Of a DNA stretch of 64,000 nt, positions 1-64,000 are shown one piece after another. The stretch is from contig CAVWIL010000010.1 in the NCBI GenBank assembly GCA_963755045.1, positions 30,059-94,058 of the forward strand, in the 5' to 3' direction. Numbering within the stretch: the first letter of the stretch is position 1; each line of letters opens with the position of its first letter. The notes below the pieces were generated by a model. The model was not told the origin of the DNA. It saw only the letters and a program-made list of their open reading frames with translations, and did not search any database. The position numbers and the translations under genes are program-made. Origin of the DNA: Nitrospirota bacterium. GTDB lineage: Bacteria > Nitrospirota > UBA9217.

Positions 1-756
1 GAACCATCGTCGGGGCTCGTGCTGGCCAACGCGCACCTTGTCAAGCCCTGCTTTCCTGACCGGGATGACCCGCGGCTGACCCGGCTTCGGACTCCCGCAA
101 TATCTATGACCAGCTTATTCTCCGGGAACCATAAAGGCTTTCGGACCATGGCGCCATCGCCCGTAATGACGACTCCGACGCCTTCCTTTCCAGCAGATGC
201 CCGAACCGCGGTAACAACCGTTGCGGTTCCTTTTGCCCGGCCGGGTCGGCGGGTACCGGCGCCGGTGGAGGGGTTCCTGGCAGCGGCGCGGGCGTTACCG
301 CTTCAGGAGCCGTCTTTACCTCCTCAACGGGCTTGGCTGAGTTCGACGATGAGCTTGCCGCCGGACTGATACACCTTTGATTCTACGGCCTGGGATAGTC
401 CGATTTCAAGCCGCGCGATAATTGTCCTTCTGGCTGGGGATGATGTCGAGCAACAGCCCCGCTGTTCACCGTTATCTTGTCCTGGGAATTTGCCGATACC
501 GGCGTCGGAAATATCCACAACCAGCCGGAGCGGCTCCGTTAGCTGGAACGATGTATACTGCAGGATAGGCTCCGATGCCTCGATGGTGATTTCCGTTTTC
601 CCGTCCACTTCGCGGGGCTCTATCTTATTGAGGAGGACCTGCGTTCCTGGTTGATCTAGCCGTTGCCGGCGCCTTGGCCGCGCACCCATGAAGCGCTGAT
701 ACGAAAGAGATGAGGATAATCAACCAACATACCTTCAGCGGTTGAGTGAACTTCAT
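1..756 (-). CDS. pilQ: Type IV pilus secretin PilQ, N-terminal AMIN domains (partial, runs off window; frameshifted)
   Basis: RBS GGAGGG then ATG at 756 (MKFTQPLKVCWLIILISFVSALHGC, lipoprotein-like signal). AMIN-like segments PLRLVVDISDA (ORF 324..689) and KLVIDIAGV near 140-100. Sits directly after pilP. The secretin domain is outside the window. Confidence 0.8.
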
Positions 757-1283
757 GGCGTTCCCTCCTGTTTTTTCCGGAGCTCGATCACAATCTCTTA
801 CACTAGGATTACCCGAAAGCGGTTTGAATTTTTCTTCAACGGATCATTGTGCTCTGTGGTTATCTTCTTTACAACACCCTTGCCTCGGCCCGATAATGGG
901 TCCCGACTCGGACAAGATAGCCTTGCCCGTCAGGGCCTTCTACCAGCGCATTATAGCCGAACCCTTGCCATAAGATGCCCATAAGCTTGAACTCATACAG
1001 ATTATACCGCTCCAGCGGCGGGCGATCTCCCTCGTTTTCGCGTGTTAATCTCTTCCTTCACGATAATCGGCGCGAAGGGGTCCCGTCTTTCGAGAAGGAT
1101 TATAGGAATACGCAGTCGCTGGTTTTTTTCCTCAATCGCCGTCGGAGTTCGCCTGGCTGATCGGTTTCTGGCCCGGCTTTGCGGCAATCGGTGTGGGCGC
1201 TGTCGACGGCCCTGCCCGAATCGGAGCAGCCAAAAAGAGAATACGGCTGTGCCGAGCAACAGTGTATCGGCCAGGACCAGCAT
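753..1283 (-). CDS. pilP: Type IV pilus assembly protein PilP (frameshifted)
   Basis: RRDPFAPII motif in ORF 1002..1283. Manual translation of the C-terminus gives AYNALVEGPDGQGYLVRVGT...EIVIELRKKQEG. Stop overlaps the pilQ start (ATGA). Confidence 0.8.
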
Positions 1284-1906
1284 TACCTTATTGTGATTTT
1301 TTTCCCTGTTTGCGGTGCTTCAACTTTTTTCTCCACTGCCGAGAAGGTCATTGCCGTGCAATTGATTATCAGCTTCTACGTTCCCGTTTTTTTCCATATT
1401 TTTTGCTCCGCTCATTTTTATGTTGAGAATATTTACAATACGGGTCAACTTCCCTACGTGGTCGAATAAGGAAGCCGTATACTGATATCCGCCGATCAAA
1501 GACAAGGATATGGGAATTTCCTCGTACAGCCCGCTCTCGTGGGTCCTCCGCTTATCGGGTTTCCAGAACTTGAGGACGAGGCCCGACTGATTCACCAGAT
1601 TTTGTATCTGCCTCAAGAGACCGCAGACTTCGGATTCGGGCGGAAGCTGTTCGGTAAGCACGACAAGCAGCGCCTGTTTTGCCTTGACTTCGGCTTTCAG
1701 TTCGCATCGAGAGTTCCTGATCTTGGTGTCGTTCTCCTTATTTTGGCTTCAGTTCGGAAAGCAATTTTTGAGTTGATCCATCTGGGTGTTCATGGGAATC
1801 GCGAATTGAAAGACATAGCCGATCAACAGTACGAACAATAAAGGCGCCAAAACGATCAGCCTAGTCTTAGGGGGAACCTTTTGTATTTTATCAATAATGG
1901 CGCCAT
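1283..1906 (-). CDS. pilO: Type IV pilus assembly protein PilO (frameshifted)
   Basis: N-terminal TM segment (RLIVLAPLLFVLLIGYVF) and PilO core QLPPESEV..LL..I...YEEIPISLSLIGGY...LTRIVNI. TAATG overlaps with pilN and pilP. Confidence 0.88.
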
Positions 1907-2454
1907 TATAATCCCTTATAAACAAACTGGAGCTTATACTTGTAAATATCCAGTCCCTCACGTTTCGTCTGGCTGGTTTCCAGCAGCGAAACATCTGCAG
2001 CAGAAGCGCGATGCCTTGAGGTTGTCGACGAACCGCACGACATCCTCATTTGTAAATGCCTCGCCCTCTATGCTTGATATTATTGCTGCTTTCCGTCAGC
2101 GATGAAATAACGACCCCCATAGGGAGCGCCTTACTAATCTCATCAAGCAGCCGGACGGGTCCCGCCTGGTTTTTTTTAAGCTTCTCGATAATTTCAATCT
2201 TCTCAGCGACTTTTTTTCGCTCTTCCTCGACATTCTTGACTTCCTTAAGGACGTTGTCCTGCTCGCGAATCTGCTTTTCGCGGTCGCCTTTTCCCTTCAA
2301 GAGCGATCAATGATTTGTTTTGCCTGTTCCAGTAAGAACCACATAGCGATCCCGACAAGGATGAGGACCAGCAAGGCGAGCAAAAGCTGCTGCTGAAGAT
2401 CGATGACCTTCTTGGGCGGCTTTTCTTGGTAGGCAGAAGATTTATTCCAATCAT
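1906..2454 (-). CDS. pilN: Type IV pilus assembly protein PilN (frameshifted)
   Basis: Starts MIGINLLP, then a TM helix, a coiled coil and KKNQAGPVRLLDEISKALP. Lies between pilM and pilO. Confidence 0.9.
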
Positions 2455-3502
2455 CGATCTCCCGGCCTCCTGATCGCAAGCCCCACGGCAACCGCGCACA
2501 AAGGGGCCGATTCCGCCATCAGCGCGGGGTCAAACCGCTTCTGGTCGACTTTAATGTTCTTAAACGGATTGACTCACCTCGACCGGAATCTCAAGCCGTT
2601 CGGACAGACCGTCGTAAAATTCCCGATCCGGGCGCATCCTCCGGAAACCAGGACCCGGCGACACTTTTCACTTCCCGTCGTGGAACGGAAAAACTCGAAT
2701 GACCGCTGCGTTTCCGACACGATATCATCGGTCACGGAAGACATAACCCCTGAAATCGTTCCTTGTCCGCCCCTTCGACATCCTCGCCCCGTTTCACTTT
2801 TTCCGCATCTTCAAAGGTAAGACCGAAATCCCTCTGGAGCGCCTCGGTATACCGGTTGCCGCCGACAGTGATGTCGCGGGTGAAGATCGACATTCCGTCC
2901 TTCAGGATATTGATATTCATCACCGATGCGCCGATATTCAAAAGCGCCGTTGTGCCGGTCTCGATGTCATAATTGAGTTCATGCATGTTCGCCAGCGCAA
3001 AGGCATCGACATCCATGACGACCGGTTCCAGTCCCGCCTCTTTCACGAGATTGACATAATCGTTGATCTTGTCCTTTTTACGGCAACCAGCAATACGTCG
3101 GCCTGGCCTTCCGTCGGCTCCCGGCCCAGCTTCTGGAAGTCGACGTTCACGTCGTCGATGGAGAAGGGAATATACTGCTCGGCCTCCCACTTGATGGATT
3201 CCGCAAGCTCCTCATCGGTCATATCTGCTACGGAAACGCGCTTGATGATGACCGAACTTCCGGAGACCGAGATCACGACCTCTTTCGTCGTCACCTTCTG
3301 CGCCGCAAGCAGCTCCCTGATGGCCTCCACGACCCGTCCGGCATCCATGACCGCGCCTTCCACGATGACTTCAGGCGGCAGCGGAACCATGCCGAATTTC
3401 ACCAGCTGATATTTTTTATTCGAGCCCTTCAGCTGAACAAGTTTGATAAAGGTGGACCCGATGTCCAGTGCGATCGGGCTCTATTTTTTTGGAAAAAAGC
3501 AT
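2451..3502 (-). CDS. pilM: Type IV pilus assembly protein PilM (frameshifted)
   Basis: IALDIGST.IKLVQL, IKWEAEQYIPFSIDDVNVDF, EPVVMDVDAFALAN, LLNIGASVMNINI and AVGLAIR, all typical of the actin-like PilM. Confidence 0.95.
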
Positions 3503-3531
3503 TATCGCTCCGGAAGCAGATGTGCGCCGTA

Positions 3532-3732
3532 TCACGCGGCATTCTTGCTTTTTATGATCCTTTCGATTTTCCTTCAGGTTGCTCTCGCTGTAGACTCTCC
3601 AGCCGCGCCAGTCCCGTTCGACGCCGGTCAACAATCCATCGCTCTCCCACCGGAACAGTGTGGCCCGAGAAATATCGAAGCGATTGCATATCTCGTTCGT
3701 TTTATATTTTTTGAGCTTTTGCGCGTGACCAT
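3532..3732 (-). CDS. Small MerR-type helix-turn-helix DNA-binding protein, about 66 aa (frameshifted)
   Basis: Manual merge of frames gives MVTRK...YKTNEICNRFDISRATLFRWESDGLLTGVERDWRGWRVYSESNL. RBS GAGAGGG precedes the ATG at 3732. First gene of the pil operon. Confidence 0.75.
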
Positions 3733-3784
3733 GGTACCCTCTCTGGATAGTTTACTGATATTACTTATAGTAAGTATACTTATG

Positions 3785-3813
3785 ATGATACTGAAAAAAA
3801 TATCGATTGTCAA
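3785..3813 (-). promoter_or_regulatory. Sigma70-type promoter for the HTH-pilMNOPQ operon
   Basis: Minus strand reads TTGACA (3813-3808), a 17-nt spacer, then TATCAT (3790-3785). Confidence 0.7.
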
Positions 3814-3909
3814 GTTTTTTTATATTTTTTTTACAAAGAAATACATGCACACGAGATATTGTATGGCGGCGGAAACACTACAAGATATTGAATCCTGGCT
3901 GCGTCATGG

Positions 3910-4524
3910 TTAGTGCTATATACGAACAAAATCTGAATATAATGGCTGGCGCTGCCGGCAAGCACGAATAAATGCCAGATTCCATGACTGTAGAAATCCT
4001 CTTATCCAGCGCATAAAAAACAACCCCGATCGTGTAGGACAGCCCTCCCGCCACGATCCAGATCAGTCCCGCGGCGGAAGGGCATTCACAAGCGGGCCCT
4101 CGCGACAATCGACAAGCCAGCCCATCAGCAGGTAAATAACGACCGACAGAATGCTCCTGCGTCTCCAGCCAGGAGGTCCTGAAGAATGCCGACGAGAGCC
4201 AGACCCCAGACTGCGCCGAACAGCCACCATCCCCAGGCACCGCGCAGGGTAACGAGGGTAAGGGTGTATAGCGTGCCCGCTATGAGCAGGTAAATGCAGC
4301 ATGGTCCAATGACTGGAACACCGTCTTGATCTTCCCCCGGTGCTGTGATAAAGCGCGGAAAACAAATACAACGCCACAAGCGTACCGCCGTAAATACTGA
4401 AGCTGACGATTTTCCAGGGATCACCGGTCAGGGCGGCGTGAACGACCAGAAAGACAAGTCCCGCTACCGCAAGGCACGTCCCGATCAAATGAGAGATGCT
4501 GTTTATCCGTTCGGCCTGATACAT
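3910..4524 (-). CDS. Hemolysin III / PAQR-family membrane protein (frameshifted)
   Basis: ERINSISHLIG, SALYHS, IYLLIAGT, GGLSYTIG and HGIWHLFVLAG motifs across the frames. Confidence 0.9.
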
Positions 4525-4570
4525 ACGCTTTCCGATATCGATTATGACATCATGGCTTGATCCCGGAAAT

Positions 4571-4604
4571 AAAAAAAAGGAGAGGCCTCAAAGGCCTCTC
4601 CTTT
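4571..4604 (-). terminator. Rho-independent terminator after cooS
   Basis: Hairpin AAAGGAGAGGCCT-CAA-AGGCCTCTCCTTT followed by a U-tract on the minus strand. Confidence 0.8.
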
Positions 4605-4624
4605 GGATAGTGCTGTATTCTTCC

Positions 4625-6604
4625 TTAGATATCTTCTCCATGCGGTGTCGCGAAGAAGCACCGCGCCGCGCAGCCATATCCATGAGCACGCGCTCGGTGC
4701 CGAAGGCGCCCGGCTCGTACTTGCGGATCTTGAGCTTCTCCCGGCGGTGTCGATGAGCTTCAGTGCCAGTTCGAGGATTTCCCGGGTCTTCCTCAAATAG
4801 AATCCGGCTCTACCGTATCCCACCACTTGTTTTCCATCAGGTCCTTGATCGCTTGCTGGCGCTGACCGGTGAACCCGCGCCAAGATGATCGGCACACCCG
4901 ATGCGACAAAGTAGGTGCCGATCGCGATGGCCTTTTCGCTCATCCACTCCGGCCCGATGCCCGAGCGCCGGGAGGCCGCCGATGTCGTCGCCAAGCCCGC
5001 CTTCTTCCGCGATAGGGGACGCGATGGTCAGAATACGCGAATTGTCGACGCAGGAGCCGAGGTGGAGCACCGGAGGGATGCCGATGGCCTCGCATACCTC
5101 GCGAAGACCCTGGCCCGCATTTTCCACGCCATTTTCCGGGGTCATGTAACCTGCCTTGGCCGAGGCATGGGCGGAGCAGCCGGTCTGGACCACCAGCACG
5201 TCGTTCTTTATCAGTTCGCGCGTAAGGAAATTATGCAGGCCGTCCTGGCATGATCCGGGGGATTGTTGTATCCCGCCAGGCCGACCACCCCCCGGACACG
5301 CCCCGCGATGATCGCGTCGTTCAACGGCCGGAACGAACCCCCGTATAGTCTGCCCTGCATATATTCGATATATTCGTGGGAGAACCCGGCGACCATGTCC
5401 GCCGGCCTTATCTTTGCGTGTGCAACATCTTCCTTCTTCCTGTTCGTGAAATTATCGATCGCGATCCGCACGACTTTTTTGGCTAAGGTCCAGGGCATGG
5501 TGCTCATTGTATTCAATATGAATGGCATCCTTCATCTTACCCTTGTTGGTGGTCGTGATGACCTTCGTGTGGTATTTTTTTGCAAAGTTTCGCCGATCGC
5601 GGGCATGATGCACTGCACGTCCACCACCATCGCCTCAACCATACCGGTCAGTATCTCCCAGCTCCTGCTGCAGGAATCCGCCTGCCGTGTCGATGCCATG
5701 CCGGACAAGGATTTGTTCGCGGTGCAGCACATGCCCACGAGGTTCACGCCCTTGGCTCCCTTGGTTTGTGCGTATGCCGTGATCTCCGGGTCTTCCACCG
5801 CGACAACCATCATTTCAGCGAACGACGGTTCGTGTCCGTGGACCACCAGGTTCACGTGGTCTTCCTTGAACACGTCGAGACTGGCCCGGGCCTTGACCGG
5901 CCGGGGAGTGCCGAAGAGGATGTCCGAGATGTCCGTCCCCATCATGGAGCCGCCCCACCCGTCAGCGAGCGACGCGCGCATGGCGCCGAGCATGATATTA
6001 TTCGCTTCCTGATCAACGCCCATGGTCGTCCGGTGCATCATCTCGACGACTTCACGGTCGATTGCGCGAGGCGCTAGCCTAGCTTTTTGGACATTTCTTG
6101 CCGTTTCTTGGGCGCCCGTGACAAGAAAGCGTAGTTCTCCCCGCTGTTGTCCGAACTGTTCGAGAAATTTCAGCGCCACCTTCTCGGCAACTTCGTTCAC
6201 CGGCTTCCCTTCAACGTCGATGCCGAGGTATCCTGCAACCCGGTTCAGCTTGCGGACGTCCTTGATCTTGAAATCCTTGGCTTCTCCCTCGCGCTACGGC
6301 GAGAAGGGTGTTCGCAAGGTCACGGGCATGGTCGGAATGAGCTGCGGTTCCGGCGGCAACCATGCGGGCGAAGTTTCTCGCCGCCACAACCGGCAGCGAG
6401 GCCCCGCAAACGCCCACGGCCTCTTCTTCTTTTCCCGTCAGCGACACCGACCCATGTGGCACATTTTACAGCACGCGCCCGAGTGACCGATAGGGCATGG
6501 TTTCATCTTCTCCGCGCGATCGAACGCGGTCTCGATACCTTGTCAGACCGGCTACCTTCAGATGCCTGGGCAGCCGGATCAACCGATTTCTAATTTTCTT
6601 TCAT
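4625..6604 (-). CDS. cooS: Anaerobic Ni-containing carbon monoxide dehydrogenase catalytic subunit (frameshifted)
   Basis: D/B-cluster CPIGHSGACCKMCHMG.C, HSDH, HGHEP, GMCCTAN, DVQCIMP, QTGCSA, HLGSCVDNSR and EWMSEKA motifs. Confidence 0.95.
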
Positions 6605-6763
6605 GAGTATGGAAACTCCTTTCGCAATGAGGCGAAAATGCCCTCGATTTTAGCAGGGGGCGTTATACAAAATTAAAAAAAAATACTACTAAAAGTTACT
6701 AGAGTTGATCGTAGCTTAAATCGGACGAAACAAATATTCTAGGCTGTGATTTTAGCGAGAATG

Positions 6764-8916
6764 TTATTTCTGCTTTCGCAATGCAGGCGTTCTAACAACC
6801 ATAACCTTGATCTCTGCCGAACCGGACATCATTCCTTGGTTCATGGCCATGAGAAGTTGTTGAGTGAAACTCCATAGGGTTTGCAGCCGGGCTTTGAGGT
6901 TTGAACGCACGGAACTTATTTTCCCGGACTTGGCTTTCTTTACCAGCGCGGCAACGTCTTTGGCCGTGAAGCTTTGGTCTTGCTCATTGCAGCGGACATT
7001 TCCGCGGGATAACCCGCCGTCCTTGGTCTCCCCGCAGGCGGGCTGCGCCTGGGCAACGGTTTAAGCTGTGCCGTAGGTATTGATGATCGTTCCCTGCTTT
7101 TCATACAGGGAGGTCATGGGAACACGACGTCGGCTTTTTCGGTAAGGGCGTCGCATGGCTGGCCTGGACAATGATGAAATCGGCCTTAAAATCCGGGTCC
7201 GGAATACTCCCGGCGATCAAAAGCGCCCTCATGCCGGACTTCATTTCGCGGTAGCTCTTTCCCGCTTTCTTCACTTGGCAAACCGGGTCCACTGTCGGAC
7301 AGGCAGCCCATCTGGATACGCCAAGGGTGTTCGCCTCGAGCATGAGTGGCAGAACGCCAGCACTTTTCAGGAGGCCAGATTCAAGGCCTGAAGCGAGGCA
7401 TCCTCATTTGCCGAGATGCCGGTCCCGATAACGACCACCGGCTGCTTTGCCACTGCAAACGCCTTTGCCGCTTCAGTGATCGGTTCCGCCGACACTCCGA
7501 GATCGAAGCGGCCTGTCGATGCTGACGAGCGACTTCTTTCAGCGCGTCAAACCCTTTCTGCCGGGGACGTCAGCGCCTTCGGCGATCGCGCGCTACATGA
7601 TGCCCCGCGAGAAGGACCGTGTCGGTCCCTTCTTGAGCTGGGAGATGAATGGCATTCTGGTGGGAGGCGAGTTCGATCTTGTCCGGGTTCACGACGATGA
7701 TCTTTGCGCCTGCCTGCGCCCTTCTCCGGATCATCACCTCGACCTCCTGGAGGGCCTGGCTTTTCTGAGACGGGTCGCGCCGATCACCACAACACGTCCG
7801 CGGACCTGAGATCGGCCTGGGACGCGATGGCGATGCCTGCATCGCCATAAACCGCACGAAGGGCCGAGATCAGTCCGCCTGCATAACGGATGCCGGCGTG
7901 TCGATATTCGCGCTTCCCGTGACTTCACGGGCGAGCTCCTGAACCGCATACGCCTCTTCATTGGTAAGCGAACCCGCGGCGATGAAACCGGCATCGGCTC
8001 CCGCCTTCTTGAGAGCGTCGGCCGCGATCTTGGCTGCGTCTTTCCAGGTCGTGGGTACCAGCTTGCCGCCCTGTTTCTTCATCGGCGTGGTGATCCGGTT
8101 CGCGGCTTTCATCGAGTCGAAGCCGAAACGGCCGATGGCGCAGATGTAGCCGTTGTCTTCTTTCGCGTTCACCTTGACGATCTTGCCGTTCTTGCTGCTC
8201 GTGGTCACGCTGCAGCCGGAGCCGCAGGCGGTGCAGACCGTGTCATGCTTCTCGAGGTCCCACTCCCGGCCGTGCTGCCAGCGGTCCCGCTCCATGATGG
8301 TGTTCACCGGGCAGGCGTCCACGCAGGAACCGCAGAAGGTGCAGCCCGACTCGTGGAGCGGCTTGTCCAGGGCCGTCGAAACCTTGGTGGTGATGCCGCG
8401 GCCCATGAAGTCGAGCACGTTCGTTCCCTGTTCCTTGCAGACCCGCACGCAGCGGCCGCAGAGGATGCAGTAGTTGTTGTCGATGGTGATGAAGGGGCTC
8501 CGGTCGTTCAGCGGGTAATTGAAGCTCTTCCTGCCGAATGACGATTCCTGGATCTTCAGGTCCGCGGCATAGCGCTGGAGATCGCAGGCGCCGGCCTTGG
8601 GGCAGGTCATGCAATCCAGCGGATGGAAGGAAAGGACCAGGTCGGTCACGAACTTCCGGATCTCCTCGACCTTCGGGGTCTTGGTCTGGACCTTCATGCC
8701 CTCCTTGGTCCGGGTCGTGCATCCGGTGACCGGGGTCTTCATGCCCTCGATCTCCACCATGCACATGCGGCAGGCGCCCACGCCGCGCAGTTCCTTGATA
8801 TGGCACAGGTTCGGGATATGGACTCCCACCGTTGCCGCGGCATCGACAAGGGTCATCCCCTCGGGCACCGATACGGCCTTGCCGTCAAATTCCATGTTCA
8901 CCATCTTGGTCGTCAT
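6764..8916 (-). CDS. NuoG/HydA-like FeS subunit (BfuA-like): 2Fe-2S plus multiple 4Fe-4S clusters and a catalytically empty molybdopterin-oxidoreductase-fold domain (C-terminal half frameshifted)
   Basis: RBS GGAGG and ATG at 8916. Motifs GACRMCMVE, HPLDCMTCPKAGACDLQ, CILCGRCVRVC, CTFCGSCVDACP and CTACGSGC..C. The FdhF active-site position reads IDTPASRYAGG, with no Cys/Sec-His. No H-cluster motifs. Confidence 0.85.
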
Positions 8917-9035
8917 AACATCCTCCAAAGAATCAATTAATTAAATTCAAAATTCGAAATGGAACATTCGGGATTTTTCATCGAAACTTGAGCTTATCAT
9001 TGATCATGGTGCTAGCACTGTTCACGACGTTGTAT

Positions 9036-9701
9036 CTACTTTCCGGCAAAGCACTGTTCCGCCATGTCATGAATAGAGCAGGCCGGAAAGCCTTGCCGAG
9101 AGCATTGCAGCGGATGTCGCAGGTGCCAACCAGGGTCCGCAGGGCTGCTTGACGGCGACCTCGCGGTCCTGCTCAATGACGAAGACCGCGTTTTCGGGAC
9201 AGACCATGATGCATTCGCCGCAATGGGTGCAGCGCTGCTGCCGGATGCGGAAGGTGTGAACCCGGTCTTATAAGGCTGTTTCTGGCCCTCGATGGCGAGT
9301 CCGCGCAGACCTCGCGGCATTTGTCGCACATGGTGCACTTCGCGGCGTTGATTTCATAGCTCACGAGGCCGCTTGCATTCGTGGTAGTCGCAGACGCCCT
9401 TGATGTGGCGGTCAAGGTCTCCTGGCGCTGGTGGCGAGGAACGCGCCAGGATATCGGCGTGGTCCTTCCCCTTCTTGCACATGCCGCCGTCTTTCACGTC
9501 CACGGCAATCCGTTTGAGGAGGGCGACGTGTTTTTTCCCTTACCTGTCTGGATAGCCTCGAGGATCTTGATAGCGTCGAAGATGCCGAGCTTGCGGGATG
9601 GCACTTGGAGCACATGCCATTCTTGGAATCGTCATTGTAGAAGAAGTCGGGTTTCGGCCCGCGTGGCTGATTAACCGGGCAGTTACTTTCCTGTGCGACA
9701 T
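9036..9701 (-). CDS. Stand-alone NuoF-C-terminal-like polyferredoxin subunit (frameshifted; end approximate)
   Basis: RBS GAGGAGG. Merged translation gives CPV...GMCSKCHP[C]KLG...GGMCKKG...[12 protein letters not shown]...[11 protein letters not shown]...[12 protein letters not shown]. Confidence 0.75.
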
Positions 9702-11583
9702 GGATCCCTCCTCTTCTCGATCTCGATGGCCTGCGTGGGACAGACGGTGTAACAGGCCTTGCACTTGGTGCAGTAGTCCTGGTCGATAAAGAATTTGTCC
9801 CGCATTTCCACGACGGCGTCGAAGGCGCAGGCCTCTCTTGCACATACCGCAGAGAATGCAATGCTCCGGCAGGATGCGGACGTACCCAGCCCTGGCAGCG
9901 CTTGGCCCGGCAGTACTTGTCGTTCACATGTTCTTCGTATTCCTCGCGGAAATACTTGATGGTCGAGAGCACCGGGCTCGGGGCGCTGTTACCGAGGCCG
10001 CAGAGCGATCCGGCAACGACCATCTTGCCCATCTTCTCGAGCAGCTCGATGTCGCCTTTTTCTCCCTGGCCGGACGTAATCTTGTCAAGGAGCTCGTACA
10101 TCTGCCAGGTGCCGATGCGGCAGGGCGGGCATTTGCCGCAGGACTCGCTCTTGGTAAAGGAGAGGAAGCACTTGGCCACATCCACCATGCAGTCGTCCTC
10201 GTCCAGGACAACCATGCCGCCGGAGCCCATGATGGAACCCACCGTCGCTAGGGTGTCGAAGTCTACCTGCATGTCGAGGAACTGGGCCGGGATGCAGCCG
10301 CCCGAGGGGCCGCCGGTCTGGACGGCCTTGAACCTCTTGCTCCGGGTTCAGCATGCCACCGCCGATATCGAAGATGATCTCCCGGAGCGTGATGCCCATG
10401 GGAACTTCGATAAGGCCCGTGTTCTTGATCTTGCCAGTCAGGGCGAACACTTTCGTGCCTTTGGATTTCGCGGTGCCGATGGAGGTATAGTAATCAAGCC
10501 CCTTGGTGATGATCTGGGGACATTAGCAAAGGTCTCTACGTTGTTCCAGGTTCGTCGGCATGTTCCACAGACCGCCCGCCGCTTCGGAGAGTCGCGGAGG
10601 ACGGGGCCGCGGCATGCCGCGCTCGCCCTCAAGGGAGGCAACCAGGCCGTGGATTCGCCGCACACGAACGCGCCCGCGCCTTCCTTGATCTCGAGGTCGA
10701 ATTCGAGTTCGCTGCCCAGGATGTTCTTTCCCAGGAGACCCATTGCTCGCGCCTGGTTGATGGCAATGCCGAGGTTTTTCACGGCCAGAGGATATTCATG
10801 CCGTACATAAATATAGCCGTACTGGGCGCCGATGGCGTAGGCGTTGATCAGCATGCCTTCGATGACGGAATGGGGATCTCCCTCCATGAGCAGCGCGGTC
10901 CATGAACGCGCCCGGGTCGCCTTCGTCGCCGTTGCAGACGACTGCCTTGATCTTAGCATCCCGATTTCTTCGTGTGCTCCACTTGAGGCCTGCAGGGAAA
11001 CCAGCGCCGCCGCGGCCGCGAAGGCCGGACTTTTTAACAATATCGATGACCTCGTCGGGTTTCATCTCGGTCAGCACTTTCGCAGGACCGCATATCCGTC
11101 CTCGCGGATGGCGTCGTTGATATTGCAGGGATCAATAAAACCATTCCGATGGAGCGCAACACGTTTCTGCTTCTTGTAAAAAGGGATGTCCTGCACTTGC
11201 TACGTTCGGTCGGACAAGCGGGAATTCGCGGTAGAGCTTCTTGCGGTAGGGTACGCCATGCAGCACGGAATCGGAGAAGAGAGTCGGGATATCATCCACT
11301 TTCACCTTCTGGTAAAAGATCTCCTGCGGGTCCTGGATCACGACCGGACCGCGCTGGCAGAAGCCCTGGCATCCGGTCTTCACGATCTCAAGCTCGACCT
11401 GTTTCTGCCGACGCTTCTTTCTCGAATTGTTCGATCAGTTGTTAACGACCCGTGGCCTGACAGCGGTACCGCAACAGACGCGCACCCGGTGGGCGTCGCT
11501 TTCCTCGTGCTCCTTTTTCAGCTTCAGTGCGAAGGCCTCGAGGTCTGGTGACATTGTTCTAGCCGCTTAAACGTGAGTTCCAT
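9683..11583 (-). CDS. NuoF/HydB-like FMN/NAD-binding subunit (BfuB-like) (frameshifted)
   Basis: N-terminal thioredoxin-like 2Fe-2S (CCGTAC, TGCQGFC), [55 protein letters not shown] and a C-terminal 2x[4Fe-4S]. Confidence 0.93.
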
Positions 11584-11585
11584 GT

Positions 11586-12058
11586 TCACTCCTCGCCATG
11601 TAATGATTATATCGTCCACCATCTTTGGCGTGAGTTCGCCGAACAGGTCCTTGTCGTTGATCGTGGTAACGGGCGCCAATGCGCAGCACCCCACGCACCC
11701 GACGGTCTCAAGGGTAACGGAAAGGTCCTTGGTCGTTTCACCTTCCTTAATACCGAGCTGTGTCTCCATCTCCGTGAGCACAGCCTTCGCGCCTCGCACG
11801 TGGCAGGCAGTACCCATGCAGACCTTGACGATGTTCTTGCCGCGGGGCTTGAAATGGAAATGTTTGTAGAACGAAGCAACGCCGTAAACATTGTTCAGCG
11901 ACAGGGACATGCGCTCGGCGATCATGGTCATTGCCTCTTCAGGCAGGTAACCGATCTTTTCCTGGACCCGCTGGAGCACGGCGATGAGCATGCCCCGCTG
12001 ACCCTGCGGAATCATCGAGGACCGAATCAACCTTCTTTAGGTCTTCTTGCTGGAGCAC
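11586..12058 (-). CDS. NuoE/HydC-like 2Fe-2S subunit (BfuC-like)
   Basis: LIAVLQRVQEKIGYLP, GVASFY, VCMGTACHVRG and ETVGCVGCCALAP. GTG start at 12058 after GGGAGG. Confidence 0.93.
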
Positions 12059-12507
12059 GATAAGGACCTCCCTGCTGAAAGTGCGGCCAAACAATCCGTA
12101 AATAAGATTCGCAGATTGATTTTCCAAGGTGATTTTAGCATGATATTAAGAACAAGTAAGATTGCAACATTCAGTAACCTATGCAGCTTGGAAGACAAAT
12201 TTATTATTTGATGTTAATAAAAGTTATACATATTAGCAACCACTGATAAAAAATCAAGGGAAAATATTAGAAAAAAAATCATGCGCAACTTATTAATATC
12301 TATTAATAAAAGTGAAGTCAGGTTACCGAACTTCACTGAAGCGGATCTGGTTCAAATACGTTGAAGAACAGGGACGCTTTTCGGCTCGATCGGGGGAGCA
12401 CGTCAAAGCTCGCAGTCATGAGGAGTCTTTGGGATCGGTTTGACAGGCACCGTGAACTGCTTTCATATTAATACTTCACAACCCGAAATGCGAGAGAAAT
12501 CCTGCAT

Positions 12508-13825
12508 ATGAATTCTGGCAATGATCCTTGCCGGCGGCAAGGGAGAACGGCTCCATCCCCTCACCATCCATCGAGCAAAGCCCGCGGTCCCCTTTGGCGG
12601 AATCTACCGGATCATCGACTTCTCCCTGTCGAACTGCATCAATTCCGGAATTCGCAAGATCGCCGTGCTGCCCCAATACAAGTCCCTGTCCTTGGACAAA
12701 CACCTGCGGCTCGCCTGGAACCTCTTTTCCGGTGAATTGGACGAATACATCATTTCCGTACCACCCCAGCAGCGGGTAGGAGACAAGTGGTACCAGGGTA
12801 CGGCCGATGCCATCTACCAGAACATCTATATGATCGAGAAAGATGCGCCGGACCATGTGCTCGTGCTTGCCGGAGACCACATCTACAAAATGGACTACGC
12901 CGAGATGTTTCGGTTTCATCAAGAGCACAAGGCGGATGCCACCGTGGCTGCTATCGAGATCCCGAAAAAGAGCGCAGCGGCCTTTGGCATTATAGAGGTG
13001 GATGATCGTGCTGCATCCTCGATTTCGAGGAAAAACCCAAGAAACCAAAAGCATACCCGGCCGTCCGGAACTGGCCTTCGCTTCAATGGGCATTTATCTG
13101 TTCAACACCAAGACGTTGCTGGAGCATCTGAAGTCCGACGCTCTCCAGGAAACCTCCCACGATTTCGGCAAGAACATCATCCCCCAGATGATGAAGACCT
13201 CAAGGGTCTGCGCCTACAATTTCCGGGATGAGAACAAGAAAGAGGCAAAGTATTGGCGCGACGTCGGTACCATCGATGCCTACTGGGAAGCGAACATGGA
13301 CCTTGTAAGCGTTGATCCGTTCTCAACCTCTACGATAAGGCCTGGCCCATCCGCACCTACCAGTGGCAGAATCCTCCGGCCAAGTTCGTGTTCGCACAGG
13401 AGACAAAAGGCGGCAGGCTCGGCATCGCACTTGACTCGATCGTGGCACATGGCTGCATTGTGAGCGGCGGCCGGGTGCAGAATTCCGTGCTGTCGCCCAA
13501 TGTCCGGGTGAACAGTTACAGCGAAGTGCACGATTCAATACTCATGGAGAACGTGGATATCGGCAGGCACAGTCGTATTCGCCGAGCTATCATCGACAAG
13601 GACGTCGTGATCCCGCCGGAGACCGAGATCGGGTATAATCTTGAGAAAGACAAGCAGCGCTATCACGTAACACCATCGGGCATCATAGTGATCGCGAAAG
13701 GGACGGAAATTTCGGAGAAAATAAGAGCGTCTGGTATTACGGAAGAGAGGACTAAATCACACCGACGATTCAAGGATCGTCATTCCTTCGAAGGCAGGCA
13801 TTCGGAATTTTCAAAAAGCCCCTGA
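12508..13825 (+). CDS. glgC: Glucose-1-phosphate adenylyltransferase (frameshifted; true stop may be near 13724)
   Basis: [59 protein letters not shown] and [12 protein letters not shown]. Confidence 0.95.
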
Positions 13826-13845
13826 TCCCGGATCACGTCCGGCAT
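13779..13845. repeat. Degenerate REP-like palindrome between convergent genes
   Basis: GTCATTCC..CGAAGGCAGGCATTC...GATCCCGGATCACGTCCGGCAT resembles the widespread GTCATTCCCGCG/GTCATGCCGGAC REP type. Confidence 0.45.
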
Positions 13846-13873
13846 ATTAAACAAAGGCATTTCAAGCCAATCT

Positions 13874-14509
13874 CTATTTATCATCCCACTTCGTCGACAT
13901 GAAAACATTTCGCAGTTTGAGCCACCGATGCTCCCGATCCGTCAACAGCTCCGGTCCGAAGATTTTCTTCATTTTAATGAGTGACAAGCGGTCAGCAATC
14001 CCGAAGAGCCCGGTGAAGAATCGGCCGATCAGAGGAATGCGTCCCGCATGGAGTGCCGAGGCCAGGTCCACGATGAATATCTTGCCGTCAACAAACAGAA
14101 TATTTGTCCGTCGGTGCAGATCGAGATGCACCCAGCCGCGCTTATGCAGCTCATCAACGATCCGTTCGAATTGTCGTATGACCTCAGGCCCGAACTCGCC
14201 CCGCTGAAAACAACCAAGATCCTTACCCTCAAGATACTCGATGGCAAGGGAATAGGGCGAGAGCCGCTTGAACTTCGGCGGCAGCCCCTCGACCCCGCTC
14301 AACGCCTCGTATGCCCTGGCCTCCCTTCCGATCACGATGAGACCGACTAAATTCCTTTCCCAGAAGCCTTTTTGCGAATAGTCTTTCACCACGAAGCGGT
14401 GCTCACCGAACCGCGTGATGAAAACATCCGCCTTGGTGAACCGGCCCTTGATCATGACCTTCTCGAGATTCATGATCGCGTTGTCGTATGTCAGAGTGGG
14501 ATGCATCAT
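13874..14509 (-). CDS. RIO1/Kdo-kinase-like small protein-kinase-fold protein
   Basis: VVKDY, REARAYEAL, GWVHLDLHRRTNIL (catalytic loop) and IVDLASA (DFG-like). Has its own TTGACT-17-TAAAAT promoter at 14571-14543. Confidence 0.75.
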   Translation of the reverse strand: MMHPTLTYDNAIMNLEKVMIKGRFTKADVFITRFGEHRFVVKDYSQKGFWERNLVGLIVIGREARAYEALSGVEGLPPKFKRLSPYSLAIEYLEGKDLGCFQRGEFGPEVIRQFERIVDELHKRGWVHLDLHRRTNILFVDGKIFIVDLASALHAGRIPLIGRFFTGLFGIADRLSLIKMKKIFGPELLTDREHRWLKLRNVFMSTKWDDK

Positions 14510-14595
14510 TTGAGGGTTGTTTGCTTCGTGACAAGTCTCATCATTTTAAAAGCACCCCGGGAAAGAGTCAAGGCATTTATAGCCAAGGTAAAGAA

Positions 14596-14627
14596 AAAGC
14601 CTCCTGTCCAGCCTGACAGGAGGCTTT
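14596..14627 (-). terminator. Rho-independent terminator after the pepA operon
   Basis: Perfect 13-bp stem AAAGCCTCCTGTC / GACAGGAGGCTTT with a U-rich tail on the minus strand. Confidence 0.8.
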
Positions 14628-14635
14628 GCGTCAAT

Positions 14636-14856
14636 GCTTTTTTAAACACCCGGCCGGTTTGCACCACACTCGACCCTGCACATACGGGAACGCCGCTTGC
14701 GTTGCGCAGTTTCAAGACATCGCTCCCCTCTTTTGCCTCGGCTGCAATGACGATGTATTCTTCCCGGTGGAATGCCTTCGATCCGAAGTAATAAATACGG
14801 CTGAAGATTCCGGAACAGCTTCTCAACTTACTGCCGTCCCGACTTTTCAGCTTCAT
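14636..14856 (-). pseudogene. Short hypothetical ORF or remnant of a small OB-fold-type exported protein
   Basis: ATG overlaps the pepA stop. IVIAAEAKEGSDVLKLRNASGVPV resembles, from memory, the C-terminus of a hypothetical family. The terminator at 14596-14627 argues it ends before the ORF-track stop at 14506. Confidence 0.35.
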
Positions 14857-16347
14857 TTCTCCGCGTAATCTCTCAGGAACTGCGTCAGGAGCCGAACGCC
14901 GATACCCGTCGCACCTTTGGGCGTGTAGGGCCGTTCCGTTTCGGTCCAGGCCGTCGTGGCAATGTCAAGGTGTACCCAGGGATATTTCTGCACGAACTTC
15001 GAGAGAAGCGCTGCAGCCGTAATGACGCCGCCCCTCCTTCCGCCGGTGTTTTTCATGTCCGCGATGTCGCTCTTGATCTGCTCGTAATACTCTTCCCACA
15101 GCGGCATCTCCCACACACGTTCGCCGGCCTTTTCACCTGCAATGCGTATCATCTGCTTGAATCGGTCATTAGTGCCGAGCATGGCCGTGGCCTCGGTGCC
15201 AAGAGCGATACCGCACGCACCGGTAAGCGTAGCGATGTCCACGATAACCGCGGGTTTGTAGGTGCAGGCATAGGTGAGCGCATCGGAAAGGATGAGCCTG
15301 CCCTCCGCGTCGGTACTCAATATCTCAATGGTCTGACCGGACATGGTGCGGAGCACATCGCCTGGTTTGTACGCGCTGCCGCTTGGCATGTTCTCCGTTA
15401 CCGGCAGGAGAGCGACGATATTGAGCGGTAACTTGAGCGCTGCAGCGGTCCGGATCGCTCCGAGCACCGCTGCGCCTCCGGACATGTCGTCCTTCATCCT
15501 GTCCATGTTCTCGGAGGGCTTGATCGAGATGCCGCCTGAATCGAAGGTGATCGTTTTACCGACAAGTGCTACGAATGGCTTCTTCCCGCCCTTCCGGTAC
15601 TCAACGATGAGGAACTTCGGCGGCTGCACGCTTCCCGCGGCAACGCCGAGCAGGCCGCCCATGCCGAGCTTTCGCATCCTGTCCTTTTCAAGGACCCGGA
15701 GCTTGAGTCCGAACTGTCGCGCGATCTCTTTCGCCTTGGCAGCGATGATCGGCGGCGTTTTGTCGGCAGGCGGCGAACTCACCAGGTCACGCGCCATGAC
15801 GGTGGACGCGGCAATCGCCTCACCCGCCTTCACACCTTTTTGTATGGCCTTGATCCCGCCGATGGATTCCTTCAGACAGAGTGATCGTCCGCACGTCTCT
15901 CGCAAGGCCGTTTTCCTCTCCGGTTTTATACTTCAAGAAACGGTAGAGTCCGAGTATGGTCCCTTCTGCCAGCGCCTGCCCAAGCTCTTCGGCATCAAGA
16001 ACGACCCCGTCAGTAATAAAGGTGATGTCCCGCGCCCCGGCGCTTCTCAGCGAACTTGCCGCCTTGCCCGCGGCCTGCCGCAAGCGATTAGGTGTGAACT
16101 CACTCCGATTACCCAGTCCCACGAGGAGCAGCCGTTCAGCACGGATCCGGCCCTCGGGGTAGAGAAGATGAACCGTGCCCGTTTTGAGCTTTACATCGCC
16201 CTTCTTAATAAGGCGTGAGATCATTCCACCGAGCGCCTTATCCACCCGTTCTGCAACCCTGCCCGGTTTCTCTTTTTCGAAAAGCAGGATGATTGCTGCA
16301 TCCGTCTTATGCTTCTCTATTTTCCCGGCACGAACATTGATCTTCAT
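14853..16347 (-). CDS. pepA: Leucyl aminopeptidase (M17), one frameshift near 15870
   Basis: LVGKTITFDSGGISIKP, MKDDMSGGAAV, TDAEGRLILSDAL, DIATLTGAC and HLDIA. Confidence 0.95.
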
Positions 16348-16524
16348 AGGCCCCTACCTGGTAGTACGTTTTTCTGCAAAATACGTGGTGAATGATAAGA
16401 CAGGGATGCTGTAATGATAAACATAATAATGCAATTCCCGCTGTAAACCGTGTTTAATTAATCCTTTTTCGAGTCTCTCCGCGTCACCGGTAAGCGTCCG
16501 AAATTTTACAGGTGTCAAACGGTC

Positions 16525-17255
16525 TTAATCTTTTCTCACCACGATCGGCTCCAAACCTTCGAGCATCAGTTTGCCCGCCACGTGCTCGGCACGATCCTCG
16601 GACGCATAGGCGCCCACCCACACGCGATAGAACCTGGCACTATTCGTTTCAAAGGGAACGATCGAGACCGTCTCGAATTTGGTATCCAGTCGCTCCTTCA
16701 ACGCCCGCGCGTTCTCTTCCTCGGCGAAGACGGCCGCCTGAACCGTGTATTGCACCGGGCCGCGCACCGCATCAAGGGTCTCGATCCTTACCCGTGCAGT
16801 CCCCTGGGCCACAAAACCCAGCGCTTTGGCTGCTCCATAGGACAGGTCGAGAAACCTGCTCTTAAAGAACGGTCCCCGGTCGTTTATTTTTACCTGTATG
16901 GTCTTGAAATTATCGAGGTTGGTAACGTGGATGACCGTGCCGAGCGGCAGGGTCCGGTGCGCTGCCGAGAGCCCATACATATCGAAGACTTCGCCGCTTG
17001 CCGTCTTTTTCCCGTGGAGATCCTTACCGTACCATGCAGCCATCCCGGTCTCACGGTATATCTCTTTCGGTTTACGTTACGGGATACAGGTACCGAAACC
17101 GGGACTGCAGCTGGAGCTGCAACAGGAGCCGGCGCAGTGGAGGCAGGTGCGGCCAACGGCACCTCCCTGCCGGCGCAGGCATAGATCAATGCAAACGCCG
17201 GTAGGAGTCCGGTAACGAACAGTCGAATACACGCTAAAGGAGAACAGAACCGCAT
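16525..17255 (-). CDS. rlpA: Septal ring lytic transglycosylase RlpA (DPBB plus SPOR domains), one frameshift
   Basis: AAWYG...HGKKTASGE.FDM...SAAHRTLP, INDRGPF...LDLSYGAA, and a SPOR domain (YTVQAAVF...FYRVWVG). Lipoprotein-like N-terminus (LIYAC). Confidence 0.92.
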
Positions 17256-17268
17256 GCTGCGATCCGGT

Positions 17269-17484
17269 TTATGCAGAAGCGGCCGGTGTTGCTTCGCCGG
17301 CTTTCTTGCCTGTTGACTTGTATGCTTTAGCCGTGCGGAGCTTCCGCTGGGCCCTCTTTACCTTCTTGCGCGCCGTGCGCAGTTCAGGGTCGGACTTGAT
17401 TGCGGCTTTCGTTTTCTTCTCCACAGCCTTTTGTTTCAATTTTTTGATCTTCTCCTGCAACTTTTCCTGATTAACCTTGATCAC
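17269..17484 (-). CDS. Small Lys/Ala-rich basic protein, 71 aa
   Basis: GTG start after AAGGAGG, with its own TTGATT-17-TATTAT promoter (17564-17536). Composition is strongly basic and helical. Confidence 0.75.
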   Translation of the reverse strand: MIKVNQEKLQEKIKKLKQKAVEKKTKAAIKSDPELRTARKKVKRAQRKLRTAKAYKSTGKKAGEATPAASA

Positions 17485-17654
17485 GTATGCTCCTCCTTAA
17501 AAAATTGGATACTCCTGAACCGAGATAGAGCACTAATAATAGACAAAAGTCCTCACGAAATCAAGCTATTTTGTCGATATTGTTTTGTCCGTTTTCTACG
17601 GATGGATATCTTCGGGAAAAGATGAAGGGCTGGACTGCGCCGTGCCTAAACAAT

Positions 17655-17690
17655 AAAAAAGGGAGTCGCCCTTTTTCAAGGTGACTCCCT
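17655..17690 (-). terminator. Rho-independent terminator
   Basis: GGGAGTCGCC / GGTGACTCCC stem with a U-tract on the minus strand, downstream of the 95-aa gene. Confidence 0.7.
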
Positions 17691-17706
17691 GTGGTTGGTT
17701 CTTCGG

Positions 17707-17994
17707 TTAACAACCCACTGCTGCTTTTGGCTTTGCCGACGCCTTCACGCTCGTTAGCGTGTCCTTGTCGACGGTGATCATTACCTTGTCGCCAGCCTTC
17801 ACTTTGCTGAGGTCGACGGCCTTGTCGGCCTTCAGGGTCACATCGGCGGTGGTGCCTTCAGCACAGAATACGGCCGTGCCTGCCTTTGCGTCCACACTTT
17901 TGATTGTGCCCTTCATCGGCTCTGCTGCAAACGCCAGTGAAAACAGAGAAACAACCAGAATTGCTGCTGCGAGAATTGCTGCTGCTTTTTTCAT
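17707..17994 (-). CDS. Small exported beta-barrel (OB-fold-like) protein ending in -GC, 95 aa
   Basis: Signal peptide MKKAAAILAAAILVVSLFSLAFA, RBS GGAGGGG, own TTGAAT-17-TAATAT promoter (18068-18040) and a terminator. C-terminus is KAAVGC-TAA. Confidence 0.8.
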   Translation of the reverse strand: MKKAAAILAAAILVVSLFSLAFAAEPMKGTIKSVDAKAGTAVFCAEGTTADVTLKADKAVDLSKVKAGDKVMITVDKDTLTSVKASAKPKAAVGC

Positions 17995-18339
17995 TCGTTC
18001 TACCCCTCCTTTAGTGGATTATAAAAAAACGTGATGGGTATATTACCACAAGTTTAAGAATTATTCAATTGAAATTTTAAATGATCTTATTTGATAATTG
18101 TGTGATTATAAGGCCGAATTCTAATGCGCATAACGATTCTCTTGTATTTCCATACCATTTCCCAGAAAAAAAATTATACTCTGCGGCAATGTGGAGTCAT
18201 CTATTCAACGGCCTGCTGGTCGCAAACGGGAATGCACTCCGGGCTTCTGGCGGGAACAAAATAAACGACAATGTCACCGAGAAGGTTTTCGGCATACCAG
18301 GAGGCGAAATAATGTCTCCACACGTATGTTGCCATGGAC

Positions 18340-18873
18340 CTAATCCCCCTCAAACTCGGTAAGGGCGAAAATGCTATATCCCTTTTCCAAGAGTTTCTTT
18401 TTCCCGCCGACATCAGGCAGGTCAACGATGAACGCTATCTCGACGACTTTTGCGCCGAGCTTTTCGATGAGTGCGGCGGCGGCCAGTGCCGTGCCACCCG
18501 TAGCGAGGAGGTCGTCTACCAGAAGCACCCGCTCGCCTTTTTTGAGCGCATCCTTGTGGATCTCGATCTTGTCCGTGCCGTACTCGAGATCATATTCCTG
18601 AGAAACGACCTCAGCCGGAAGCTTGCCCTTCTTGCGGATTGGAATAAAACCTTTCCCGAGTGTATACGCCAGTGCCGCGCCGATAATGAAACCCCGTGAC
18701 TCGATGCCTACAATAGTATCGAATTTAAAATTCACATGCATATACCGCTGGGTCAGGGTATCGATGACGAGCCGGAAACCCACGGGGTCCTTGAGCAGCG
18801 TGGTGATGTCTCGGAACATGATCCCTTTCTTGGGATAATCAGGGATGGTTCTGATCTGTGACTTGATTGACAT
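18340..18873 (-). CDS. apt: Adenine phosphoribosyltransferase
   Basis: IPDYPKKGIMFRDITTLL, GIESRGF, YDLEYG and VDDLLATGGT. Confidence 0.97.
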   Translation of the reverse strand: MSIKSQIRTIPDYPKKGIMFRDITTLLKDPVGFRLVIDTLTQRYMHVNFKFDTIVGIESRGFIIGAALAYTLGKGFIPIRKKGKLPAEVVSQEYDLEYGTDKIEIHKDALKKGERVLLVDDLLATGGTALAAAALIEKLGAKVVEIAFIVDLPDVGGKKKLLEKGYSIFALTEFEGD

Positions 18874-19011
18874 TACTGTTCCTCCGGGATGACCTGAAAA
18901 TTTAAAAGTTCAAAAACCAGATCACGTTCACCTGATAAAAAAGCTTTCAATGGTTTGTGTATGATCGCATTTTCATGCGAAGGTTGAACATGGGCATTTG
19001 AGCTTACACCA

Positions 19012-19593
19012 TTAACACGACTCGCCGTCGACCTCTCCCAAATCCTTATATTTTTCTACTCCCATTCTATACAAATCCCCACCGTATACATCGTTCACCA
19101 CGATGGCCGGAAAGTCCTCAACCTCCAGCCGCATCACGGCCTCGGTCCCGAGCTCCGCATACGCAATCTGCTCAGCTTTGCGTATTGCCTTTGAAATAAG
19201 CGCGCCTGCTCCGCCGATGGCTGCGAAATAAACCGCCTTCTGTTTCTTTATCGCATCTTTCACTTCCTGACCGCGCGGTCCCTTCCCGATCATGCCTTTG
19301 AGTCCCCGTTCAAGCAGGTACGGCGTGTACTTGTCCATGCGGTAGCTCGTGGTCGGCCCGGCGGAGCCGATCGGCCTGCCCGGTGGTGCCGGCGTCGGTC
19401 CGGTGTAGTAGAGGATCTGGCCGTTGAGATCGAAGGGCAGTTTCTCTCCCTTCTGGTGTCCTTCAACCATATACTTGTGCGCCATGTCCCTCCCGGTATA
19501 GATCACGCCCGTGATAAGCACGCGATCGCCGGCTTTGAGCTTCGAGATAACGTCATCGGTCAGGGGAGGCTGTATTTTAATGGGGTCGGTCAT
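19012..19593 (-). CDS. Fe-S hydro-lyase (fumarate hydratase/tartrate dehydratase) beta subunit
   Basis: LKAGDRVLITG.IYTGRD.AH, GSAGPTTSYRMD and MIGKG. Confidence 0.95.
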   Translation of the reverse strand: MTDPIKIQPPLTDDVISKLKAGDRVLITGVIYTGRDMAHKYMVEGHQKGEKLPFDLNGQILYYTGPTPAPPGRPIGSAGPTTSYRMDKYTPYLLERGLKGMIGKGPRGQEVKDAIKKQKAVYFAAIGGAGALISKAIRKAEQIAYAELGTEAVMRLEVEDFPAIVVNDVYGGDLYRMGVEKYKDLGEVDGESC

Positions 19594-19613
19594 TGTTCAC
19601 CTTAATTGACGAT

Positions 19614-19684
19614 AAGCACCAAATACTAAACATCAAATTACAACTGTTTGGTTATTGTAATTTGCGATTTATCATTTGAAATTT
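19614..19684. repeat. Heptamer-repeat palindromic junction element
   Basis: AAGCACC AAATACT AAACATC AAATTAC ... TTGTAAT TTGCGAT TTATCAT TTGAAAT, between the fumarase alpha and beta genes. Confidence 0.6.
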
Positions 19685-19706
19685 TCAGATCACTCTTCCT
19701 GCAAAA

Positions 19707-20546
19707 CTACAATATGATCGTCTTATGCCGGGCCGCATGGCAATTGATATTCACCGCAACCGGCAGGCTGGCGATGTGGCAGGGGAAACTTTCGATATGA
19801 ACTGCCATGGCAGTTACCTTGCCACCGAACCCTTCGGGACCGATGCCCGTCCTGTTCACGGCCTTGAGCAGCGTTTCTTCCAGGCTTGCAAGTTCGAGTT
19901 TTGGATTCGGACTGCCGACAGGGCGGAGGAGCGATTTTTTTGCAAGCAGCGCAGCCTTCTCGAAACTTCCTCCGATGCCCACCCCGATCACCACCGGCGG
20001 ACAGGGGTTTGCCCCGGCTTTTTGCGCGCATTCGAGAACAAAGTTCCTGATGCCCTCCACCCCCTCGGTGGGCCGCATCATCCGGATCACGCTCATGTTC
20101 TCGCTCCCCGCTCCTTTCGGTAAGAACGAGATCTTGAGCTTGTCGCCGGGCACCAGCTCGGTATAGATGATCGCAGGCGTGTTGTCGCCGGTGTTCTTGC
20201 GTGTGATCGGATCGACTACGGACTTCCGGAGATAACCTTCTTTATACCCCTTGCGCACACCCTCATTGATAGCATCGACAATGAACCCGTTCTTGATCCT
20301 GAGGTCCTGTCCGATCTCGACAAAGAAAACGGCAATGCCCGTGTCCTGGCAGATCGGGATATGCTCTTCCCTCGCGATGCGGGCGTTCTCCTTAAGGAGT
20401 TCAATGATCTCTTTAGCGCCGGGTGCGGTTTCGGTCTCGATCGCACGGTCAAAAGCGGTGATCACATCCTCGCTTAAGTTATACGCCGCGTCGAGGCAGA
20501 TCTGCGCGACGTTGTCCCTGATCTCGTCTACATGAATTTCTCGCAT
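19707..20546 (-). CDS. Fe-S hydro-lyase (fumarate hydratase) alpha subunit
   Basis: [38 protein letters not shown] and NCHAARH. Confidence 0.95.
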
Positions 20547-21451
20547 CCCTGCCTCACCGCGTCCACGGACCTCATGAACGCCGCCTTTTCATCGGAATTC
20601 AGCTTGATCTCCACGAGCTGTTCTATGCCCTTTTCGCCGAGCTTCACCAGCACACCGGCAAACGTCCCCTTGACACCATACTCACCTTCGAGGTACGCGG
20701 AACAGGGCAGGATCTTCTTCTTGTCCAGCAGCACGGCCTCGACCATCTCGAGCGCGGCTGCGGCTGGTGCATAGTAGGCGCTTCCGGTCTTGAGCAGGGA
20801 TACGATCTCGGCCCCGCCGTTCCGCGTGCGGTCGACGAGCTTGTCGATCGTCTCTTTGCTCATCAGTTCCGTGATCGGGATGCCCGCAACTGATGAATAA
20901 CGCGGCAGCGGCACCATGGTGTCGCCGTGCCCGCCCAGCACGAAGGCATGGGTGTTCTCAACGGACACGCCGAGCTCCATTGCAATGAATGTGCGGAACC
21001 GCGCCGAATCAAGCACCCCGCCCATGCCGATCACCCGTTCCCGGGGAAAGCCGGAGGCCTTCATGGCAACATAGGCCATCACATCCATGGGGTTCGTGAC
21101 AACGATCATGAAGGCCCCGGGCGACCGCTTGCCCGTTTCCGTGGCCACTTTTTTAACGATATCTCCGTTCGCCGCAAGAAGATCGTCACGGCTCATCCCC
21201 GGCTTGCGTGCCAGCCCGGCGGTGATCACGATAATGTCCGACCCCGCGGTCTCGTCATAGCTGTTCGTGCCAGTCACCCGGGAATCGTATCCCATCACCG
21301 GTCCCGCTTCCAGGAGATCGAGCCCCTTGCCCTGCGGCACGCCCTCGACCACATCCACCATCACCACATCCGCAAGCCGGGTCTCCGCGATCCGCTGCAC
21401 CAGGGTCGCGCCCACATGGCCCGCACCGACAACCGTCACTTTCTTCCGCAA
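20528..21451 (-). CDS. mdh: Malate dehydrogenase (LDH-like)
   Basis: TTG start after [41 protein letters not shown] and [10 protein letters not shown]. Confidence 0.96.
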
Positions 21452-21552
21452 TTCACACCTCCTAATTCGCATAGCGCATAGAGCACGAGCATAGGTTAAA
21501 CAGATGTCATTGACGCGTATGCTGCTCACTGCCTCTATGTGCTCTAGCGCAT

Positions 21553-22830
21553 TCACAGCTTCGATATCTTCACCTTGCTGATCTTCCTGCCTTCCAGCTC
21601 AAGGACCTCCAGTTTGAGGTCCCGGTATCTGAGTTGCTCGCCCACCTTCGGCATCCTGCCGAAAAGCCCGAACACGAACCCGCCGAGCGTGTTGAAATCC
21701 GTGGACTGGAGGTTCGTGTCGAGCATCTCATTCACTTCATCAAGCGCCGATTGGCCCGAGACCACGAAATTTTTCTCGTCCACGATCTGAACATCCTTGT
21801 CCCCGGCCTCAAGCTCGTCGTGGATGCTGCCGACGATCTCCTCGATCAGGTCTTCGAGCGTCACGAGGCCCGCGGTGCCGCCGTATTCGTCGATGACAAT
21901 GGCGATCTGGAACCGGTCCCGCTGCATCTCGGACAGGAGCTCGCTCACCCGTTTGTTCTCGGGGATGAAGTAGGCCTGCCTGACGAACCGCTGGATGCCG
22001 TCCTCGCGCTTCACTTCGCCCGACGCCATGCCCACGAGGATGTCCTTGATGTACAGGATGCCGATCACCGTATCGACCGTGTCCTCGATCACGGGATACC
22101 GGGAATAGCCGAACTCGGACACCAGGGTCAGGACCTCCTGCAGGGTCACACTCGACGGCACGCTCACGATCTCGGTCCGCGGCCGCATGGCCTCTGATGC
22201 CAGCGTATCACCGAACTCAAAAACCTTATGGAGCAGTTCTTTCTCCTCTTCCTTGAGCGAACCGCTGTCCTCACCGAGATTGATAAGGGCCTTGATGTCC
22301 TCTTCCGTGACCACCGCGCTGCAGGACATGCCCTGCGGTCCCGACCCGGCGATAAGGTCCGCAGTGGCCGCAAGCAACCGGGACAGCGGCGACAGAAGCT
22401 TCATTACCAGCTGCAACGGCGCGGAGACGATGAGCGCAAAGCGGTCCGGATTTCTGCAGGCGATCCCCTTTGGGACAAGCTTGGCAACGGAAACGACGGC
22501 AAGAGTTACAAGGAGCACGGTGACCGCCACTGCCAGCGGCTTCTGCGCGATCAGGTTCGCGGCAATGACCATGCCAAGAACTGCAGTGAGAACGATGAAA
22601 AAATTCTCGGCAAGCAAAAGCGTGGAGTGAAGACGATCACGTTCCTGCATCAGCAGGACGACCGTCCCTGCCCGGTTATCTCCCGATTCTGACAACTCCC
22701 GGATGTGCGCCTTGTTGGAGAACACAATAGCGGTTTCCGCAGCCGCAAAAAAAGCCGCGATCAGAACGCTTGCGCCTGCGCCGACAAGCAACGGCCAGGA
22801 GTCGGATATGAATGCGATAAAGACGTCCAT
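21553..22830 (-). CDS. HlyC/CorC-family (CNNM-CBS-CorC) transporter
   Basis: [11 protein letters not shown] domain, MRPRTEI, YSRYPV and [23 protein letters not shown]. Confidence 0.93.
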
Positions 22831-22912
22831 AGTTCAAGCGTAAGGGTACAGGGGCCAGGGCACACGCGTCAGGATAGAAGTACAGACAAATCAGCTTCGT
22901 TCCTGGCAACTG

Positions 22913-24736
22913 TCACCCTGGACTCCGGCCCTGCTTTCTTAAAGTCTTCTCCCCCGTTACCCTGATGACCTCATCGAAGGTGGTCTCGCCCTTCAGCATT
23001 TTCATGACAGCTGCCTCTCGCAGTCCGACCATGCCGTCCGCGACCGCCGCCTTCCGGATGGTCTCTGCATCGGACTTGTCATGAATAATCGCCCTGATCC
23101 TGTCGTTCATTTCCATGACCTCGAAGATGGCGGTGCGCCCCTGGTAACCGGTGCCGCGGCACTGGGGGCATCCCTCTCCGTACTTTGCCACGACCTTCCG
23201 GTCCTTGCCCGATAAGAGTCCCACGGCCTGCGCCTCTTCGGGCAGCAGTTCATAGGACTTTTCACAGTGTTTGCAGATCTTTCTGACCAGCCGCTGGCCC
23301 ATCACACCGATGATCGTTGAGGCGATAAGGTATGATGGCACTCCCAGGTCCATAAGCCTGGTAATCGTGCTCGGCGCATCATTCGTATGGAGCGTGGAAA
23401 AGACAAGATGGCCCGTGAGTGCGGCCTGGACCGCGTTTTCGGCCGTTTCGAGGTCCCGGACCTCGCCGACCATGATAATGTCCGGGTCCTGGCGCAGGAT
23501 CGTCCTGAGCGTGCTGCCGAAGGTGACGCCGATCTGCGGCTGGATGCTCACCTGGTTGAATTTGTCATGGACCATTTCAACGGGGTCCTCGATGGTCACC
23601 ACGTTCACCTCAGGCGTGGCAACGGTCTTCAGCGCCGAATAGAGCGTCGTGGTCTTGCCGCTGCCCGTGGGGCCGGTAACGAGGATGATGCCGTTCGGCC
23701 TCGTGATAAAGGAACGAAACAGCTCGTATTCCCGGGGCGAGAACCCGATCTCCTCAAGGTCCTGAAGCAGGATGTCGGGATCGAAGATCCTGATCACCAC
23801 CTTTTCTCCGAAGGCGGTCGGCATGGTGGAAACGCGGAGTTCGACCTCCCGGGACTTATATTCGGTCTTGATCCTGCCGTCCTGGGGCCGTCGCTTCTCG
23901 GCAATATCCATGCGCGAGAGCATCTTGATTCTCGATACGAACGCGGAATGCACGGCCTTGGGCGTGCGATGGATGGTGTTGAGCATGCCGTCGATCCGGA
24001 GCCGGACCTCGCTCGCGTCGCGCTTGGGCTCGATGTGGATGTCACTCGCCCGCTGATCGAAGGCATAGCGGAACAGGAACTCCACGGCATTCACGATATG
24101 TTTGTCCGTGGCCTCGATCTCGGACACGGACTTCATCTTTATGAACTGCTCCAGGTTGCCGAGGTCGACCTCCGACGTCATCTCCCTGGCTGCGGCGGTC
24201 ACGGACGACCGGAACCCGTAGAATTCCGTGATGATCTTGAGTATGTCCGTCTTCGGACAGACGATGCGTTTGACCTTGTACCCCATCCGCTCGACGTTCT
24301 CAATAACTTCGACGTTATAGGGGTCCGCGACGGCAAGGGTGAGGGTGTCGTCCTCCCGGCCGATCGGGACGGAGATGCTCCGCCGCGCGAAGGCCCGCGA
24401 GAGGATCTGCGTGACGATCTCGGGATTCAGCTTGAGGGGATCGATCTTCTGAAACGGCAGGCCGGCATGTTTAGCCACCTCCTCACTGATCATGTCCTCG
24501 GTCAGGATCTGGCCTGGCTTACCCGGTATTTCCATATTCAACGAAGCCGCAACCTCGATGCACGAAACCTCGTCCTCAAGACGCATCCTGCCCCGATGGA
24601 CGGTCTCACCCCGGGCCTTCAGCACTTTCATGCGCTGGACGTCCTGCTTTATCTTGATCTCGCGGGTCTGCTCGGGGCTCAGTTTTCCCGCTTTGACCAG
24701 TATCTCTCCCAGCAGGTCAATCGTCAGTTTTGTCAT
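22913..24736 (-). CDS. GspE/PilB-family secretion/pilus assembly ATPase
   Basis: ASDIHIEP, MDIAEKRRPQDGR, GPTGSGKTTTLY, TIEDPVE, LRQDPDIIMVGEVRD, TLHTND and the Zn motif CKHC...CPQC. Confidence 0.95.
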   Translation of the reverse strand: MTKLTIDLLGEILVKAGKLSPEQTREIKIKQDVQRMKVLKARGETVHRGRMRLEDEVSCIEVAASLNMEIPGKPGQILTEDMISEEVAKHAGLPFQKIDPLKLNPEIVTQILSRAFARRSISVPIGREDDTLTLAVADPYNVEVIENVERMGYKVKRIVCPKTDILKIITEFYGFRSSVTAAAREMTSEVDLGNLEQFIKMKSVSEIEATDKHIVNAVEFLFRYAFDQRASDIHIEPKRDASEVRLRIDGMLNTIHRTPKAVHSAFVSRIKMLSRMDIAEKRRPQDGRIKTEYKSREVELRVSTMPTAFGEKVVIRIFDPDILLQDLEEIGFSPREYELFRSFITRPNGIILVTGPTGSGKTTTLYSALKTVATPEVNVVTIEDPVEMVHDKFNQVSIQPQIGVTFGSTLRTILRQDPDIIMVGEVRDLETAENAVQAALTGHLVFSTLHTNDAPSTITRLMDLGVPSYLIASTIIGVMGQRLVRKICKHCEKSYELLPEEAQAVGLLSGKDRKVVAKYGEGCPQCRGTGYQGRTAIFEVMEMNDRIRAIIHDKSDAETIRKAAVADGMVGLREAAVMKMLKGETTFDEVIRVTGEKTLRKQGRSPG

Positions 24737-24764
24737 AGTGGTCCCGTATACCCCCACGTTTAAA

Positions 24765-24792
24765 ATATAAAGGCCCCCGCAGAACGGGGGCC
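24765..24792 (-). terminator. Probable terminator after the Pro-rich lipoprotein gene
   Basis: GGCCCCCG / CGGGGGCC stem followed by TTTATATTTT on the minus strand. Confidence 0.6.
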
Positions 24793-24826
24793 GTGCTTAT
24801 CATGCCGGGGTTGAATGCATACAAGA

Positions 24827-25017
24827 CTATTTCTTCGCCGGTTTCGGTTCCGGAGCAGGGGCAGGCGCCGGAGCAGCGGGGCAGGCGCCGGAGCAGGCAC
24901 CGGTGTCACAACAGGCTGCGCAGGAGGCGGTGAAGCCGCCTGTTTTTTCTCACAACCGTAAAAAGCAAAGGCAGCAACAATGACCAGGACCAGAATGGCA
25001 ACAATGTACTTTTTCAC
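24827..25017 (-). CDS. Small Pro/Ala-rich lipoprotein, about 62 aa (frameshifted in the PA repeat)
   Basis: GTG after AAGGAGG. MKKYIVAILVLVIVAAFAFYG-C lipobox, then (PA)n repeats ending EPKPAKK. Confidence 0.75.
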
Positions 25018-25094
25018 GAAGCAATACCTCCTTCTTGAGTTTTGATCGCACCGCAATAAGCGGAAGCGTGAATCAGACACTGTCCGTAAAGTGA

Positions 25095-25322
25095 TCAGAT
25101 GATCCGTGTGGCAATCGAGCGCGTCACCGTAAGCTCCCGGACTTTCTGTCCGAGCTTCTCTTCCAGGATCTGTTGCTGCTCTTCGCTCAGGCTGAGCCGG
25201 AAGACCCGGAGCTTATTCAAGGAACGTTTGGTAAGGTAGATCTCGTGCAGTTCAAATCCGATCTGTTTCTTAATATCGGCACGCTGCTGTGGTGACAATT
25301 CCAGCAAGACAGTCTCTTCCAT
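25095..25322 (-). CDS. Hypothetical 75-aa protein with an internal duplicated motif
   Basis: RBS GGAGGG and a near-consensus promoter TTGAAA-17-TATAAT (25375-25347). Confidence 0.7.
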   Translation of the reverse strand: MEETVLLELSPQQRADIKKQIGFELHEIYLTKRSLNKLRVFRLSLSEEQQQILEEKLGQKVRELTVTRSIATRII

Positions 25323-25516
25323 CGATCAAACCCTCCATCAGATTCGATTATAGGCACTTTGATTCGGAATTTCAAGTTTTTTTTGTGGCTACTGTTTATG
25401 CCTTCTATTTAACAATTATTACCTGTTCCCTGTAAAAACATAGGGTGCACGTTCTGATTACCCGGGAGCAGGCAAAAGTGATAACGGGGGAATCCTCCAT
25501 ACTGACTACCGGGGCC

Positions 25517-27216
<1,700 letters not shown>

Positions 27217-27231
27217 GGAACCTCCTCAAAA

Positions 27232-27320
27232 CAGGAGACAGGAGCCAGAATCCAGAAGCCAGGAAAATAGTTTGATCCGCTCTCCTTCTGGCTACTGGCT
27301 CCTGGCTCCTGACTTCTTAT
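27232..27320. repeat. Heptamer-repeat palindromic junction element
   Basis: CAGGAGA CAGGAGC CAGAATC CAGAAGC CAGGAAA ... TTCTGGC TACTGGC TCCTGGC TCCTGAC. The ispG stop lies inside one arm. Confidence 0.8.
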
Positions 27321-28384
27321 TAACTATTTTTTCCACCTCCTCTACAAGCACGTCAGCAAGCTCTGCCTCCGATAACTTCGCGACGATCTCGCCGTGTTTG
27401 AAGAGCAGCCCGACACCCTTGCCGCCGGCAATACCCACGTCTGCCTCGCGCGCTTCGCCGGGTCCGTTCACGACGCAGCCCATGACCGCGACCGTGATCG
27501 GTTCCTTGATATGCGCCAGTCTCTTTTCCACTTCCTGTGCAAGACCGATGATATCGATCTCGGTCCTGCCGCAGGTGGGACAGGAAACGATATTCACGCC
27601 TCGTTGGCGGATCTTGAGCGACTTCAATATCCCGTAGGCAACGCGCACTTCCTCAACCGGGTCCGCGGTGAGAGAAACGCGCATGGTATCGCCAATGCCT
27701 TCAGCCAGCAGGATGCCGAGCCCCACGCTTGATTTGATCGTACCGGAAAATAGCGTGCCTGCCTCCGAGATGCCGATGTGCAGCGGATAATCCGACTTCT
27801 CGGAAAACAGCCGGTAGGATGCGATCGTCGTCATCACATCAGAGGCCTTGAGAGAGATCTTGATATTGGTGAAGTTCAAGTCTTCGAGGATACGGATATG
27901 ACCAAAGGCGCTCTCAACGATCGCCTCGGGGGTGGGATGCTGGTACTTTTCGAGCAGATGCTTTTCAAGCGAGCCCGCATTCACGCCGATGCGGATCGGG
28001 ATGCCCCTGTCCTCGCATGCGCGGACGACTTCGGCGACCTTGTCCTTCCCGCCGATGTTGCCGGGATTGATCCGGAGACCGTCCACGCCTTGCTTTACCG
28101 CGCAAGCGCCAGACGGTAATCAAAGTGGATGTCGGCGATGAGCGGAATCCTCGTGCCTTTTCTGATCTCACCGAGCGACTTTCGCGGCGTCTTCATCCGG
28201 CACCGCGAGCCGCACGATCTCGCACCCGGCCTGTTCCAGATCGCGGATCTGATCAAGCGTCTTGGCTGCGTCGCGAGTGTCCGTGTTGCACATGGACTGG
28301 ACTGCGACGGGCGCGCCGCCGCCGATCTTCACGGAGCCGAGGGAAATCTGTTTTGTTTTTTTTCGTGTGATAAGAATGATCCAT
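27292..28384 (-). CDS. ispG: (E)-4-hydroxy-3-methylbut-2-enyl-diphosphate synthase (frameshifted)
   Basis: VQSMCNTDT, RINPGNIG, IRIGVNAGSL, YPLHIG.SEAG, CPTCGR and MGCVVNGPGEA. Confidence 0.96.
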
Positions 28385-28411
28385 GTTCATATCTGACCAA
28401 TGCCACAACCA

Positions 28412-28500
28412 AACTCCCTCTCCTTCGCAGACCGGTAAATGGGTGCGCAGAGCGGTGGAATCCTTTGCTTCCTCTCCTCCTGCAGGGGAGAGGATTCGTT
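28412..28500. repeat. Degenerate CCCTCTCC/GGAGAGG-type palindromic element
   Basis: CTCCCTCTCC...CCTCTCCTCCTGCAGGGGAGAGG in the rseP-ispG spacer. Confidence 0.4.
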
Positions 28501-28526
28501 GAGGTTGAGGAGGTGAATGTGATTTG

Positions 28527-29811
28527 TTACTTGCTGAAGAACATCCTCATGATATCGTTGTACGAAACCACGACGATCAGGGTGATCAACAACCCGGCCC
28601 CGATGCTCTGGGAAACCTCCATCACCTTCCTGCTGAGCGGCTTTTTGCGGACCGCCTCGATCATGAGGAACAGGATCATGCCGCCGTCGAGCACCGGGAT
28701 CGGCAGAAGGTTCAGGACGCCGAGCGAGATGCTGATCATGGCAAGGAGCGACAGGAACGCCGAAAATCCGGCGGCAGCGGCCTGGCCGGACATCTGCGCG
28801 ATCATCACCGGGCCGCCGAGCGTCTTGATCGAGAGGTTGAAGGTAATAAGCTTCTTGAGCGTGATGAACGTCAGGTCGACGGACTCGATGGTCTTGTCAA
28901 AGCCCAGCCGCAGGGACTCGAAAAATCCATACTTCTTGAACACCAGCCGCATGACCGGCTCGACACCGATGACCTGCCTGCCGCCATCCTCTTTCGGGGT
29001 AACGATCTTCTCGATGCGCTTGCCGTTCCGTTCGAGCGTAAGCGTAAGCTTGTTTCCCTTGCTGTCGCTAACGAGCGTGGAGAACTGGTTCCAGTGATAG
29101 ATCGGTCTTGCCGTCCACGGCAATGATCTTGTCGTTCACCTTGAGCCCGGCCTTCTCGGCAGGGAACCCCGGTTTCAGTTTGCCGATCTCCGCAGGAATA
29201 TCGGGGACCAGGCCGGAGGTCCCGATCTTGAGCTCTGTGTGCCAGTTCAGGCCGGAGCGTCAGTGTCTTTTTTTCGCCCTTCCGGTCGACCATAACCTTC
29301 ACATCCGTATCCGGGTTCACGGCGATAAGGGTCAACGCCTTGGTCCAGTCGCTGATGCTTCTGCCGTTGATCTCCTCGATCACGTCGCCGACATGAAACC
29401 CGCCTGCTCGGCAGGTGAACCTTTCTCGACATAGCCGACCCTGGCAGGGCCTTCGCTGTACGTTCCGACCATGAAGACAAACGGCATAATGAGAAACGCC
29501 AGCACGATGTTCGTGAGCGGCCCCGTTACCGCGATCTTCGCGCGTTGCCACACGGTCTTGGACTGGAATTCGTCCGGAGCGCCCGTGGGCTCCTCGTCAG
29601 GGTTCTCTCCCGCCATCTTCACATACCCGCCGAGCGGCAGCGCGGAGAGGACATACTCCGTATCACCCTTCTTGAAGCCGAAGAGTTTCGGCCCCATGCC
29701 AAGCGAGAACTTCTCGACCCGCACACCTGCCCGCTTTGCCATGATAAAGTGACCGAACTCGTGCACGAACACGAGAATGCCGATCACGATTAAAAAATAC
29801 ACGAATGTCAT
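28527..29811 (-). CDS. rseP: RIP metalloprotease RseP (frameshifted)
   Basis: HEFGH, LPLGGYV, AGP-like TGPLTN, PDZ domains and LNLLPIPVLDGG. Confidence 0.95.
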
Positions 29812-29929
29812 TGTTCCTCCTAAAAAATACGATGAACCGATAAACAACAAAACATTGAAAATTCTTCAGGAGAAATGGGATATGGCGTGGAAACGGAGCA
29901 TGACATGATTGGATTGTCCCCTTTCTCCA

Positions 29930-31148
29930 TTATTCCCTCTCCCGATCTCCGTAAAATCTTTTCTTATTGCCTTGCCCTTGACCTTGCCTCGACCCTGCGC
30001 CTATGACCTTTTCCGCTTCCTGCCGCGCCCAGAGGTCTGCCTTGAGCGCATCCTCAACGGTATTGATATTCGACGGCCTATGGGCATCCATCGTCGGTCC
30101 TGATCACCCGAGCGATGTCAGCGTAGCCGATCTTCTCTTCGAGAAAATATTTGACCGCCACCTCGTTCGCGGCCGAGAGCACCGCCGGCATACTGCCCCC
30201 GGTCTTCAGAGCATCAAAGGCATAGGCAAGACAGGGGAACCGGTCCAGGTCCGGCTCCTCGAAGGTGAGCGTGCCCACCTTAGCGAGGTCGAGCGCCGGG
30301 GATACATCCGACAAGCCGCTCGGGATACGAGAGCGCATAGGCGATCGGGCCCTTCATGTCGGGCATGCCGAGCTGCGCCACGACCGCGCCGTCATGATAT
30401 TCCACCATGGAATGGACGATGCTTTGGGGATGGACAAGCACCTTGATCTTCCCGGGCGCGATGTCAAAGAGCCACCGCGCCTCGATCACCTCGAGCCCCT
30501 TATTCATGAGCGTGGCGGAATCGATCGTGATCTTCCTGCCCATGCTCCAGTTCGGGTGTTTGAGCGCCTGCGCCAGCGTCACCTTTGCAAGATCTTTTTT
30601 TGCAAAAGTCCGAAACGGACCGCCGGATGCCGTCAAGATCAGTTTCCTGATATCTTTGTTCGCGCCCGCGTGCAGGCACTGGAAAATGGCGCTGTGCTCG
30701 CTGTCCACCGGCAGGATGCTGGACACCCCGTGCCCGGCACTCGGCCATGACCAGCTCGCCCGCGGTCACGAGCACTTCCTTGTTCGCAAGCGCTATGTCC
30801 TTGCCCGCACGGATCGCCGCCATGGTCGGCACCAGCCCTGCGGTCCCCACAATGGCCGAAACGGTGATATCGGCTTCTTCAGCAGCCGCAACCTGGATCA
30901 TGCCCTCGACGCCGGAGAAGATGCGTACGCTGAGGTCAGTGCACCGCCGTCTTCAGTTCCGCGGCGGAAGGCTCGCTCACGACGGAAACCATCGATGGCC
31001 TGAACTGCCGGACCTGTTTCTCGAGCAGCTCGACGTTATTGCCCGCCGCAAGCGCAACGACCTTGAAGCGGTCAGGAAATTTTTCGACCACCGAAAGCGT
31101 GGACTGCCCGATCGAACCGGTGGAACCCAGTATGGATATATTCTTCAT
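29930..31148 (-). CDS. dxr: 1-deoxy-D-xylulose-5-phosphate reductoisomerase (frameshifted)
   Basis: [53 protein letters not shown] and AANEVAV. Confidence 0.96.
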
Positions 31149-31149
31149 A

Positions 31150-31237
31150 AGAAGTCAGGAGTCAGAAGTCAGGAGTCAGAAGAACGACGACGTCTCAGGC
31201 CATTATTCTGAATTCAGGCTCCTGTCTCCTAACTCCT
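31150..31237. repeat. Heptamer-repeat palindromic junction element
   Basis: AGAAGTC AGGAGTC AGAAGTC AGGAGTC ... TTCTGAA TTCAGGC TCCTGTC TCCTAAC, between cdsA and dxr. Confidence 0.8.
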
Positions 31238-31241
31238 CCCT

Positions 31242-32047
31242 TTATCTCATCCTGAGATAATAATACAACACAGGCGCGGCGAACAGCATGCTGTCCATGC
31301 GGTCGAGAATGCCGCCGTGCCCGGGAATGATGTCACCCGAATCCTTGACCCCTGCCGCGCGCTTGAACAGCGACTCCGTAAGGTCGCCGATCGTGCCGAC
31401 AACCGCCAGCACAAGCGCGATCGCGATCGCTTCGCCCGCACCGATAGGCGGCATGAACCAGACCCTGCACAGAAGCGCCATGCCTGCGGACGCCACCAGC
31501 GCGCCGATGAAGCCCTTCAATGCTTTTCTTCGGGCTCACCTTTTCATACAGCCGGTGTTTGCCGAAGGGGATGCCGATGGAATAGGCCCCGATATCCGAT
31601 GCCCAGATGATGAAATAGAGGAACACCAGCCATTGTTTGCCGTTCATCGCCCGTGCGGATCGCCACCTGGAAGGCGAACAGCATGGCCACGTAGAACATC
31701 CCCAGGAACGTGGCCGCAACGTCCTCGATCGCGCCGTCAACGGGCCGGGAGGAAAAAAGCCGTGCGATCATGATCAGAAGCATGCCGGCGGCGACCGGAA
31801 AGGAACTCCCCCCATCACCGGAAGCAGGGGATGATAGGAATCCAGTACAATCAGCGCGCCGAGCACGATCCCGAGCACAAGGTGGGGATGCGATCCCCGG
31901 GCCTGCGCCATGCGGTAAAATTCATACTGTCCCACGGCGCCGGCTGCCACCACCAGCGCCGTGAAATAGATCGGGGGAAGGTTCCAGGCGACAGATGTAA
32001 AAGATGGGCAGGAACAGCAGTCCTGTGATCACTCTTTTATACAACAT
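31242..32047 (-). CDS. cdsA: Phosphatidate cytidylyltransferase (frameshifted)
   Basis: IWASDIGAY, VSPKKSIEG, GDLTESLFKRAAGVKDSG.IIPGHGGILDRMDS. Confidence 0.95.
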
Positions 32048-32168
32048 GCGTTGTCTCCCTGAGATCCGCTGCAAATCCGAAACGTAGGATTCAAGCGGTT
32101 CTTCTTTGGTTCCGCTCAACACACGACAGGGATGCCGGAAAAGCGGCTTCAAGCTGCATGCAACACCA

Positions 32169-32929
32169 TCACTTCCGAGCGAGTTGATCCTGTGTCAGAC
32201 CGAACCGGCGCTGACGCCCCTGGTAATCCAGAAGCGCCGCCAGGAGGTCACGCTCTTCAAAATCAGGCCAAAGGGTATCGGTGAAATAAAGTTCGGCGTA
32301 GGCGGCCTGCCAAAGAAGAAAGTTGCTGATGCGTTTCTCGCCGCTCGTGCGGATGATCAGGTCCGGGTCAGGCAATCCCGCGGTATCGAGAAAGGAGGAA
32401 AAGATCTCTTCAGTGACATCGGCTGCTGCCGTATCCGCCGAACGCATGCGCTTGATCGCTTCCAGTATCTCGCCCCGACCGCCATAGGACAGAGCGACGT
32501 TCAGTACCATGCCCGGTGTTCTTTTCGGTCTCGGACAATGCCCTTTGGATCCACGCCTGTATTGATGCCGGAAGCCGCTCGATCCTGCCGATGGTGCGGA
32601 ATCGTGATGCCATTCGCCTTCATGGCCGCGATCTCGGCCTTGAGAAAGGTCCCGAGCAGGTCCATGAGAAAACCCACCTCTTCCTTCGGCCTGCCCCAGT
32701 TCTCGTCGGAAAACGCATAGAGGGTCAGCACCTGGATGCCGTACTGCCGGCACTGTTCCGTCACACGGCGTACCGTGTCCACGCCCCTTTTATGCCCGGC
32801 GACGCGTGGCAAACCCTTGCGCAACGCCCACCGGCCGTTGCCGTCCATGATGACGGCAACATGTTTCGGCAGGCTGTTCACATCGAGCTGGGCCCGAAGC
32901 TGTTCAATCGTCTGGTTTTTGCTTTTCAT
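32169..32929 (-). CDS. uppS: Undecaprenyl diphosphate synthase (frameshifted)
   Basis: HVAVIMDGNGRWA, YAFSDENWGRP, DLIIRTSGEKRISNFLLWQ and RRFG. Confidence 0.96.
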
Positions 32930-33034
32930 TCGCTCTTGAATCTCCATTTTACACTCATGCGACCTGCAGGCATCATGGATTCAACATTTTTCGTGACTGC
33001 CCAGGTACATCAGAAAACAATCAGGAGAAATGGA

Positions 33035-33130
33035 GAATTAAAGGCGAAAGGGAGATATATAACGTATAATAACAGAACTTCCTTGTTCCCTCATTTCGTC
33101 CAGTTTTCCGCCTTTCACCTGAAAGGGTTT
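33035..33130. repeat. AGGCGAA/CGCCTT-type palindromic junction element (copy 1)
   Basis: GAATTAAAGGCGAAAGGGAGA ... CCGCCTTTCACCTGAAAGG. A similar copy is at 35025-35112. Confidence 0.5.
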
Positions 33131-33155
33131 ATGGTCCTCGGCAGTTCACTTTTTT

Positions 33156-34952
33156 CTACTTCGGCGCATAGCTCATCACGCGAACGCGGTCGGCCCCGAA
33201 CAACCCGCCGGGCTTCATTATGAGCGCCAGGACCTGCGTGCCCGATCCCTGCTGCCGAATGACCTGATAGTCCAGGACTGCGCCCGGGATGTCCCCGATG
33301 CTCCAGCGCTGCTCGAGTCTGGCGCCTGTCCAGCCCAGGCCAATGAACTCAGCCTTGTTATGCGCGCTCAGGAACGACCCGCCGCTGTTCTTCGGCACCA
33401 GGATCTCATCTCTGCCGTCTCCGTTCAGGTCTACCGAAAACACCCGCCCGCTTATCCTCACCTTCCGTGACTTGTCGTCAATCTCTTGCGACAACGTCAC
33501 TGCGTTGACTGCGGTCGGTGGCGCTGAGATCACTGATTCGATCCCCGTCAAGGGCTTCGTCAATATCGTCCCGCCTGAGGGATACTTTTCCTCACTCTTC
33601 CAGATCATCGCCCCGTTGGAGTAAACAACCAGCTGGTCCTTGTCGTTGAGGGCAACCAGGAGAGGGTTGGCTCCTTCTGCATCGGCATACGCAAACCCGT
33701 AGAGGTCAACCCCCTGGGGCAGCGGATATTCCGTCGTCGGGACATATTTTCCGTCAAGCCAGACATATTGTTTCGGCTGCCCGGCAAAGAACGAAACGGG
33801 GTCGTATGCCTGGCCGATCAGAATGGGCCCTTTCCCGGAAGAGGAGACCACCCGGAAGAATCCCGGTACATCGGCGATCCGCTGGTATACGCCGTCCTGG
33901 AACTCAATTACGGAGGAGATGACCTTGCCGTTCAGCATGCCGGTCACAAAGATCTCCGGCCTGCCGTTTCCGTTGATGTCGGCCACATCGAGGTTGAAGT
34001 GCTGCATTTCGCCGGGGATATAGGCGACCGGTTCAACCCATTCTTCCTTCCATCCCGTTTTCCCCTGTTTGAAGATATGAAGCTTCGCCCCGTCGGAAAA
34101 AACATACTGGAGCGAGCCAGTCCCTTCAAGGTCAGCTGCAGCGAACAGCCGGGCATCGAACCCCAGGTCCGCAAGTTCCTTTTTTTCCTCTCTCGGCGGA
34201 GCGAAGAACGGCTTGACCTCGCCGAGTGCGTCGCGCTTGGTTCTGAGATCGAGCAGGGCAACGATCGTATCGAGAGGTCTGGCATCCTCGGCATAGAACA
34301 TACCCGTGGTCACCAGATACTTGCTTTCAGAGGGAATGATCTCGATCGTCAGGACCATATCGAGATTGAAGGTCTTTCCCATCTCCTTGATCAGGGAGGA
34401 GTCGCGCTGTTTTTTATCGCTCAGAAATGCCGCTTCCTTTTCGCTGTCGAGCACGGTGAACCTGCCGTTTTCCTTCAATCGCTCTGCAAGTCCCTGGATG
34501 ATCTCGGGATGTTCCGCCCGGAGCGGGATAAGCGCGATGCTTATTTTTTTCGGTGTGATCCGGGCCTTGTCTCCCGCCTTCGGCTCCATCAGTTTTTTCT
34601 TCATTATTCCGGTGGACATCGTCTCGTCCGGAACGGTCACCTCGAGGCTGCCGACCTCTTCCTCCAGATGGCCTATCACCTTATTCGTCACGGGATGCAG
34701 TATCTCCTTGCCATCTCTCCAGACCGAAAGGACAACTCCTTTCTGAAGCCCGTCCTTGGTCCCGAGCGTTATCGTAACCTGGTCCCCCGCCACGGTCTTC
34801 ACCTCACCCTCTACCTTGGGAAAGTATGACGTGATCGCGGCAGCAAGTTGTTCAACGGAGGTATATTCCTTCACGCCGAGCGATTTTTCCGCGGCAACGG
34901 CGCCGGCGGCGAGCGACAGGATGAGCAGACATGGCACAATAACTTTTCTCAT
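33156..34952 (-). CDS. Exported FG-GAP/VCBS-repeat protein, 598 aa
   Basis: Signal peptide plus DxxGxG repeats (ADLEGTGS, DINGNGRPEIFV, DLNGDGRDEILV). Confidence 0.85.
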   Translation of the reverse strand: MRKVIVPCLLILSLAAGAVAAEKSLGVKEYTSVEQLAAAITSYFPKVEGEVKTVAGDQVTITLGTKDGLQKGVVLSVWRDGKEILHPVTNKVIGHLEEEVGSLEVTVPDETMSTGIMKKKLMEPKAGDKARITPKKISIALIPLRAEHPEIIQGLAERLKENGRFTVLDSEKEAAFLSDKKQRDSSLIKEMGKTFNLDMVLTIEIIPSESKYLVTTGMFYAEDARPLDTIVALLDLRTKRDALGEVKPFFAPPREEKKELADLGFDARLFAAADLEGTGSLQYVFSDGAKLHIFKQGKTGWKEEWVEPVAYIPGEMQHFNLDVADINGNGRPEIFVTGMLNGKVISSVIEFQDGVYQRIADVPGFFRVVSSSGKGPILIGQAYDPVSFFAGQPKQYVWLDGKYVPTTEYPLPQGVDLYGFAYADAEGANPLLVALNDKDQLVVYSNGAMIWKSEEKYPSGGTILTKPLTGIESVISAPPTAVNAVTLSQEIDDKSRKVRISGRVFSVDLNGDGRDEILVPKNSGGSFLSAHNKAEFIGLGWTGARLEQRWSIGDIPGAVLDYQVIRQQGSGTQVLALIMKPGGLFGADRVRVMSYAPK

Positions 34953-35024
34953 TTTGATGATACTCTCTTAATGTTCAAATTTTAATAACAACTCGGGATC
35001 AGAAAGCGATCAGGGAAAATGCGG

Positions 35025-35112
35025 AATTAAGAGGCGAAAGGGGGATGAAAGACATACATAAAAGAAGGTCCTTTTCTCTCTTTCTGCGATTTGCCCCCTT
35101 TCTCCTGAAAGG
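35025..35112. repeat. AGGCGAA/CCCCTT-type palindromic junction element (copy 2)
   Basis: GAATTAAGAGGCGAAAGGGGGA ... CCCCCTTTCTCCTGAAAGG, in the same orientation as 33035-33130. Confidence 0.5.
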
Positions 35113-35153
35113 TTCTAACATCCTGAGCACTGCCGATGTTGAATATTCAAGCC

Positions 35154-37328
35154 TTATTCAATCTTCACCCGAATCTCCGTTTCCCACGACTTCGCCGGCG
35201 ATAGCGAGAGCCGCCAGATCGGCATCACCATCGAGCTCTGGTACACCCGCTCGAAACCGGCCTCGGATTGCGAGACCGTTTCAACCGGCGCGCGCCATAG
35301 GCTTGCCGATTGAGAAAATGCAAGTGTGAGTTTAAGGTTGAGCCATTCATCCACGAGGCTCACCTGCTTCACATTGTTTGTTTCGCCGGTGGAAGCGAGG
35401 TTCCGCTTTTCCAGCACATGGCCCGGGACGTCATAGTAGCGGTCGTGCGCGTTCCCCGCGAGGAACGATACATTGAATTCGCTGCCAAAAGACGTGTTAA
35501 GTTCTTCGGCGCTCAGGTTCTCTATCTCGTAGCGCACCATAAATTCCGAGGCAGCCTTGCGCAGGGAAATCTCTTTCCTGAGCCGGACAGCAAGCCCCGC
35601 AATACTCCCGTGGCGCTCCAGCGCAAGCGTTGCAACATCCGCCTTTTTTTTATGCTTCAGATCGTAGGCGCCAAGCACAAAATCGCCGGCCTCGTAGTAT
35701 TCGGACCGCATGAAGTTCGACAGGTCGACGCCGGACTCGAGGAAATGGTCGAGGAGCGATCCCCGCTTGTACCAGTCGTACAGGAGGTGGCATTCGAGCC
35801 CTTCCTCTTTGACCACTACCCGGTCATGGATCGTCTGTACCTCATGTGCATCCACGTCCCTGCCCGCCCGGCAGATCTTGTCGTGATACCCTTCTGGTCT
35901 GCGCGTGAGCGTGTTCATAAGGTTGAATGAGCGCGGCTTCCAGTCAAGCTCCGTGATCCTGCCGCCCTCCGCCGGATCGATGAACAGATTCATGAGTCCG
36001 GAGTTCAGCATGACCTCTTCGCTCCCATCCAGATCGAAGTCGCCCTTCTCGATCTCCAGCCATGAGGCCGAATCGCTCTTTTTGTTTTTTCCTCGTCCCT
36101 CGTCCTTCGTCCCTCGTCCCTTCAGCGCCTGATCCGCAAGAAACTCCGCCTGTATCAAATGCTCATACACCGCAGACCGCAAATGCGGCAAATAGAGTCC
36201 GCCGAAAACACCATGCCAGTAAGCATCATTGCATTGCGACTGATAAAGATGGTCGAGCATTCGCGTTGACTCGGCACTTCTCTTCGTGCCTTGCGCATCG
36301 AGAACATCATGCACCTTGCGGCTCACCATCATCATTCGCTTGTGCATGTGGTTGCTCTCGGGATACTTGGCCAGGAAGTTCCGCCAGATCCCGCCTTTAA
36401 TGAAGGGTCTGAGGCCCGCGAAATCGGGGGAACCTTTCACCTTTGCCAGGGCGTCGTCATACTCCTTCATGGCGCGTGTCGGGAGCGCCCACTGACCCAT
36501 CTCCATGTACGAGGCCGTTGGCAGATAAATCCTGCCGCGAGGCGGCTCTTTCGTAAGGTACTCGGAAAAGGTCGTGGTCTCGAGCCATTCGCTGCTCTGC
36601 TCCAGAAGCGTGAAGAACCGATCAAGCCAGCCCTCTTCGTACACCGTGTGGTATGTCTCGGGCCAGACGCCAAACTTTTCACCGTCATCAGCCATGACCA
36701 CGAGACGGTTGCGCTCCGTTGAGCGGAAAGCGGACAGATGGTTGATGCTTTCCTCCGGCGGATGGAACGGGATCAGGTAGCGGAGCTTCTCGCTTCCCGG
36801 GAACATGCGCAAAATACCGTCTTGCTCTTCCGTGAGATAATACCCGTCAAGCTCGTCGTCCCTGAGCCCGGCCATCTTGAAATGAAAATCATCGACAACC
36901 ACATGGTTGATACCCGCCGCGGCAATGGCATGGGGAAGATGCGGCTCCCAGACCCGTTCAGCGAGCCACAGACCCTGAGCGTCATAACCCAGCACGCGCT
37001 TGATGTAGTCCGTGAGCGCACGGACCTGGCCGATCTTGTCTTCATGGGGCAACATGGCGAGGATCGGCTCGTAAAATCCGCCGGAGAGGACCTCTGCCCT
37101 GCCCTCTTCCACGAGTTTTCTGAGCATGTCGATGAATTCCGGATGGTGCTGTTCGAAAAAATGGTAGAGAACCCCGGTGTAGTGCAGCGTGATCTTGATC
37201 GCTTGATGACGCTCAAGCACCTTCATAAAGGGCAGATACGATTTCTGATAAGCGTCCTCAGCCACGAAGTCGAAATTACCGACCGGCTGATGATTATGAA
37301 TGGCAAAGATGAATTGTACTTTCGGCAT
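35154..37328 (-). CDS. GH57 4-alpha-glucanotransferase / alpha-amylase with a C-terminal DUF1926-type domain
   Basis: HNHQP, GGFYEPIL, WLAERVW, DDGEKFG, QCNDAYWHGVFGGLY and VSQSEAGFERVYQ. Promoter TTGACT-17-TAATAT at 37409-37381. Confidence 0.93.
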   Translation of the reverse strand: MPKVQFIFAIHNHQPVGNFDFVAEDAYQKSYLPFMKVLERHQAIKITLHYTGVLYHFFEQHHPEFIDMLRKLVEEGRAEVLSGGFYEPILAMLPHEDKIGQVRALTDYIKRVLGYDAQGLWLAERVWEPHLPHAIAAAGINHVVVDDFHFKMAGLRDDELDGYYLTEEQDGILRMFPGSEKLRYLIPFHPPEESINHLSAFRSTERNRLVVMADDGEKFGVWPETYHTVYEEGWLDRFFTLLEQSSEWLETTTFSEYLTKEPPRGRIYLPTASYMEMGQWALPTRAMKEYDDALAKVKGSPDFAGLRPFIKGGIWRNFLAKYPESNHMHKRMMMVSRKVHDVLDAQGTKRSAESTRMLDHLYQSQCNDAYWHGVFGGLYLPHLRSAVYEHLIQAEFLADQALKGRGTKDEGRGKNKKSDSASWLEIEKGDFDLDGSEEVMLNSGLMNLFIDPAEGGRITELDWKPRSFNLMNTLTRRPEGYHDKICRAGRDVDAHEVQTIHDRVVVKEEGLECHLLYDWYKRGSLLDHFLESGVDLSNFMRSEYYEAGDFVLGAYDLKHKKKADVATLALERHGSIAGLAVRLRKEISLRKAASEFMVRYEIENLSAEELNTSFGSEFNVSFLAGNAHDRYYDVPGHVLEKRNLASTGETNNVKQVSLVDEWLNLKLTLAFSQSASLWRAPVETVSQSEAGFERVYQSSMVMPIWRLSLSPAKSWETEIRVKIE

Positions 37329-37519
37329 CTCGTTGAAACTCGCTGTTTTCCTGATATTTTCGATGAGAATATAGATTGGAATATTAGCCTTACGGCCGTG
37401 AAAAGTCAATCGAAAACAGGAAGTTGAGCGTTGTTGCGGTTGAATTTAAACGAGTTATGGCCTTCATGAACAGGAAGGCGTCGCATCCGACTTATCTGAG
37501 GTCGCTCGAAAGGAAATTG

Positions 37520-37670
37520 TTCTCGCAGAGGAACAGGGTATTCGCAGAGAAAAGCATTAAAATGTTCCGGGTTAAAAGCCAGGCTGAGCGGTTTTGATTT
37601 ACCTCTGCGTCCGGAGCCTGCCCTCGAATGGCTTTATCGGGGGCGCGCTCTGCGAGAGACGCATTTAATC
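37520..37670. repeat. CGCAGAG/CTCTGCG palindromic element
   Basis: TCTCGCAGAG...CTCTGCGAGA inverted pair. The core CGCAGAGAAA.GC.TTAA...GGGTTAAA recurs at 57351-57385. Confidence 0.55.
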
Positions 37671-37675
37671 TGACC

Positions 37676-38407
37676 TTATCCTGTCCTCTTCACCAGCCTG
37701 CCTGCGACGAAAAAGAATACCGCCGTGTATGCCGCCAGCACGACCACGGAACCCGGAGCAAGATCATTGCCTGACGCCAGAGCGCGCATGAGCATGCTCG
37801 CGTGCGTAAGCGGATAAACCAGGATGAGGCTCCGGAACGGCTCCGGCAGTTTGTCCGGTGAAAAGAACGTGCCTGCCAGGAACGACATGGGGAGGATAAA
37901 GAAACTGTTGAAGTTCGCCATGTCCTCATGCGTGCGAGTGATCATGGCCGCTGCCACGCCCGCGGCGCCAAAGCAGAATGCCGTAAGAAACAGTATCGCA
38001 AAAAATGAAATTGACAAATGCATATGCACGCCCGAGATCAGTCCCACCAGCATGAGCATAAGCGCAGAGAACGACCCGCGCGCAAGACCGGTGAGCGTCC
38101 TGCCGAGCGTGATGTCCCAGGGGCTCACGGGAGCGACGAGCACCTCTTCCAGCGTCTTGGTGTAAAGCTTGCTGATATTGAGCGACGTCGAGACCGGGGT
38201 GAAGCTGTTGTTCATGGCCGAGAGCGCGAGAATGCCGGGCAGAACGAACTCAAGATACGTGCCTCCACCAACGCTCATTCCCCTGCCGAGGCCCCAGCCG
38301 AAGGTCACGAGGTAAAGGACCGGCATGACCAGGCTCGAGGCAAGGAACCGCCAGGGTTTCTTGCGGATGAGCGTCATCTCTTTCCAGATTATGGGGTAAA
38401 AGTTCAT
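37676..38407 (-). CDS. ABC-2 type exporter permease (NodJ-like)
   Basis: YLEFVLPGILA, LEEVLVAPVS, PMSFLAGTFF and YPLTHA. Confidence 0.92.
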   Translation of the reverse strand: MNFYPIIWKEMTLIRKKPWRFLASSLVMPVLYLVTFGWGLGRGMSVGGGTYLEFVLPGILALSAMNNSFTPVSTSLNISKLYTKTLEEVLVAPVSPWDITLGRTLTGLARGSFSALMLMLVGLISGVHMHLSISFFAILFLTAFCFGAAGVAAAMITRTHEDMANFNSFFILPMSFLAGTFFSPDKLPEPFRSLILVYPLTHASMLMRALASGNDLAPGSVVVLAAYTAVFFFVAGRLVKRTG

Positions 38408-38424
38408 CGTAGGTCCTCGTATAT

Positions 38425-38510
38425 AGGAGCCAGGAGTCAGAATTCAGGAGTTAGAAACAATACATGCGGACAGTCTTCTGGCTCCTGTCTCCTGGATTCT
38501 GAATCCTGAT
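38425..38510. repeat. Heptamer-repeat palindromic junction element
   Basis: AGGAGCC AGGAGTC AGAATTC AGGAGTT ... TTCTGGC TCCTGTC TCCTGGA TTCTGAA TCCTGAT, between the ABC ATPase and permease genes. Confidence 0.8.
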
Positions 38511-38511
38511 G

Positions 38512-39351
38512 TTAAACATCGATCCTCTCCCCCGTCAGATCAATGAACACATCCTCAAGCGTAACGTCCCGTATCATGACATCCGTGCACATGACGCGGC
38601 TGGCATCGATCGCCTCTTCACGGGTTTTGAAGAATTGTCTTGGTGAATCATGCCTCCCCACGCACTCAACAGCGAACCTGCCCACGCGCTCCTTGAGCAC
38701 AACGGGTCGGTCCATCACGATGATCTTGCCCGCACGCATGATCGCCACACGATCGCAGAGCGCATCCGCTTCTTCGATATAGTGAGTCGTTAGAAGGATC
38801 GTGACATTGTTCCGCTTCAGCGACTCGATCAACCCCCAGATCATCCTGCGCGCCTGCGGGTCCAGCCCGACCGTCGGTTCGTCCATACAGACGACCCCGG
38901 GCCGGTGCATAAGTCCCCGGGCGATCAGCAGCCTTCTGCGCATGCCGCCCGAGAGATGTTCCACGGGGGTGTCCTTCTTTTCCCAAAGCCCGACGAATCG
39001 AAGCAGTTCCTCGGTGCGCGCAACCCGGTCCGCAGGCTCCATCTTGTGGAGCCTTCCATGGTACTCAAGGTTCTCTGCGCAGGTAAGATCGATGTCGAGG
39101 TTCAGCATCTGAGGCACCACGCCGATCGAACGTTTGACCTGGAGCGGTTCAGCACGGACATCATATCCGGCGACCGATGCCGTGCCTGATGTAGGAGAAA
39201 GCAGCGTGGTCAACATGCGCATCGTCGTGGTCTTCCCCGCGCCGTTCGGGCCGAGGAGCCCGAAGACCTCCCCTTTGCTCACGGAGAAGCTGATGGACTG
39301 GACCGCGCCGAGGGTACCGAAATATTTGGTGAGGTTATTGGTATCGATCAT
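38512..39351 (-). CDS. ABC exporter ATP-binding protein (NodI/DrrA-like)
   Basis: GPNGAGKTT, LSGGMRRRL, DEPTVGLDP and LTTHYIEEA. Start placed at MIDTNNL. Confidence 0.94.
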   Translation of the reverse strand: MIDTNNLTKYFGTLGAVQSISFSVSKGEVFGLLGPNGAGKTTTMRMLTTLLSPTSGTASVAGYDVRAEPLQVKRSIGVVPQMLNLDIDLTCAENLEYHGRLHKMEPADRVARTEELLRFVGLWEKKDTPVEHLSGGMRRRLLIARGLMHRPGVVCMDEPTVGLDPQARRMIWGLIESLKRNNVTILLTTHYIEEADALCDRVAIMRAGKIIVMDRPVVLKERVGRFAVECVGRHDSPRQFFKTREEAIDASRVMCTDVMIRDVTLEDVFIDLTGERIDV

Positions 39352-39537
39352 AAAGCCGTAAACCGTGAAAGGTGAAATATAATGGGATGATTTACTTCTT
39401 ACTTCTCGTGTAGTTCGTGCTTCAATCCCCGGCAACTTGATCTTCCGGTGAAGATTGCCCCGCTCCATGTCGACGGCTTCGACGGTTGTGCTCATGTCAT
39501 TACAAACCGACGTAATACAAATGTTCGGCGATGCTAT

Positions 39538-40440
39538 TCAACCCAACGTCAAACGATTTCTTCCCTCTGTTTTGCTTTTATACAGAAGAATGTCTGCTCG
39601 TTTTATGAGGCTATCAATAGTGTCGTTTTCATCAACCGGTGTAGCCCCGATCGAAATGGTGACACGCAGCTTTTCGTTTTCACTCATTATGTACGAATTT
39701 TCTATCAATGAACGCAGCTTGTTCCCCAGCAACTCGAGATCTTTGCTGTTTATGTTGCGAATAATGCCAAGGAACTCTTCACCTCCCCAACGTCCAAAAA
39801 GGTCAAAAGGTCTGGCGTTGGCAATAAATGTTTTCGCAACAAATTTAAGGACATCATCACCTACATCATGACCATACCGGTCGTTAAATTTTTTAAAATG
39901 GTCAATATCCATGAATAAAATACCGAAGGGCACATTAAAACGTTTCTTTTCCTCGAATCTGTTCTGGATTTCTCTCTCAACATAGTTTCTATTTGCTAAT
40001 TGAGTAAGGTTGTCGAGAAGGGCCAACTTTTCAAGTTCTTTTACCCTCAATGTATTGGCTGCCTGATTACTAATATCGGTAAATAATTCAATCCCGCCGA
40101 TTATCGTGCCCTCCCGATCGGTTAATGGACTGATCCGGACAGAAACCGGTATTCTGTGCCCATCCTTGTGGTGCATGTATATTTCAGCTTCGCGGGGTTT
40201 TCCGTCAGTGATGGATGCGGCAAGAGGGCACATCGAAGTGCAAAGACTATTACCGTCACTGTCGACATGGGTGAGTATATTATCAGAACAGGATTTATCA
40301 ACTACCTCATGGGCATTAAATCCAGAGATCTGTTCAGCTGCTTTGTTCCAGTAGGTTATAATCCTGTCCCGGTCCACTAAATAGAGACCATCATGGAGGT
40401 TATCGATGATCCTTTGATAAGAATCCTTTTCTAAAATCAC
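39538..40440 (-). CDS. PAS-GGDEF diguanylate cyclase
   Basis: PAS domain (YWNKAAEQISG, HHKDGHRIPV), DNLTQLANR, DIDHFKKFND.YGH, RxxD I-site and GGEEF. Visibly AT-richer than its neighbours. Confidence 0.93.
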   Translation of the reverse strand: MILEKDSYQRIIDNLHDGLYLVDRDRIITYWNKAAEQISGFNAHEVVDKSCSDNILTHVDSDGNSLCTSMCPLAASITDGKPREAEIYMHHKDGHRIPVSVRISPLTDREGTIIGGIELFTDISNQAANTLRVKELEKLALLDNLTQLANRNYVEREIQNRFEEKKRFNVPFGILFMDIDHFKKFNDRYGHDVGDDVLKFVAKTFIANARPFDLFGRWGGEEFLGIIRNINSKDLELLGNKLRSLIENSYIMSENEKLRVTISIGATPVDENDTIDSLIKRADILLYKSKTEGRNRLTLG

Positions 40441-40588
40441 TGTTCCGCCCTCACACGCTTTTTGATTGCTGTTCGTTCCCATTGAATCCGTTTATTATCT
40501 GAACAAGAGCGTTCAACGAAGGCAGCCTTTTACATGTTCTTCCCTGCCTCAGGTCATTGAGACAGACGGGATCACTCCGGATAGTTTC

Positions 40589-40621
40589 GTAGGTCGGGTA
40601 AAGCGAATGCGAAACCCGACA
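40589..40621 (+). repeat. GTAG-type REP hairpin
   Basis: GTAG-GTCGGGT-AAAGCGAATGCGAA-ACCCGAC-A. Confidence 0.7.
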
Positions 40622-40659
40622 TCTGTTCTTTATTCATTCTCTAGTTGAAGCACTGACTA

Positions 40660-41784
40660 TTACTTTGCCAGCTTCTTTTTCAGCATCTCGACTACAATAT
40701 TGATCTCCGCCTCTGTTGTTTCTCTCCCCAAACTGAACCGGATCGCGCCGCGGGCGAGCGCCGGATCCGTACCCATGGCGACCAGCACAGGTGATGCATT
40801 CACCGTACTGCCATGGCACGCCGCGCCGGGGGAAACGGCTATGCCCGTCAAGGCCTCCATGACCGCTATCGAATCGAACCCCTCAAAGCTGATGTTCCAG
40901 GTGTTCGGCAGCTTCTTTTCAGGATGGCCGTTCAGATGCACCTTCAGCCCTGCGCGCTTTAATCCGTCGAACAAACCCCGACCGAGTTTCATCTGGCGGG
41001 GTCCCTCGGTATCCATGATCTCCGAGGCGACCACGCATGCCGCGCCCAATCCTACTATGAACGCCGCGTTCTCCGTACCCGGCCGCAGCCCGCGCTCGTG
41101 TCCGGCCCCGTGCATCATCGGCGGAAGCGTGCTGCCTTTCTTGATATACAGCGCGCCAATACCCTTCGGCGCATAAAACTTATGGCCGGCGATGGTCAGA
41201 AAATCCACGCCGAGGTCTTCTACCTGAACGCGCACCTTGCCAACGCTCTGCGCCGCGTCGGTGTGAAACAGGATACCGCGGGATGCGGCGATCCGTGAAA
41301 GCACACTGATGTCCTGGATGGTCCCGACCTCGTTATTCGCATGCATGATCGTGACGAGCGAGGTCTTCGGAATGATAGCCTGTTCAAGGTCCGCGGGGTC
41401 CACGAGCCCGTGTTTATCAACGCGCAGATAAGTCACGGCATGACCGTGACGCTCCAAATAATGGCACGGCTCGAGCACCGCCGGGTGTTCTATCCGGGAC
41501 GCAATGATGTGGCTGCCCTTCGGCGCTGACTCGGCAACACCCTTGATCACCATGTTGTTCGATTCCGTCGCCCCGCTGGTGAAAATGATCTCTGTTGCTT
41601 CGCACCCCAGAAGTGCCGCGACGCGCTCGCGCGCTTGCTCGATGCCCGCCTTGAGGGCGACGCCATAGGAATGGCTGCTCGATGGATTGCCGAACTTTTC
41701 CTTCAGGTAGGGCAACATCTCCTGCAGCACCCGTGGATCTACCGGTGTGCTGGCGTTATAGTCGAGATAAATTGGATTTTGCAT
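40660..41784 (-). CDS. Cysteine desulfurase (IscS/NifS-like)
   Basis: YLDYNASTP, FTSGATESNN, HANNEVG, HTDAAQ, GHKFYAPKG (PLP lysine) and GAACH (catalytic Cys). Confidence 0.93.
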   Translation of the reverse strand: MQNPIYLDYNASTPVDPRVLQEMLPYLKEKFGNPSSSHSYGVALKAGIEQARERVAALLGCEATEIIFTSGATESNNMVIKGVAESAPKGSHIIASRIEHPAVLEPCHYLERHGHAVTYLRVDKHGLVDPADLEQAIIPKTSLVTIMHANNEVGTIQDISVLSRIAASRGILFHTDAAQSVGKVRVQVEDLGVDFLTIAGHKFYAPKGIGALYIKKGSTLPPMMHGAGHERGLRPGTENAAFIVGLGAACVVASEIMDTEGPRQMKLGRGLFDGLKRAGLKVHLNGHPEKKLPNTWNISFEGFDSIAVMEALTGIAVSPGAACHGSTVNASPVLVAMGTDPALARGAIRFSLGRETTEAEINIVVEMLKKKLAK

Positions 41785-41825
41785 AAGGGAATTCCTAACC
41801 TGGACGAGCCAGGACTTAACCTTTA

Positions 41826-41916
41826 AACACGAATTGCACGAATGCTCCTAATGTCGCAAAGTAAAAACAATCTCCTCTTTTATAAGTGCAATTCGTCCAA
41901 TTCGTGTCATTCGTGC
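41826..41916. repeat. 9-mer CACGAAT/ATTCGTG palindromic junction element
   Basis: ACACGAATTGCACGAAT ... AATTCGTCCAATTCGTGTCATTCGTG. Confidence 0.65.
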
Positions 41917-41979
41917 TAACGCTTCGAGATTTTCGGACCTCTTTGAGTGGAATTCGATTCCTTTGGAACTTATCACACA

Positions 41980-42911
41980 TCACTTCTCACGCCGTTCAAA
42001 TATTCCCATCGTCAGATACCGCTCACCGACATCAGGCAGGATCGTGACGATGCGCGATCCCTTTCCCAGGCGCGCCGCCACCTGAAGCGCCGCCCAGCAC
42101 GCCGCGCCGGACGAGATGCCCGAGAGAATGCCTTCCTCCTGCGCCAACCGCCTCGCCATATCAGCGGCGTCATCCTGGCCGACCTTGATGATCCCGTCGT
42201 ACACCCTGGTATTCAGTATCGCGGGAACGAACCCCGCGCCGATCCCCTGTATGGGATGGGGTCCGGGCTGGCCCCCCGAAAGCACAGGCGAGGCCGCGGG
42301 TTCAACGGCAAAGATCGTGATGTCCTTGTATTTTTTCCTGAGCACCTCTCCCACGCCCGTGATCGTGCCGCCGGTGCCGACACCGGCCACGAACGCATCC
42401 ACTTTTCCCCCGCCCATCTGTTTGATGATCTCTTTTGCCGTTGTGCGGCGGTGGACCTGCGGGTTCGCGGGATTGCCGAACTGGTCGGGCTTGAAGTATT
42501 CCTTGCCGGATGCAACGATCTCATCTGCCTTCGCGATCGCGCCTTTCATGCCTTTTTCAGCGGGAGTGAGCACAAGCTGAGCGCCATAGGCTTCGAGCAG
42601 TCTTCGACGCTCGACCGTCATGGACTCCGGCATGGTCAGGATGACCGTGTAGCCTTTGACCGCGGCGACCATGGCGAGACCGATGCCCGTATTACCGCTC
42701 GTGGGCTCCACGATCTTCATGCCCTTTTTGAGGATCCCTTTTTTTCCGCATCCTCGATCATGGCGAGGGCCGGCCGGTCCTTGACACTCCCTCCGGGGTT
42801 AAATCCTTCGAGCTTTGCCCACACCTCGGCATCGCCGGCACCCGGCAGTTTATTGAGTCTGACCAATGGCGTGTTCCCGATCAGATCCAGCACTGTTTTC
42901 AACTTAGGCAT
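41980..42911 (-). CDS. cysK: Cysteine synthase A (frameshift near 42720)
   Basis: [48 protein letters not shown] and GISSGA. Confidence 0.95.
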
Positions 42912-42966
42912 ATTCGTCCTTCCTCGTGTCTTTGCTCCGCACTCAGAACTCCTAACTCCGAACTTA

Positions 42967-44667
42967 TCACGCAGCTCCCCGCTCGATCATCTCCTCGGCA
43001 TGCTTGATCGTGGCCTCGGTGATCGTCTTTCCTCCGAGCATCCGCGCGAGCTCATCCACGCGTTCCTGTTTGTCGAGCAGCCGCACCTCGGTGCTTGTTC
43101 GCTCCTTCTTTACGGACTTGGTAACTCCGTAGTGGCTCCCGGCCATGCTCGCGATCTGCGGCAGATGGGTGATGCAGAAGACCTGTCGTTTAGAGGCCAC
43201 GCGCTTCAGCTTCTTGCCGACCTCTTCCGCCACCGCGCCGCCGATTCCCGCGTCCACCTCGTCGAACACGAGCGTGGGGATGCTGTCGCCTTCCACCAGG
43301 ATCGTTTTGAGCGCAAGCATGATGCGCGACAACTCGCCGCCCGAGACGATCTTCGCGAGCGCCTTTGGCTCCTCGCCCGCATTCGGCGAGATCAGGAATT
43401 CAACGCGGTCCGCGCCGCGCGGCCCGAGTTTGAGACCGTCAAACGTGTCCCCTCCGGGCTCCTGCGTGATCTTCACCGTAAAGGTTGTTTTCTTCATCCC
43501 GAGGTGGCTGAGCTCTGTCTCGACCTTTTTCTCGAGCTCGCGAGCCGCCGCTTTTCGCTTCTTCGTCAACTGATTGGCCTTGTCGGTCAGGCCGAACTTT
43601 ATTTCCTGTATCCCTGATTTCAGGTTTTCGATCTCCTCGGTGCTCCGTTCCATGCGTTCAAGCGAGGCCGACGCTTTTACGCCGAAGTCTATGATCTCCT
43701 CGATCGTATTCCCGTACTTTTTTTTTAGCTTCTGGATCAGGTCCAGCCGGTCCCCGATCTGCTCCAATCGCTGGGGATCGAACTCGCCGCGATTGAGGTA
43801 CGAGGAGACTTCCCGTGCGGCCTCTTCTATCTGAGCGCGGCCCGATTCGCAGAGCTCAAGCGCACCCGAGAGGCTGCTGTCGATTTGGACCACGTCTTTC
43901 AGCCCGTTGATCGCCTTTTTCAGGTTTGCGAGCACCGCGCCGTCGGAGGAATAGAGCGCCTCATCCACCATGGCTGAAAGGGCCGCGAGCTTTTCAGCAT
44001 GTGCCATGACCTTTTGCACATTCGCAAGTTCTTCATCCTCGCCCGGCTTCAGCTGGGCCGCTTCGATCTCATTCTTCTGGTATCGCAGCAAATCCTCGCG
44101 CTGCGCCCGGTCGCGCTCTCCCTCCTGGAGTTCTGCGAGTTTTTTGCGGATGTCAAGCAGCTTGCGATACTCCGCGGTAACATCATCGCGGAGCGCGTCG
44201 AGATTGCCAAAGGTGTCGAGCATCTCCATCTGGCGTTCGAGGGAGAGCAGTGATTGGTGTTCGTGCTGGCCGTGGATATCGGCAAGATTCGCGCCAACAG
44301 ACGCGAGCGTGGCGAGGTTCGCCAGGCTCCCGTTGATATAGACCTTGTTCTTGCCAGAGGACGAGAGCACCCGGCGCACGATCAGGTCCCCGCCGGGGTC
44401 CATCTCAATGCCCTGCTCTGACAGCACCATCGATACGTCAGCAGCAATGCGGTTGTTGAGCTCAAAAGCCGCCTCCACCACGGCTTCCTGAAAGCCGCTC
44501 CGGATCAGGTCCACGTTCGCCCGTTCGCCGAGCGCCAGGCTGAGCGCGTCGACAACGATGGATTTGCCGGCCCCGGTCTCGCCCGTAAACACGTTCAGCC
44601 CCGGCGCGAACTCCACCCGAAGCTGGTCGATGATGGCAAAATTTTTTATGCTCAGTTCTTTCAACAA
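42967..44667 (-). CDS. recN: DNA repair protein RecN
   Basis: [40 protein letters not shown] and ITHLPQIA. Confidence 0.97.
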
Positions 44668-44676
44668 TGCTTACAC

Positions 44677-44808
44677 CAAATTCCAAATCTCAAATCACAA
44701 ATCCCAAATAATAATCAAACTGAACAAATCTCAATTACCGAAACGTTTAATGTTTGATGCTTGGCGCTTGAAATCTATTTGGGATTTGGTGCTTGATATT
44801 TGGTGCTT
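44677..44808. repeat. Heptamer-repeat palindromic junction element
   Basis: CAAATTC CAAATCT CAAATCA CAAATCC CAAATAA ... ATTTGGG ATTTGGT GCTTGAT ATTTGGT. Confidence 0.8.
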
Positions 44809-45365
44809 TCCCCATTCACTGCATCCGCCTTCTTCATCGCATAGCGTCCTTGGGTGGACGTTCCTTTGCCGCCCGCCTTGCGGTACAACTCTGCTGCCTG
44901 CTCTTTCTTGCCCATCCGTTCGCTCGCCCTACCTGCCCAGTAGTACGCGGTGCCGACCAACATGCCGGACGTTGGATAGCTCTCGGGTATTTTCAAGAAT
45001 TCAGTCACCGCTTCAGCGTCTCTTCCGAGGAGAAGGGCGCAGAACCCTATCCAGTACTGGGTCTGCGCTCGCTCACCAGGCTCCTGGTATATGATCGCCT
45101 GTCGGTATGCATCGAGGGCATGTTGGTAATCGATCAGACGAAAATAACTGTCGGCGATGCGCGTATGGATAAGTCCCGGGGAAATAGCGCCGGACGGAGA
45201 GGATAGCACTGCCTGATATAAACGAATTGCTTCCGGGTAATGGCCTTGTGAGAACATCTGGTCCGCCTGTAAATATTCACGAGGAACGTTCTGACCACAG
45301 GTTATTTGCGGCAGGGCATACAGGCCAAGCATCATAAGGGAAATAATGAATAATTTTCTTTTCAT
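44775..45365 (-). CDS. Exported TPR-repeat protein
   Basis: Signal-like MKRKLFIISLMMLGLYALP and TPR-like helices (YPEAIRLYQ, ALDAYRQA, YYWAGRA). The C-terminus runs into the repeat element. Confidence 0.8.
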   Translation of the reverse strand: MKRKLFIISLMMLGLYALPQITCGQNVPREYLQADQMFSQGHYPEAIRLYQAVLSSPSGAISPGLIHTRIADSYFRLIDYQHALDAYRQAIIYQEPGERAQTQYWIGFCALLLGRDAEAVTEFLKIPESYPTSGMLVGTAYYWAGRASERMGKKEQAAELYRKAGGKGTSTQGRYAMKKADAVNGESTKYQAPNPK

Positions 45366-45496
45366 AATGTACCTTCCCGAGACTGTGTCAAATTTAACAT
45401 AAAGAATGGGTCTATTCAAGGAGTTATTTGTTGCCCATGACAAGAAGTCCCGGGTACATGAAAAGGATGGATTGAATGATGAACAACGGAACAACT

Positions 45497-45625
45497 CAAG
45501 CGTTGACCACGGAAAAGACCACTGAATATCACGGACAAGATACGGATAGGATAAAGGGATATATCGATATATGTAGTAGTTGGGTTGTTATCTCCGTGCG
45601 TCTCCCTCGGTGCAAATCCGCGGTA
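45497..45625. repeat. CACGGA/TCCGTG-type palindromic element (degenerate)
   Basis: ACCACGGAAAAGACCACTGAATATCACGGA ... TCTCCGTGCGTCTCCCTCGGTGCAAATCCGCGGT. Confidence 0.45.
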
Positions 45626-45705
45626 ATTTTCACAGAGTGTTCGAATGGTGAAATGGCAAGGTATTATCAAGGCAGACAACAAGTCACGGGGAATTCGCGC
45701 CGCCC

Positions 45706-47055
45706 CTACCGCTCCCTCGGAATCCCCCACTTCTTTCTCTTCTCCCAGAGCGATTTCCGGGTGATCCAGAGCATGTCCGCAAGCTGCTGTTCGTTGAACT
45801 GGCCCTGGTATTTCTGGATGAATGCCTTGGTGTATTCCTCGATGGAAAGCTTTTTATCAAAGACCTGCGTCTCGAACGATGACGCTGCCGCAAGCCCCAC
45901 GGGCAGGTGTTCGGGGGCAATGACGTTGCCGTCGGAGACAAGGATGGCGCGCTCGATCACGTTCTGGAGCTCACGGACGTTCCCCGCCCACTCGTAGTTC
46001 ATCATGAGTTCCAGGGACTCGGGAGCAATCTCCTTTATTGTTCTCCCCATCTCGTGTGAGTACTTTTCGAGATAGTGCTGTACGAGCGCTTTGATGTCTT
46101 CTTTCCGTTCCCGCAGCGGCGGGATCTGGAGCGAAATGACATTGATCCGGTAATAGAGGTCTTCGCGGAACGCGTTCTGCTTTACCGCGGCCTTCAGGTC
46201 CTTGTTCGTGGCCGTGATGAACCGGATGTCCACCTTGCTGCCCTTGGTGCTGCCCACGGGACGGATCACCTGGTCCTCGATGACCCGGAGCAGTTTGGCC
46301 TGGAGCGACATGCTCATGTCGCCGATCTCGTCGAGGAACACGGTGCCGCCCTCGGCTTCCTCGAGGATGCCTTTCTTGGTGGCGACCGCGCCGGTGAATG
46401 CGCCCCGCACGTGACCGAACAGCTCGGTCTCAAGCAGGTTCTCGGGGATCGCGGAGCAGTTGATCGGCACAAAGGGCATGTCGCGGCGGGAGCTGTTGTG
46501 GTGGATCACCCGCGCAAAGAGCTCCTTGCCCGTCCCGGTCTCGCCGAGCAGCAGGACGCTGCTCCTGGTGTCGGTGACCTTCCGGACCTCGTCGAGGATG
46601 GCCTTGAGCGCAGGGCTCTCGCCGATGATGCTGCTGAAATCGTAATCCTTCCCGATCTCGCGCTTGAGCAGCACGTTCTCGGCCTGGAGGCTCTTCTGCC
46701 GGAGGGCGTTCCGGACGACCTGCTTGATCTCCTCGTGGATGACCGGCTTCATGATGTAGTCGTACGCGCCGGCCCGGAGCGCCTTGATGGATGTGTCGAG
46801 CGACGCATAGGCGGTGACGACGATGATGATCTGGTCAGGGACCTGTTCCCGGACACGGGTGAGCATCTCGATCCCGTCCATGCCCGGCAGGATGATGTCC
46901 GTCAGGATGACGTCGTACATGCCGGTCTCGAGCAGGGCAAGGCCCTTTTCCGCCGACTCGGCGCCGTCCACCGTGTACCCTTCCTTGACAAAGATGCGCT
47001 TGATGGACTCCCGCAGCGTCTCTTCGTCCTCTACGATCAGAATGTTCTTGGACAT
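45706..47055 (-). CDS. Sigma-54-dependent response regulator (NtrC/AtoC family)
   Basis: Receiver domain (ILIVEDEE, TDIILP), GETGTGKE, ETELFGH.RGAFTGA, FLDEIG, REDLYYRIN and AGNVRELQN. Confidence 0.95.
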   Translation of the reverse strand: MSKNILIVEDEETLRESIKRIFVKEGYTVDGAESAEKGLALLETGMYDVILTDIILPGMDGIEMLTRVREQVPDQIIIVVTAYASLDTSIKALRAGAYDYIMKPVIHEEIKQVVRNALRQKSLQAENVLLKREIGKDYDFSSIIGESPALKAILDEVRKVTDTRSSVLLLGETGTGKELFARVIHHNSSRRDMPFVPINCSAIPENLLETELFGHVRGAFTGAVATKKGILEEAEGGTVFLDEIGDMSMSLQAKLLRVIEDQVIRPVGSTKGSKVDIRFITATNKDLKAAVKQNAFREDLYYRINVISLQIPPLRERKEDIKALVQHYLEKYSHEMGRTIKEIAPESLELMMNYEWAGNVRELQNVIERAILVSDGNVIAPEHLPVGLAAASSFETQVFDKKLSIEEYTKAFIQKYQGQFNEQQLADMLWITRKSLWEKRKKWGIPRER

Positions 47056-47077
47056 CGAAATCCTCTGTTTATCGTTA

Positions 47078-47355
47078 TCCGCAGATTACGCAGATTTCGC
47101 GGATTGTGAGAATGCAAAACCACGGTATTTAAGAGAAGCCGGTCCAAGGTTAAGCAGCACACCTGCAAAAGAACATGTTGATTTAGGATAATTAATTATT
47201 TGCGCTTCGTCAACTTTACCCAGCTTTGACAACGCCTTCAGTTCGACGATGACGGTCTCATGGCAAATGAAATCTGCCGTAAAACAATCTCATTGTTTTC
47301 TCGATTCAATGGTCCCATCCCAATTCCTCATCTGCGAATCTGCGTAATCTGCGGA
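47078..47355. mobile_element. Minimal element: GxxExxY remnant between 19-bp perfect inverted repeats
   Basis: TCCGCAGATTACGCAGATT (47078-47096) and AATCTGCGTAATCTGCGGA (47337-47355). Confidence 0.65.
47086..47283 (-). pseudogene. GxxExxY-family (PD-(D/E)XK-like) protein remnant, C-terminal half only
   Basis: Manual translation gives FTADFICHETVIVELKALSKLGKVDEAQIINYPKSTCSFAGVLLNLGPASLKY, matching the family pattern ADF...IVELKA...EAQ.INYLK...LLNFG. No N-terminal half or start codon. Missed by the ORF track. Confidence 0.8.
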
Positions 47356-47472
47356 CAAGGATTTACGCCTCCACCCGAATCTTGATGAAAAACCGCGTCC
47401 CCCTGTCCTTTTCGGATCAACCGTTGTAATTTCGTTGCATGCTTGAGCGGATGTGAGCGTTTGCACATCCAA

Positions 47473-47955
47473 CTACCTCCCGAACCTCTTCTTCAACTTC
47501 GCCACCACCACTCCCGGCACCAGGCTCGACACATCGCCGCCGTAGCTCGCGGCCTCCTTCACAATGGTCGAGGTAATAAAGGAATATTCTTCGCTCGGCA
47601 TCAAATACACTGTCTCAATAGTATTGTCAAGCCTGCGGTTCATGAGGGCCATCTGCAGTTCAAATTCAAAATCTGAAACCGCACGCAGCCCCCGGATAAT
47701 ACCGACTGCCTTCTTTTTATTGACATAATCAACGAGCAGGCCGTCAAACCCCTCGATCACGACGTTCTTATGCCTGCCAAACGCTTTTTTGAACAGGGTG
47801 ACTCGCTCTTCAAGAGAAAAAAGCGGCTCCTTCCTGGGGTTCTCCGCTACCGCCACGATAACCTTGTCGAATATTCTCAGGCTTCGTTCAACGAGGTCGA
47901 TGTGCCCGTTGGTGACAGGATCAAAGGTCCCGGGATAAACCGCAATATGTTTCAT
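47473..47955 (-). CDS. coaD: Phosphopantetheine adenylyltransferase
   Basis: YPGTFDPVTNGH, IRGLRAVSDFEFE and ITSTIVKE. Confidence 0.97.
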   Translation of the reverse strand: MKHIAVYPGTFDPVTNGHIDLVERSLRIFDKVIVAVAENPRKEPLFSLEERVTLFKKAFGRHKNVVIEGFDGLLVDYVNKKKAVGIIRGLRAVSDFEFELQMALMNRRLDNTIETVYLMPSEEYSFITSTIVKEAASYGGDVSSLVPGVVVAKLKKRFGR

Positions 47956-47971
47956 GGCATCTCCTTTTAAA

Positions 47972-48096
47972 AGGAGTCAGAAGACAGGAGTCAGAATCCA
48001 GGAGAGCTGAACTGATGATGAAAAACCTGACTACCGACTCCTGGTTCCCCGCTGCTGGCTACTGACTCCCGATTCCTGATTCCTGACCCCTGAACT
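47972..48096. repeat. Heptamer-repeat palindromic junction element
   Basis: AGGAGTC AGAAGAC AGGAGTC AGAATCC ... ACTGACT CCCGATT CCTGATT CCTGACC. The rsmD stop lies inside one arm. Confidence 0.8.
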
Positions 48097-48625
48097 TATA
48101 AAACGCCAGCACCGTATCGCCATACTTCGCTTCGCGATAAAGCGTCAAAACACCCGCATCGGCCGGTGACGATTGTTTCTTAAAGTGTTCGGCGATCACG
48201 ATCGAATCAGGCTTCAGTATCCCCGCGCCTGCTATCAGTTCGAGCAGGGGCTGCAGCTCATCCGCGTAGGGCGGATCGAGGAACACGATATCATACGACC
48301 CTGACGGTTTTTTGAGGAATGACTCGACCTTCGACAGCACGGCCCGTGATTGGTCTTCGAAACCGGTCTGCTCGATGTTTTGCTTGACCACAGTTAACGA
48401 TGCGCGCGACGAGTCCACAAAGACCACGTGCCCCGCCCCGCGACTGAGTGCCTCGATACCGATGCCGCCTGCGCCGGCAAAAAGATCGAGGAAAAAAGCG
48501 TCAGCCACCTTCTCCCCGAGGATGTTGAACAAGGCCTGTTTCACCTTGTCGGACGTCGGTCTCACACGAGACCCTGCCGGCGCCTTCAACCGTCGCCCTC
48601 TTCCTGTTCCCCCGGTCACTCTCAT
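48059..48625 (-). CDS. rsmD: 16S rRNA m2G966 methyltransferase
   Basis: RPTSDKVKQALFN, LDLFAGAGGIGIEALSRGA and FLDPPY. Confidence 0.95.
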   Translation of the reverse strand: MRVTGGTGRGRRLKAPAGSRVRPTSDKVKQALFNILGEKVADAFFLDLFAGAGGIGIEALSRGAGHVVFVDSSRASLTVVKQNIEQTGFEDQSRAVLSKVESFLKKPSGSYDIVFLDPPYADELQPLLELIAGAGILKPDSIVIAEHFKKQSSPADAGVLTLYREAKYGDTVLAFYKFRGQESGIGSQ

Positions 48626-48643
48626 CACGCGTTCACACAAGCG

Positions 48644-48708
48644 ATGCTACAGAAAAACTCATTCTGAGTCAAGCATTTCTTGACACGAATGGACAATGCG
48701 GATATACT
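48644..48708. promoter_or_regulatory. Back-to-back sigma70 promoters for rsmD (-) and nfeD (+)
   Basis: Minus strand TTGACT(48672)-17-TAGCAT. Plus strand TTGACA(48680)-17-TATACT(48703-48708). Confidence 0.6.
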
Positions 48709-48732
48709 TTTTCTATCCAGGGAGACATCCCC

Positions 48733-50100
48733 ATGCGCTTACCAATACGATTAACCGTTCTCATATCTCTCATCCTGATCATTGCTGGCGCGTTCCTTCT
48801 CACGGCGGCCGCCGACACGAACGAGCCGAAGAAGATTACAAAGCCGGAACCTCCTGCGGCTGCGCCGCTTCCCTCTGCAAAGAAGATACACCTGATCGAG
48901 ATCGACGCGCCCATCACACCCGTGGTTGCCGAGTACATAATCAAATCCATTGACCGCGCGTCGAAGGCCGGTGCCGAGGCGCTGATTATCCAGTTGAACA
49001 CACCCGGCGGTCTTGTAGACTCCACCCAGCAGATCGTGATGAAGATGATGGCTTCCAACGTTCCGACCGTGGTCTATGTGGCGCCGAGCGGTGGCCGGGC
49101 CGCCTCTGCCGGCGTGTTCATTACGCTCGCGGCCAATATCGCGGCCATGGCGCCAACCACGCATATCGGCGCCGCCCACCCGGTTCAGATGCAGGGCAAG
49201 ATGGACGAGACCATGGAAAAGAAGGCCGTGAACGACCTTGCGGCCTTTGTGCGGGGAATCGCCGAAAAGCGGGGCAGGAACGCAAAGTGGGCGGAAGATG
49301 CCGTGCGGCACAGCGTTTCCATCACCGAGACCGAGGCCCTCAAGGACAAGGTTATTGACTTCGTTGCGCCGGACATTGCTTCGCTCGTCAAAGCGATGGA
49401 CAACAAAACCGTTGACCTGGTCATCGGGAAAAAAACGCTCAAGACCGTTGGCGCCGAAGTGATAACAATGAAGATGGGGTTTCGTGACAAGCTCCTCGGC
49501 ATCATCAGCAACCCCAACATCGCCTATATCCTCATGATCCTCGGGTTCTATGGCCTGTACTTCGAGCTCTCGAATCCCGGCGCCATCTTCCCCGGCGTGG
49601 CCGGCGCCATTTGCCTGATCCTCGCTTTCTACGCTCTCCAGACTCTGCCGATCAACTACGCGGGGCTCATGCTCATTATCCTCGCAATTGCATTGTTTAT
49701 TGCGGAGGCCTTCATCACGAGTCACGGGATCCTCGGTGTCGGCGGGACCATCGCCATGCTCATGGGCTCGCTCATGCTCATCGATTCTCCTGCCCCGGTG
49801 CTCCAGATCTCATGGGCCGTCATTATTCCGGTCGTGGCCATGTCGGCCATCATGTTCATCATTACCGTCACGATCGCTATTCGAGTTTATCGGGAGAAGC
49901 CGACCACCGGCAAAGAAGGTCTGACCGGCATGCTGGCAACGGCGAAAACGGACATTCTTTCCGACGGGCAGGTCTTCATGCGCGGGGAATACTGGAACGC
50001 CTGGAGCGATGAGCCGATTCAAAAGGGAGAACAGGTCATTGTCATTGCCGTCGAAGGTCTCAAGGTCAAGGTACGGAAGAAGACAGAGGCAGGAAGTTGA
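48733..50100 (+). CDS. nfeD: NfeD membrane-bound serine protease (long form)
   Basis: LNTPGGL, RAASAG, IGAAHPV, FELSNPG and a C-terminal OB fold (GEYWNA). Confidence 0.93.
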   Translation: MRLPIRLTVLISLILIIAGAFLLTAAADTNEPKKITKPEPPAAAPLPSAKKIHLIEIDAPITPVVAEYIIKSIDRASKAGAEALIIQLNTPGGLVDSTQQIVMKMMASNVPTVVYVAPSGGRAASAGVFITLAANIAAMAPTTHIGAAHPVQMQGKMDETMEKKAVNDLAAFVRGIAEKRGRNAKWAEDAVRHSVSITETEALKDKVIDFVAPDIASLVKAMDNKTVDLVIGKKTLKTVGAEVITMKMGFRDKLLGIISNPNIAYILMILGFYGLYFELSNPGAIFPGVAGAICLILAFYALQTLPINYAGLMLIILAIALFIAEAFITSHGILGVGGTIAMLMGSLMLIDSPAPVLQISWAVIIPVVAMSAIMFIITVTIAIRVYREKPTTGKEGLTGMLATAKTDILSDGQVFMRGEYWNAWSDEPIQKGEQVIVIAVEGLKVKVRKKTEAGS

Positions 50101-50196
50101 ATCGTTCACATTTCGTAACTACTCAGGCCGGTTGCGGAGCTTCGGCCCCACAAGAGCGCAACTGAGTAATTACCACATTTCAAAGGAGGACTCACC

Positions 50197-50973
50197 ATGC
50201 CGCAGGTATTCGCAACCAGTTTGCTTTTCATGGTCATCATCGTAATCGCAATTTTTTACAATATCGTCAAGATCCTGAAACAATATGAACGGGGCCTTAT
50301 TTTTACGCTCGGGAAAGTGAGCGTCGAACATGGGGTAAAGGGGCCGGGGATCATTTTCCTCTGGCCCGGGATCCAGAAGATGGTTCGGGTAAGCCTGAGG
50401 ACCGTGACCATGGACGTGCCTGCCCAGGACGTGATCACCAAGGACAATGTTACCGTGAAGGTTAATGCCGTCGTGTACTTCCGGGTAATCGACCCGAACA
50501 AGGCCATCATCGAGGTAGAGGATTTCTACTACGCGACATCTCTCATCGCCCAGACCACGCTCCGGAGCATCCTCGGCCAGAATTCCCTCGACGATCTGCT
50601 CTCGAACCGCGAGGCCATCAACGCCGAGTTGCAGAAGGTGATCGATCTGCAGACCGAGCCCTGGGGCGTGAAGGTGACCACGGTGGAAGTGAAAAACGTG
50701 GACCTGCCGGCCGAGATGCAGCGCGCGATCGCGATCCAGGCCCAGGCTGAACGGGAACGTCGCGCCAAGATCATCCATGCGGAAGGCGAACTCCAGGCGT
50801 CGGCAAAACTGGGAGAAGCAGCCGCGGTCATCAGCAAGAACCCGATCGCGCTCCAACTCCGGTATCTCCAGACGCTCACCGAGATCGGCACCGAGAAAAA
50901 TACAACCATCGTATTTCCCCTGCCAATAGACCTTATGTCGGCATTCCAAAAAATGATGGAGAAAAAGGATTAG
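50197..50973 (+). CDS. SPFH/band-7 (slipin/stomatin-like) protein
   Basis: [37 protein letters not shown] and [10 protein letters not shown]. Canonical partner of nfeD. Confidence 0.95.
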
Positions 50974-51004
50974 CGAAGCGTAACGGAAACTGCACATAAA
51001 CCCG

Positions 51005-51033
51005 GGGCGGCCATCAAAGGCCGCCCTTTTTTT
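51005..51033 (+). terminator. Rho-independent terminator
   Basis: GGGCGGCC-ATCAAA-GGCCGCCC followed by TTTTTTT. Confidence 0.8.
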
Positions 51034-51110
51034 GTGCGCGAACAGCCGGTTTAAATCGCGGTATAATGAGAGAAAGAGTTCATGCATTCTTGACAGAGGG
51101 AGGAGGTACC

Positions 51111-51719
51111 ATGAACATGTTTATTCAATCGATGATGGGACTGTCGGTCATACTTATCGCGAGCACGACAACCATAGCTGCAACGAACCTTGAGAAAGCT
51201 ACTTTCGCAGGAGGGTGCTTCTGGTGCATGGAGCACCCCTTCGACGAAATTCCCGGCGTGGTGTCGGTAACCCCGGGCTACACCGGGGGACAGAAAAAAT
51301 CGCCCACCTATGAAGAGGTCTCGGCCGGAGGGACCGGACACGCGGAGTCGGTTCAGATCGTCTATGACCCTGCAAAGGTGACCTACGAAAAACTCCTTGA
51401 TGTCTTTTGGCACAATATTGACCCGGTTGCAAAGGACCGGCAATTCTGTGATAGCGGGCATCAATATCGCAGCGCCATCTTTTATCATAATGAGGAACAG
51501 CACCGGTTGGCCCTGCAGTCGAAGGCCCTCCTGGAGAAGAACAAGACCTTCAAAGAACCGATCGCAACCGAGATCGTGCAGGCAACCGAGTTCTATCCTG
51601 CCGAGGAATACCACCAGCACTATTACAAGAAGAACCCGATCCGTTACAAATACTACCGTACCACGTGTGGCCGGGACAGGCGCCTCAAGGAGCTGTGGGG
51701 TAGTGCGGCAGGGCATTGA
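51111..51719 (+). CDS. msrA: Peptide-methionine (S)-S-oxide reductase with signal peptide
   Basis: FAGGCFWC, GYTGG, GHAE.VQ, GHQYRSAIF and FYPAEEYHQ.YY. RBS GGAGG before the ATG at 51111. Confidence 0.96.
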   Translation: MNMFIQSMMGLSVILIASTTTIAATNLEKATFAGGCFWCMEHPFDEIPGVVSVTPGYTGGQKKSPTYEEVSAGGTGHAESVQIVYDPAKVTYEKLLDVFWHNIDPVAKDRQFCDSGHQYRSAIFYHNEEQHRLALQSKALLEKNKTFKEPIATEIVQATEFYPAEEYHQHYYKKNPIRYKYYRTTCGRDRRLKELWGSAAGH

Positions 51720-51832
51720 CAAGGGGAATCAGTTCAAAATTCGGGAACTGGAGTCCGTAGTTCGGAGTTGGGGTCGGGAGTAAAGAATTACTAAATTTCA
51801 ACATTCAGACTGAATCTTAACTGGAGAAAAAA

Positions 51833-51860
51833 AAGGGGACCGGTTATCACCGGTCCCCTT
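51833..51860. terminator. Terminator between convergent msrA and ferredoxin genes
   Basis: AAGGGGACCGG-TTATCA-CCGGTCCCCTT with an A-run on the left. Confidence 0.8.
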
Positions 51861-51884
51861 ATTCAATGTGTTCTGCTGATAGTG

Positions 51885-52070
51885 CTATATTTCCGTGACG
51901 GTAATTGCCTGCTGTGGGCAGTTCTCAACGCAGGTCAGGCAGTTGATGCACTCTGACATGTTTACCGGCTCGGACTTGCTGTCCTCGATCTTGAACACGC
52001 CCTGGGGGCATACGTTCACGCACGTGCCGTCGCCGTCGCACTTTTTTTTGTCCACGACTACCATGTACAT
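51885..52070 (-). CDS. Dicluster ferredoxin (copy 1)
   Basis: CDGDGTCVNVCP and CINCLTCVENCP. RBS AAGGAGG and its own TTGATT-17-TAATAT promoter (52150-52122). Confidence 0.93.
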   Translation of the reverse strand: MYMVVVDKKKCDGDGTCVNVCPQGVFKIEDSKSEPVNMSECINCLTCVENCPQQAITVTEI

Positions 52071-52160
52071 GGGTCTGTTTCCTCCTTCGACAAAGATATG
52101 AATCCATCCAAACGAGGGTGTATATTACCCACTCCGAAGGTTAAAATCAAGTGAGAAATA

Positions 52161-52190
52161 AAAAAAGGGCCCACCTTGTGGTGGACCCTT
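52161..52190 (-). terminator. Terminator after dsrP
   Basis: AAGGGCCCACC / GGTGGACCCTT stem with a U-tract on the minus strand. Confidence 0.75.
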
Positions 52191-52213
52191 GATTTAGTCA
52201 ACAATCGGTTTTA

Positions 52214-53386
52214 TTAATGCTCCAGCTCTATCCCCGCCGTTTCTTCCCTGACCGTGATCGCAATCTTGTAGAGCAGGGTCAGTACCAGGAACCCGATGGC
52301 CCAGATGCCGATGGTGATCATGGTCTCCGGCATGGTCGGCCAGTAGGGATGCACTTCCTCAAAGGGGTTCGGCACGAAACCGCCGATGATCAGGCCGAAA
52401 CCCTTGTCGATCCAGAGGGAGGCGAAGAGCATGATACACGCGAGCACCAGGGTCCCCTCGTTCTTCCGTATCGCCGGGACCCAGAGCATGACCAGCGAGA
52501 CCGCCGCAAAGATCGTCGAGACCCACATGAGCGGAACCAGCTCGCTATGACCTTCAAGACCGGTATACAGGTACAGGAAGGATTGCGCATGGCCCGGGAT
52601 GCCGCTGTAGAACGCGGTGAAGAATTCCAGTCCCAGGAAAAAGACATTCGCGAACATGGCATAGGCCACGATCCTGCCTACTGCCTGGATGGCCTCCTTG
52701 CCTGCATCGAACTTGCTGATCTTCCGAACGATCAGGGCAAGGATGATCAGGAGCGCCGGACCGCCGGCAAATGCCGAGGCCAGGAAGCGCGCTGCGAGGA
52801 TGGCGCTGAGCCAGAAATGACGCCCCGGGATACCGGCATACAGGAACGCCGTGACCGTGTGGATGCTGATCGCCCAGGGGATCGAGAGATAGATGAACGG
52901 TTTGATCCATTTTGGCGGGGCAATGCCCTTCTTGTCGGCGCTGAGGGTGACCCAGCCGACCAGGAGGTTTATAAACAGGTAACCGTTCAGCACGACCGTG
53001 TCCCAGAACACCATTGCCGACGGCGTGGGGTGCAGGAATATGTTCATGACCCTCATGGGCTGTCCCATATCCGACAGGATGAACAGCATGCACATGACCA
53101 CTGCCGAAATTGCAAGGAACTCACCGAGGATCACGATCTTAGCGAACGTTTTATAATCGTGCAGATAATGCGGGATCACGAGCATCACGGCCGAGGCCGC
53201 AACGCCGACCAGGAATGTGAACTGGCCGATATACAGGCCCCAGGTCACGTCCCGATGCATGCCGGTGAGTCCCAGTCCATACGAGAACTGATGGAGGTAG
53301 TTGAACACACCAACCGCGGCCAGGATACCGAGAAACGTGATCCATGCCCAATATTTTTTACTGCCCACTAATGCCTTTTCAAGCAT
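52214..53386 (-). CDS. dsrP: DsrP (NrfD family membrane subunit)
   Basis: TGMHRDVTWGLYIGQFTFLVGVAASAVM, SIPWAISIHTVTAFLY and WIDKG. Follows dsrO. Confidence 0.95.
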   Translation of the reverse strand: MLEKALVGSKKYWAWITFLGILAAVGVFNYLHQFSYGLGLTGMHRDVTWGLYIGQFTFLVGVAASAVMLVIPHYLHDYKTFAKIVILGEFLAISAVVMCMLFILSDMGQPMRVMNIFLHPTPSAMVFWDTVVLNGYLFINLLVGWVTLSADKKGIAPPKWIKPFIYLSIPWAISIHTVTAFLYAGIPGRHFWLSAILAARFLASAFAGGPALLIILALIVRKISKFDAGKEAIQAVGRIVAYAMFANVFFLGLEFFTAFYSGIPGHAQSFLYLYTGLEGHSELVPLMWVSTIFAAVSLVMLWVPAIRKNEGTLVLACIMLFASLWIDKGFGLIIGGFVPNPFEEVHPYWPTMPETMITIGIWAIGFLVLTLLYKIAITVREETAGIELEH

Positions 53387-54224
53387 GGTCGCTTCCTCCT
53401 ACGATATAATAAATGCCCGGGCCGGTACCCAGGTCGGATTTGCGCCGGATCGTATACTGGTTCTCCACGATCTTCCGGACCTCGGAGTTGGGGTCTTCCA
53501 GATCGCCAAAGAGCAGGCCGCCTTTCGGCGCTGCTTCAACACATGCCGGCAGTTTGCCCACGGCAAGCCGCTCGGTGCAGAAGGTGCATTTTTCCACCAC
53601 GCCTTTTCCCCGCTTCGGGTATTCCTTGTTCTCATTCTTGATGATCGGCGTGCCATTCGGATTATTGCCGAGGGGGTCTCTCCAATTGAAGCTTCGCGCA
53701 CCGTAGGGACACGCGGCCATGCAGAACCGGCATCCGATACAGCGGTGCTCGTCCTGCATGGTGATGCCGTTCGCGTATTTGAATGTTGCCTTCGTGGGAC
53801 AGACCCGGACACAAGGCGGGTTATCACAGTGGTTGCACGCGACGATGAACGGCATATCCTTGATATGTTCGCTCATGTATTTGTTTTCCTGGCCCGGGAA
53901 AGCTCGTTCGTAGGGCGCTGTCCATATCCATTTGATCTCGAATTTCTTGTCAACGCTGCCGTCCGCGTTCCGGTAGTCGGGAACATTGTGCGTCGAATGG
54001 CAGGCATCGATGATCTTCTTCACATCATCCTCGGTCTTGAACTTGCTCATATCCACGACCATGGCCCAGCGCTTCGCAAGCAACGCCTCCTTGTTCTTGT
54101 CCACTTCTTCAGGCCCCAGACCTTTTACCCAGAGGTTATGGGTGGCCGAAGCAGCTGTTGCGCCGAGGCCCAGAATGGAGGAGATGCCGGCTATTTTGAG
54201 GAATTTTCTCCTATCCATGCTCAT
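53379..54224 (-). CDS. dsrO: DsrO Tat-exported FeS protein
   Basis: MDRRKFLK Tat signal, RWAMVVD, CNHCDNPPCVRVCP, CIGCRFCMAACPY and KCTFC. Confidence 0.95.
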   Translation of the reverse strand: MSMDRRKFLKIAGISSILGLGATAASATHNLWVKGLGPEEVDKNKEALLAKRWAMVVDMSKFKTEDDVKKIIDACHSTHNVPDYRNADGSVDKKFEIKWIWTAPYERAFPGQENKYMSEHIKDMPFIVACNHCDNPPCVRVCPTKATFKYANGITMQDEHRCIGCRFCMAACPYGARSFNWRDPLGNNPNGTPIIKNENKEYPKRGKGVVEKCTFCTERLAVGKLPACVEAAPKGGLLFGDLEDPNSEVRKIVENQYTIRRKSDLGTGPGIYYIVGGSDHA

Positions 54225-54649
54225 GATTTGTTCTCCTCCTTCTCCTTCGGCGGAATATGGCAGTCCCAGCAATACGGGGTCACTGACATGTAGGTATGGC
54301 ATTCATCGCAGAACTTCTTCTTGTTGGAGTGGCAGTTCATACAGCTGTTCTGCAGGCTCATATTGAACCGTTTGTGGCTCGTGTCGCTGATGTAGCCCCG
54401 GTTGTCCTGACGCACCACCGCGTCCCGCCAGTTGTTCAGGAGCTGCATGTGTTCAGCCCGCATGAATTCTTTGGACTCCACACACTCCTTTTTGCCGTAC
54501 TGTTTTTCCCATTCCTGGATCGCGGGAGTATCAAATTTAGGTTCGGGCTTGGCATTGACCCTCCCGATATTGTAATAGAACGGAAATGCCGCGATCGCCG
54601 CGAACACCAGGATCCCGATGAATATTTTGCCGACGTCATAGAGTTTCAT
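54221..54649 (-). CDS. dsrJ: DsrJ triheme cytochrome c
   Basis: CVESKEFMRAEH and three CxxCH motifs (CMNCH, CDECH, CWDCH). Confidence 0.95.
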   Translation of the reverse strand: MKLYDVGKIFIGILVFAAIAAFPFYYNIGRVNAKPEPKFDTPAIQEWEKQYGKKECVESKEFMRAEHMQLLNNWRDAVVRQDNRGYISDTSHKRFNMSLQNSCMNCHSNKKKFCDECHTYMSVTPYCWDCHIPPKEKEENKS

Positions 54650-56270
54650 TAGGCTTTTTCCTCCTTCGCTTCGACTCCCGGAAGAGGTTCACCGCGCAGG
54701 TTGGTCGTTCTCTCTTTCTCGCCCGTCATGATCATGGCATTTGCCACGAGCTCATGGAGACCGCAGACGCCCACGCCGGGCACCCAGTAATCCATGAGCG
54801 GGGGAAGCGTTGCGCGGTCGATGGCACAGATGCAGCCAAGCATGTTCACCCCGTAGTGATCGTGGACGAACTTGACGGCATTCGCGCGGGGCAAGCCGCC
54901 CTTCATGCGGAGGTCCATGTCCTCCGAGGCATTCAGACCGGATCCGCTGCCGCAGCAGAAGGTCTTCTCCCGGATCGTGTCCTCGGGCATTTCGACGAAG
55001 TTATTGACCACGTTCCTGAGAACATACCGGGGTTCATCAAGAATGCCCATACCGCGCGCCGTGTTACAGGAGTCGTGCCACGTCACCTTGAGGTTGTCGT
55101 TCCTCTTCGGGTCGAGCTTGAGCTTGTTGTTCTTGATCAGGTCGGCGGTAAATTCAGCGATATGGATCATCTTCGTCGAGCGTGCGTTCTCGAAGACCGT
55201 GCCGGTGATCGGCGACTTCGGGACCTCGAGGAAATCCGCAGGTCCGTTCCAGGTGTCCATATACTGGTTCAGGACGCGCCACATATGGCCGCATTCTCCG
55301 CCGATGACGTACTTCACGCCGAGCCGCTTCGCCTCGGCATAGATCTTCGAGTTGAGCCGTTTTGCCAGTTCGTTCGAGGTGAAGTACCCGAAGTTCCCGC
55401 CTTCCGAGGCATAGGTGCTCCAGGTATAGTCGAGCCCGAGCTCTTCGAACAGCATGAGGTAGCCCATGGCCGTGTACGTGCCCGGATCGGCAAAGAGGTC
55501 GCCCGACGGCGTCACGAACAGGATCTCGGCGCCTTTCCGGTTGAACGAAGGGTTTGATCTTTTTGCCCGTAATGGTCTCGATGTCGTCGAGCATATACTC
55601 CAGGTTGCCGACGATCGTATGGGGCTCGAGGCCGAGGTGGTTGCCCTTCATGTAGCAGTTCGCGGCAGGACCGGCGATCCATTCAATGTTCAGGCCGAGC
55701 AGGTTCAGCAGCTCGCGCCCGATGATGGTGATCTCGGCCTGGTCGATGCCGTAGGGGCAGAAGACCGAGCAGCGGCGGCACTCGCTGCACTGGAAGAAGT
55801 AGTACCACCACTCCTTCAGTACGTCGAGCGTAAGCTCGCGCGCGCCTGCCATCTTGCCGAACAGCTTGCCGGCCAGGGTGAATTCTTTTCTATAGACCGA
55901 ACGAATGAGCTCGGCCCTGAGCACCGGCATGTTCTTGGGGTCGCCGGTGCCGATGATAGAAGTGGCATTTGTCCGCGCAGGCGCCGCAGCGCACGCAGAT
56001 ATCCATGAAGAGCCTGAACGACCGGTACTTCTCAAGCCGCTCGGCGATCCCCTTCAGGAGGATCTCCTTCCAGTCCTCGGGCAGTTTCCAGTCCGCGTCC
56101 ATGGGTCTCCAGTCCCGCGGGTTCGGGAAGCTGAGGATCTCGAGGCTTTTCGGCTTCGCTCCATGGCAGAACATGCCCTCTTTGATCGCCACGGGCGTAT
56201 CCATCCACTCCGTCTTCGGCGGCGCAAAATCAATCTTCGACAGTTCTTCTGGCTTCGGAAGTTTTGCCAT
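54649..56270 (-). CDS. dsrK: DsrK (HdrD-like) catalytic subunit (frameshifted)
   Basis: CVRCGACADKC, CSECRRCSVFCPYGID, ECGHMWR, TWHDSCN, CCGSGSG and CAIDRA. Confidence 0.95.
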
Positions 56271-56272
56271 GA

Positions 56273-57269
56273 TTACTCCTTTTCTACCGGCAGGCCGGCT
56301 TTTTTCATTTTGTCCCTGAATTCGTCCTCATACTCCGCATAGGTGTGGACATGGACCGGATAGTTCCAGGGATTGATGTGCCTCTTCGCGCGGTTGTTGT
56401 TCGCCAGGTTGCGGGTGGGGCTCATGAAGACGCCGGCCATGTGGACCAGCTTGCTGAACGGGAAATAGGCGAACAGGATGCAGAGGAGGAACAGGTGGAT
56501 GTAGAACACGGAGCCTATGCCGGTGGCGGGGATCGCTGGACTGAAACTGACCAGCCCCATGGTGAGCATCTTCACGCTCACGATGTCTGTTTTAATGAAG
56601 TACCGCATGAGTACGCCGGACGTGGCAATCGCGAGGATCAGGAAGAGCGGGAAGTAGTCTCCGATCAGCGAGATATACCGCAATTGCGGAAGGGCCGACC
56701 CTCCTGATAAAGAGATAGGTAACCGCCGCCAGGAGCACGAGGTCGGTCAGGTATAAAAGCGGTGTTCCCACCTGGAGAAAGCTGTCGAGTGTCGAGATCG
56801 TCTGGATCGCCTCGGGCACCGGTATCATGAAGAACCGCAGGTGCCGGATGAGGATAACAAGAAAGGAATAATGGAACGCCATGCCCGCGAGCCAGAGCCA
56901 TTTTGCCTCACCGTAGGTGATCCGGGGACCGTCGTTCAACTGTGTTTTCAGGTTCCTGAAAAGGGACCGGAAGAAGAACACCTCAAGCGCCATTCTCCCG
57001 AGAACGCCCAGCGTGCCCGAGGGGTTTTCAAGCTTGCTGTGCTTGATCCAGGGGAGCGATTTCTGCTGTCCGCAGGTCGTGGGGATGCGGAACGGCACGG
57101 GCGAACTTCCCCATTTCAGGATACGGTAGATCATGCCGCCGATAAAGAGGAGGACCGCCAGATAGGGGATCACGATCCCGAAGACAGACTGCGCGTTCAA
57201 CACCGTCACTCCCGTGTAGGCAATCAGTACAAGGACCAGTACTGCGATGAAAGAAAATATGACTTTCAT
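56273..57269 (-). CDS. dsrM: DsrM (NarI-like diheme cytochrome b), frameshift near 56690
   Basis: PVPFRIPTTCGQQKSL, FFRSLFRN, FHYSF...RHLR, HLFL...YFPFSKLVHMAGVFMSPTRN. Confidence 0.95.
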
Positions 57270-57304
57270 GTCGTTACCTCTCTTCGTTTAGTTACGTAAT
57301 GTCA

Positions 57305-57475
57305 AAACCTCTCACTGCCAAGGCCTGGAGTCCTGAGCGTAGCCGAAGGAACGCAGAGAAAGGCTTTAATCTCAGGGTTAAATCCTAAAAAATGATTTTG
57401 ATGTCGACACCCTCGTGACCTTCGTTTATGGCCGCGTTCTGGCGACAGCAGGCTACGCCTTCGCGGTTGATCGGA
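57305..57475. repeat. Composite palindromic element between dsrT and dsrM
   Basis: CCTGAGCGTAGCCGAAGG, then CGCAGAGAAAGGCTTTAA...GGGTTAAA, then GGCTACGCCTTCGCGGT. Shares its core with 37520-37670. Confidence 0.55.
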
Positions 57476-57490
57476 CCTGCCTCATAGTTA

Positions 57491-58006
57491 CTAGTCCTGA
57501 TCGTCAACGATAATGCGCGCCTGCTGCAAAAGCCTGAACGTCACGTTGGTGGCTTCCTTCGCCTTGAGCTCGTAGATCTTTTCCCGGCACTTCATATATA
57601 TATCAAAAGCGAAGAGGGCCAGGTCATCGATGGTGGAATCAAAGGCCGCCAATTCATCGGTCATCCCGGGCTTGAGCAGGATCTCGCTGCCGAGTTCCTG
57701 CCGAACGATCTTCTTAAGCTGGAAGATAAACGCAAGGGCCTCGGACGGCGGAAACTCCTGGATCGCGCGGATCCTGATAATTCCGTCCAGAAAGGTCTTA
57801 ACGGTCTCAGGGATCATTCCCTGGAGCAACGCATCGAACAGTCCATCCAGTCCCTCTGCGAGCGTATAGCCGACCGGGTTCGTGAACTGGGCCTTTTGCT
57901 TCTTTAAAAAACCGGAGGTATTCTCCGGATAGGTGTCCGCAACCGCATCGAACCACTTTTTCAGGATCGCGGGCTTCTTTTCCATCAAATGTTTTTTAAG
58001 GCTCAT
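57491..58006 (-). CDS. dsrT: DsrT (RsbRD N-terminal domain protein)
   Basis: ILKKWFDAV..TYP, FTNPVG, RIRAIQEF.PSEAL.FIFQLK and FDIYMKCREKIY. Directly upstream of dsrM. Confidence 0.93.
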   Translation of the reverse strand: MSLKKHLMEKKPAILKKWFDAVADTYPENTSGFLKKQKAQFTNPVGYTLAEGLDGLFDALLQGMIPETVKTFLDGIIRIRAIQEFPPSEALAFIFQLKKIVRQELGSEILLKPGMTDELAAFDSTIDDLALFAFDIYMKCREKIYELKAKEATNVTFRLLQQARIIVDDQD

Positions 58007-58011
58007 TATTT

Positions 58012-58105
58012 ACTCTCCCTCCCCTTCAAGGGGAGGGCCGGGGTGGGGATGGGTTAAAACCGGCGCTTGGACCCATCCCCCACCTAACCTCCCCCTTGAA
58101 GGGCG
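58012..58105. repeat. CCCTTCAAGGG-type long palindromic element
   Basis: CCCTTCAAGGGAGG..GGTGGGGATGGGT ... ACCCATCCCCCACC..CCTCCCCCTTGAAGGG, between dsrF and dsrT. Confidence 0.75.
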
Positions 58106-58117
58106 AGAAATTATTGT

Positions 58118-58534
58118 TTAGAAGAACAGCAGGTGCTTCACCGCTTCCATTTCCTTCTGAATATCCGCGAAAGAAACGAATTTGGTGGTCAGATCCGCGC
58201 CGCCGATATCTTCTGCATCGGTGATGATCTGGTCCTCTTTCAGGCCGAGACGCTCCATGTCCTCCTTGCAGATCCAGATCGGCACATCGACCTGCAGGGA
58301 ACTTTTGATGTGACTTTCGGTGCTGGTCACGCCGTAGATCTTCATGGCCTGTTGGCCCTTCACCATGTTCAGGACGCCATCTCCCACGAACACCACGGTC
58401 GGAACGACCGAATCGCCGTCATCCATATAGATCTCAGCGGTTTGGCTGGCGATCGCATGGGTGAGTGCAAGACGGGGGTTTTCACTCTTGTAGGGAGGTC
58501 TTTGAACAACAAACAATAATTTTACGGCACCCAT
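58118..58534 (-). CDS. dsrF: DsrF/TusC-like protein
   Basis: FVVQRPPY, VFVGDGVLNMVKGQ and ICKEDMERLGL. Confidence 0.75.
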   Translation of the reverse strand: MGAVKLLFVVQRPPYKSENPRLALTHAIASQTAEIYMDDGDSVVPTVVFVGDGVLNMVKGQQAMKIYGVTSTESHIKSSLQVDVPIWICKEDMERLGLKEDQIITDAEDIGGADLTTKFVSFADIQKEMEAVKHLLFF

Positions 58535-58894
58535 TTACTCACCTCCAATGTGAAGCAGCTTGTCGGTTTTGACCGTCTTGGCCAAATACCAATCCATGCT
58601 GGCCCGTTTCATGCCTTCGGGCACGTCTTCCTTGTGATATCCCCGTGCCTCGGCACAGGCTTCGCAGACAGTGACCTCCATACCCTTGCCCATCAGCTCT
58701 TTCATAAGCTTCTCATTGTGCGAGTAGTCCTTAAACGCTTTTTGCCCCTTTTTGGCCATCATGACGGCGTTGCCGGAAAGCCACATGTTCACTTTGTGTC
58801 CTTTGGCGATCGCAGCCTCGGCGAGCTTGAAGGAAAAATCAAGCGACATCGAGCCGACCAGAGAGGGGAACACTCCCAAGGTAAATTCTCCCAT
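58535..58894 (-). CDS. dsrE: DsrE/TusD-like sulfurtransferase
   Basis: KLAEAAIAKGHKV and VCEACAEARG (Cys at the DsrE persulfide position, as CxxC), ending TDKLLHIG. Confidence 0.8.
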   Translation of the reverse strand: MGEFTLGVFPSLVGSMSLDFSFKLAEAAIAKGHKVNMWLSGNAVMMAKKGQKAFKDYSHNEKLMKELMGKGMEVTVCEACAEARGYHKEDVPEGMKRASMDWYLAKTVKTDKLLHIGGE

Positions 58895-58918
58895 TGTATC
58901 CTCCTTATTTATTTTCTG

Positions 58919-59020
58919 ATGGACGAATGGACGATCACGTTCGCTTGCGCTCACTCGGACGAATGCGTACTCGATCATCGTCTCTCGTCCATCGTCTTTC
59001 GCATTCGTTCCCTCGTTCTT
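58919..59020. repeat. GGACGA/TCGTCC heptamer palindromic element
   Basis: ATGGACG AATGGACG AT ... ATCGTCT CTCGTCC ATCGTCT, between dsrH and dsrE. Confidence 0.65.
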
Positions 59021-59025
59021 TTACG

Positions 59026-59325
59026 CTACAGCCACGCCGTCTTCTCGAAATCGTTCATAACGAGATCGACAATGTCTCCATAACCGATCACCTTGACCTT
59101 GGCATTGACATTGGCAGCGGTATAGCCCCGTGTCAAGAGGTCATCGGACAGCACGTAAAAGCTGGCGCCCGATTTTGCCAGAACCGGCGAATCCTTGCCG
59201 TTCTCTTTTACGACCGCATGATAGACGCCGTTGCCGACGAGGATGACCCCCATTTTGTCGGCTTTCAATCGTTCAAAGCTGTCTTCGGTCCTTCTCCAGT
59301 CACTTAGGAACACGGCTAACTTCAT
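59026..59325 (-). CDS. dsrH: DsrH/TusB-like protein
   Basis: VILVGNGVYHA, FYVLSDDLLTRG and IGYGDIVDLV. Confidence 0.8.
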   Translation of the reverse strand: MKLAVFLSDWRRTEDSFERLKADKMGVILVGNGVYHAVVKENGKDSPVLAKSGASFYVLSDDLLTRGYTAANVNAKVKVIGYGDIVDLVMNDFEKTAWL

Positions 59326-59363
59326 CGTATCACCTCCCTGAGACATAGTGAAAATAAAAAAAC

Positions 59364-59390
59364 AGGGGATAAGTTTTTCAATTATCCCCT
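59364..59390 (-). terminator. Terminator after ferredoxin copy 2
   Basis: AGGGGATAA / TTATCCCCT stem followed by a long U-tract on the minus strand. Confidence 0.7.
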
Positions 59391-59415
59391 TCGGTTGACT
59401 TTGTCTGTAACTGCA

Positions 59416-59601
59416 TTAGATCTCGGTAACCGTAATCGCCTGCTGCGGGCAGTTCTCCACGCAGGTCAGGCAGCTTATGCACTCGGACATATTTGCCGGA
59501 TCAGATTTTCCACCATCAAGTTTGAACACCGACTGCGGACAGACATTCACGCAGGCGCCGTCGCCGTCGCACTTGTTGGTATCGATTGTTACCATATACA
59601 T
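59416..59601 (-). CDS. Dicluster ferredoxin (copy 2)
   Basis: CDGDGACVNVCP and CISCLTCVENCP. RBS AAGGAGG. Confidence 0.93.
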   Translation of the reverse strand: MYMVTIDTNKCDGDGACVNVCPQSVFKLDGGKSDPANMSECISCLTCVENCPQQAITVTEI

Positions 59602-59782
59602 GGTTACGCGTACCTCCTTCTGTCAGGTATTGTAGTATTGTACTGCACTATTCGGCACACCATGACCTTCGCACTGCGGATACACCCGCTGCGTCATACC
59701 CGGACACGGCCTTTCACCGCGACCAAAATCGATCATCATGGACTGCCCGCACAGCGCCTGAAACAAAAACCTTGAATAAAGC

Positions 59783-60118
59783 TTAAACGCAGCCTGTCGG
59801 CTTCGGCAGACCGGCGATCTTGCAAGCCTGCTTTGCCGGGCCGCCCGGATACAGCTCATAGAGATACTTGGTGTTGCCCTTGTCAGCCCCAAGCTTCTTG
59901 CCGATCTCCTTGACAAGGATCTTGATCATGGGCGCGATCTGATACTGCTTGTAGTATTCGCGGAGAAAATTCACGACTTCCCAGTGCTGATCGCTCATTT
60001 CGATACCCTCGACCTGAGCAAAGTAATTTGCCACATCCATATTCCAGTCATCCAGGTTCGCCAAAAATCCATCTTCATCCACTTCGATCGTCTTTCCTTT
60101 TACGTCAACTGTTGCCAT
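59783..60118 (-). CDS. dsrC: DsrC sulfur-carrier co-substrate
   Basis: VDEDGFL, HWEVVNFLREYY and YPGGPAKQACKIAGLPKPTGCV, with both C-terminal Cys (CX10C). Confidence 0.97.
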   Translation of the reverse strand: MATVDVKGKTIEVDEDGFLANLDDWNMDVANYFAQVEGIEMSDQHWEVVNFLREYYKQYQIAPMIKILVKEIGKKLGADKGNTKYLYELYPGGPAKQACKIAGLPKPTGCV

Positions 60119-60226
60119 TGTTGTGTCCCCTTTCGTTCGTTAAAATTTTCGGGCGCTGCATCAGCGTCCTTCTCTTTATTGTTGCTGGTTTGGTGACCGG
60201 CACGTACGCTCTATCCCAACAAACCG

Positions 60227-60589
60227 TTATTGTTTCTTTTTTACCTTAAGAAAATACATACGGCCCTGCCGGTCCATGAAGCTCCTCGGCTCTCCTGTTG
60301 ACCGGTGTCTCCTCCAATCATAACTGAGGACCACATCATCGTAATCTTCCCCGGCAATCATGTCGGAGGCCTCTTTGGAAAGCTCCTGGCTGGCGAGACC
60401 AAGGGCCTGCAACATCACTTCCCCCACGTTCCTGCTCGTGGGATCGACAAGATACAACGCGCCGCATGAACTGCATTTGCCGCCGAGGACCCGCTCGATC
60501 GAGCTTATCGTGATCTCAGCCGGCCGCGCGATCCGGCTGCGGCAAAATGGACAGACCGGTTCGACACTTTCCCTTGCTTCTGTCCTCAA
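60227..60589 (-). CDS. Hypothetical 2xCxxC (Zn-ribbon-like) protein
   Basis: CPFC...RP...GGKCSSCGALYLVDPT.RNVGE...EDYDD..LSYD. RBS GGAGG. Lies between dsrN and dsrC. Confidence 0.75.
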   Translation of the reverse strand: MRTEARESVEPVCPFCRSRIARPAEITISSIERVLGGKCSSCGALYLVDPTSRNVGEVMLQALGLASQELSKEASDMIAGEDYDDVVLSYDWRRHRSTGEPRSFMDRQGRMYFLKVKKKQ

Positions 60590-60603
60590 ATGAAAACCGC
60601 CTC

Positions 60604-62001
60604 CTACACTGCCTGCTTGCTTTTTCGGTATTCATGGGCCTTCTTAACAAGAGCAACAGACCACTCCGGCGTACCGAGCGCATGCAGATGCGTGTACGCG
60701 GCAAGCACGTTTTTATATACGATCCCGTCGCCTTTGCCGTCTATCCCGTGACCGCGGCTCATATGATACGCCATCGGTTGCCGCCTGTCACCGGTCATTG
60801 GACGGGAATAGTGGAACTCGTGGCCTTTTATTATAACACCGTTGTCAAGGAACGGACTTTCGATCCCGGCTTCCGCAACAGTATATCCATGCGCCTGCGG
60901 CCTTTTTTCGAGAACAAAATCGATCGGCAGGACCGACGTCATGGGATAGCTCTTTTCGTTGACCGTCAGACTCCTGCCGAGATAAATCAAGCCCCCGCAC
61001 TCGGCATAGATGGGAAGCCCGTCGTCTGCAGCGGCCTTGACCGATCTGCAGAAACGTTCGTTCGCTGCCAGTTCCGCGGCCTGTGTCTCGGGGAAGCCGC
61101 CGCCTATATACAGGGCGTCTATATCGGGGAGCTCGCTGTCGCGAAGCGCGTTGATCTCCCTGAGAGACGCCCCCTGCTCTTCGAGCGCTTCCAAATTATC
61201 AGGATAGTAGAACTGAAACGCGGTATCCCTGATAACTCCGATGCGCGGCCGTTGTATTTCTTCCGAAAACCGATTATGGGAAGCAACAGCTGCCGGGACG
61301 TCCAGTTCCGGCGCATTGCTGCCGATCTCCCATAACACCGAGAGGTCAAGATATTTTTCCACCGCTGCCGCTGCAGCGCTGATCGCCTGATCTACTTCAG
61401 GATGCTCATGGAACGGTGTAAGCCCCATGTGCCGTTCGGGGAATTCACCGTTCTTCTGCCGGGGCATTGCGCCGACGACCGGAATGCCGCTGCTCTGTTC
61501 TATGGCTTTCCTGATCACCGTCTCGTGCCTGCCGGGCGATACATTGTTCAGAATGATCCCGCTGATATTTACTTCGGGATCATATGTCCGGCATCCCAGT
61601 ACAACGGCCCCGATCGTGCTGGAGGCCTTGGTGCAATCCACGATGAGAAGGACAGGCGTCTTGAGCAGTTTTGCCAGTCGTGCCGTGCTGTAACGCCCGG
61701 ATTCGTCAATGCCGTCAAAGAGGCCCCGGTTGCCCTCGATCAATGCCGCATCCGCGCCGCCGGTATGCTGCTGAAACGAGCGAAGGATGCTCTCCCCCTC
61801 CATCATGAAGAGGTCGAGGTTGTAGCACGGCCTGTCTGCCGCCTTGCCAAGCCATCCTGCGTCAATAAAATCAGGGCCTTTTTTAAAAACCGCCACCTGC
61901 CTGCCCTGCCTGCGCCATGCAGCGGTGATGCCGATCGCGATGGTAGTCTTGCCCAGTCCCCCTCGTGTGGCTGAAACGACCAGCCTCGGGATATTCCGCA
62001 T
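60604..62001 (-). CDS. dsrN: DsrN siroheme amidase (cobyrinate a,c-diamide synthase family)
   Basis: GKTT, FKKGPDFID, IEGNRGLFDG, ERHMGL, FYYPDNLE, YAECGGL and HEFHYS, located in the dsr operon. Confidence 0.92.
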   Translation of the reverse strand: MRNIPRLVVSATRGGLGKTTIAIGITAAWRRQGRQVAVFKKGPDFIDAGWLGKAADRPCYNLDLFMMEGESILRSFQQHTGGADAALIEGNRGLFDGIDESGRYSTARLAKLLKTPVLLIVDCTKASSTIGAVVLGCRTYDPEVNISGIILNNVSPGRHETVIRKAIEQSSGIPVVGAMPRQKNGEFPERHMGLTPFHEHPEVDQAISAAAAAVEKYLDLSVLWEIGSNAPELDVPAAVASHNRFSEEIQRPRIGVIRDTAFQFYYPDNLEALEEQGASLREINALRDSELPDIDALYIGGGFPETQAAELAANERFCRSVKAAADDGLPIYAECGGLIYLGRSLTVNEKSYPMTSVLPIDFVLEKRPQAHGYTVAEAGIESPFLDNGVIIKGHEFHYSRPMTGDRRQPMAYHMSRGHGIDGKGDGIVYKNVLAAYTHLHALGTPEWSVALVKKAHEYRKSKQAV

Positions 62002-62008
62002 GATCGCG

Positions 62009-62251
62009 TTATGATTGAGGATTGGCCGAACCTTCCGTGTGCGGGATCTCGACGGCAGTGCCGCCGAAATACGAATACACAAGCTTGCCGCCGTCAATGA
62101 GCACACGAAGAGCGGCCTTTGTCTCGGCCTGGGTCGCGCCTTCAGCCTCCATGGCGTTGCTGATGTCCTTGGGCTTCAGCTTCTTTTTTCCCTGGCTCTT
62201 TTCCACCAATGCATATACTTTGTTTTGCAGTTCCTCGGCATCCATATTCAT
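62009..62251 (-). CDS. dsrD: DsrD
   Basis: About 80 aa directly after dsrB, with EKSQGKKKLKPKD and LVYSYFGG. Confidence 0.88.
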   Translation of the reverse strand: MNMDAEELQNKVYALVEKSQGKKKLKPKDISNAMEAEGATQAETKAALRVLIDGGKLVYSYFGGTAVEIPHTEGSANPQS

Positions 62252-62326
62252 CCCCTCCGTTAGGTTGTTCAGGTCATAGAAAAACCGGCCCCGGTCTTTC
62301 TCCGGGGCCGGCATGACAGTATACTG

Positions 62327-63402
62327 CTATTCCCACTTGAAGGTCGGGGTCATTCTGAACGTATCCCGTGCAAAGGTGAAGTCATCGATGTGCTGATACG
62401 TGAACGGGATACCGGTCAACTTGAAGAACCGCTCCCAGCCGATGCGCTCGATCCACTCACCCACACGCTCGTGCAGGTGAGCATCCTTGGCGTAGACTTC
62501 CACGATGTGTTTCACCGCCTGCACGACTTCGGGCCAGCGCGGCGGGTTGTTCGGAAGGAACGGGATTGCCAGCTTGGACATGCGTGCAGGGCCGCGTGCG
62601 TTCGACACCTTACCGCCCACATAGATGGATATGCCGTCGCCGTGCGCATCCGCGAGCGGCAGTGAAGGACACATGGTGTAGCAGTTGCCGCAGTACATGC
62701 AGCGCTCTTCCTTGATCTTCACGGACTTCAGCAGCAGGGTTCGGGGCGATTGCGCCGGTCGGACAGGAGGCAATGGTCGTGGGGATCTCGCACTGATTCC
62801 CGATTGTCGCCTCGTTGACCTTCGGCGGCTTGCGGTGAATGCCGAGGATGGAGATGTCGGAGCAGTGCACCGCTCCGCACATATTCAGGCAGCAGGCAAG
62901 CGCGACCCTTACTCTCGCCGGAAGCGTCTTCGTGGTGAAATACTCGTGCAGCTCGTCCATCACGGCCTTCACGACACCCGAGGCGTCGGTGGCCGGCGTG
63001 TGGCAGTGGACCCAGCCCTGGGTGTGCACCACGTTGCTGATGCCGTAGCCGATGCCGCCGACCAGATGGCCGCGTTTCTTGAGCTCGGCCTGGAGAGGCT
63101 CTAGCTGTGCTTTGTCGGGAAAGAACTCGACGTTGTTCCGCGTGGTGAAACGCAGATATCCGCCGCAGATATTTCTCGGCGATGTCGCACACTTCGCGGA
63201 TAAAATCGGTGCTCACCAGGCGGGGTGATGCCATACGCACGGTATAGAGCTCGTCGCCGGTCTCGGAGACGTGCTTCATCGCACCCTTATTGATCACTTC
63301 ATGGTACTTCCATTTCCCGTAGTTCTTTGTCATCACGGGAGGCAAAAATTTGCTATAGTGAGGAGCTCCAATATCGGTTATTCTCTTCGGTTTGTCAGCC
63401 AT
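62327..63402 (-). CDS. dsrB: Dissimilatory sulfite reductase beta subunit (frameshifted)
   Basis: [54 protein letters not shown] and [12 protein letters not shown]. Confidence 0.97.
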
Positions 63403-63422
63403 TCTAAGTTATCCTCCTTAAG

Positions 63423-64000
63423 TTATTTCACGTCTTCCGCGGACCAGAATACGTACGGGTTCGACCTGGGGGCTTTCACCATCTGCGCCACGGGCGGCAG
63501 ACCGGTTGATTCAAGCATGGATCTCATGCCAAGACGATCGACAAGTTCGCCGATACGCTCGCGGTTCTTTCCGTGCTCATCCCACCACTCCCACAGCTTG
63601 CGGATGAGGTCTTCCAGGTTATCATAGGGTTTTTCGAGCTTCATGAAGGGGACGATGACCCAGCTCATGAGAGCGCCGGTCACGATCGGGGCCTTGCCGC
63701 CGAGCATGATGGTCGCGCCTTTTTCCTTGCCGGGACGCAGCGCCTTCGGCATGCGGTTGATGCAGCTCATGCAGCGGTTGCAATCCTTGCCCTCTATCTT
63801 GAGCGCCGAGCCGTCAAAGCTCATGCACTTGGTCGGACACGCATCAATGACCTCTTTCTGGATGTTCATTTCCGAGGCATACTTCTTCACCTCTGCCGCA
63901 TCGATCCGGATGGAGTCTCTCCAGGTGCCGATGATGGACATGTCGGCGCGGGCGATCGCGGCGACGCAGTCGTTGGCGCAGCCGGCAACCTTGATCTTGA
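63423..64000 (-). CDS. dsrA: Dissimilatory sulfite reductase alpha subunit (partial, 5' part outside window)
   Basis: KIKVAGCANDCVAAIARADMS.IGTWRD, CPTKCM, CNRCMSCINRMP and RERIGE. Confidence 0.97.
   Translation of the reverse strand, partial: KIKVAGCANDCVAAIARADMSIIGTWRDSIRIDAAEVKKYASEMNIQKEVIDACPTKCMSFDGSALKIEGKDCNRCMSCINRMPKALRPGKEKGATIMLGGKAPIVTGALMSWVIVPFMKLEKPYDNLEDLIRKLWEWWDEHGKNRERIGELVDRLGMRSMLESTGLPPVAQMVKAPRSNPYVFWSAEDVK

Follow-up and report, generated by a model that had tools for sequence, protein, structure and literature searches.

A putative five-subunit bifurcating CO dehydrogenase of the Wood-Ljungdahl carbonyl branch in Nitrospirota

Five genes on the minus strand of the window (the whole stretch of 64,000 nucleotides that was analysed), arranged in the order nuoE (bfuC)-nuoF (bfuB)-small FeS gene-nuoG-like (bfuA)-cooS at positions 4625-12090, are read with moderate confidence as encoding a soluble five-subunit bifurcating CO dehydrogenase (CODH) complex of the Wood-Ljungdahl carbonyl branch, the copy in the window being a mis-assembled functional operon (Table 1). 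This reading builds on gene content, cofactor ligands, synteny and phylogeny, from which complex formation, substrates and bifurcation are predicted. The original prediction had placed nuoE-, nuoF- and nuoG-like genes and cooS together on one strand, where all of them are present, but its set of four was incomplete, as it left out the gene of a FeS protein of about 230 amino acids. Gene coordinates were obtained by mapping against an intact twin of the operon on contig C23 of the same metagenome-assembled genome (MAG), and the families were confirmed by Pfam on open reading frame (ORF) fragments of the window itself.

Table 1. Features assigned to the CODH locus (positions in the window)
Feature	Position	Strand	Basis or remark
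Promoter-like site TTGCAA-16-TATCAT	12140..12167	-	about 50 nt upstream of nuoE; consensus match only
nuoE-like, putative BfuC/HydC-type subunit, thioredoxin-like [2Fe-2S]	11567..12090	-	PF01257, E 1e-48
nuoF-like, putative BfuB/HydB-type flavoprotein	9683..11583	-	Pfam, solved relatives, ligand alignment
Small FeS subunit gene, ~230 aa	9037..9705	-	PF10589 and Fer4 domains
nuoG-like, putative BfuA-type scaffold without catalytic site	6770..8916	-	Pfam, solved relatives, ligand alignment
nuoG-cooS spacer: extended -10-like box, 5'-UTR hairpin, RBS GAAAGGAG	6605..6670	-	conserved in relatives
cooS, Ni,Fe-CO dehydrogenase catalytic subunit	4625..6604	-	PF03063 on three fragments
Intrinsic terminator, 13-bp G+C-rich stem then T run	4576..4604	-	21 nt past cooS stop codon

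The nuoE and nuoF genes overlap, as do nuoF and the FeS gene, and the gene set is bracketed by one promoter-like site and one strong terminator. The same promoter hexamers occupy the same place in the intact twin (L018 6181-6208), which has an equivalent terminator at L018 13797-13822. The locus is neighboured by glgC upstream and by a hemolysin-III-like gene and pilMNOPQ downstream, and, as had been stated originally, no cooF, cooC, acs, fdh or hydrogenase gene is adjacent.

None of nuoF, the nuoG-like gene and cooS is an intact ORF in the window. Relative to the C23 twin, nuoE, nuoF, the FeS gene, the nuoG-like gene and cooS contain 3, 17, 17, 21 and 19 indel events, respectively (about 77 in all), mostly of 1 bp and outside homopolymers, together with five in-frame stops. 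The nuoF-like gene is split over several frames and has two of these stops, a single ORF covers only the first 352 codons of the nuoG-like gene, which also has two, and cooS is spread over at least four frames with a TAG at codon 5; in its product, the C-cluster ligand Cys445 reads Tyr. The nuoE-like product shares 97% amino acid identity with that of the twin after indel masking. Mismatches between window and twin are biased to third codon positions (67/36/297 in cooS), and on this ground the damage is read as assembly error on a genuine orthologue, so that the operon is most likely functional and its copy in the window mis-assembled or unpolished. It is fairly unlikely that this copy is instead a truly decayed, non-functional duplicate, with the intact operon on C23 being the functional one of the organism. 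Such decay would account for the density of indels and stops and the lost C-cluster ligand within 7.4 kb, for the position of the indels outside homopolymers, and for damage that grows with divergence from C23 and falls on the stretch having a twin; it is opposed by the strong third-position skew of the substitutions and by the indel-masked identity of 85–89% between the window CooS and its orthologues, which is no worse than other between-species values and leaves little room for neutral decay. Also against decay, all neighbours within the same 20 kb (glgC, pepA and pilMNOP) are damaged too, ORF coverage is poor in other patches of the same contig as well, and the completeness of the MAG is 86% and its contamination 3.6%. 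Many close relatives are, moreover, MAGs with 'MFD' names and contig_N contigs, which are presumably long-read assemblies, and if so, a mixed-strain consensus would fit the damage in the window. The window sequence is too damaged for use, and the intact C23 twin or the orthologues should be used instead.

Intact orthologues hold every cofactor ligand expected of the bifurcating BfuB/BfuC core. PF01257 matches both the NuoE-like and the NuoF-like proteins, where the [2Fe-2S] ligands are invariant, and Cys91, Cys96, Cys132 and Cys136 of the NuoE-like protein are invariant in 41 orthologues. The NuoF-like protein contains an N-terminal [2Fe-2S] domain, an FMN/NAD(H) site, a [4Fe-4S] cluster, a Cys3His Zn-hinge set and a C-terminal 2x[4Fe-4S] domain; its core matches PF01512 and PF10589, and the [4Fe-4S] ligands Cys481, Cys484, Cys487 and Cys527 are invariant among 40 orthologues. 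The C-terminal B3/B4 domain (Fer4, residues 570–626) aligns with AmHydB and AwHydB and contains eight cysteines conserved in 39–40 of the 40 orthologues, as are the hinge residues Cys464 (in DCMVD), His551, Cys557 and Cys562, which align with the same two proteins. The motifs listed in the original prediction are seen, as GDPGAFM, GFKAVQ, DCMVD with EH..C....C, and the C-terminal 2x[4Fe-4S], either in the window itself or after masking of indels in its translation. [quoted passage not shown]

Among solved structures, bifurcating B subunits come closest to the NuoF-like protein, with alignments that span the full length and a score of 735 bits for 7t2r_B, against about 400 bits for the non-bifurcating FDH beta. 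The eight best full-length relatives are B subunits of Bfu-type complexes (640–735 bits), namely NiFe- and FeFe-hydrogenases, Nfn, and 9mqx_B and 8oh5_B, which we take to be Wor and Stn, respectively; non-bifurcating relatives score about 400 bits or less. Domains, ligand alignment, solved relatives and the 40 orthologues thus agree with the earlier claim that this subunit bears all sequence hallmarks of bifurcating HydB/BfuB. The same evidence bears on whether the enzyme may be a non-bifurcating, NAD(P)+-reducing CODH, in which the flavin module simply relays CO electrons to NAD(P)+, as HoxEFU does in the case of NiFe hydrogenase or FdsBG in that of formate dehydrogenase, and the extra FeS domains are wires or vestiges. 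By standard potentials, CO/CO2 (-520 mV) lies below both NAD+ and ferredoxin, so CO can reduce either carrier uncoupled and bifurcation is not thermodynamically required, and where NuoEF genes lie near those of CODH/ACS, their role has been interpreted as just the regeneration of NADH (Suzuki 2018). This alternative is nevertheless unlikely, as the B3/B4 domain, the Cys3His site and the N-terminal [2Fe-2S] are all present and invariant, and non-bifurcating relatives score about 300 bits lower against the NuoF-like protein.

The NuoG-like protein contains [2Fe-2S], His-ligated [4Fe-4S], 2x[4Fe-4S] and MopB-type [4Fe-4S] sites and a MopB-like domain, and its cluster ligands are all conserved in 47–48 of the 48 orthologues. 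It resembles the NiFe-HydA chain 7t2r_A over the full length, while the top solved match by bit score for its N-terminal 550 residues is FdsABG (PDB 6TGA). Its identification as a MopB/formate dehydrogenase alpha subunit was excluded, as the MopB-like domain has no PF01568 match in Pfam and no Mo ligand, with Tyr-Ala at the position aligned with Cys386-His387 of Rhodobacter capsulatus FdsA. Its identification as an [FeFe] hydrogenase HydA was likewise excluded, as no Fe-hydrogenase large-subunit domain (H-cluster) is found among the Pfam matches and the protein aligns to HydA chains over residues 5–220 only. The absence of both H-cluster and Mo ligand from this subunit had been foreseen in the original prediction.

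The small FeS protein, found in every locus examined, is a stand-alone copy of the C-terminal arm of BfuB, with a CxxCxxC...C [4Fe-4S] motif, a Cys/His/Cys/Cys Zn-like site and 2x[4Fe-4S]. It aligns to residues 461–630 of the NuoF-like protein (E 2e-18), and 16 cysteines and one histidine are invariant in 46 orthologues. This subunit is a candidate for the wire between CooS and BfuA, or for a second ferredoxin-docking arm.

The last gene of the set is identified from its sequence as encoding a canonical Ni-CODH, which is clade-E-like and belongs to the AcsA lineage of Nitrospirota. The twin CooS scores 592 bits on TIGR01702 (cut-off 478), its best solved relative is the CODH of the Clostridium autoethanogenum CODH/ACS (PDB 6YTT; 6ytt_B, 606 bits), and the ligands of the B, C and D clusters do not vary among 44 orthologues. 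The spacer between nuoG and cooS, 80–200 bp in length, contains an extended -10-like box (TGTATAAT in relatives, TTGTATAAC in the window), where GTATAAT is at least 80% conserved across 35 spacers, and a 5'-UTR hairpin ahead of cooS, which is kept in all eight sequences compared and has another sequence at the same place in the window. The conserved promoter-like box and this spacing suggest that cooS can probably be expressed separately, and the box is to be added to the original prediction.

The order of the five genes does not vary across 48 species-level Nitrospirota genomes and recurs in 16 loci from whole genomes of the same family, some of which are the same contigs; the linkage of cooS to the module, for which a synteny check had been suggested, is therefore strict in relatives. 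The four-gene module also occurs in four other Nitrospirota families, where it lies directly behind acsB-cooS in the CODH/ACS operon, so that the order C-B-X-A-S of this family becomes S-C-B-X-A in acs operons. That the module serves another enzyme or is a stand-alone NADH:ferredoxin oxidoreductase, cooS being a mere neighbour with its own promoter, is very unlikely: the promoter-like box and spacer ahead of cooS, and the second NuoE/NuoF set of the source MAG, which is fused to Sec-FdhA and indicates that such modules pair with other enzymes, would fit, but module and cooS stay together in two gene orders (cooS-first and cooS-last) across at least five families, BfuA is without a catalytic site and no other candidate partner is adjacent, and the formate dehydrogenase has this NuoEF set of its own.

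In the CooS tree, the Nitrospirota CooS form one clade (support 100/99) with stand-alone paralogues outside, and the CooS of this family falls within the ACS-linked clade. The acs cluster of the source MAG (G000) contains cooC, acsE, acsD, acsC and acsB (the last on contig C5) without cooS, and also encodes an FdhA with the motif CARL-U(TGA)-HSS, where the Mo/W-site selenocysteine is followed by histidine; no other Ni-CODH was found in this MAG. The adjacency of cooS and acsB is thus absent from the source MAG, whereas it is present for the orthologous CooS in the four other families. [quoted passage not shown] In the genome G007 of the same genus, a second cooS-like gene stands next to acsB; the partner of ACS may therefore not be the Bfu-linked CooS in every case. 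The pairing of CODH and module, conserved across these uncultured sulfate-reducing Nitrospirota, is probably the electron gateway of the acetyl-CoA pathway. The stand-alone CO oxidiser proposed originally is at odds with the acs-operon synteny, the CooS clade and the acs cluster lacking cooS, and delivery of its electrons to Dsr found no support, as the dsr genes are about 40 kb away and no connection to the operon is seen.

In the proposed mechanism, a CooS homodimer (Ni-CODH) would pass electrons through FeS chains, formed by the small BfuB-arm-like subunit and the catalytically empty NuoG-like BfuA scaffold, to a flavin core of the HydBC/BfuBC type, with the putative reaction 2 CO + 2 H2O + NAD+ + 2 Fd(ox) <-> 2 CO2 + NADH + 2 Fd(red) + 3 H+. 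The enzyme would be the AcsA equivalent of this Nitrospirota family, moved out of the acs operon, and hence a CODH of the carbonyl branch, which may oxidise CO from acetyl-CoA cleavage or supply ACS with CO made from NADH and reduced ferredoxin. Coupling to both carriers would be sensible at very low CO, where E'(CO2/CO) rises, by our estimate, from -520 mV to between -350 and -400 mV, a range that Bfu enzymes handle. A low-CO rationale has already been given for the predicted Codh-Bfu enzymes (PMC9304861; PMC12318220).

Codh-Bfu, or 'CodhABCSF', has been predicted and never purified (Schut et al. 2022, PMC9304861; Feng et al. 2025, PMC12318220), in line with the statement in the original prediction that CODH-linked modules of this family are predicted but poorly characterised. 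Both systems encode a BfuABC-type core together with cooS, with CO proposed as a third substrate beside NAD(H) and ferredoxin. The published set comprises four sequences from Firmicutes, in which bfuB and bfuA flank cooS and cooF and BfuA is WorA-like, whereas the Nitrospirota locus has the order C-B-X-A-S, a MopB-type BfuA and a CooS of the ACS-partner lineage; it contains no gene for CooF, a WorS-like polyferredoxin, and has the BfuB-arm-like FeS subunit instead. The published BfuB belongs to clade 49 with NiFe-Bfu, and by bit score the best solved relative of the NuoF-like protein is NiFe-HydB. The Nitrospirota CODH module is most likely a new variant of Codh-Bfu. NiFe-HydABCSL of Acetomicrobium mobile (PDB 7T2R/7T30) is the nearest solved relative of the NuoF-like and of the NuoG-like protein. 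In this complex, a HydA without catalytic site connects the bifurcating HydBC core with a distinct catalytic module (Feng et al. 2022, PMC8880783); its catalytic module is, however, a NiFe hydrogenase (HydSL) and not a CODH, and it has no counterpart of the small FeS subunit. FdsABG shares the NuoE/NuoF/NuoG-like architecture but differs in having the Cys-His pair and a full MopB domain in FdsA and no C-terminal B3/B4 domain in FdsB. The CODH/ACS of acetogens provides the best solved CooS relative, and the CooS orthologues of sister Nitrospirota families are encoded directly after acsB, whereas in this Nitrospirota family cooS is detached from the acs genes. To our knowledge, the characterised CODH/ACS enzymes use ferredoxin and have no flavin module.

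It is tentatively suggested that ferredoxin may not be the only carrier on which the carbonyl branch depends in this Nitrospirota family and in its Thermodesulfovibrionales-type relatives with the different gene order, the sole CODH residing in a five-subunit Bfu-type complex that splits CO electrons between NAD+ and ferredoxin and, in reverse, provides CO for ACS. If true, the demand for low-potential electrons would be halved when CO for acetyl-CoA synthase is made from NADH and reduced ferredoxin, the duplicate of the BfuB arm would act either as a novel type of connector or as a further ferredoxin site, and the detachment of cooS from acs would imply either that CO is a free intermediate or that a CODH-Bfu-ACS supercomplex is built from two operons. 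If the coupling is real, the NADH:ferredoxin ratio per CO2/CO would depart from current Wood-Ljungdahl models in widespread soil and groundwater sulfate reducers. Formate is among the biochemically known substrates of Bfu enzymes. H2, NADPH and aldehydes are known as well, while the CO-dependent member is a prediction from the four Firmicutes sequences (PMC9304861; PMC12318220). The Nitrospirota locus carries this idea beyond the Firmicutes: it is conserved in dozens of species, its subunits are not the same set, and its link is with the acetyl-CoA pathway and not with CO oxidation as a stand-alone process. Cultured members have been reported among the relatives (Dissulfurispira-type, although the record names do not tell which), and these are possible sources for purification of the complex.

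The locus most likely encodes a further version of a predicted and uncharacterised kind of enzyme, the CO-dependent Bfu enzyme, in which CO dehydrogenase would be joined to an electron-bifurcating HydABC-type core. The published prediction of Codh-Bfu rests on four Firmicutes sequences in which cooS and cooF lie between bfuB and bfuA (Schut et al., PMC9304861); the enzyme has since been renamed, as the hypothetical CodhABCSF (Feng et al. [quoted passage not shown] NuoEFG-like COGs have been listed for the WLP context of Ni-CODH genes (Inoue 2019), nuoEF lies beside CODH/ACS in candidate phylum NPL-UPA2 (Suzuki 2018), and a survey of CODH contexts (eLife 2026) makes no mention of NuoE/F or bifurcation. 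We found no paper that describes the five-gene version in Nitrospirota, the duplication of the BfuB arm or the split arrangement.

An ORF scan of the window revealed no long ORF on either strand from 4625 to about 12090, and pieces of NuoE-, NuoF-, NuoG- and CooS-like proteins are found on short ORFs in several minus-strand frames. The gene coordinates were mapped with an intact twin (L018) as guide, which is located on contig C23 of the same source MAG (25 contigs, 86% complete, 3.6% contaminated) and carries, all intact, glgC, nuoE, nuoF, a small FeS gene, a nuoG-like gene, cooS, a hemolysin-III-like gene and pilMNOP. The nuoE-nuoF-FeS-nuoG-cooS order is unchanged in 48 of 48 species-level loci, as far as the contigs reach, and recurs in 16 loci from whole genomes of the window's family, which overlap partly with the 48 (some contigs are identical). 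The observation in the original prediction is therefore partly confirmed: the same-strand genes of its four-gene nuoE/nuoF/nuoG-cooS module are present and the proposed synteny check shows the module linked to cooS in relatives, but the fifth gene was missed and the window copy is broken. Its interpretation is partly supported.

Features of the locus in the window
Feature	Position	Strand	Basis or content
Promoter-like site upstream of nuoE	12167-12140	minus	matching place in twin
nuoE	12090-11567	minus	twin-guided mapping
nuoF	11583-9683	minus	twin-guided mapping
Small FeS gene	9705-9037	minus	twin-guided mapping
nuoG-like	8916-6770	minus	twin-guided mapping
nuoG-cooS spacer	6605-6670 (L018 11700-11794)	minus	box, hairpin and RBS
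cooS	6604-4625	minus	twin-guided mapping
Terminator after cooS, 13-bp stem	4604-4576	minus	matching place in twin

In the first 20 kb of the window, ORFs of 250 aa or longer account for about 0.25 of the sequence, versus about 0.6 genome-wide. Compared with the twin, the five window genes contain 77 indel events and 5 in-frame stops. Substitutions pile up at third codon positions (mismatches at positions 1/2/3: nuoF 27/19/141, nuoG 89/60/277, cooS 67/36/297), and with indels masked the protein identity to the twin is 97% for NuoE, 93% for NuoF, 75% for the small FeS protein, 80% for the NuoG-like protein and 85% for CooS. Many orthologues share 85-89% identity with the masked window CooS, an ordinary between-species level, and housekeeping genes flanking the locus show like damage. 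From these comparisons, the window copy quite likely represents a genuine orthologue whose consensus mixes strains or was poorly polished. A real decayed duplicate, in which the indels and stops would be genuine, is considered unlikely beside such substitution patterns. A homopolymer-type indel error is discarded, as the indels, mostly of 1 bp, lie outside homopolymers. Between contig C10, which carries the window, and C23, identity drops smoothly from 99% to about 70% over the common 20 kb while indel density climbs in parallel, a gradient that may come from mixing of strains in the consensus or from a chimeric join. The alignment pairs window 29-18340 with C23 1-18356; identity is 99% where pepA lies and about 70% on the pil side, and the ORF-poor stretch of C10 is the one having the twin. 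Single-base substitutions involving no indel turn the fifth codon of window cooS (6590-6604) into TAG (CAG in the twin) and, at about 5270, the C-cluster ligand Cys of the GCNNP motif into Tyr. The window's own copy is unusable in its present state, and because of this damage the functional statements below rest on the intact twin and its orthologues.

The domain search identified NuoE-like (BfuC) as a thioredoxin-like [2Fe-2S] protein, and NuoF-like (BfuB; 632 aa) as containing an N-terminal [2Fe-2S] domain, the FMN/NAD(H) core, the NuoF [4Fe-4S] cluster and a C-terminal 2x[4Fe-4S] (B3/B4) domain. The eight top full-length solved relatives of the latter are all B subunits from complexes of the Bfu type, with NiFe-HydB 7T2R at 735 bits, whereas FDH beta and complex I NuoF, which are non-bifurcating, reach at most 400 bits and lack the terminal domains. 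The eight also include HydB of A. woodii, T. kivui and T. maritima, NfnB, 9mqx_B and 8oh5_B, the last two of which we take to be the Wor and Stn B subunits. The solved bifurcating references AmHydB and AwHydB match it in the Cys (DCMVD), His, Cys, Cys set. This set is described as a 3Cys+His Zn hinge, and the B3/B4 domain as occurring in all characterised bifurcating HydB and missing in non-bifurcating ones (Furlan et al.). The small FeS protein (231 aa), which aligns to NuoF residues 461–630, is a stand-alone copy of the entire BfuB C-terminal arm, with a [4Fe-4S] cluster, a hinge-like Cys/His/Cys/Cys site and two ferredoxin-type clusters; of 301 Nitrospirota genomes sampled, about 110 encode homologues of it.

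NuoG-like (BfuA; 720 aa) contains a [2Fe-2S], a His-ligated [4Fe-4S], two [4Fe-4S] clusters, a MopB Fe4S4 cluster and a MopB-like domain, while the domain search detected neither PF01568 nor H-cluster domains in it, and Tyr-Ala aligns at the position of Cys386-His387 of R. capsulatus FdsA. A formate dehydrogenase, a hydrogenase and a complex I N-module are ruled out, as the Mo ligand, PF01568, the H-cluster domain and nearby membrane nuo genes are lacking. NuoG-like resembles over its full length the catalytically empty HydA of NiFe-HydABCSL, which links the catalytic HydSL module to HydBC. The predicted cluster ligands of all five proteins are invariant or nearly so among 40–48 orthologues. 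The hinge set, terminal domains and solved relatives of NuoF-like thus bear out the bifurcating HydB features originally assigned to it, and the reported lack of an H-cluster and Mo ligand in NuoG-like holds.

CooS of the twin scores 592 bits on TIGR01702 (cut-off 478), and among solved structures it comes closest to the CODH of the C. autoethanogenum CODH/ACS and to CooS of D. vulgaris. It is not a hybrid cluster protein, as it clears the TIGR01702 cut-off by a wide margin and the HCP models match weakly; the sole other Prismane-family gene of the MAG is HCP-like and lies on contig C7. The nuoG-cooS spacer, 80–200 bp long across loci, contains an extended -10-like box, TGTATAAT, with conservation of 80% or more in 35 loci, a conserved small 5'-UTR hairpin of 6–7 bp and a strong RBS GAAAGGAG; the window hairpin differs in sequence and lies at the corresponding place. 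These sequence elements suggest an internal promoter, from which cooS is probably also transcribed alone. Separate transcription would suit a subunit shared with ACS or needed in excess, and weakens the operon argument.

The source organism is an uncultured Nitrospirota, and its relatives are Nitrospirota/Nitrospirae MAGs recovered from soil, groundwater and the subsurface, UBA9217 and GWC2_57_13 among them. The best 120 protein matches listed are all from Nitrospirota, with at least 70% identity and none from outside, and the genome-contig scan gave only close relatives among the matches listed. A contig labelled Betaproteobacteria bacterium MAG281 (L071) carries a complete five-gene operon 77–89% identical to Nitrospirota versions; its CooS sits within the Nitrospirota clade, and the contig is probably mis-binned.

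Genomes of four other families (G030, G174, G047 and G119) contain a single operon, cooC-acsE-acsD-acsC-acsB-cooS-nuoE-nuoF-FeS-nuoG-like, whose proteins share 62–65% (CooS), 62–66% (NuoF) and 40–46% (NuoG-like) identity with those of C23; some records closely related to the G030 protein bear the names Thermodesulfovibrionales and Dissulfurispira. In the CooS tree these Nitrospirota CooS form a single clade (100/99) with two stand-alone paralogues outside, the main group of the window's family is monophyletic (97/100), and the L070/L061 variant groups with acsB-linked CooS. The acs cluster of the source MAG (contig C5) comprises a cooC-like gene, acsE, acsD, acsC and acsB without cooS. The operon linkage elsewhere, the CooS clade and this cooS-less cluster together point to the Bfu-linked CooS as the AcsA equivalent of the window's family, moved behind the module.

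We infer that CO would be oxidised by CooS, and that electrons would travel by way of the small FeS subunit, the BfuA cluster chain or both to the FMN/[4Fe-4S]/[2Fe-2S] site of BfuBC, which would split them between NAD+ and ferredoxin, the latter docking at a B3/B4-type arm; the reverse direction is possible. Such coupling has been argued to be worthwhile at very dilute CO (Schut et al., PMC9304861). By our own estimate a CO/CO2 ratio of 1e-5 to 1e-6 places the couple near -350 to -400 mV, a range shared with H2. If the pathway is run oxidatively by a sulfate reducer, the carbonyl group would yield NADH and reduced ferredoxin; if reductively, half of the low-potential electrons would be spared.

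Right after acsB, C5 127834-134316 encodes a second NuoE/NuoF (592 aa) set and a NuoG-FdhA fusion, followed by fhs. The FdhA contains an in-frame TGA in CARL-U-HSS, identifying a selenocysteine formate dehydrogenase, and this Fdh-Bfu-type module belongs to the methyl-branch part of the acs cluster. In a fragmented genome from the genus of the source MAG (L027, G007 C12, 1129-7685), acsB, 88% identical to that of the source MAG, precedes a divergent cooS-like gene (52%), an FdhA-like gene and fhs, which replace the NuoE/NuoF/Sec-FdhA set; this is either genuine within-genus variation or a contaminant contig. Extra, highly divergent stand-alone CooS paralogues (40–48% identity) occur in two genomes of that genus, at L087 (G002 C185) and L088 (G005 C1), with none of the compared acs or Bfu-module reference proteins encoded beside them. 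In one lineage of the window's family (L070 3060-5393, also L029 and L061), nuoE and the regular nuoF are separated by the gene for an additional BfuB paralogue of 777 aa with a C-terminal CBS-domain pair, which may be a nucleotide-sensing regulatory version.

Follow-up and report, generated by a model that had tools for sequence, protein, structure and literature searches.

Palindromes of tandem short repeats at operon junctions of an uncultured Nitrospirota bacterium: probable gene-less relatives of hairpin-bounded, intervening-sequence-like cassettes

The window analyzed here, a stretch of 64,000 nucleotides, is part of a 2.96-Mb MAG from an uncultured member of the Nitrospirota (86% complete, 3.6% contamination). 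Its genes were called with a simple in-house caller, giving 77% coverage of a MAG that is prone to frameshifts; frameshifted genes and near-duplicate contigs are among its flaws. The window contains 11 clear palindromes whose arms are built from tandem units of 7-12 nt, as well as about five solo or partial arrays, and the count of about 20 palindromes given by an earlier sequence-only reading of this DNA was therefore somewhat generous.

Several palindromes are built from heptamers. An AT-rich example at 19620-19678 (CAAATAC/TAAACAT/CAAATTA followed by inverted units; 24-nt arms, 79% complementary, period 7) separates the genes for fumarate hydratase beta (19012-19593) and alpha (19707-20546). 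A TCAGGAG-type palindrome at 27232-27317 (30-nt arms, 83%, period 7, fold -44.3 kcal/mol) lies between an ORF (26725-27216) and ispG/gcpE (27292-28086), and its right arm provides the final codons and stop of ispG. The TCAGGAG/TCAGAAG palindrome at 31150-31237 (35-nt arms, period-7 score 0.79; a 14-mer in 2.4 copies, 100%) is flanked by the start of dxr (30936-31148) and a cdsA-like gene (31242-31520). Two further TCAGGAG-type palindromes are found at 38425-38510, between an ABC-2 permease gene (37676-38407) and an ABC ATPase gene (38512-39351), and at 47972-48084 (41-nt arms, 73%), between coaD (47473-47955) and rsmD (48059-48565), where the element is placed between the rsmD stop codon and the coaD ribosome-binding site. 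A CAAATCC-type palindrome at 44674-44805 (28-29-nt arms, 76-82%, fold -32 kcal/mol) is flanked by recN (42967-44664) and a TPR protein gene (44775-45365), and a member of the GGACGAR heptamer family at 58919-59020, carrying the family's subterminal motif AGTGAGCGCAAGCGAACG, sits between dsrE-like (58535-58894) and dsrH-like (59026-59325) genes. Solo arrays include 4.3 copies of CTCCGAA at 42935-42964, in a 55-nt gap downstream of recN, and TTCGGAG-like heptamers at 51745-51781 in a convergent gap.

Other elements have arms of the kinds that elsewhere surround nuclease genes. Downstream of the ABC-2 permease gene, an empty palindrome at 37521-37660 (TCTCGCAGAGG..CGCAGAGA / CCTCTGCG..CTCTGCGAGAGA) shares its arm type with PDDEXK_3 cassettes. 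The 9-mer palindrome at about 41826-41916 (unit CACGAATTG; 17-nt arms, 94%, recovered at 41827-41907), between a class-V aminotransferase gene (40660-41784) and a PLP enzyme gene (41980-42720), is of the CRCNRAD class and thus also of the PDDEXK_3 type. A degenerate relative with CACGGA 12-mers (ACCACGGAAAAG/ACCACTGAATAT/CACGGA ... TCCGTG..TCCGCGGT) is present at 45506-45636, and the same 12-mer arm surrounds an intact gene elsewhere (L133). One copy is occupied: the cassette at 47071-47362, upstream of a sigma-54 response-regulator gene (45706-47055), has inverted arms of CGCAGATTA 9-mers at 47071-47096 and 47337-47362 (26 nt, 92%, 240 nt apart). These arms bound a truncated PDDEXK_3/GxxExxY nuclease gene on the minus strand (47086-47289; PF13366 positions 58-108, E=4.7e-10), which retains only the C-terminal half, including hD...ExK, and is oriented like its operon. 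Finally, an empty DUF559-type hairpin at 58022-58103, between an RsbRD_N gene and dsrE, has non-tandem 33-nt arms (CCCTTCAAGGGGAGG..GGGGATGGGT) and a 16-nt loop.

Most of what the sequence-only reading had located was recovered, including palindromes at or near 19614, 27232, 31150, 38425, 41826, 44677, 47972 and 58919, as well as the one copy with a nuclease-family cargo. Its palindrome at 39362-39425 is not convincing. Among its weaker sites, the one near 45500 is a genuine element, those near 51740 and 29870-30010 are solo or half arrays, and the one near 8935 is marginal. The elements at 37521-37660 and 58022-58103 had been absent from its list.

The same architecture recurs throughout the genome, which carries at least 171 elements. 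Strict period-7 arrays number 224, compared with 10 after dinucleotide shuffling, and 95 of them are paired with a reverse-complement array no more than 250 nt away, compared with two in a reversed-sequence control. Similarly, 87 CRCNRAD palindromes are found, versus nine in shuffled sequence. Over 50 distinct consensus units coexist in this single genome, and empty copies outnumber gene-bearing copies by more than 10:1. Comparison of loops within the genome caught no recent transposition; 68 of 78 loops are unique, so that the majority of empty copies might have arisen independently as local remnants and not by copying from each other.

Placement of the elements is far from uniform. Their gene contexts are co-directional in 140 cases, convergent in 15, divergent in eight and genic in eight, whereas intergenic length predicts 70/12/17.5% for the three intergenic classes. 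Co-directional gaps are enriched (140/163 intergenic elements, p=2e-6) and divergent gaps are depleted (8/163 versus 17.5% expected, p=1e-6). The co-directional bias anticipated by the sequence-only reading is thus upheld on a genome-wide scan, although its wording, "almost exclusively," overstates the case. This intra-operon bias may reflect active targeting or mere survival at junctions. Heptamer elements lie a median of 11.5 nt from the preceding stop codon and 20 nt from the following start, as close to both as had been described. A T-run follows the 3′ arm in only 8 of 84 elements, and the elements are not intrinsic terminators, again as first proposed. Purines predominate in the 5′ arm of 88 elements versus four with the opposite polarity, and the elements fold with a median z of -4.4. 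However, the two arms of an element pair no better with each other than with the arms of other family members, and therefore show no compensatory signal, specific to an element, that would mark its stem as selected. Three elements are located around tRNA genes in the rRNA spacer. The genome encodes RNase III, and no large insert was found in its 23S gene.

Three classes of small genes reside within such arms, and each is associated with its own arm class: tandem CRCNRAD units of 8-12 nt for PDDEXK_3, mostly tandem heptamers for the four-helix bundle, and a 33-nt non-tandem arm for DUF559. In this genome, inverted tandem arms flank all four PDDEXK_3/GxxExxY loci and about five of the seven loci for four-helix-bundle proteins (23S-IVS protein, PF05635), and the units involved are those of the empty palindromes. 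The genome's two DUF559 genes both lie between copies of the arm found without cargo at 58022-58103, of which further empty copies exist. Among relatives, CRCNRAD arms accompany 22 of 22 analyzable PDDEXK_3 genes; inverted tandem arms accompany 21 of 23 sampled four-helix-bundle genes, and these arms are CRCNRAD-like in one instance. The CRCNRAD core is conserved around nucleases that are just 30-45% identical, and full-length nucleases retain GxxExxY and D...ExK. Cargo orientation matches that of the operon in all six co-directional contexts. Furthermore, about 18 empty GGACGAR copies have the motif AGTGAGCGAAGCGAACG in common with a four-helix-bundle cassette (C17:58873-59223). Empty and gene-bearing forms share one architecture, as the sequence-only reading had supposed for these three gene families, and the empty GGACGAR copies share a subterminal motif with their gene-bearing copy in a MITE-like manner.

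The abundance of CRCNRAD arrays follows the presence of the nuclease gene. Seventeen of the 18 genomes with a PDDEXK_3 gene have 44-532 arrays and the remaining one has three, whereas genomes lacking the gene have 0-48, the upper value being that of G023, which has no detectable PDDEXK_3 gene. Within the family, the two members without the gene have six (G010) and 19 (G011) arrays, compared with 44-532 in other members. Counts of triple arrays and PDDEXK_3 genes correlate across 31 genomes (Spearman rho 0.88) and within the family (0.75), with phylogeny ignored. Two genomes with six to seven four-helix-bundle genes (G028 and G030) have only 0-1 CRCNRAD arrays.

Orthologous junctions vary in state among relatives, from empty to arms only, truncated gene and intact gene, as would befit the mobility suggested by the sequence-only reading. 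The response-regulator junction (47056-47472) provides a three-state series: an intact gene in G013, arranged as arm, gene, arm, loop and inverted arm; the truncated PDDEXK_3 gene in the window; and the same arms alone, with a loop of about 70-85 nt, in four genomes of the same genus (G003-G006). Paralogous copies of the 47071-47362 cassette elsewhere in the genome are more decayed. At the ABC ATPase/ABC-2 permease junction, G011 and G014 have abutting genes, and other relatives carry different units. At the coaD/rsmD junction of the same-genus genome G007, stop codon, ribosome-binding site and start fall within 12 nt without any element, and comparison with this empty version revealed no target-site duplication. 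Unit number can also change at one junction, from about eight CTGTCTC copies in G013 to about 20 in G015. Units that are wholly different between close relatives at one junction imply very fast turnover or repeated invasion.

On balance, these palindromes are probably gene-less members of a population of IVS-like, hairpin-bounded mini-cassettes. A full cassette spans about 0.4-0.55 kb, and its pair of inverted arms encloses a single small, promoterless gene. The encoded protein is a GxxExxY PD-(D/E)XK nuclease, a "23S rRNA intervening-sequence" protein with a four-helix bundle or an endonuclease of the DUF559 type, and the arm class differs with the gene class. Cassettes lie in transcribed noncoding spacers, mostly between a stop codon and the next ribosome-binding site in operons and in some cases in the 16S-23S spacer, where read-through from a host promoter would express them. 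A candidate role for the cargo protein is to act on the arms: by recognizing its own arm units it could promote spread, either because the entire foldback is copied out or because the gene homes to sites that have arms only. Once transcribed, the purine-rich 5′ arm is predicted to pair with the pyrimidine-rich 3′ arm, and the resulting long imperfect stem may allow the host to tolerate the insert, possibly with RNase III cleavage like that of 23S intervening sequences. The sequence-only reading had likewise suggested that such mRNA stems might be processed or might tune expression. Gene loss would occur by deletion between direct arm copies. If correct, the cassette interpretation links the unexplained heptamer repeats of bacteria to ribosomal RNA "intervening sequences."

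The order of events could instead be reversed, which we judge unlikely. Arm-only palindromes would come first, as targets into which a nuclease gene and an arm are copied after cleavage, much as with homing endonucleases; the gene would later decay and be lost, and the site would alternate between empty and occupied. The G013 layout can be seen as an intact empty palindrome with a gene and an arm added on one side, but it is ambiguous, being compatible with palindromes as remnants and as landing sites alike. The cargo-bearing versions support the single system posited by the sequence-only reading; its term "footprints" captures one of these two possibilities, and its interpretation overall is partly supported. 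Insertion into preexisting sites also agrees with the strict pairing of gene and arm classes, the abundant arrays in nearly all genomes with the gene, the intact nuclease motifs and the great excess of empty copies. However, it leaves unexplained how arm-only palindromes arrive at new junctions, and its cleavage site is not known. Also, the truncated gene in the window speaks of decay rather than arrival, and the four-helix-bundle cargo has no nuclease fold.

Quite improbable, in our estimation, is a host-serving origin, in which slippage expands repeats in place and selection keeps long intercistronic stems that stabilize upstream mRNA or uncouple the translation of neighboring cistrons, with small genes merely lodging there. 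Co-directional placement, depletion in divergent (promoter) gaps and the missing T-tail are all in keeping with such hairpins. The REP elements of E. coli are likewise described as lying between co-directional genes, being depleted in promoter gaps and lacking a T-tail. The variable unit number among relatives and the ability of tandem arms to pair in any register point the same way, as does the fact that heptamers are the commonest long simple-sequence repeat of bacteria, attributed to polymerase slippage (PMC4692102, PMC4679880). Slippage alone, however, does not predict a conserved CRCNRAD core around divergent nucleases, the fact that family members without the gene have almost no arrays, a fixed purine-first polarity or the subterminal motif of the GGACGAR family, and abutting genes suffice at the same junctions in close relatives. 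That the arrays are paired sites bound by nucleoid proteins or global regulators, the IHF/HU idea raised for Geobacter metallireducens, is very doubtful: although the tandem units resemble iterons and the same architecture, including an MTYCTGA unit, occurs in that species (PMC2700814), such sites do not accord with more than 50 unit consensus sequences in one genome, the shortage of elements in divergent promoter regions, their positions inside operons and the rRNA spacer, or their turnover among close relatives. An assembly or binning artifact has hardly any chance of being correct. The completeness and contamination of the MAG, its frameshifts and near-duplicate contigs, and homopolymer junk at a junction in one relative would favor it, but about 18 genomes, each assembled independently, show the same architecture and units at orthologous sites, and the elements flank intact ORFs.

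Among the closest known systems is the IVS of 23S rRNA. In Coxiella burnetii, the helix-45 IVS carries an S23p ORF; ORF-bearing IVSs also occur in Leptospira and others, are regarded as selfish, and are tolerated by the host because RNase III cuts the stem out (PMC4990558). The present elements resemble them as small inserts with an inverted-repeat stem, a PF05635 four-helix-bundle ORF and a transcribed noncoding context. They differ in residing at operon intergenic junctions and in the 16S-23S spacer, in mostly lacking an ORF, in having arms of tandem short units, and in including two more cargo classes (PDDEXK_3 and DUF559), each with its own arms. MITEs and REP/BIME elements are similar in that a handful of gene-bearing relatives are accompanied by a much larger number of short noncoding palindromes, positioned in co-directional or convergent gaps, and the GGACGAR family, like MITEs, has the ends and subterminal motif of its gene-bearing copy. 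Unlike in those systems, there is no involvement of a known transposase, target-site duplications were not found, and many different units arrayed in tandem make up the arms instead of one conserved hairpin. The Y1/RAYT-like gene is a pseudogene that is not flanked by these units.

Tandem short repeats have been described in other bacteria. Geobacter metallireducens has opposite-strand pairs of sites with 3-5 tandem 7-, 8- or 9-mers, named "global regulator binding sites" classes 1-3 and interpreted as IHF/HU sites, with one pair between proB and proA (Aklujkar et al. 2009, PMC2700814). These sites are likewise intergenic, in some cases within operons, with a variable distance between paired arrays, and the TCAGGAG/TCAGAAT unit seen here is complementary to their class 3 unit, MTYCTGA. 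However, they belong to a different phylum, number 8-24 pairs per class versus at least 171 elements, and were not linked to cargo genes. The GGGAATC repeats of Xanthomonas, which like the cyanobacterial STRR heptamers are intergenic tandem heptamers, form 70-75 inverted pairs per genome that are mostly transcribed, conserved in position across related species and variable in length (Rehm et al. 2015, PMC4692102). They have been discussed as G-quadruplex formers, and that paper does not mention the four-helix-bundle protein XCC0516 or S23, so no cargo link was drawn. XCC0516 (2GSC) is the solved structure nearest this genome's four-helix-bundle protein, a resemblance that serves as a lead rather than as a test. 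Abundant intergenic heptamer arrays also occur in Beggiatoaceae, where a single unit, TAACTGA, forms direct repeats only, with 169 direct sets versus one inverted (MacGregor 2015, PMC4679880). They lie just upstream of start codons, including in ribosomal-protein operons, and have been proposed as Shine-Dalgarno substitutes whose distribution suggests horizontal spread (PMC4679880).

Eleven clear palindromes, each consisting of a run of tandem short units (an arm), a loop, and the reverse-complement run, were counted in a junction-by-junction scan of the window. These lie at 19620-19678, 27232-27317, 31150-31237, 37521-37660, 38425-38510, 41827-41907 (9-mer CACGAATTG at 41826), 44674-44805, 45506-45636, 47071-47362 (9-mer CGCAGATTA at 47071), 47972-48084, and 58919-59020 (GGACGAR family). 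Solo or half arrays are also present at 29970-30010, 36091-36121 (4.4 copies of a GGACGAR heptamer), 42935-42964, and 51745-51781. Tandem Repeats Finder calls arrays with a period of 7 or 14 at 27239, 27288, 31150, 38473, 42935, 44676, 47972, and 48062, as well as period-9 arrays at 47080 and 47330, and an Rfam scan of the window returned no families at gathering score. A sequence-only reading of this DNA had described the run-spacer-reverse-complement architecture for about 20 elements. The architecture was recovered at the sites it had proposed, with the exception of 39362 and the vicinity of 8935, which are not convincing; the phenomenon is real, and the count was slightly high.

The same architecture recurs throughout the genome to which the window belongs, an uncultured Nitrospirota MAG of 2.96 Mb in 25 contigs (here C1 to C25) with 54% G+C. 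Strict period-7 arrays number 224, compared to 10 in a dinucleotide shuffle, and 95 period-7 arrays have a reverse-complement partner within 250 nt, compared to two in a reversed-sequence control. A looser detector yields 96 heptamer palindromes, and palindromes built from CRCNRAD units with a period of 8-12 nt number 87 versus nine in a shuffle. The union of these detectors comprises 171 non-overlapping elements, or approximately one per 17 kb. Their contexts (140 co-directional, 15 convergent, eight divergent, and eight genic) are approximate, because gene positions came from our own dicodon caller, which covered 77% of the genome, and several genes of the MAG are apparently frameshifted. 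Against an intergenic-length background of 70%, 12%, and 17.5% for co-directional, convergent, and divergent gaps, respectively, elements are enriched in co-directional gaps (p = 2e-6) and depleted from divergent gaps (p = 1e-6), and the placement bias proposed from the sequence alone is indeed present.

The elements also sit as tightly against stop and start codons as had been suggested, with heptamer elements starting a median of 11.5 nt past the stop codon and ending a median of 20 nt before the next start. They matter for annotation, since they overlap gene ends and provide stop codons (the end of ispG at 27292 is one example), and may also lie in frame inside genes. Intrinsic terminators, which combine a G+C-rich stem with a run of U residues, can be rejected as an explanation: at least four T residues within 10 nt past the 3' arm were found in only eight of 84 elements, as the earlier observation of missing U-tails had implied. 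Folding is far stronger than that of shuffled sequences (median z = -4.4), and the inverted repeats can pair into a long stem. Purine-rich 5' arms are found in 88 elements versus four, and 5' arms with more G than C in 80 versus 13. Because the element is a palindrome, this polarity holds on both strands and is a true handedness. When own-arm and other-arm pairing were compared, the two arms of an element paired no better with each other than with the arms of other family members, and no element-specific covariation was detected. A stem forms because the arms are built of repeats, and compensation specific to single elements is not its source.

The empty palindromes and a set of gene-bearing cassettes in this genome are one system. 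Three families of small genes had been named beforehand as possible cargo, namely GxxExxY nucleases (PDDEXK_3, PF13366), four-helix-bundle proteins (PF05635, 23S_rRNA_IVP), and DUF559 endonucleases, and all three occur in the genome, each inside arms. There are three full-length PDDEXK_3 genes (C9:26914-27282, C14:18209-18628, and C7:46388-46738) and approximately seven PF05635 loci, several of them decayed, and nearly all of these loci sit between inverted tandem arrays of units that are also seen in empty palindromes. The PDDEXK_3 cassettes are C9:26875-27320 (arm unit CACGGAT), C7:46328-46805 (CGCAGAG), and C14:18177-18617 (CGCGGAG). Four-helix-bundle cassettes include C14:97184-97603 (CAGGAGT/CAGAAGC), C1:90345-90784 (AGTTCGG), and C17:58885-59223 (GGACGAR), among approximately five armed PF05635 loci outside the window. 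Both DUF559 genes (C25:3803-4108 and C9:23869-24177) lie inside a non-tandem inverted repeat of 33-36 nt, CCCTTCAAGGGGAGG..GGGGATGGGT, giving cassettes of C25:3753-4190 and C9:23791-24230 with arms included. Empty arms of the DUF559 type are found in the window at 58022-58103, with a 16-nt loop between an RsbRD_N gene and dsrE, and at C6:109734, C7:429277, and C19:15028.

The sole cargo in the window is an ORF at 47086-47289 (minus strand) within the 9-mer arms 47071-47362, which matches positions 58-108 of the PF13366 profile (E = 4.7e-10) and is a truncated PDDEXK_3 nuclease gene; the window elements contain no PF05635 ORF. The full-length PDDEXK_3 nucleases of the genome retain both the GxxExxY and the D...ExK catalytic motif. 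Because cargo orientation matches that of the host operon in six of six co-directional contexts, the cargo fits putative promoterless genes that rely on read-through. A tblastn search of the genome with cargo proteins (E <= 1) added only marginal remnants, and therefore most loops carry no recognizable trace of a gene. Inverted arrays spaced 250-2500 nt apart were considered as further cassettes and rejected, given that they mostly bracket ordinary genes (rpe, engB, pseudopilin) and therefore represent separate elements at two neighboring junctions. A 217-codon hypF-like (YrdC-domain) fragment at C7:191217-191869, which lies between inverted CTCCGAA arrays and reads through in frame including the arms, may represent a gene that two elements interrupt. 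Upstream of an intact PDDEXK_3 gene, at C9:27289-27500, a 63-nt unit comprising arm, ribosome-binding site, and first codons is repeated four times in tandem. Among solved structures, 2GSC (Xanthomonas XCC0516) and 2RLD, both with five deposited chains, come closest to a four-helix-bundle protein of this genome, and a sequence search of solved structures with PDDEXK_3 returned no matches.

Arm class follows gene class in 30 relatives of the window's genome. Of the 19 genomes from the window's family, 17 encode one to seven PDDEXK_3 genes each; among 12 genomes drawn from elsewhere in the phylum, only one has any. All 22 analyzable PDDEXK_3 copies in relatives have inverted arms of period 8-12 whose units conform to C-R-C-N-R-A-D (CGCAGAG, CACAGAG, CACGGAG, CACGAAG, CGCAAAG, CGCAGAT, and CACTGAT, for example). 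Inverted tandem arms are likewise present at 21 of 23 four-helix-bundle loci in relatives, only one of them CRCNRAD-like; these are mostly diverse heptamers such as GGGGATC, CAGGGTW, AAGGGTC, GGATTAG, GTAGACA, TCAGGAG, and GGACGAG. Because arm units sort by cargo class in this way, the window heptamers are four-helix-bundle-type arms, and the 9-mers together with the 37521 and 45506 elements are nuclease-type arms. The CRCNRAD core is kept around nucleases that are just ~30-45% identical to each other. Since this persistence exceeds what unconstrained non-coding DNA would display, it constitutes indirect evidence that the units may be read by something specific, most simply the cargo protein itself.

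Triple CRCNRAD arrays were also counted in all 31 genomes by a pattern search with a built-in reversed-pattern control. Between 44 and 532 are present in 17 of the 18 genomes with a PDDEXK_3 gene, the other being G019, with one gene and three arrays. Two members of the window's family without the gene, G010 and G011, have six and 19 arrays, and other genomes without it have zero to five. Zero or one array is found in G028 and G030, which carry six to seven four-helix-bundle genes and no PDDEXK_3 gene. Array count and PDDEXK_3 gene count are correlated (Spearman rho 0.88 over 31 genomes and 0.75 within the family, kinship being ignored), with the exception of G023, a 98% complete genome of another family in which no PDDEXK_3 gene was detected despite 48 triple arrays, many in inverted pairs.

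When orthologous junctions are aligned, as had been advised, occupancy differs between relatives, from empty through arms only to a truncated or intact gene, and the cargo gene decays in place. At the junction upstream of the sigma-54 response-regulator gene (47056-47472), G013, from another genus of the same family, has an intact PDDEXK_3 gene in the order arm, gene, arm (a direct copy), ~85-nt loop, and inverted arm. The window has an arm, the C-terminal half of the gene, and the inverted arm. Four same-genus relatives (G003, G004, G005, and G006) have the same arms, TCCGCAGATTACGC... / ...AATCTGCGGA, around a loop of ~70-85 nt and lack the gene, with shorter arms in G003 and G004, and the window's own genome has paralogous copies of this operon whose element versions are eroded further. 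Judging from these layouts, a deletion running from one direct arm copy to the other, and taking the gene with it, would leave precisely the form that has arms only. The series could also run in the opposite direction by homing, in which the predicted nuclease would cleave an empty allele and repair copying would add the gene plus one arm to a pre-existing palindrome. The layout in G013 fits this addition equally well, and the intact catalytic motifs of the nucleases are likewise suggestive of it. Besides the deletion reading at this site, other junctions also document variable occupancy. At the coaD/rsmD junction (47956-48058), stop codon, ribosome-binding site, and start fall within 12 nt in the same-genus G007, compared to 103 nt from stop to ribosome-binding site in the window and gaps of ~30 to 264 nt in other relatives. 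A check for target-site duplication, for which this is the one clean empty-versus-occupied pair, found 47972-48084 flanked by TTTTAAAA and TTATAAAA, and this single pair establishes no duplication.

At the ABC ATPase/permease junction (38408-38511), the two genes directly adjoin or overlap each other in G011 and G014, and repeats are absent in G005. In other relatives the unit and length vary, with ~20 CTGTCTC units in G015, ~8 of them in G013, 14-mers in G012, and units of the CTCCGAA or AATCCG type, together with a further common hairpin, in G003, G006, and G016. Two longer inserts at this junction were rejected as cargo: a 1.7-kb insert made up of long homopolymers of A, T, and G in G004 (locus L014, G004:C1:10530-12430), most likely an assembly artifact at a repeat-rich junction, and an antisense Ig-like lipoprotein gene at a contig end in G002, probably a misassembly. 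The MAG has three copies of the sigma-54 response-regulator gene's 5' part (window 46500-47055, C21:15340-15904, and C3:8192-8752) at 95-99% identity, with a different upstream spacer at each. These copies are paralogs or co-binned strains, and in the window copy the upstream histidine-kinase gene is cut to a ~60-nt remnant ahead of coaD.

Comparison with known repeat families is informative in both directions. Like MITEs, empty and gene-bearing elements have terminal inverted repeats in common. Within the GGACGAR family, ~18 copies, including 58919-59020 in the window, share the subterminal motif (T)AGTGAGCGAAGCGAACG(G) beside the 3' arm, and the motif occupies the same position in the four-helix-bundle cassette C17:58873-59223, which at the sequence level is the pattern of a MITE family with a gene-bearing relative. 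Most other elements lack such common internal sequence, 68 of 78 loops being unique within the genome, and unlike that of MITEs, the cargo (PDDEXK_3, four-helix-bundle, DUF559) belongs to no known transposase family. An origin as REP or BIME sequences mobilized by a RAYT was rejected: the genome has one IS200 tnpA and one RAYT-like pseudogene, neither flanked by these units, and its more than 50 distinct unit consensus sequences differ from the single conserved hairpin per genome of REP/BIME systems. In the RAYT-like Y1 transposase pseudogene (C2:198481-198810), an in-frame TGA stands at a position normally occupied by W in such proteins; inverted GGTCCGACC 9-mers and short tandem repeats flank this pseudogene, and the IS200-type tnpA (C1:132275-132583) has terminal hairpins.

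A close parallel involves the intervening sequences of 23S rRNA, whose ORF-bearing forms are known from Coxiella and others (PMC4990558). Both are inserts with inverted repeats at their ends that can fold into a long stem. The ORF of the rRNA inserts is PF05635, which here is carried by cassettes of the genome and its relatives and not by the window elements. Furthermore, 23S intervening sequences are inserted in helix 25 or 45 of the rRNA, whereas the present elements occupy operon junctions and the 16S-23S spacer. That spacer contains three heptamer palindromes of the AAATTCG and TTCGGAG types around tRNA-Ile and tRNA-Ala (C4:6731-6793, 6947-7017, and 7106-7170), while the 23S gene itself (C4:7289-10290, 3002 nt versus 2925 model positions) is without a large insert and yielded no hit in the genome-wide detection of arrays and inverted repeats. 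RNase III excises 23S intervening sequences from the transcript, and the ends are not rejoined. Their stem and RNase III make the insert tolerable (PMC4990558), and RNase III is encoded in this genome. By analogy, pairing of the arms in the operon transcript may allow the host to tolerate the insert, with RNase III perhaps involved.

To our knowledge, the intergenic heptamer arrays reported repeatedly from cyanobacteria, Geobacter, and Xanthomonas have no accepted origin or function, and we know of no role assigned to the very common small four-helix-bundle and GxxExxY genes. The elements resemble Geobacter classes 1-3 and the GGGAATC pairs of Xanthomonas in being intergenic tandem arrays of 7-9-mers on opposite strands at variable distance. 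In Geobacter metallireducens, this paired architecture has been described as putative IHF/HU sites, and its unit MTYCTGA is the complement of TCAGGAG here (PMC2700814). Xanthomonas genomes have 70-75 inverted GGGAATC pairs each (PMC4692102), and heptamer arrays are also known from cyanobacteria and Beggiatoaceae (PMC4679880). In the open-access literature searched, no description linking such arrays to four-helix-bundle, GxxExxY, or DUF559 genes was found.

The sequence-only reading took the palindromes as footprints of a minimal mobile system; its observation is confirmed and this interpretation is supported in part. We infer that a cargo protein could recognize its own arm units and that such recognition might underlie spread. 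A broader proposal, offered tentatively and with somewhat more doubt than belief, is that three unrelated small proteins, the GxxExxY nuclease, the Avd-like four-helix-bundle protein, and the DUF559 endonuclease, each with its own self-complementary arm class, would form one hitherto unrecognized kind of minimal mobile element, a "foldback cassette" using no known transposase. Each protein would read its own tandem units as iterons, and cleavage or tolerance of the stem in RNA would explain why the element resides in transcribed spacers. Gene-less copies, at hundreds per genome, would account for the long-unexplained heptamer and octamer repeats of cyanobacteria, Xanthomonas, and Geobacter, and the 23S rRNA intervening sequence would merely be the best-known landing place. 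The present genome joins heptamer arrays and small genes in a testable manner through gene-arm pairing, a three-state junction, and array counts that track the nuclease. If this link holds, a large share of "junk" operon palindromes would gain an origin, the nuclease and four-helix-bundle proteins would gain candidate nucleic-acid ligands, and the position of rRNA intervening sequences would become a special case of a general habit. The window contributes a genome in which three classes of cargo go with three classes of arm, all of them also represented by empty copies in the window, an orthologous junction at which the whole course of decay (or invasion) can be followed, and a numerical association of arrays with nuclease genes among relatives.

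Several other features of the window were observed along the way. The cdsA-dxr-rseP-ispG cluster (27292-31783) looks broken: dxr is represented only by an N-terminal 70-aa ORF and further pieces downstream in the gene, two separate ORFs make up rseP, and profile positions 1-91 are missing from ispG. Either frameshift errors of a long-read MAG or pseudogenes are involved, probably the former. The GGACGAR array at 36091-36121 is in frame within a GH57 amylase/4-alpha-glucanotransferase gene (35154-37409), where it occupies the linker joining the middle domain to the C-terminal one and translates as ...EGTRDEGRGTRKK... Also, two upstream regions, 33028-33125 ahead of an FG-GAP protein gene and 35032-35110 ahead of the GH57 gene, have in common AGGCGAAAGGG(G/A)GAT ... 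CCTTTC(T/A)CCTGAAAGG, a further small dispersed hairpin or regulatory motif.

Follow-up and report, generated by a model that had tools for sequence, protein, structure and literature searches.

A decayed GxxExxY nuclease cassette between inverted arrays of 9-nt units in a Nitrospirota genome

Described gene–repeat partnerships and the GxxExxY cassettes

Ssn proteins are site-specific nucleases of the GIY-YIG type that act on single-stranded DNA and are flanked by their own hairpin repeats, the NTS. Both their cleavage activity and their effect on transformation have been proven (PMC11893778). A small single-domain nuclease gene has repeats on both sides in this system, many copies of the repeat carry no gene, repeat variants track nuclease variants and the number of repeats varies strongly among related genomes. 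In REP/RAYT pairs, inverted copies of a repeat stand on both sides of the single-copy gene that is thought to serve it, many gene-less palindromes lie at gene junctions, vertical inheritance has been long and several repeat–gene pairs occur per genome. The 23S IVS of Coxiella, with the ORF for S23p, is a stem-flanked element bearing an ORF (PMC4990558); the small ORF lies between inverted repeats able to form a long stem and rides on host transcription. Inverted heptamer arrays have been published from co-directional gene junctions of Xanthomonas (GGGAATC) and Nostoc, where short tandem units form convergent pairs (PMC4692102). Finally, MITEs and their parent insertion sequences exist as gene-bearing and shorter gene-less forms with common ends, the short forms being the product of internal deletion.

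Features of each of these systems recur at the locus described here, which lies in a window of 64,000 nucleotides (the whole stretch of DNA that was analysed) from the Nitrospirota genome G000. The assembly comprises 2.96 Mb in 25 contigs and is 86% complete. The locus holds the remnant of a gene of the PF13366/GxxExxY family, a very large family that is listed with 'function unknown' in a survey of PD-(D/E)XK proteins (PMC3424549). Full-text searches found the name GxxExxY in only three papers, which do not deal with the biology of the family, and gave no description of GxxExxY cassettes.

G000 carries three full-length GxxExxY genes, and all of them (3/3) lie between inverted arrays of their own, built from the units CACGGAT with a period of 10 (contig C9), CGCGGAG with a period of 8 (C14) and CGCAGAG with a period of 9 (C7). 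In nine genomes of the genus, 22 of 30 GxxExxY loci reached an inverted-repeat score of at least 33, compared with none of 1500 random intervals of G000. The units all share the core C-R-C-N-R-A, and wherever arms can be recognised the units point the same way with respect to the gene. A GxxExxY cassette is a gene of approximately 125 codons for a PD-(D/E)XK nuclease, set between two inverted arrays of about three phased units of 8–10 nt. Neighbouring genes are mostly co-directional with the cassette (43 of 52 upstream and 39 of 45 downstream), with orientations taken from longest-ORF calls and part of the excess being ordinary operon bias. The sequence-only reading of the remnant, which was made from the letters of the window before any comparison, had proposed to look for flanking inverted repeats and co-directional placement in intact members of the family, and the flanking repeats bear it out.

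Approximately nine of roughly 38 loci in the genus show visible damage in the form of stops, splits or partial loss, and decay is therefore common among cassettes. Arms and hairpins are also duplicated locally, with four copies at the C9 cassette and arrays of hairpins in the genome G005. The four-helix-bundle ORF family of the 23S IVS likewise has cassettes with periodic arms in G000: a gene for such a protein ('23S IVS protein'), unrelated to the nuclease, has the same kind of arms, which means that the architecture does not require a nuclease.

The residues D, E-x-K, Q, Y and N are invariant in the family alignment. An AlphaFold2 model of the intact C9 paralogue, based on an alignment of 23 sequences, reached a pLDDT of 95.5. 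Foldseek searches with this model returned a restriction-endonuclease-like structure (3ijm), Cas4 SSO0001 and lambda exonuclease, with an archaeal Holliday-junction resolvase as a weaker match; the TM scores were 0.4–0.6. The predicted fold of the paralogue is thus restriction-endonuclease-like, with only generic PD-(D/E)XK relatives. A sequence search of the PDB with an intact orthologue gave no match, and the PADLOC defence models gave nothing meaningful.

By analogy, the cassette appears to work most like Ssn/NTS and REP/RAYT, but it is a member of neither, because fold and repeat structure differ. Ssn proteins have a GIY-YIG fold, whereas the cassette encodes a PD-(D/E)XK protein, and the resemblance to the remnant would be functional only. 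An NTS is a self-contained hairpin of 20–50 nt, whereas a cassette arm is a direct array of about three 8–10-nt units that pairs only with the opposite arm. RAYTs are HUH tyrosine transposases; no such domain occurs in the cassette, whose gene belongs to PF13366 and does not encode a Y1 HUH protein, and REPs are imperfect palindromes rather than phased arrays. Unlike the 23S IVS, the remnant is located between protein genes and not in rRNA, its cargo is a nuclease, and the variation of its arms argues against selected pairing. The heptamers of Xanthomonas and Nostoc form G-quadruplexes and are reported without cargo genes, whereas the cassette units measure 8–10 nt, contain the CRCNRA core and are tied to one protein family. 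The internal deletion known from MITEs has its parallel at the orthologous site of the remnant, but the cassette has no transposase, no short target duplication was seen, and the ends differ between copies in one genome.

The remnant and the history of its junction

The sequence TCCGCAGATTACGCAGATT is located at 47078-47096 (plus strand) and its exact reverse complement at 47337-47355, with 0.01 matches expected by chance. These are the 19-bp perfect inverted repeats made of 9-mers that had been described from the letters alone. They extend to arms of 26 nt each, which are 92% complementary, lie 240 nt apart and consist of three 9-nt units with the unit core CGCAGAT. In gene orientation, the 5′ arm (47330-47355, minus strand) reads TCCGCAGAT TACGCAGAT T-CGCAGAT; its outer 19 nt form the exact inverted repeat, and it is matched at the orthologous place in G080, G005 and G006. 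The 3′ arm (47078-47104, minus strand) reads ATCCGCGAA ATCTGCGTA ATCTGCGGA and includes the TAA stop codon of the remnant (47086-47088). Intact orthologues likewise run into the 3′ arm and end at the same TAA. With three 9-nt units per side around the gene and a fixed orientation of the units, the remnant has the design of a cassette, and its arms are arrays that pair with the opposite arm, not self-folding hairpins. No target-site duplication flanks them. Chance or artefact as the source of the arms is ruled out by the 0.01 expected matches together with the lack of any comparably scoring interval among the 1500 random ones.

Between the arms, a minus-strand frame (47089-47289) is open for 67 codons (DCFTADFICHETVIVELKA...EAQIINY...LLNLG...; full translation DCFTADFICHETVIVELKALSKLGKVDEAQIINYPKSTCSFAGVLLNLGPASLKYRGFAFSQSAKSA), where 65 had been counted before. 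Profile searches matched this frame to TIGR04256 GxxExxY (E 2.2e-11, 44.2 bits at a cut-off of 35, profile positions 60-113 of 116) and to PF13366 PDDEXK_3 (E 9.3e-11, 42.6 bits at a cut-off of 22), in agreement with its earlier assignment to the C-terminal half of a GxxExxY protein. The motif that gives the family its name is, however, absent from the remnant, its columns (G26, E29 and Y32 of the C9 protein) falling in the deleted N-terminal part of approximately 57 codons (approximately 190 bp). The catalytic D, E-x-K, Q, Y and N are retained; the invariant columns D68, E78 and K80 are occupied by the D of A-D-F and by the E and K of V-E-L-K, respectively. Nearly invariant columns are altered from L to P (NYLK to NYPK) and from F to L (NF to NL). 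Upstream, the frame is closed by a TGA, the sole in-frame start is a TTG, which gives 48 amino acids, and a usable start codon is no longer present. Judged from its sequence, the remnant is a pseudogene of the GxxExxY family and not a functional member, and can no longer make the protein.

The DNA of the remnant is colinear with the intact gene of G080 from the R-A-D-F codons through the stop codon into the 3′ arm. The simplest reading would be one internal deletion, which reached from the start region to about codon 57 and whose edges are approximate. The 5′ arm is followed by a leader-like stretch (47290-47329, minus strand) that ends in the TGA and does not significantly resemble the coding sequence of intact relatives. 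We considered whether it is a diverged piece of coding sequence, which would shift the edge of the deletion; approximately 50–58 nt after the 5′ arm gave no significant alignment with the coding region of relatives, and the weak best matches were located in arm-proximal leaders of cognate cassettes. The remnant is the only ORF of the element, and no partner transposase was identified.

On the protein level, the remnant is 67%, 62% and 61% identical to the copies at the same locus in G080, G013 and G028, compared with 54% for a copy of the same genus at another locus. This fits vertical descent with the regulator gene. A tree built from 28 proteins places the remnant together with the genus's two CGCAGAT-armed genes (SH-aLRT 99), its own branch measuring 1.33 substitutions per site.

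The upstream neighbour coaD (pantetheine-phosphate adenylyltransferase; 47473-47955; TIGR01510, 202 bits), the remnant and the downstream gene for an NtrC-family sigma-54 response regulator (45706-47055; orthologues 76–95% identical across the family) all lie on the minus strand, as had been noted for the operon. A spacer with a ribosome-binding site (47056-47077, minus strand) leads from the 3′ arm to the start codon of the regulator gene and is conserved with orthologous junctions in alignments of G000, G080, G005 and G006. The further claim that the element had inserted between coaD and the regulator gene did not survive. Just upstream of the 5′ arm we found a relic of 56 nt (47363-47418, minus strand) that comprises the last 18 codons and the stop codon of a histidine-kinase gene; it translates to SEKDRGTRFFIKIRVEA followed by a stop, compared with DSEKDRGTRFTIKIPVEA and a stop at the end of the kinase in G003. 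This relic shows that the cassette came with the regulator gene and not by insertion after coaD. The adjacency of coaD and the regulator gene is restricted to G000, G002, G005 and G006. Elsewhere in the family, the regulator gene is normally preceded by a histidine-kinase gene, and the gene upstream of the cassette in G080 encodes a HATPase_c kinase. The comparison shows that the cassette ancestrally lay in the spacer that separates a histidine-kinase gene from its NtrC-type regulator gene, and that kinase tail, cassette and regulator came to lie beside coaD as one segmentally duplicated block. Two further kinase–regulator copies are present in G000 on contigs C21 and C3, with DNA identities of 97.8% and 95% to the C10 copy; the C21 copy retains only a degenerate 5′ arm and approximately 50 nt of the 3′ end of the gene.

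The state of the junction differs among the comparison genomes, many of which are fragmentary assemblies and in some of which relic arms were called by eye. G080 (g19), whose regulator is 83% identical to that of the window, has an intact CGCAGAT-armed GxxExxY gene, and the gene is also intact in G013 (g6). In G028 (g5) it is broken by an in-frame TAA. The congeners G003, G005 and G006 (g1) have both arms with loops of 75–80 nt and have lost the gene, and G026 has the 3′ arm alone. Short spacers without the element were found only in the distant genomes G068, G066, G086 and G008. The junction is occupied by descent in at least four genera, and no variation in presence or absence between close relatives was seen at this locus.

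This series of intact, stop-broken and arms-only states at one junction bears out the suggestion that the element had been caught in mid-decay, and it means that gene-less hairpins with these arms arise in place by gene loss. The alignments show that, after the duplication, the gene lost approximately 190 bp and drifted with the arms almost unchanged, and that sister genomes lost the gene altogether. The remnant copy displays long vertical inheritance and not movement. We regard it as highly probable that the feature is a decayed, vertically inherited GxxExxY cassette with this history.

A sibling cassette has CGCGGAG arms (C14:18172-18628); at the orthologous site, G006 and G002 lack it and represent empty-site alleles. 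The empty site has one copy of a 137-bp segment, which contains the 5′ UTR of the downstream gene together with its first five codons and a promoter-like site. G000 has two copies of this segment, which flank the C14 cassette, are 89% identical to each other and are each 92–95% identical to the single copy of the congeners. The identity of the C14 protein is at most 55% within its own genus, compared with 94% for the G020 (g13) copy, 92% for a partial one in G067, 87% for that in G073 and 78% for that in G021. These copies, in four other genera, are all located at unrelated loci. As a yardstick for the value of 94%, coaD is 81% identical between G000 and G020. The DNA similarity between G020 and C14 begins and ends exactly at TCACGCGGAG...CTCCGCGTGA, and for the other three copies it ends about where the arms lie.

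These comparisons indicate that the C14 cassette was transferred across genera and integrated as a unit bounded by its arms. For the 137-bp duplication, whose two copies are less alike than either is to that of the congeners, a Campbell-type entry with a foreign homology arm would fit at least as well as a staggered cut. A short target duplication was seen at none of the cassettes, and the sole filled and empty pair, that of C14, has the 137 bp instead. The remnant had been proposed to be a minimal mobile element for which empty-site alleles and target duplications were to be sought. Mobility is not shown at its own locus; what stands of the proposal is the empty site of the C14 sibling and the spread of that sibling across genera.

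Constraint on the arms and gene-less copies of their units

Between G000 and G080, the arms are identical at 50 of 54 positions (93%), compared with 52% at four-fold degenerate sites of the regulator gene and 65% in the coding DNA of the remnant. The arms have thus been retained although the gene died long ago in this lineage. When the two arms of each cassette are compared, they differ at 14 of 336 positions (4%) of the core hexamer CRCNRA and at 23 of 105 positions (22%) of the spacers (Fisher 2e-7), a distribution which favours protein-recognition units over a mere stem. Compensation biased towards G.U pairs, which was sought as a sign of an RNA stem, was not found: on the sense strand, G.U-compatible mismatches between arms are not preferred (30 vs 25), and transversions make up 69 of the 124 mismatches. 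Conservation therefore lies in the repeated core of either arm and not in the pairing as such.

The results bear on an explanation of the cassette as an IVS-like RNA element. According to this explanation, the arms pair in the operon transcript, RNase III cuts the stem, which excises the mRNA of the gene and insulates the flanking cistrons; the remnant would be a decayed passenger, with the stem kept for the host transcript. The arms do pair across the remnant in the predicted minimum-energy structure (MFE -105 kcal/mol, z -3.7), no terminator-like site was found in a scan from coaD to the regulator gene, and the co-directional placement of most cassettes, the persistence of arms beyond gene loss, the armed four-helix-bundle gene in G000 and the stem-flanked ORF of the Coxiella IVS all suit such an element. 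It is the position of the mismatches that speaks against it, since 22% of spacer positions are unpaired and the core is conserved, as do the lack of a sense-strand G.U excess and the predominance of transversions. Moreover, a stem requires neither the 9-nt periodicity nor the CRCNRA core common to paralogues, and a search of Rfam with a permissive threshold (46900-47600) gave no match to any family and none to rRNA either. A promoter scan gave a single weak promoter-like site, which lies within the remnant and is no better than chance. Taking both sides together, we consider an IVS-like cassette unlikely.

With at most one mismatch allowed, each of 61 genomes of the family contains between 0 and 301 copies of the 16-mer CGCAGATTACGCAGAT, whereas its reversed control does not occur. 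Genomes with a gene of the cognate clade have a median of 17 copies, compared with one copy in genomes without it (Mann-Whitney 3e-5), a statistic that ignores phylogeny and is also confounded by MITE-borne copies. Copy number as a sign of nuclease-driven spread was discounted, because most copies in G013 are MITE-borne and because G006 and G062 have 77 and 60 copies with no cognate gene found. Most sampled copies of G013 represent one hairpin of approximately 80 nt, which lies inside, and not at the ends of, a MITE of approximately 190 bp with its own ends GTAACTAYTCAG. Both G013 and G000 contain scattered copies of such CGCAGAT hairpins, which have nearly the same loop and form modules of this MITE. 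Among at least 13 CGCAGAT sites of G000, four have a MITE context and others are stand-alone with shared loops. The idea that the remnant is the cargo-bearing form of empty junction palindromes is supported by these gene-less CGCAGAT hairpins elsewhere in the genome, but this support does not extend to most palindromes of the window, which are of 7-mer types with unrelated units. In G000 itself, G006 and G062 the arms persist, still paired, without a cognate gene, so their upkeep needs no gene in cis and perhaps none at all.

Hairpins whose periodic arms consist of unrelated units number in the dozens in G000, and most of them are gene-less. This abundance fits a generic intergenic hairpin with a passenger gene, in other words a host-level class of the REP/BIME or Xanthomonas GGGAATC type that is generated by slippage and gene conversion, is kept for mRNA stability, termination or nucleoid structure and has no specific interaction with the gene. 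Other data point in the same direction: the type of hairpin in the kinase–regulator spacer varies from genome to genome, arms are tandemly duplicated, as at C9 and in G005, and the published heptamer arrays also occupy co-directional junctions. A generic class would, however, hardly frame 22 of 30 GxxExxY genes and none of the random intervals, nor would it keep the orientation of the units relative to the gene constant in all cassettes with recognisable arms. Arms and gene also move together across genera, the similarity to the closest copy (G020) stopping precisely where the arms do, and arm unit and protein clade go together. On the tree of 28 proteins, the arm-unit label requires 12 changes (minimum 11), compared with 20.9 in shuffles, and none of 200 shuffles was as low; orthologous near-copies add to this clustering, for which common descent alone is a sufficient explanation. 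On balance, we judge a generic hairpin to be rather improbable.

Very improbable, finally, is a TIR-element remnant moved in trans, with the nuclease gene as cargo and the arms as terminal inverted repeats for a transposase encoded elsewhere, for example that of the MITE: the dispersed hairpin modules and the discrete C14 unit with its empty-site allele would suit it, but the CGCAGAT hairpin is internal in the MITE, there is no short target duplication, the 137-bp duplication of the sole filled site is unlike the products of transposases, and arm sequences vary so much between cassettes of one genome that one transposase could not serve all of them.

Proposed role of the arms and its meaning for the family

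We propose that each arm is an array of units recognised by the cognate nuclease and not merely one half of a stem. Several protomers would bind the units in phase, on double-stranded or hairpin DNA, and would nick or cut there. Nicking or cutting at the arms might underlie their persistence, recombination, local duplication and occasional entry into new sites, and the arrays would outlive the gene. This would be a partnership of a nuclease with its own repeats of the kind that is proven for Ssn/NTS and REP/RAYT. The recognition-unit mechanism is in our estimation quite possible, if somewhat short of probable. The account that joins it to the history of a decayed cassette is one that we, on the whole, slightly favour.

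The two main facts against recognition units are the arms without a cognate gene and the four-helix-bundle gene with the same kind of arms. The remnant copy, moreover, has kept to a single junction in at least four genera, behaviour that does not resemble an active selfish element and that counts on the same side. If the remnant has any residual activity at all, it may be that of its pair of arms.

As a more speculative extension, which we offer tentatively, GxxExxY nucleases and their phased arms may represent a PD-(D/E)XK equivalent of Ssn/NTS and RAYT/REP. On this view, each arm would consist of cognate binding sites that are kept by selection, outlive the gene, are captured by MITEs and seed 'tandem-oligomer hairpins' between operon genes in many phyla. 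An arm-bounded unit of approximately 450 bp would spread across genera, and the kinase–regulator junction would represent a dated series of the whole life cycle.

At one orthologous junction, the cassette can be followed through its decay from the intact gene over stop-broken and half-deleted forms to both arms only and to one arm. The arm identity of 93%, compared with 52% at silent sites, provides a measure of constraint that is sited on the unit cores. The function of GxxExxY proteins is thereby reduced to the question of whether the protein binds or cuts its own unit arrays. If it does, a class of intergenic hairpin repeats would be explained and a small, programmable, sequence-specific nuclease family would be gained.

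The regulator locus and its upstream spacer

The NtrC-type regulator locus occurs in three copies in the assembly of G000, the genome from which the window derives (window 45706-47055, contig C21:14541-15971 and contig C3:8192-9559). The copies share 95-98% DNA identity; coaD precedes one of them, and a histidine-kinase gene precedes each of the other two. The 7-contig assembly of the congener G005 also holds two copies of the locus, so one duplication at least is genuine rather than a sign of mixed strains. For coaD of the congener G004 (G004:C5:264415-264889), the match was split into two parts that overlap (residues 1-91 and 85-158), a pattern suggestive of a frameshift or misassembly.

The spacer between the kinase and regulator genes, the ancestral place of the decayed CGCAGAT-armed cassette, was compared across the family in 30 genomes (loci L121-L150). 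Its shortest version measured 2 nt and its longest several hundred, and the type of hairpin varied by genome (CGCAGAT arms, ACCGCTGAGAC arms, AAACCGTT arrays or GCAAAATG arrays). This intercistronic spacer is a hot spot of repeat-element turnover.

Other GxxExxY cassettes of the genome

At C14:18037-18765, outside the window, G000 carries an intact GxxExxY nuclease gene between CGCGGAG arms, with a 137-bp direct repeat on either side. The gene downstream, which encodes 188 amino acids, has its first five codons, its 5′ UTR and the promoter-like site duplicated in these repeats. The empty site is present in the congeners G006 and G002. Copies of this cassette with 78-94% identity, one of them partial, occupy unrelated loci in genomes of four other genera.

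Two further GxxExxY genes of G000 also lie outside the window. The CACGGAT-armed gene on C9 (C9:26876-27700) is intact and is preceded by a tandem array, in which the 5′ arm, leader and start codon appear in four repeats with a unit of approximately 95 bp. In the CGCAGAG-armed cassette on C7 (C7:46403-46790), the upstream host gene terminates within the 5′ arm. Here the ATG (MTENDITGN) and the conserved frame (LLIAAIKIH...) seem to be separated by a frameshift; the gene may be in early decay, or an internal TTG may serve as start.

Arms without the nuclease gene

The CGCAGAT hairpin of approximately 80 nt is also an internal module of a MITE-like repeat of approximately 190 bp with GTAACTAYTCAG ends (G000 C7:211538, C15:116969, C16:6832 and C17:61005; loci L151-L170 in G013, a genome of another genus). 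In G013, this repeat explains most of the approximately 300 copies of the 16-mer representing the CGCAGAT-type arm.

Within the window, a gene-less hairpin at 41827-41907 has arms of CACGAAT units with a period of 9. It is probably another orphan arm pair, because units of this type also flank intact GxxExxY genes in the genomes G073 and G036. No GxxExxY link was found for the window's junction hairpins at 27232-27317, 44683-44803, 19620-19678 and 58022-58103, whose periodic arms are built of unrelated units (CAGGAGC/CAGAATC, CAAATC, CAAATAC and a G-rich GGGGAGGG type).

At C14:97195-97592 of G000, outside the window, inverted arrays of AGCCAGG-type heptamers enclose a gene for a four-helix-bundle protein of the TIGR02436 ('23S rRNA IVS protein') family. 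This locus has the design of a GxxExxY cassette with a cargo unrelated to the nuclease.

Follow-up and report, generated by a model that had tools for sequence, protein, structure and literature searches.

The window analysed here, a 64,000-nt stretch of a Nitrospirota contig, carries a dsr operon on its minus strand, in which three small genes, hereafter H, E and F, lie between dsrC-ferredoxin and dsrT-MKJOP. A sequence-only reading of the same DNA had reported this arrangement, and its coordinates for the trio proved exact. In the order of transcription, the features are as follows.

62327-64000, minus strand: dsrB and the 3′ part of dsrA, from open reading frames
62009-62245, minus strand: DsrD-like winged-helix protein of 78 aa, its length set by the conserved start
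60604-62001, minus strand: putative dsrN (cobyrinate a,c-diamide synthase-like siroheme amidase), named from the open reading frame, sequence and synteny
60227-60589, minus strand: zinc-ribbon-like protein of 120 aa with two CxxC motifs, between dsrN and dsrC; weak Pfam zf-ChsH2 match
59783-60118, minus strand: dsrC, with both C-terminal cysteines present (ACKIAGLPKPTGCV); Pfam DsrC 1.2e-47, TIGR03342 6.8e-49
59416-59601, minus strand: ferredoxin of 61 aa, 2x[4Fe-4S]-type; Pfam Fer4
59351-59389, minus strand: terminator- or attenuator-like hairpin GGGGATAA..TTATCCCC followed by T7, between ferredoxin and H, read from the sequence
59026-59325, minus strand: H, DsrH/TusB-like subunit of 99 aa, conserved start MKLAV, no cysteine
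58535-58891, minus strand: E, DsrE/YchN-like subunit of 119 aa, conserved start MGEFT preceded by AGGAGGA, invariant CxxC formed by Cys77 and Cys80
58118-58534, minus strand: F, DsrF/TusC-like subunit of 138 aa, single invariant cysteine Cys89 (I-C-K-E-D)
58012-58110, minus strand: REP-like GC-rich palindrome between F and dsrT, -65.8 kcal/mol, z -5.9
57491-58006, minus strand: dsrT, Pfam RsbRD_N 3.8e-21, position conserved
52214-57269, minus strand: dsrM, dsrK, dsrJ, dsrO and dsrP, from open reading frames and synteny

The E and F genes meet at a TAAATG junction, and a longer open reading frame for E reaching 58978 was rejected as its start because the extension is not conserved. The ferredoxin is a paralogue of a second one at 51885-52070, located after dsrP, and the zinc-ribbon-like protein is found at the same place, with 27-39% identity, in other Nitrospirota families. 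DsrA matched TIGR02064 at 1.3e-168 (contig C10, 93487-94632). Single-base frame shifts, seen as indels against relatives, interrupt dsrM and dsrK near 56690, 55957 and 55546, with two more in dsrB near 63170 and 62740; they were called solely from indels recurring in two relatives, as blastn at ~80% DNA identity was otherwise too noisy. Below, the host family denotes the Nitrospirota family of the source genome, represented by 61 loci, and a further 19 loci come from other Nitrospirota families. The hairpin and T-run between ferredoxin and H were present in all 42 distinct intergenic regions of the host family, the hairpin being unexceptional as a 93-nt fold (z -0.3). The arms of the REP-like palindrome occur at no fewer than 12 places in the genome, and no such palindrome was found at the F-dsrT site of 60 related loci.

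A check of the rest of the genome, which the sequence-only reading had proposed, recovered sat-aprBA-qmoABC, with a frame shift in qmoB that, like those in dsrB, dsrM and dsrK, may be an assembly error. The host is an uncultured Nitrospirota sulfate reducer, and the gene set, together with PMC11033732, points to a Dsr system of the reductive type. The cluster had also been credited with dsrD and dsrT, the former as a mark of reductive metabolism. The dsrT assignment stands by its conserved position, but the 78-aa protein gave no sequence match to Pfam DsrD (PF08679) or to solved DsrD, and the marker argument at this locus falls on a gene without any DsrD profile match. In a Foldseek search with its AF2 model (pLDDT 86), Z-alpha ranked first and DsrD (1wq2) 39th (TM 0.63/0.74), among many winged-helix proteins. 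The gene is DsrD-like by its position in the dsrB-dsrN slot, its size and its predicted fold only.

Each trio protein matched its expected Pfam family: H to DsrH (6.6e-11), E to DsrE (6.8e-14) and F to DsrE/F (9e-11). Single-sequence phmmer searches of the PDB with F and E returned nothing useful, and family profiles were needed. The H profile matched Allochromatium vinosum DsrH (3.3e-9), TusB (3e-6) and TM0979 (1e-5), the sole match of the F profile was A. vinosum DsrF (0.018), and the E profile matched YchN (2.4e-9), DsrE (2.7e-4) and TusD (0.13), yielding the same subunit assignment as had been made from the letters. The AF2 model of E (pLDDT 84) superimposed on YchN with a TM of 0.84 and on DsrE and TusD with 0.83. 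All three proteins fell below the cut-offs of the curated models for the oxidiser complex (E 21.8 vs 89.25 bits for TIGR03012; F 37.3 vs 94.15 for TIGR03010, with an E-value of 2.1e-9 though under cut-off; H 44.9 vs 49.2 for TIGR03011) and of the TusBCD equivalog models (33.7 vs 104 bits for PRK13510, 17.3 vs 92 for PRK00207 and 32.4 vs 79 for PRK00211). We compared the subunits by profile scores rather than by a DsrE-superfamily tree, which was judged uninformative because the sequences are ~115 aa long and below 25% identity and the reference sequences partial. The proposal that E belongs to a different subfamily extends to the whole trio, which is distinct from, and not orthologous to, oxidiser DsrEFH or TusBCD.

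The VCEACAEARG motif noticed earlier in E is real, with CxxCxxxRG present in 118 of 119 full-length homologues and C77, E78, C80, R84 and G85 invariant among 17 aligned orthologues. Cys77 aligned with A. vinosum DsrE Cys78 (context VVCVAAAQRRG), and Cys80 was placed by the AF2 model in the first turn of a helix. In F, Cys89 was invariant in 15 orthologues. H contains no cysteine, no cysteine was conserved among its 16 orthologues, and a phenylalanine occupies the position of DsrH Cys20. Purifying selection on the three genes is strong and matches that on DsrC (dN/dS: E 0.03, F 0.05, H 0.07, DsrC 0.04). A decaying remnant was rejected as a reading on the strength of these ratios and of three intact genes.

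The oxidiser complex is an alpha2-beta2-gamma2 hexamer that persulfidates DsrC, and its genes lie by oxidative-type dsrAB together with dsrL. Work on A. vinosum has established that DsrEFH passes sulfur to DsrC (Stockdreher 2012, as cited in PMC13293266). The trio resembles that complex (type I, PDB 2HY5) in comprising three side-by-side genes with DsrE, DsrF and DsrH folds, in its linkage to dsrC, in carrying Cys77 at the sulfur-binding DsrE Cys78 position, and in that the best solved-structure matches of H and F are A. vinosum DsrH and DsrF. By contrast, the type I order is E-F-H, while the trio is H-E-F in every locus read, an order fixed across ~80 loci; CxAAAxRRG is replaced by CxxCxxxRG in an E that is nearer to YchN; H is devoid of a Cys20 equivalent, as of any cysteine; F has a conserved cysteine where DsrF has an aspartate; and the host carries sat-aprBA-qmoABC, dsrT and the DsrD-like gene instead of the oxidiser gene set. 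To our knowledge, YchN is a stand-alone homo-oligomer without known function. In sequence and structure alike, E found its best match in Escherichia coli YchN (PDB 1JX7), which shares C-x-x-C-x-x-x-R-G with it but stands alone, while E never occurs without H and F genes on its flanks. That E lies nearer to YchN than to any proven sulfur carrier counts against a relay function.

A further Nitrospirota trio, DsrE(Sec)-F-H beside an SQR-like gene, has an H and an F that are 32% and 21% identical to those of the window and carries U-x-x-C-x-x-x-R-G at the position of the CxxC in E. It differs in its E-F-H order and its active-site selenocysteine, and it lies among genes for ArsR, an SQR-like flavoprotein and an RND/MMPL-like transporter rather than dsr genes. 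E. coli TusBCD (PDB 2D1P) shares the three folds, a TusA partner and, in TusE, an acceptor of the DsrC family, but its genes run tusD-C-B, its subunits match the trio less well than DsrH, DsrF and DsrE do, and the distribution of the trio tracks Dsr rather than tRNA thiolation.

A search with the E protein alone retrieved only close relatives (83-96% identity), and the wider sampling comes from searches of Nitrospirota genomes. All 61 host-family loci have the order dsrABD-N-Zn-C-fdx-H-E-F-T-MKJOP. Elsewhere the trio was followed by tusA: H-E-F-TusA was found in 15 of the 19 loci from other Nitrospirota families, seven of which abut dsrP-fdx with a ferredoxin between dsrP and H-E-F, and also on Dissulfurispiraceae contigs, while tusA was adjacent to the trio neither in the window nor in the other host-family loci. 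TusA has one orthologue per genome, beside H-E-F outside the host family and beside a type II E/YeeE cluster inside it; none was found in the source genome, which is 86% complete. Distant homologues at 39-45% identity formed two arrangements: H-E-F-DsrM-DsrK-thioredoxin, on two archaeal-type contigs, and H-E-F-TusA-DsrK-DsrM-DsrC-DsrA-DsrB. Against a relay, 11 of the 19 loci outside the host family had no adjacent dsr genes. More distant trios in Thermoplasmata-like archaea, whose E is 35% identical and also has the CxxC, occur in a TusA-DsrE2-H-E-F operon adjoining archaeosine tRNA-guanine transglycosylase (ArcTGT); this tRNA-modification neighbour makes a biosynthetic ancestry possible and hints at a biosynthetic origin.

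Across 301 Nitrospirota genomes, the trio was present in 118, of which 113 had DsrA (Fisher p 9e-39, a value inflated by shared ancestry). Only five of the 144 genomes without DsrA had the trio: three are incomplete genomes of the host family, and the two good genomes without a DsrA match both encode a full DsrC. Conversely, about 44 DsrA-bearing genomes lack the trio, including several whole families (in one small-genome genus it is absent from 10 of 11 genomes), so the trio is dispensable for Dsr function as such. By profile scores and synteny, the trio neither grouped with the tRNA-thiolation proteins TusBCD nor was usually unlinked to dsr, two of the outcomes named earlier as weighing against a relay. 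Its fixation in the dsr operon, the dsrMKJOP-adjacent TusA operons, the clusters of distant homologues with DsrMK or DsrC-DsrAB and its near confinement to DsrA- or DsrC-bearing hosts tie it, on comparative grounds, to the Dsr system.

To treat DsrEFH genes beside a reductive Dsr system as a paradox is outdated: DsrEFH-like complexes commonly accompany reductive DsrAB (Plum-Jensen et al. 2026, PMC13293266). MAG studies had named the genes in passing, as 'dsrABCHEF' or 'dsrFH', in these Nitrospirota (PMC9376291, PMC11033732). [quoted passage not shown] By contrast, its E is ~100 aa long with a single cysteine and lacks the RG motif, neither a Pfam match nor similarity to the H-E-F subunits was found for its F and H, and its genes run E-F-H beside yeeE, while H-E-F lies beside dsrMKJOP or dsrC. 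No yeeE was found beside H-E-F in any locus read, and the PF04143 matches of the source genome lie on a different contig from the trio.

One genome, G013, contains both kinds: H-E-F-TusA at dsr, and a cluster found through PF04143 that encodes DsrE (100 aa, single cysteine), Chp1, Chp2 and YeeE. The cultured Dissulfurispira thermophila probably carries both modules too. Two other candidate YTD loci in G013 were rejected, one being the Sec-DsrE trio and the other a YedE/YedF selenium region. Genome searches with H-E-F and with type II gave no cross-matches, and the trio and a type II (YTD) DsrE occurred together in 100 of the 301 Nitrospirota genomes, which argues that they are separate modules. 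We consider it rather unlikely that the trio is an ordinary family member of type II, namely its Nitrospirota-rich 'subtype 1', described as the subtype most similar to type I. In its favour, PMC13293266, which covers 985 clusters, gives subtype 1 as 57% Nitrospirota and type II as tusA-linked, and places archaeal type II beside dsrMK, matching the archaeal H-E-F-DsrMK loci. However, the E of the window is only 21% identical to the type II E of G013 (27.7 bits), comparison of its F and H with Chp1 and Chp2 gave no match, and the published HMMs, BLAST-seeded from cable-bacterium proteins, apply an 80-bit cut-off to all three subunits. Moreover, the only named Nitrospirota culture in PMC13293266 is listed with 'YeeE-DsrEFH type II' and without TusA, which fits DsrE-Chp1-Chp2-YeeE of G013 and not H-E-F-TusA. 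By its sequences, the trio appears to be a third type, apart from both oxidiser DsrEFH and YeeE/YTD-linked type II.

Taking these observations together, we favour, with moderate confidence, the reading that H, E and F form a third-type DsrEFH-fold heteromeric sulfur-carrier complex of the Dsr pathway in Thermodesulfovibrionia-type Nitrospirota, which works with TusA and DsrC. The analysis shows the fold identities, the conservation, the gene linkage and the co-occurrence, while we infer that the subunits assemble, that TusA and DsrC are their partners, and which way the sulfur moves. TusA would bring sulfane sulfur, which E would take over as a persulfide on Cys77, the equivalent of DsrE Cys78, and then exchange with DsrC, whose product would go on to DsrAB and DsrMKJOP. 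Cys80, located where the next helix begins, is probably a resolving or redox partner, F may contribute its conserved Cys89, and H would be purely structural. In the host family, the module and a copy of the ferredoxin may have been built into the dsr operon behind the conserved attenuator hairpin, with the tusA of the module relocated beside the type II/YeeE cluster.

The CxxC could also be read differently. With its second cysteine in the first helix turn and selenocysteine (U-x-x-C) at the same place in the paralogous Nitrospirota trio, this invariant motif would suit an E that is a redox-active dithiol/disulfide (or trisulfide) carrier rather than a simple persulfide donor. It would act as a direct substrate of, or an aid to, the DsrMK heterodisulfide reductase, being either a second partner resembling DsrC or a factor by which sulfur bound to DsrC is resolved to sulfide. 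The host-family trio lies immediately upstream of dsrT-MK, and DsrM-DsrK-thioredoxin directly follows the distant H-E-F homologues with no DsrC in view. However, the archaeal contigs are short and DsrC may lie beyond them, the TusA linkage in most families suits a persulfide relay equally, YchN-type proteins carry the same CxxC in many non-Dsr settings, and position and motif make up the whole basis of this explanation, which we regard as distinctly unlikely. A biosynthetic relay of the TusBCD kind, serving tRNA 2-thiouridine or another thio-cofactor and lying near dsr genes by happenstance, is a very improbable reading: the JGI name of E ('tRNA 2-thiouridine synthesizing protein D'), the MnmA encoded in the genome (C2:42323-43375), the archaeal operon abutting ArcTGT and the housekeeping genes, uvrB and lysS among them, that neighbour 11 of the 19 loci from other families would suit it, but mnmA is unlinked to the trio, all three subunits score under the TusBCD cut-offs, the A. 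vinosum proteins DsrH and DsrF outscore TusB and TusC as matches of H and F, the trio sits inside the dsr operon in every host-family locus and is rare without DsrA, and distant lineages join it to DsrMK or DsrC-DsrAB.

Within the favoured reading of a third-type carrier complex, the occurrence of H-E-F and type II side by side allows a more specific and rather doubtful proposal, in which one TusA would feed both complexes, the YeeE-linked type II serving imported sulfur and H-E-F using its invariant Cys77-x-x-Cys80 pair to load or unload DsrC at DsrMK in a redox-coupled manner. For example, H-E-F might carry a disulfide or trisulfide that is reduced by the catalytic cluster of DsrK. If so, the Dsr pathway would contain a second 'bacterial heterodisulfide', and these sulfate reducers would be able to switch from reduction to disproportionation or oxidation and back.

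Marker genes are routinely used to call the direction of sulfur metabolism, with dsrD taken to indicate reduction and dsrEFH oxidation. The trio is present in ~40% of the sampled Nitrospirota species. Its annotation varies between tusD, 'dsrFH without dsrE' and 'dsrHEF', and it has been taken as evidence of sulfur oxidation. Were it type II subtype 1, the finding would be an ordinary one. Should it prove to be a third kind of relay, separate from types I and II, the CxxC-bearing DsrE would offer tractable biochemistry with TusA, DsrC and DsrMK, and genome-based calls for a lineage widespread in soils, aquifers and sediments would need revision.

On the minus strand, the final 12 kb of the window form one co-directional dsr cluster, which starts with a partial dsrA, dsrB, a gene for a 78-aa DsrD-like protein, dsrN, a gene for a 120-aa zinc-ribbon protein with two CxxC motifs, dsrC and a 61-aa ferredoxin gene, and continues through H-E-F, dsrT, dsrM, dsrK, dsrJ, dsrO, dsrP and a second ferredoxin gene. 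Three small genes were found exactly where the sequence-only reading had placed H-E-F, each preceded by a Shine-Dalgarno sequence and with E and F joined at TAAATG.

The trio and its flanking elements
59351–59389: terminator/attenuator-like hairpin (GGGGATAA..TTATCCCC) with a T7 run after it, between ferredoxin and H
59026–59325, minus strand: H, DsrH-like (Pfam DsrH match)
58535–58891, minus strand: E, DsrE-like (Pfam DsrE/DsrF match)
58118–58534, minus strand: F, DsrF-like (Pfam DsrE/DsrF match)
58012–58110: GC-rich, near-perfect 90-nt palindrome between F and dsrT (−65.8 kcal/mol, z −5.9)

All three trio proteins scored below the NCBIfam cut-offs for TusB/DsrH, TusD/DsrE and TusC/DsrF. When subunit profiles made from 15–17 orthologues were run against PDB sequences, the H profile best matched A. 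vinosum DsrH (3.3e-9), followed by TusB (3e-6) and TM0979 (1e-5), the sole match of the F profile was A. vinosum DsrF (0.018), and the E profile ranked E. coli YchN (2.4e-9) ahead of DsrE (2.7e-4) and TusD (0.13). The AlphaFold2 model of E (pLDDT 84) gave TM-scores of 0.83–0.84 on YchN, DsrE and TusD. In the E motif VCEACAEARG, the first Cys aligned with the sulfur-binding Cys78 of DsrE (VVCVAAAQRRG), and the second was located in the first turn of the following helix in the model; CxxCxxxRG was present in 118 of 119 full-length E homologues. H contained no cysteine, with Phe at the position of DsrH Cys20, and F contained a single invariant Cys at the position of the DsrF Asp. On the basis of these profiles, the E model and the cysteine patterns, the H-E-F trio in the dsr cluster is confirmed, and the remark that E belongs to a subfamily different from oxidiser DsrE is correct.

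The sat, apr and qmo genes, which that reading had proposed seeking elsewhere in the window genome (2.96 Mb, 25 contigs, 86% complete), are all present on contig C5 as adk-sat-aprB-aprA-qmoABC with a proton pyrophosphatase gene, and with dsr they constitute the standard sulfate-reduction gene set. Its assignment of dsrD held by position, size and fold but not by sequence: the ORF encodes 78 aa from a conserved start, the protein had no sequence match to the DsrD profile or solved DsrD, and its model is a winged helix for which Foldseek ranked a Z-alpha domain first and DsrD (1wq2) 39th, making it a putative dsrD that is DsrD-like solely by position, size and predicted fold. Single-base frame shifts interrupt dsrB (62327–63402), dsrM (56273–57269) and dsrK (54649–56270), near 63170, 62740, 56690, 55957 and 55546, and qmoB (C5:221415–223641) is broken into 161 and 571 aa. 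The extra bases behind these frame shifts in core sulfate-reduction genes are absent in relatives. Errors of long-read assembly are the probable cause, not pseudogene formation, and may also depress the completeness estimate.

The 120-aa protein between dsrN and dsrC (60227–60589), kept at the same position in other Nitrospirota families with 27–39% identity, could not be placed in any family. The genome also encodes a second DsrC-like protein without C-terminal cysteines (C6:141906–142277), two TusA, DsrE2-like and DsrE-like clusters, and a TusA adjoining ThiF/MoeB-like and JAMM genes, a rich sulfur-trafficking repertoire outside the dsr locus.

Positions of these TusA-containing loci in the window genome
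C1:160649–161804
C2:45223–47570
C13:53494–55238

Across the window's family, 61 loci shared the order dsrABD-N-Zn-C-fdx-H-E-F-T-MKJOP-fdx, contig ends permitting, and none had tusA at the dsr/H-E-F locus. With synonymous sites near saturation, dN/dS against family members was 0.03 for E, 0.05 for F and 0.07 for H, and 0.04 for DsrC and 0.12 for DsrT. The hairpin and T7 run were kept in all 42 distinct ferredoxin-H intergenic regions of the family, with some compensatory stem changes, which suggests that dsrC-fdx is terminated or attenuated ahead of H-E-F-dsrTMKJOP. Arms of the F-dsrT palindrome occurred at 12 or more sites in the window genome, one of them between qmoB and qmoC. In 60 related loci the corresponding site lacked the palindrome, which has the look of a REP-like, genome-specific dispersed element.

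From other Nitrospirota families, 20 loci were fetched from 19 genomes, and 19 contained intact H-E-F in that order, the 20th being a lone E gene that one genome carries as a second copy. In 15 of these 19 loci, F was followed by a gene for a TusA with a CPxP motif (Pfam 4e-21), and the unit adjoined dsrP-ferredoxin, in either orientation, in seven; the arrangement on Dissulfurispiraceae contigs was the same. The co-directional order dsrP-fdx-H-E-F-TusA in some of these families, together with the twin ferredoxins of the window, suggests that the dsr operon may have gained an fdx-H-E-F block by copying or relocation.

Database names of trio homologues were Nitrospirota, Thermodesulfovibrionales, Dissulfurispiraceae or Ca. 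Magnetoovum. When 1.84 billion representative proteins were searched, no more than a handful of clusters exceeded about 39% identity. Among these distant homologues, two archaeal-type contigs (L089 and L091) carried DsrM-DsrK-thioredoxin straight after H-E-F, one of them with archaeal flagellin genes, and on L089 the trio lay downstream of homocysteine-biosynthesis genes (HcyBio and NIL-ferredoxin); another contig (L090) carried a compact H-E-F-TusA-DsrK-DsrM-DsrC-DsrA-DsrB cluster. Of 301 sampled Nitrospirota genomes, 118 had an E orthologue (E-value < 1e-25) and 157 had DsrA, with both in 113, E alone in five and DsrA alone in 44 (Fisher p 9e-39, ignoring phylogeny). Three of the E-only genomes were incomplete members of the window's family, and the other two, good genomes, had full-length DsrC. 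Because whole DsrA-bearing families and 10 of 11 genomes of one small-genome genus lacked the trio, it is dispensable for Dsr function as such.

Plum-Jensen et al. 2026 (PMC13293266) showed a YTD-cluster complex of DsrE-like, Chp1 and Chp2, termed DsrEFH type II, which in vitro accepted sulfur from TusA onto Cys67 and passed it to DsrC, and which occurs alongside reductive DsrAB in 985 genomes. The complete genome G013, whose E is ~80% identical to proteins NCBI calls Dissulfurispiraceae, carries H-E-F-TusA by dsr and, at a separate locus, DsrE (100 aa, with a single Cys rather than the CxxC of the window E), Chp1 (91 aa), Chp2 (55 aa) and YeeE, which is the 'YeeE-DsrEFH type II' arrangement that paper gives for Dissulfurispira thermophila. 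Its YeeE (L101 7480–8571) has two in-frame TGA codons at conserved cysteines (GRYUMNSAFRD, GGUTVG) and is probably a selenocysteine protein. The two E proteins of G013 shared 21% identity (27.7 bits), F and H had no detectable similarity to their type II counterparts, which had no Pfam match, and a type II-like E was present in 113 of the 301 genomes, with both kinds in 100, H-E-F only in 18 and type II only in 13. Since the E pair is so divergent, the F and H pairs show no detectable similarity and 100 genomes hold both, H-E-F and type II are different, coexisting modules. It is unlikely that H-E-F loci are included in the Nitrospirota-rich type II 'subtype 1' of PMC13293266.

The 86% complete window genome gave no close match to the TusA of the module (best 33% identity), but 31 of 41 genomes of its family had an orthologue (65–76% identity). 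In two family genomes read (G005 and G095; loci L105 and L106), this TusA adjoined type II E and YeeE, not H-E-F; outside the family the reverse held, with TusA beside H-E-F (L062–L081). Each genome appears to have a single TusA of this kind, tied to one module or the other, and the simplest reading is that a single TusA serves both. In G005, a periplasmic rhodanese gene followed type II E, with no obvious Chp1 or Chp2 genes.

Taking these observations together, we lean towards a heteromeric carrier of the DsrEFH kind through which TusA and DsrC would exchange persulfide sulfur, in one direction or the other, and which might serve disproportionation, oxidation or S0 use. E-Cys77 would be the persulfide site, and the invariant Cys80 would resolve the persulfide or act as a redox partner. 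In a sharper variant, which we consider rather improbable, the CxxC would make E itself a substrate of DsrMK in disulfide or trisulfide form; in its favour are the DsrMK-thioredoxin genes next to distant homologues and the U-x-x-C motif found in a sister trio. This second DsrEFH-like operon, found in other Nitrospirota (L082–L086, L093), has the order ArsR, DsrE, F, H, SQR-like flavoprotein and RND/MMPL-like transporter, and its DsrE gene reads U-x-x-C in place of CxxC through an in-frame TGA, where gene callers cut it short. That H-E-F of this clade is a tRNA-thiolation relay is weak but not baseless and very doubtful, its footing being a more distant TusA-DsrE2-H-E-F operon directly upstream of archaeosine tRNA-guanine transglycosylase in Thermoplasmata-like archaea (L108, L109; E 35% identical, with CxxC), which suggests an older biosynthetic H-E-F lineage.

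The sequence-only interpretation of the trio as a whole is partly supported. MAG papers mention the trio genes without analysing them, as 'dsrABCHEF' in a magnetotactic Nitrospirota (PMC9376291) or in the statement that most Thermodesulfovibrionia 'possess dsrFH, but no dsrE' (PMC11033732), and Diao et al. 2023, in their survey, left them out of the DsrEFH count. The 2026 literature largely resolves the apparent paradox of dsrD with dsrEFH; the part that stays new is that this trio, placed within the dsr operon, seems to represent a third type, as yet uncharacterised.
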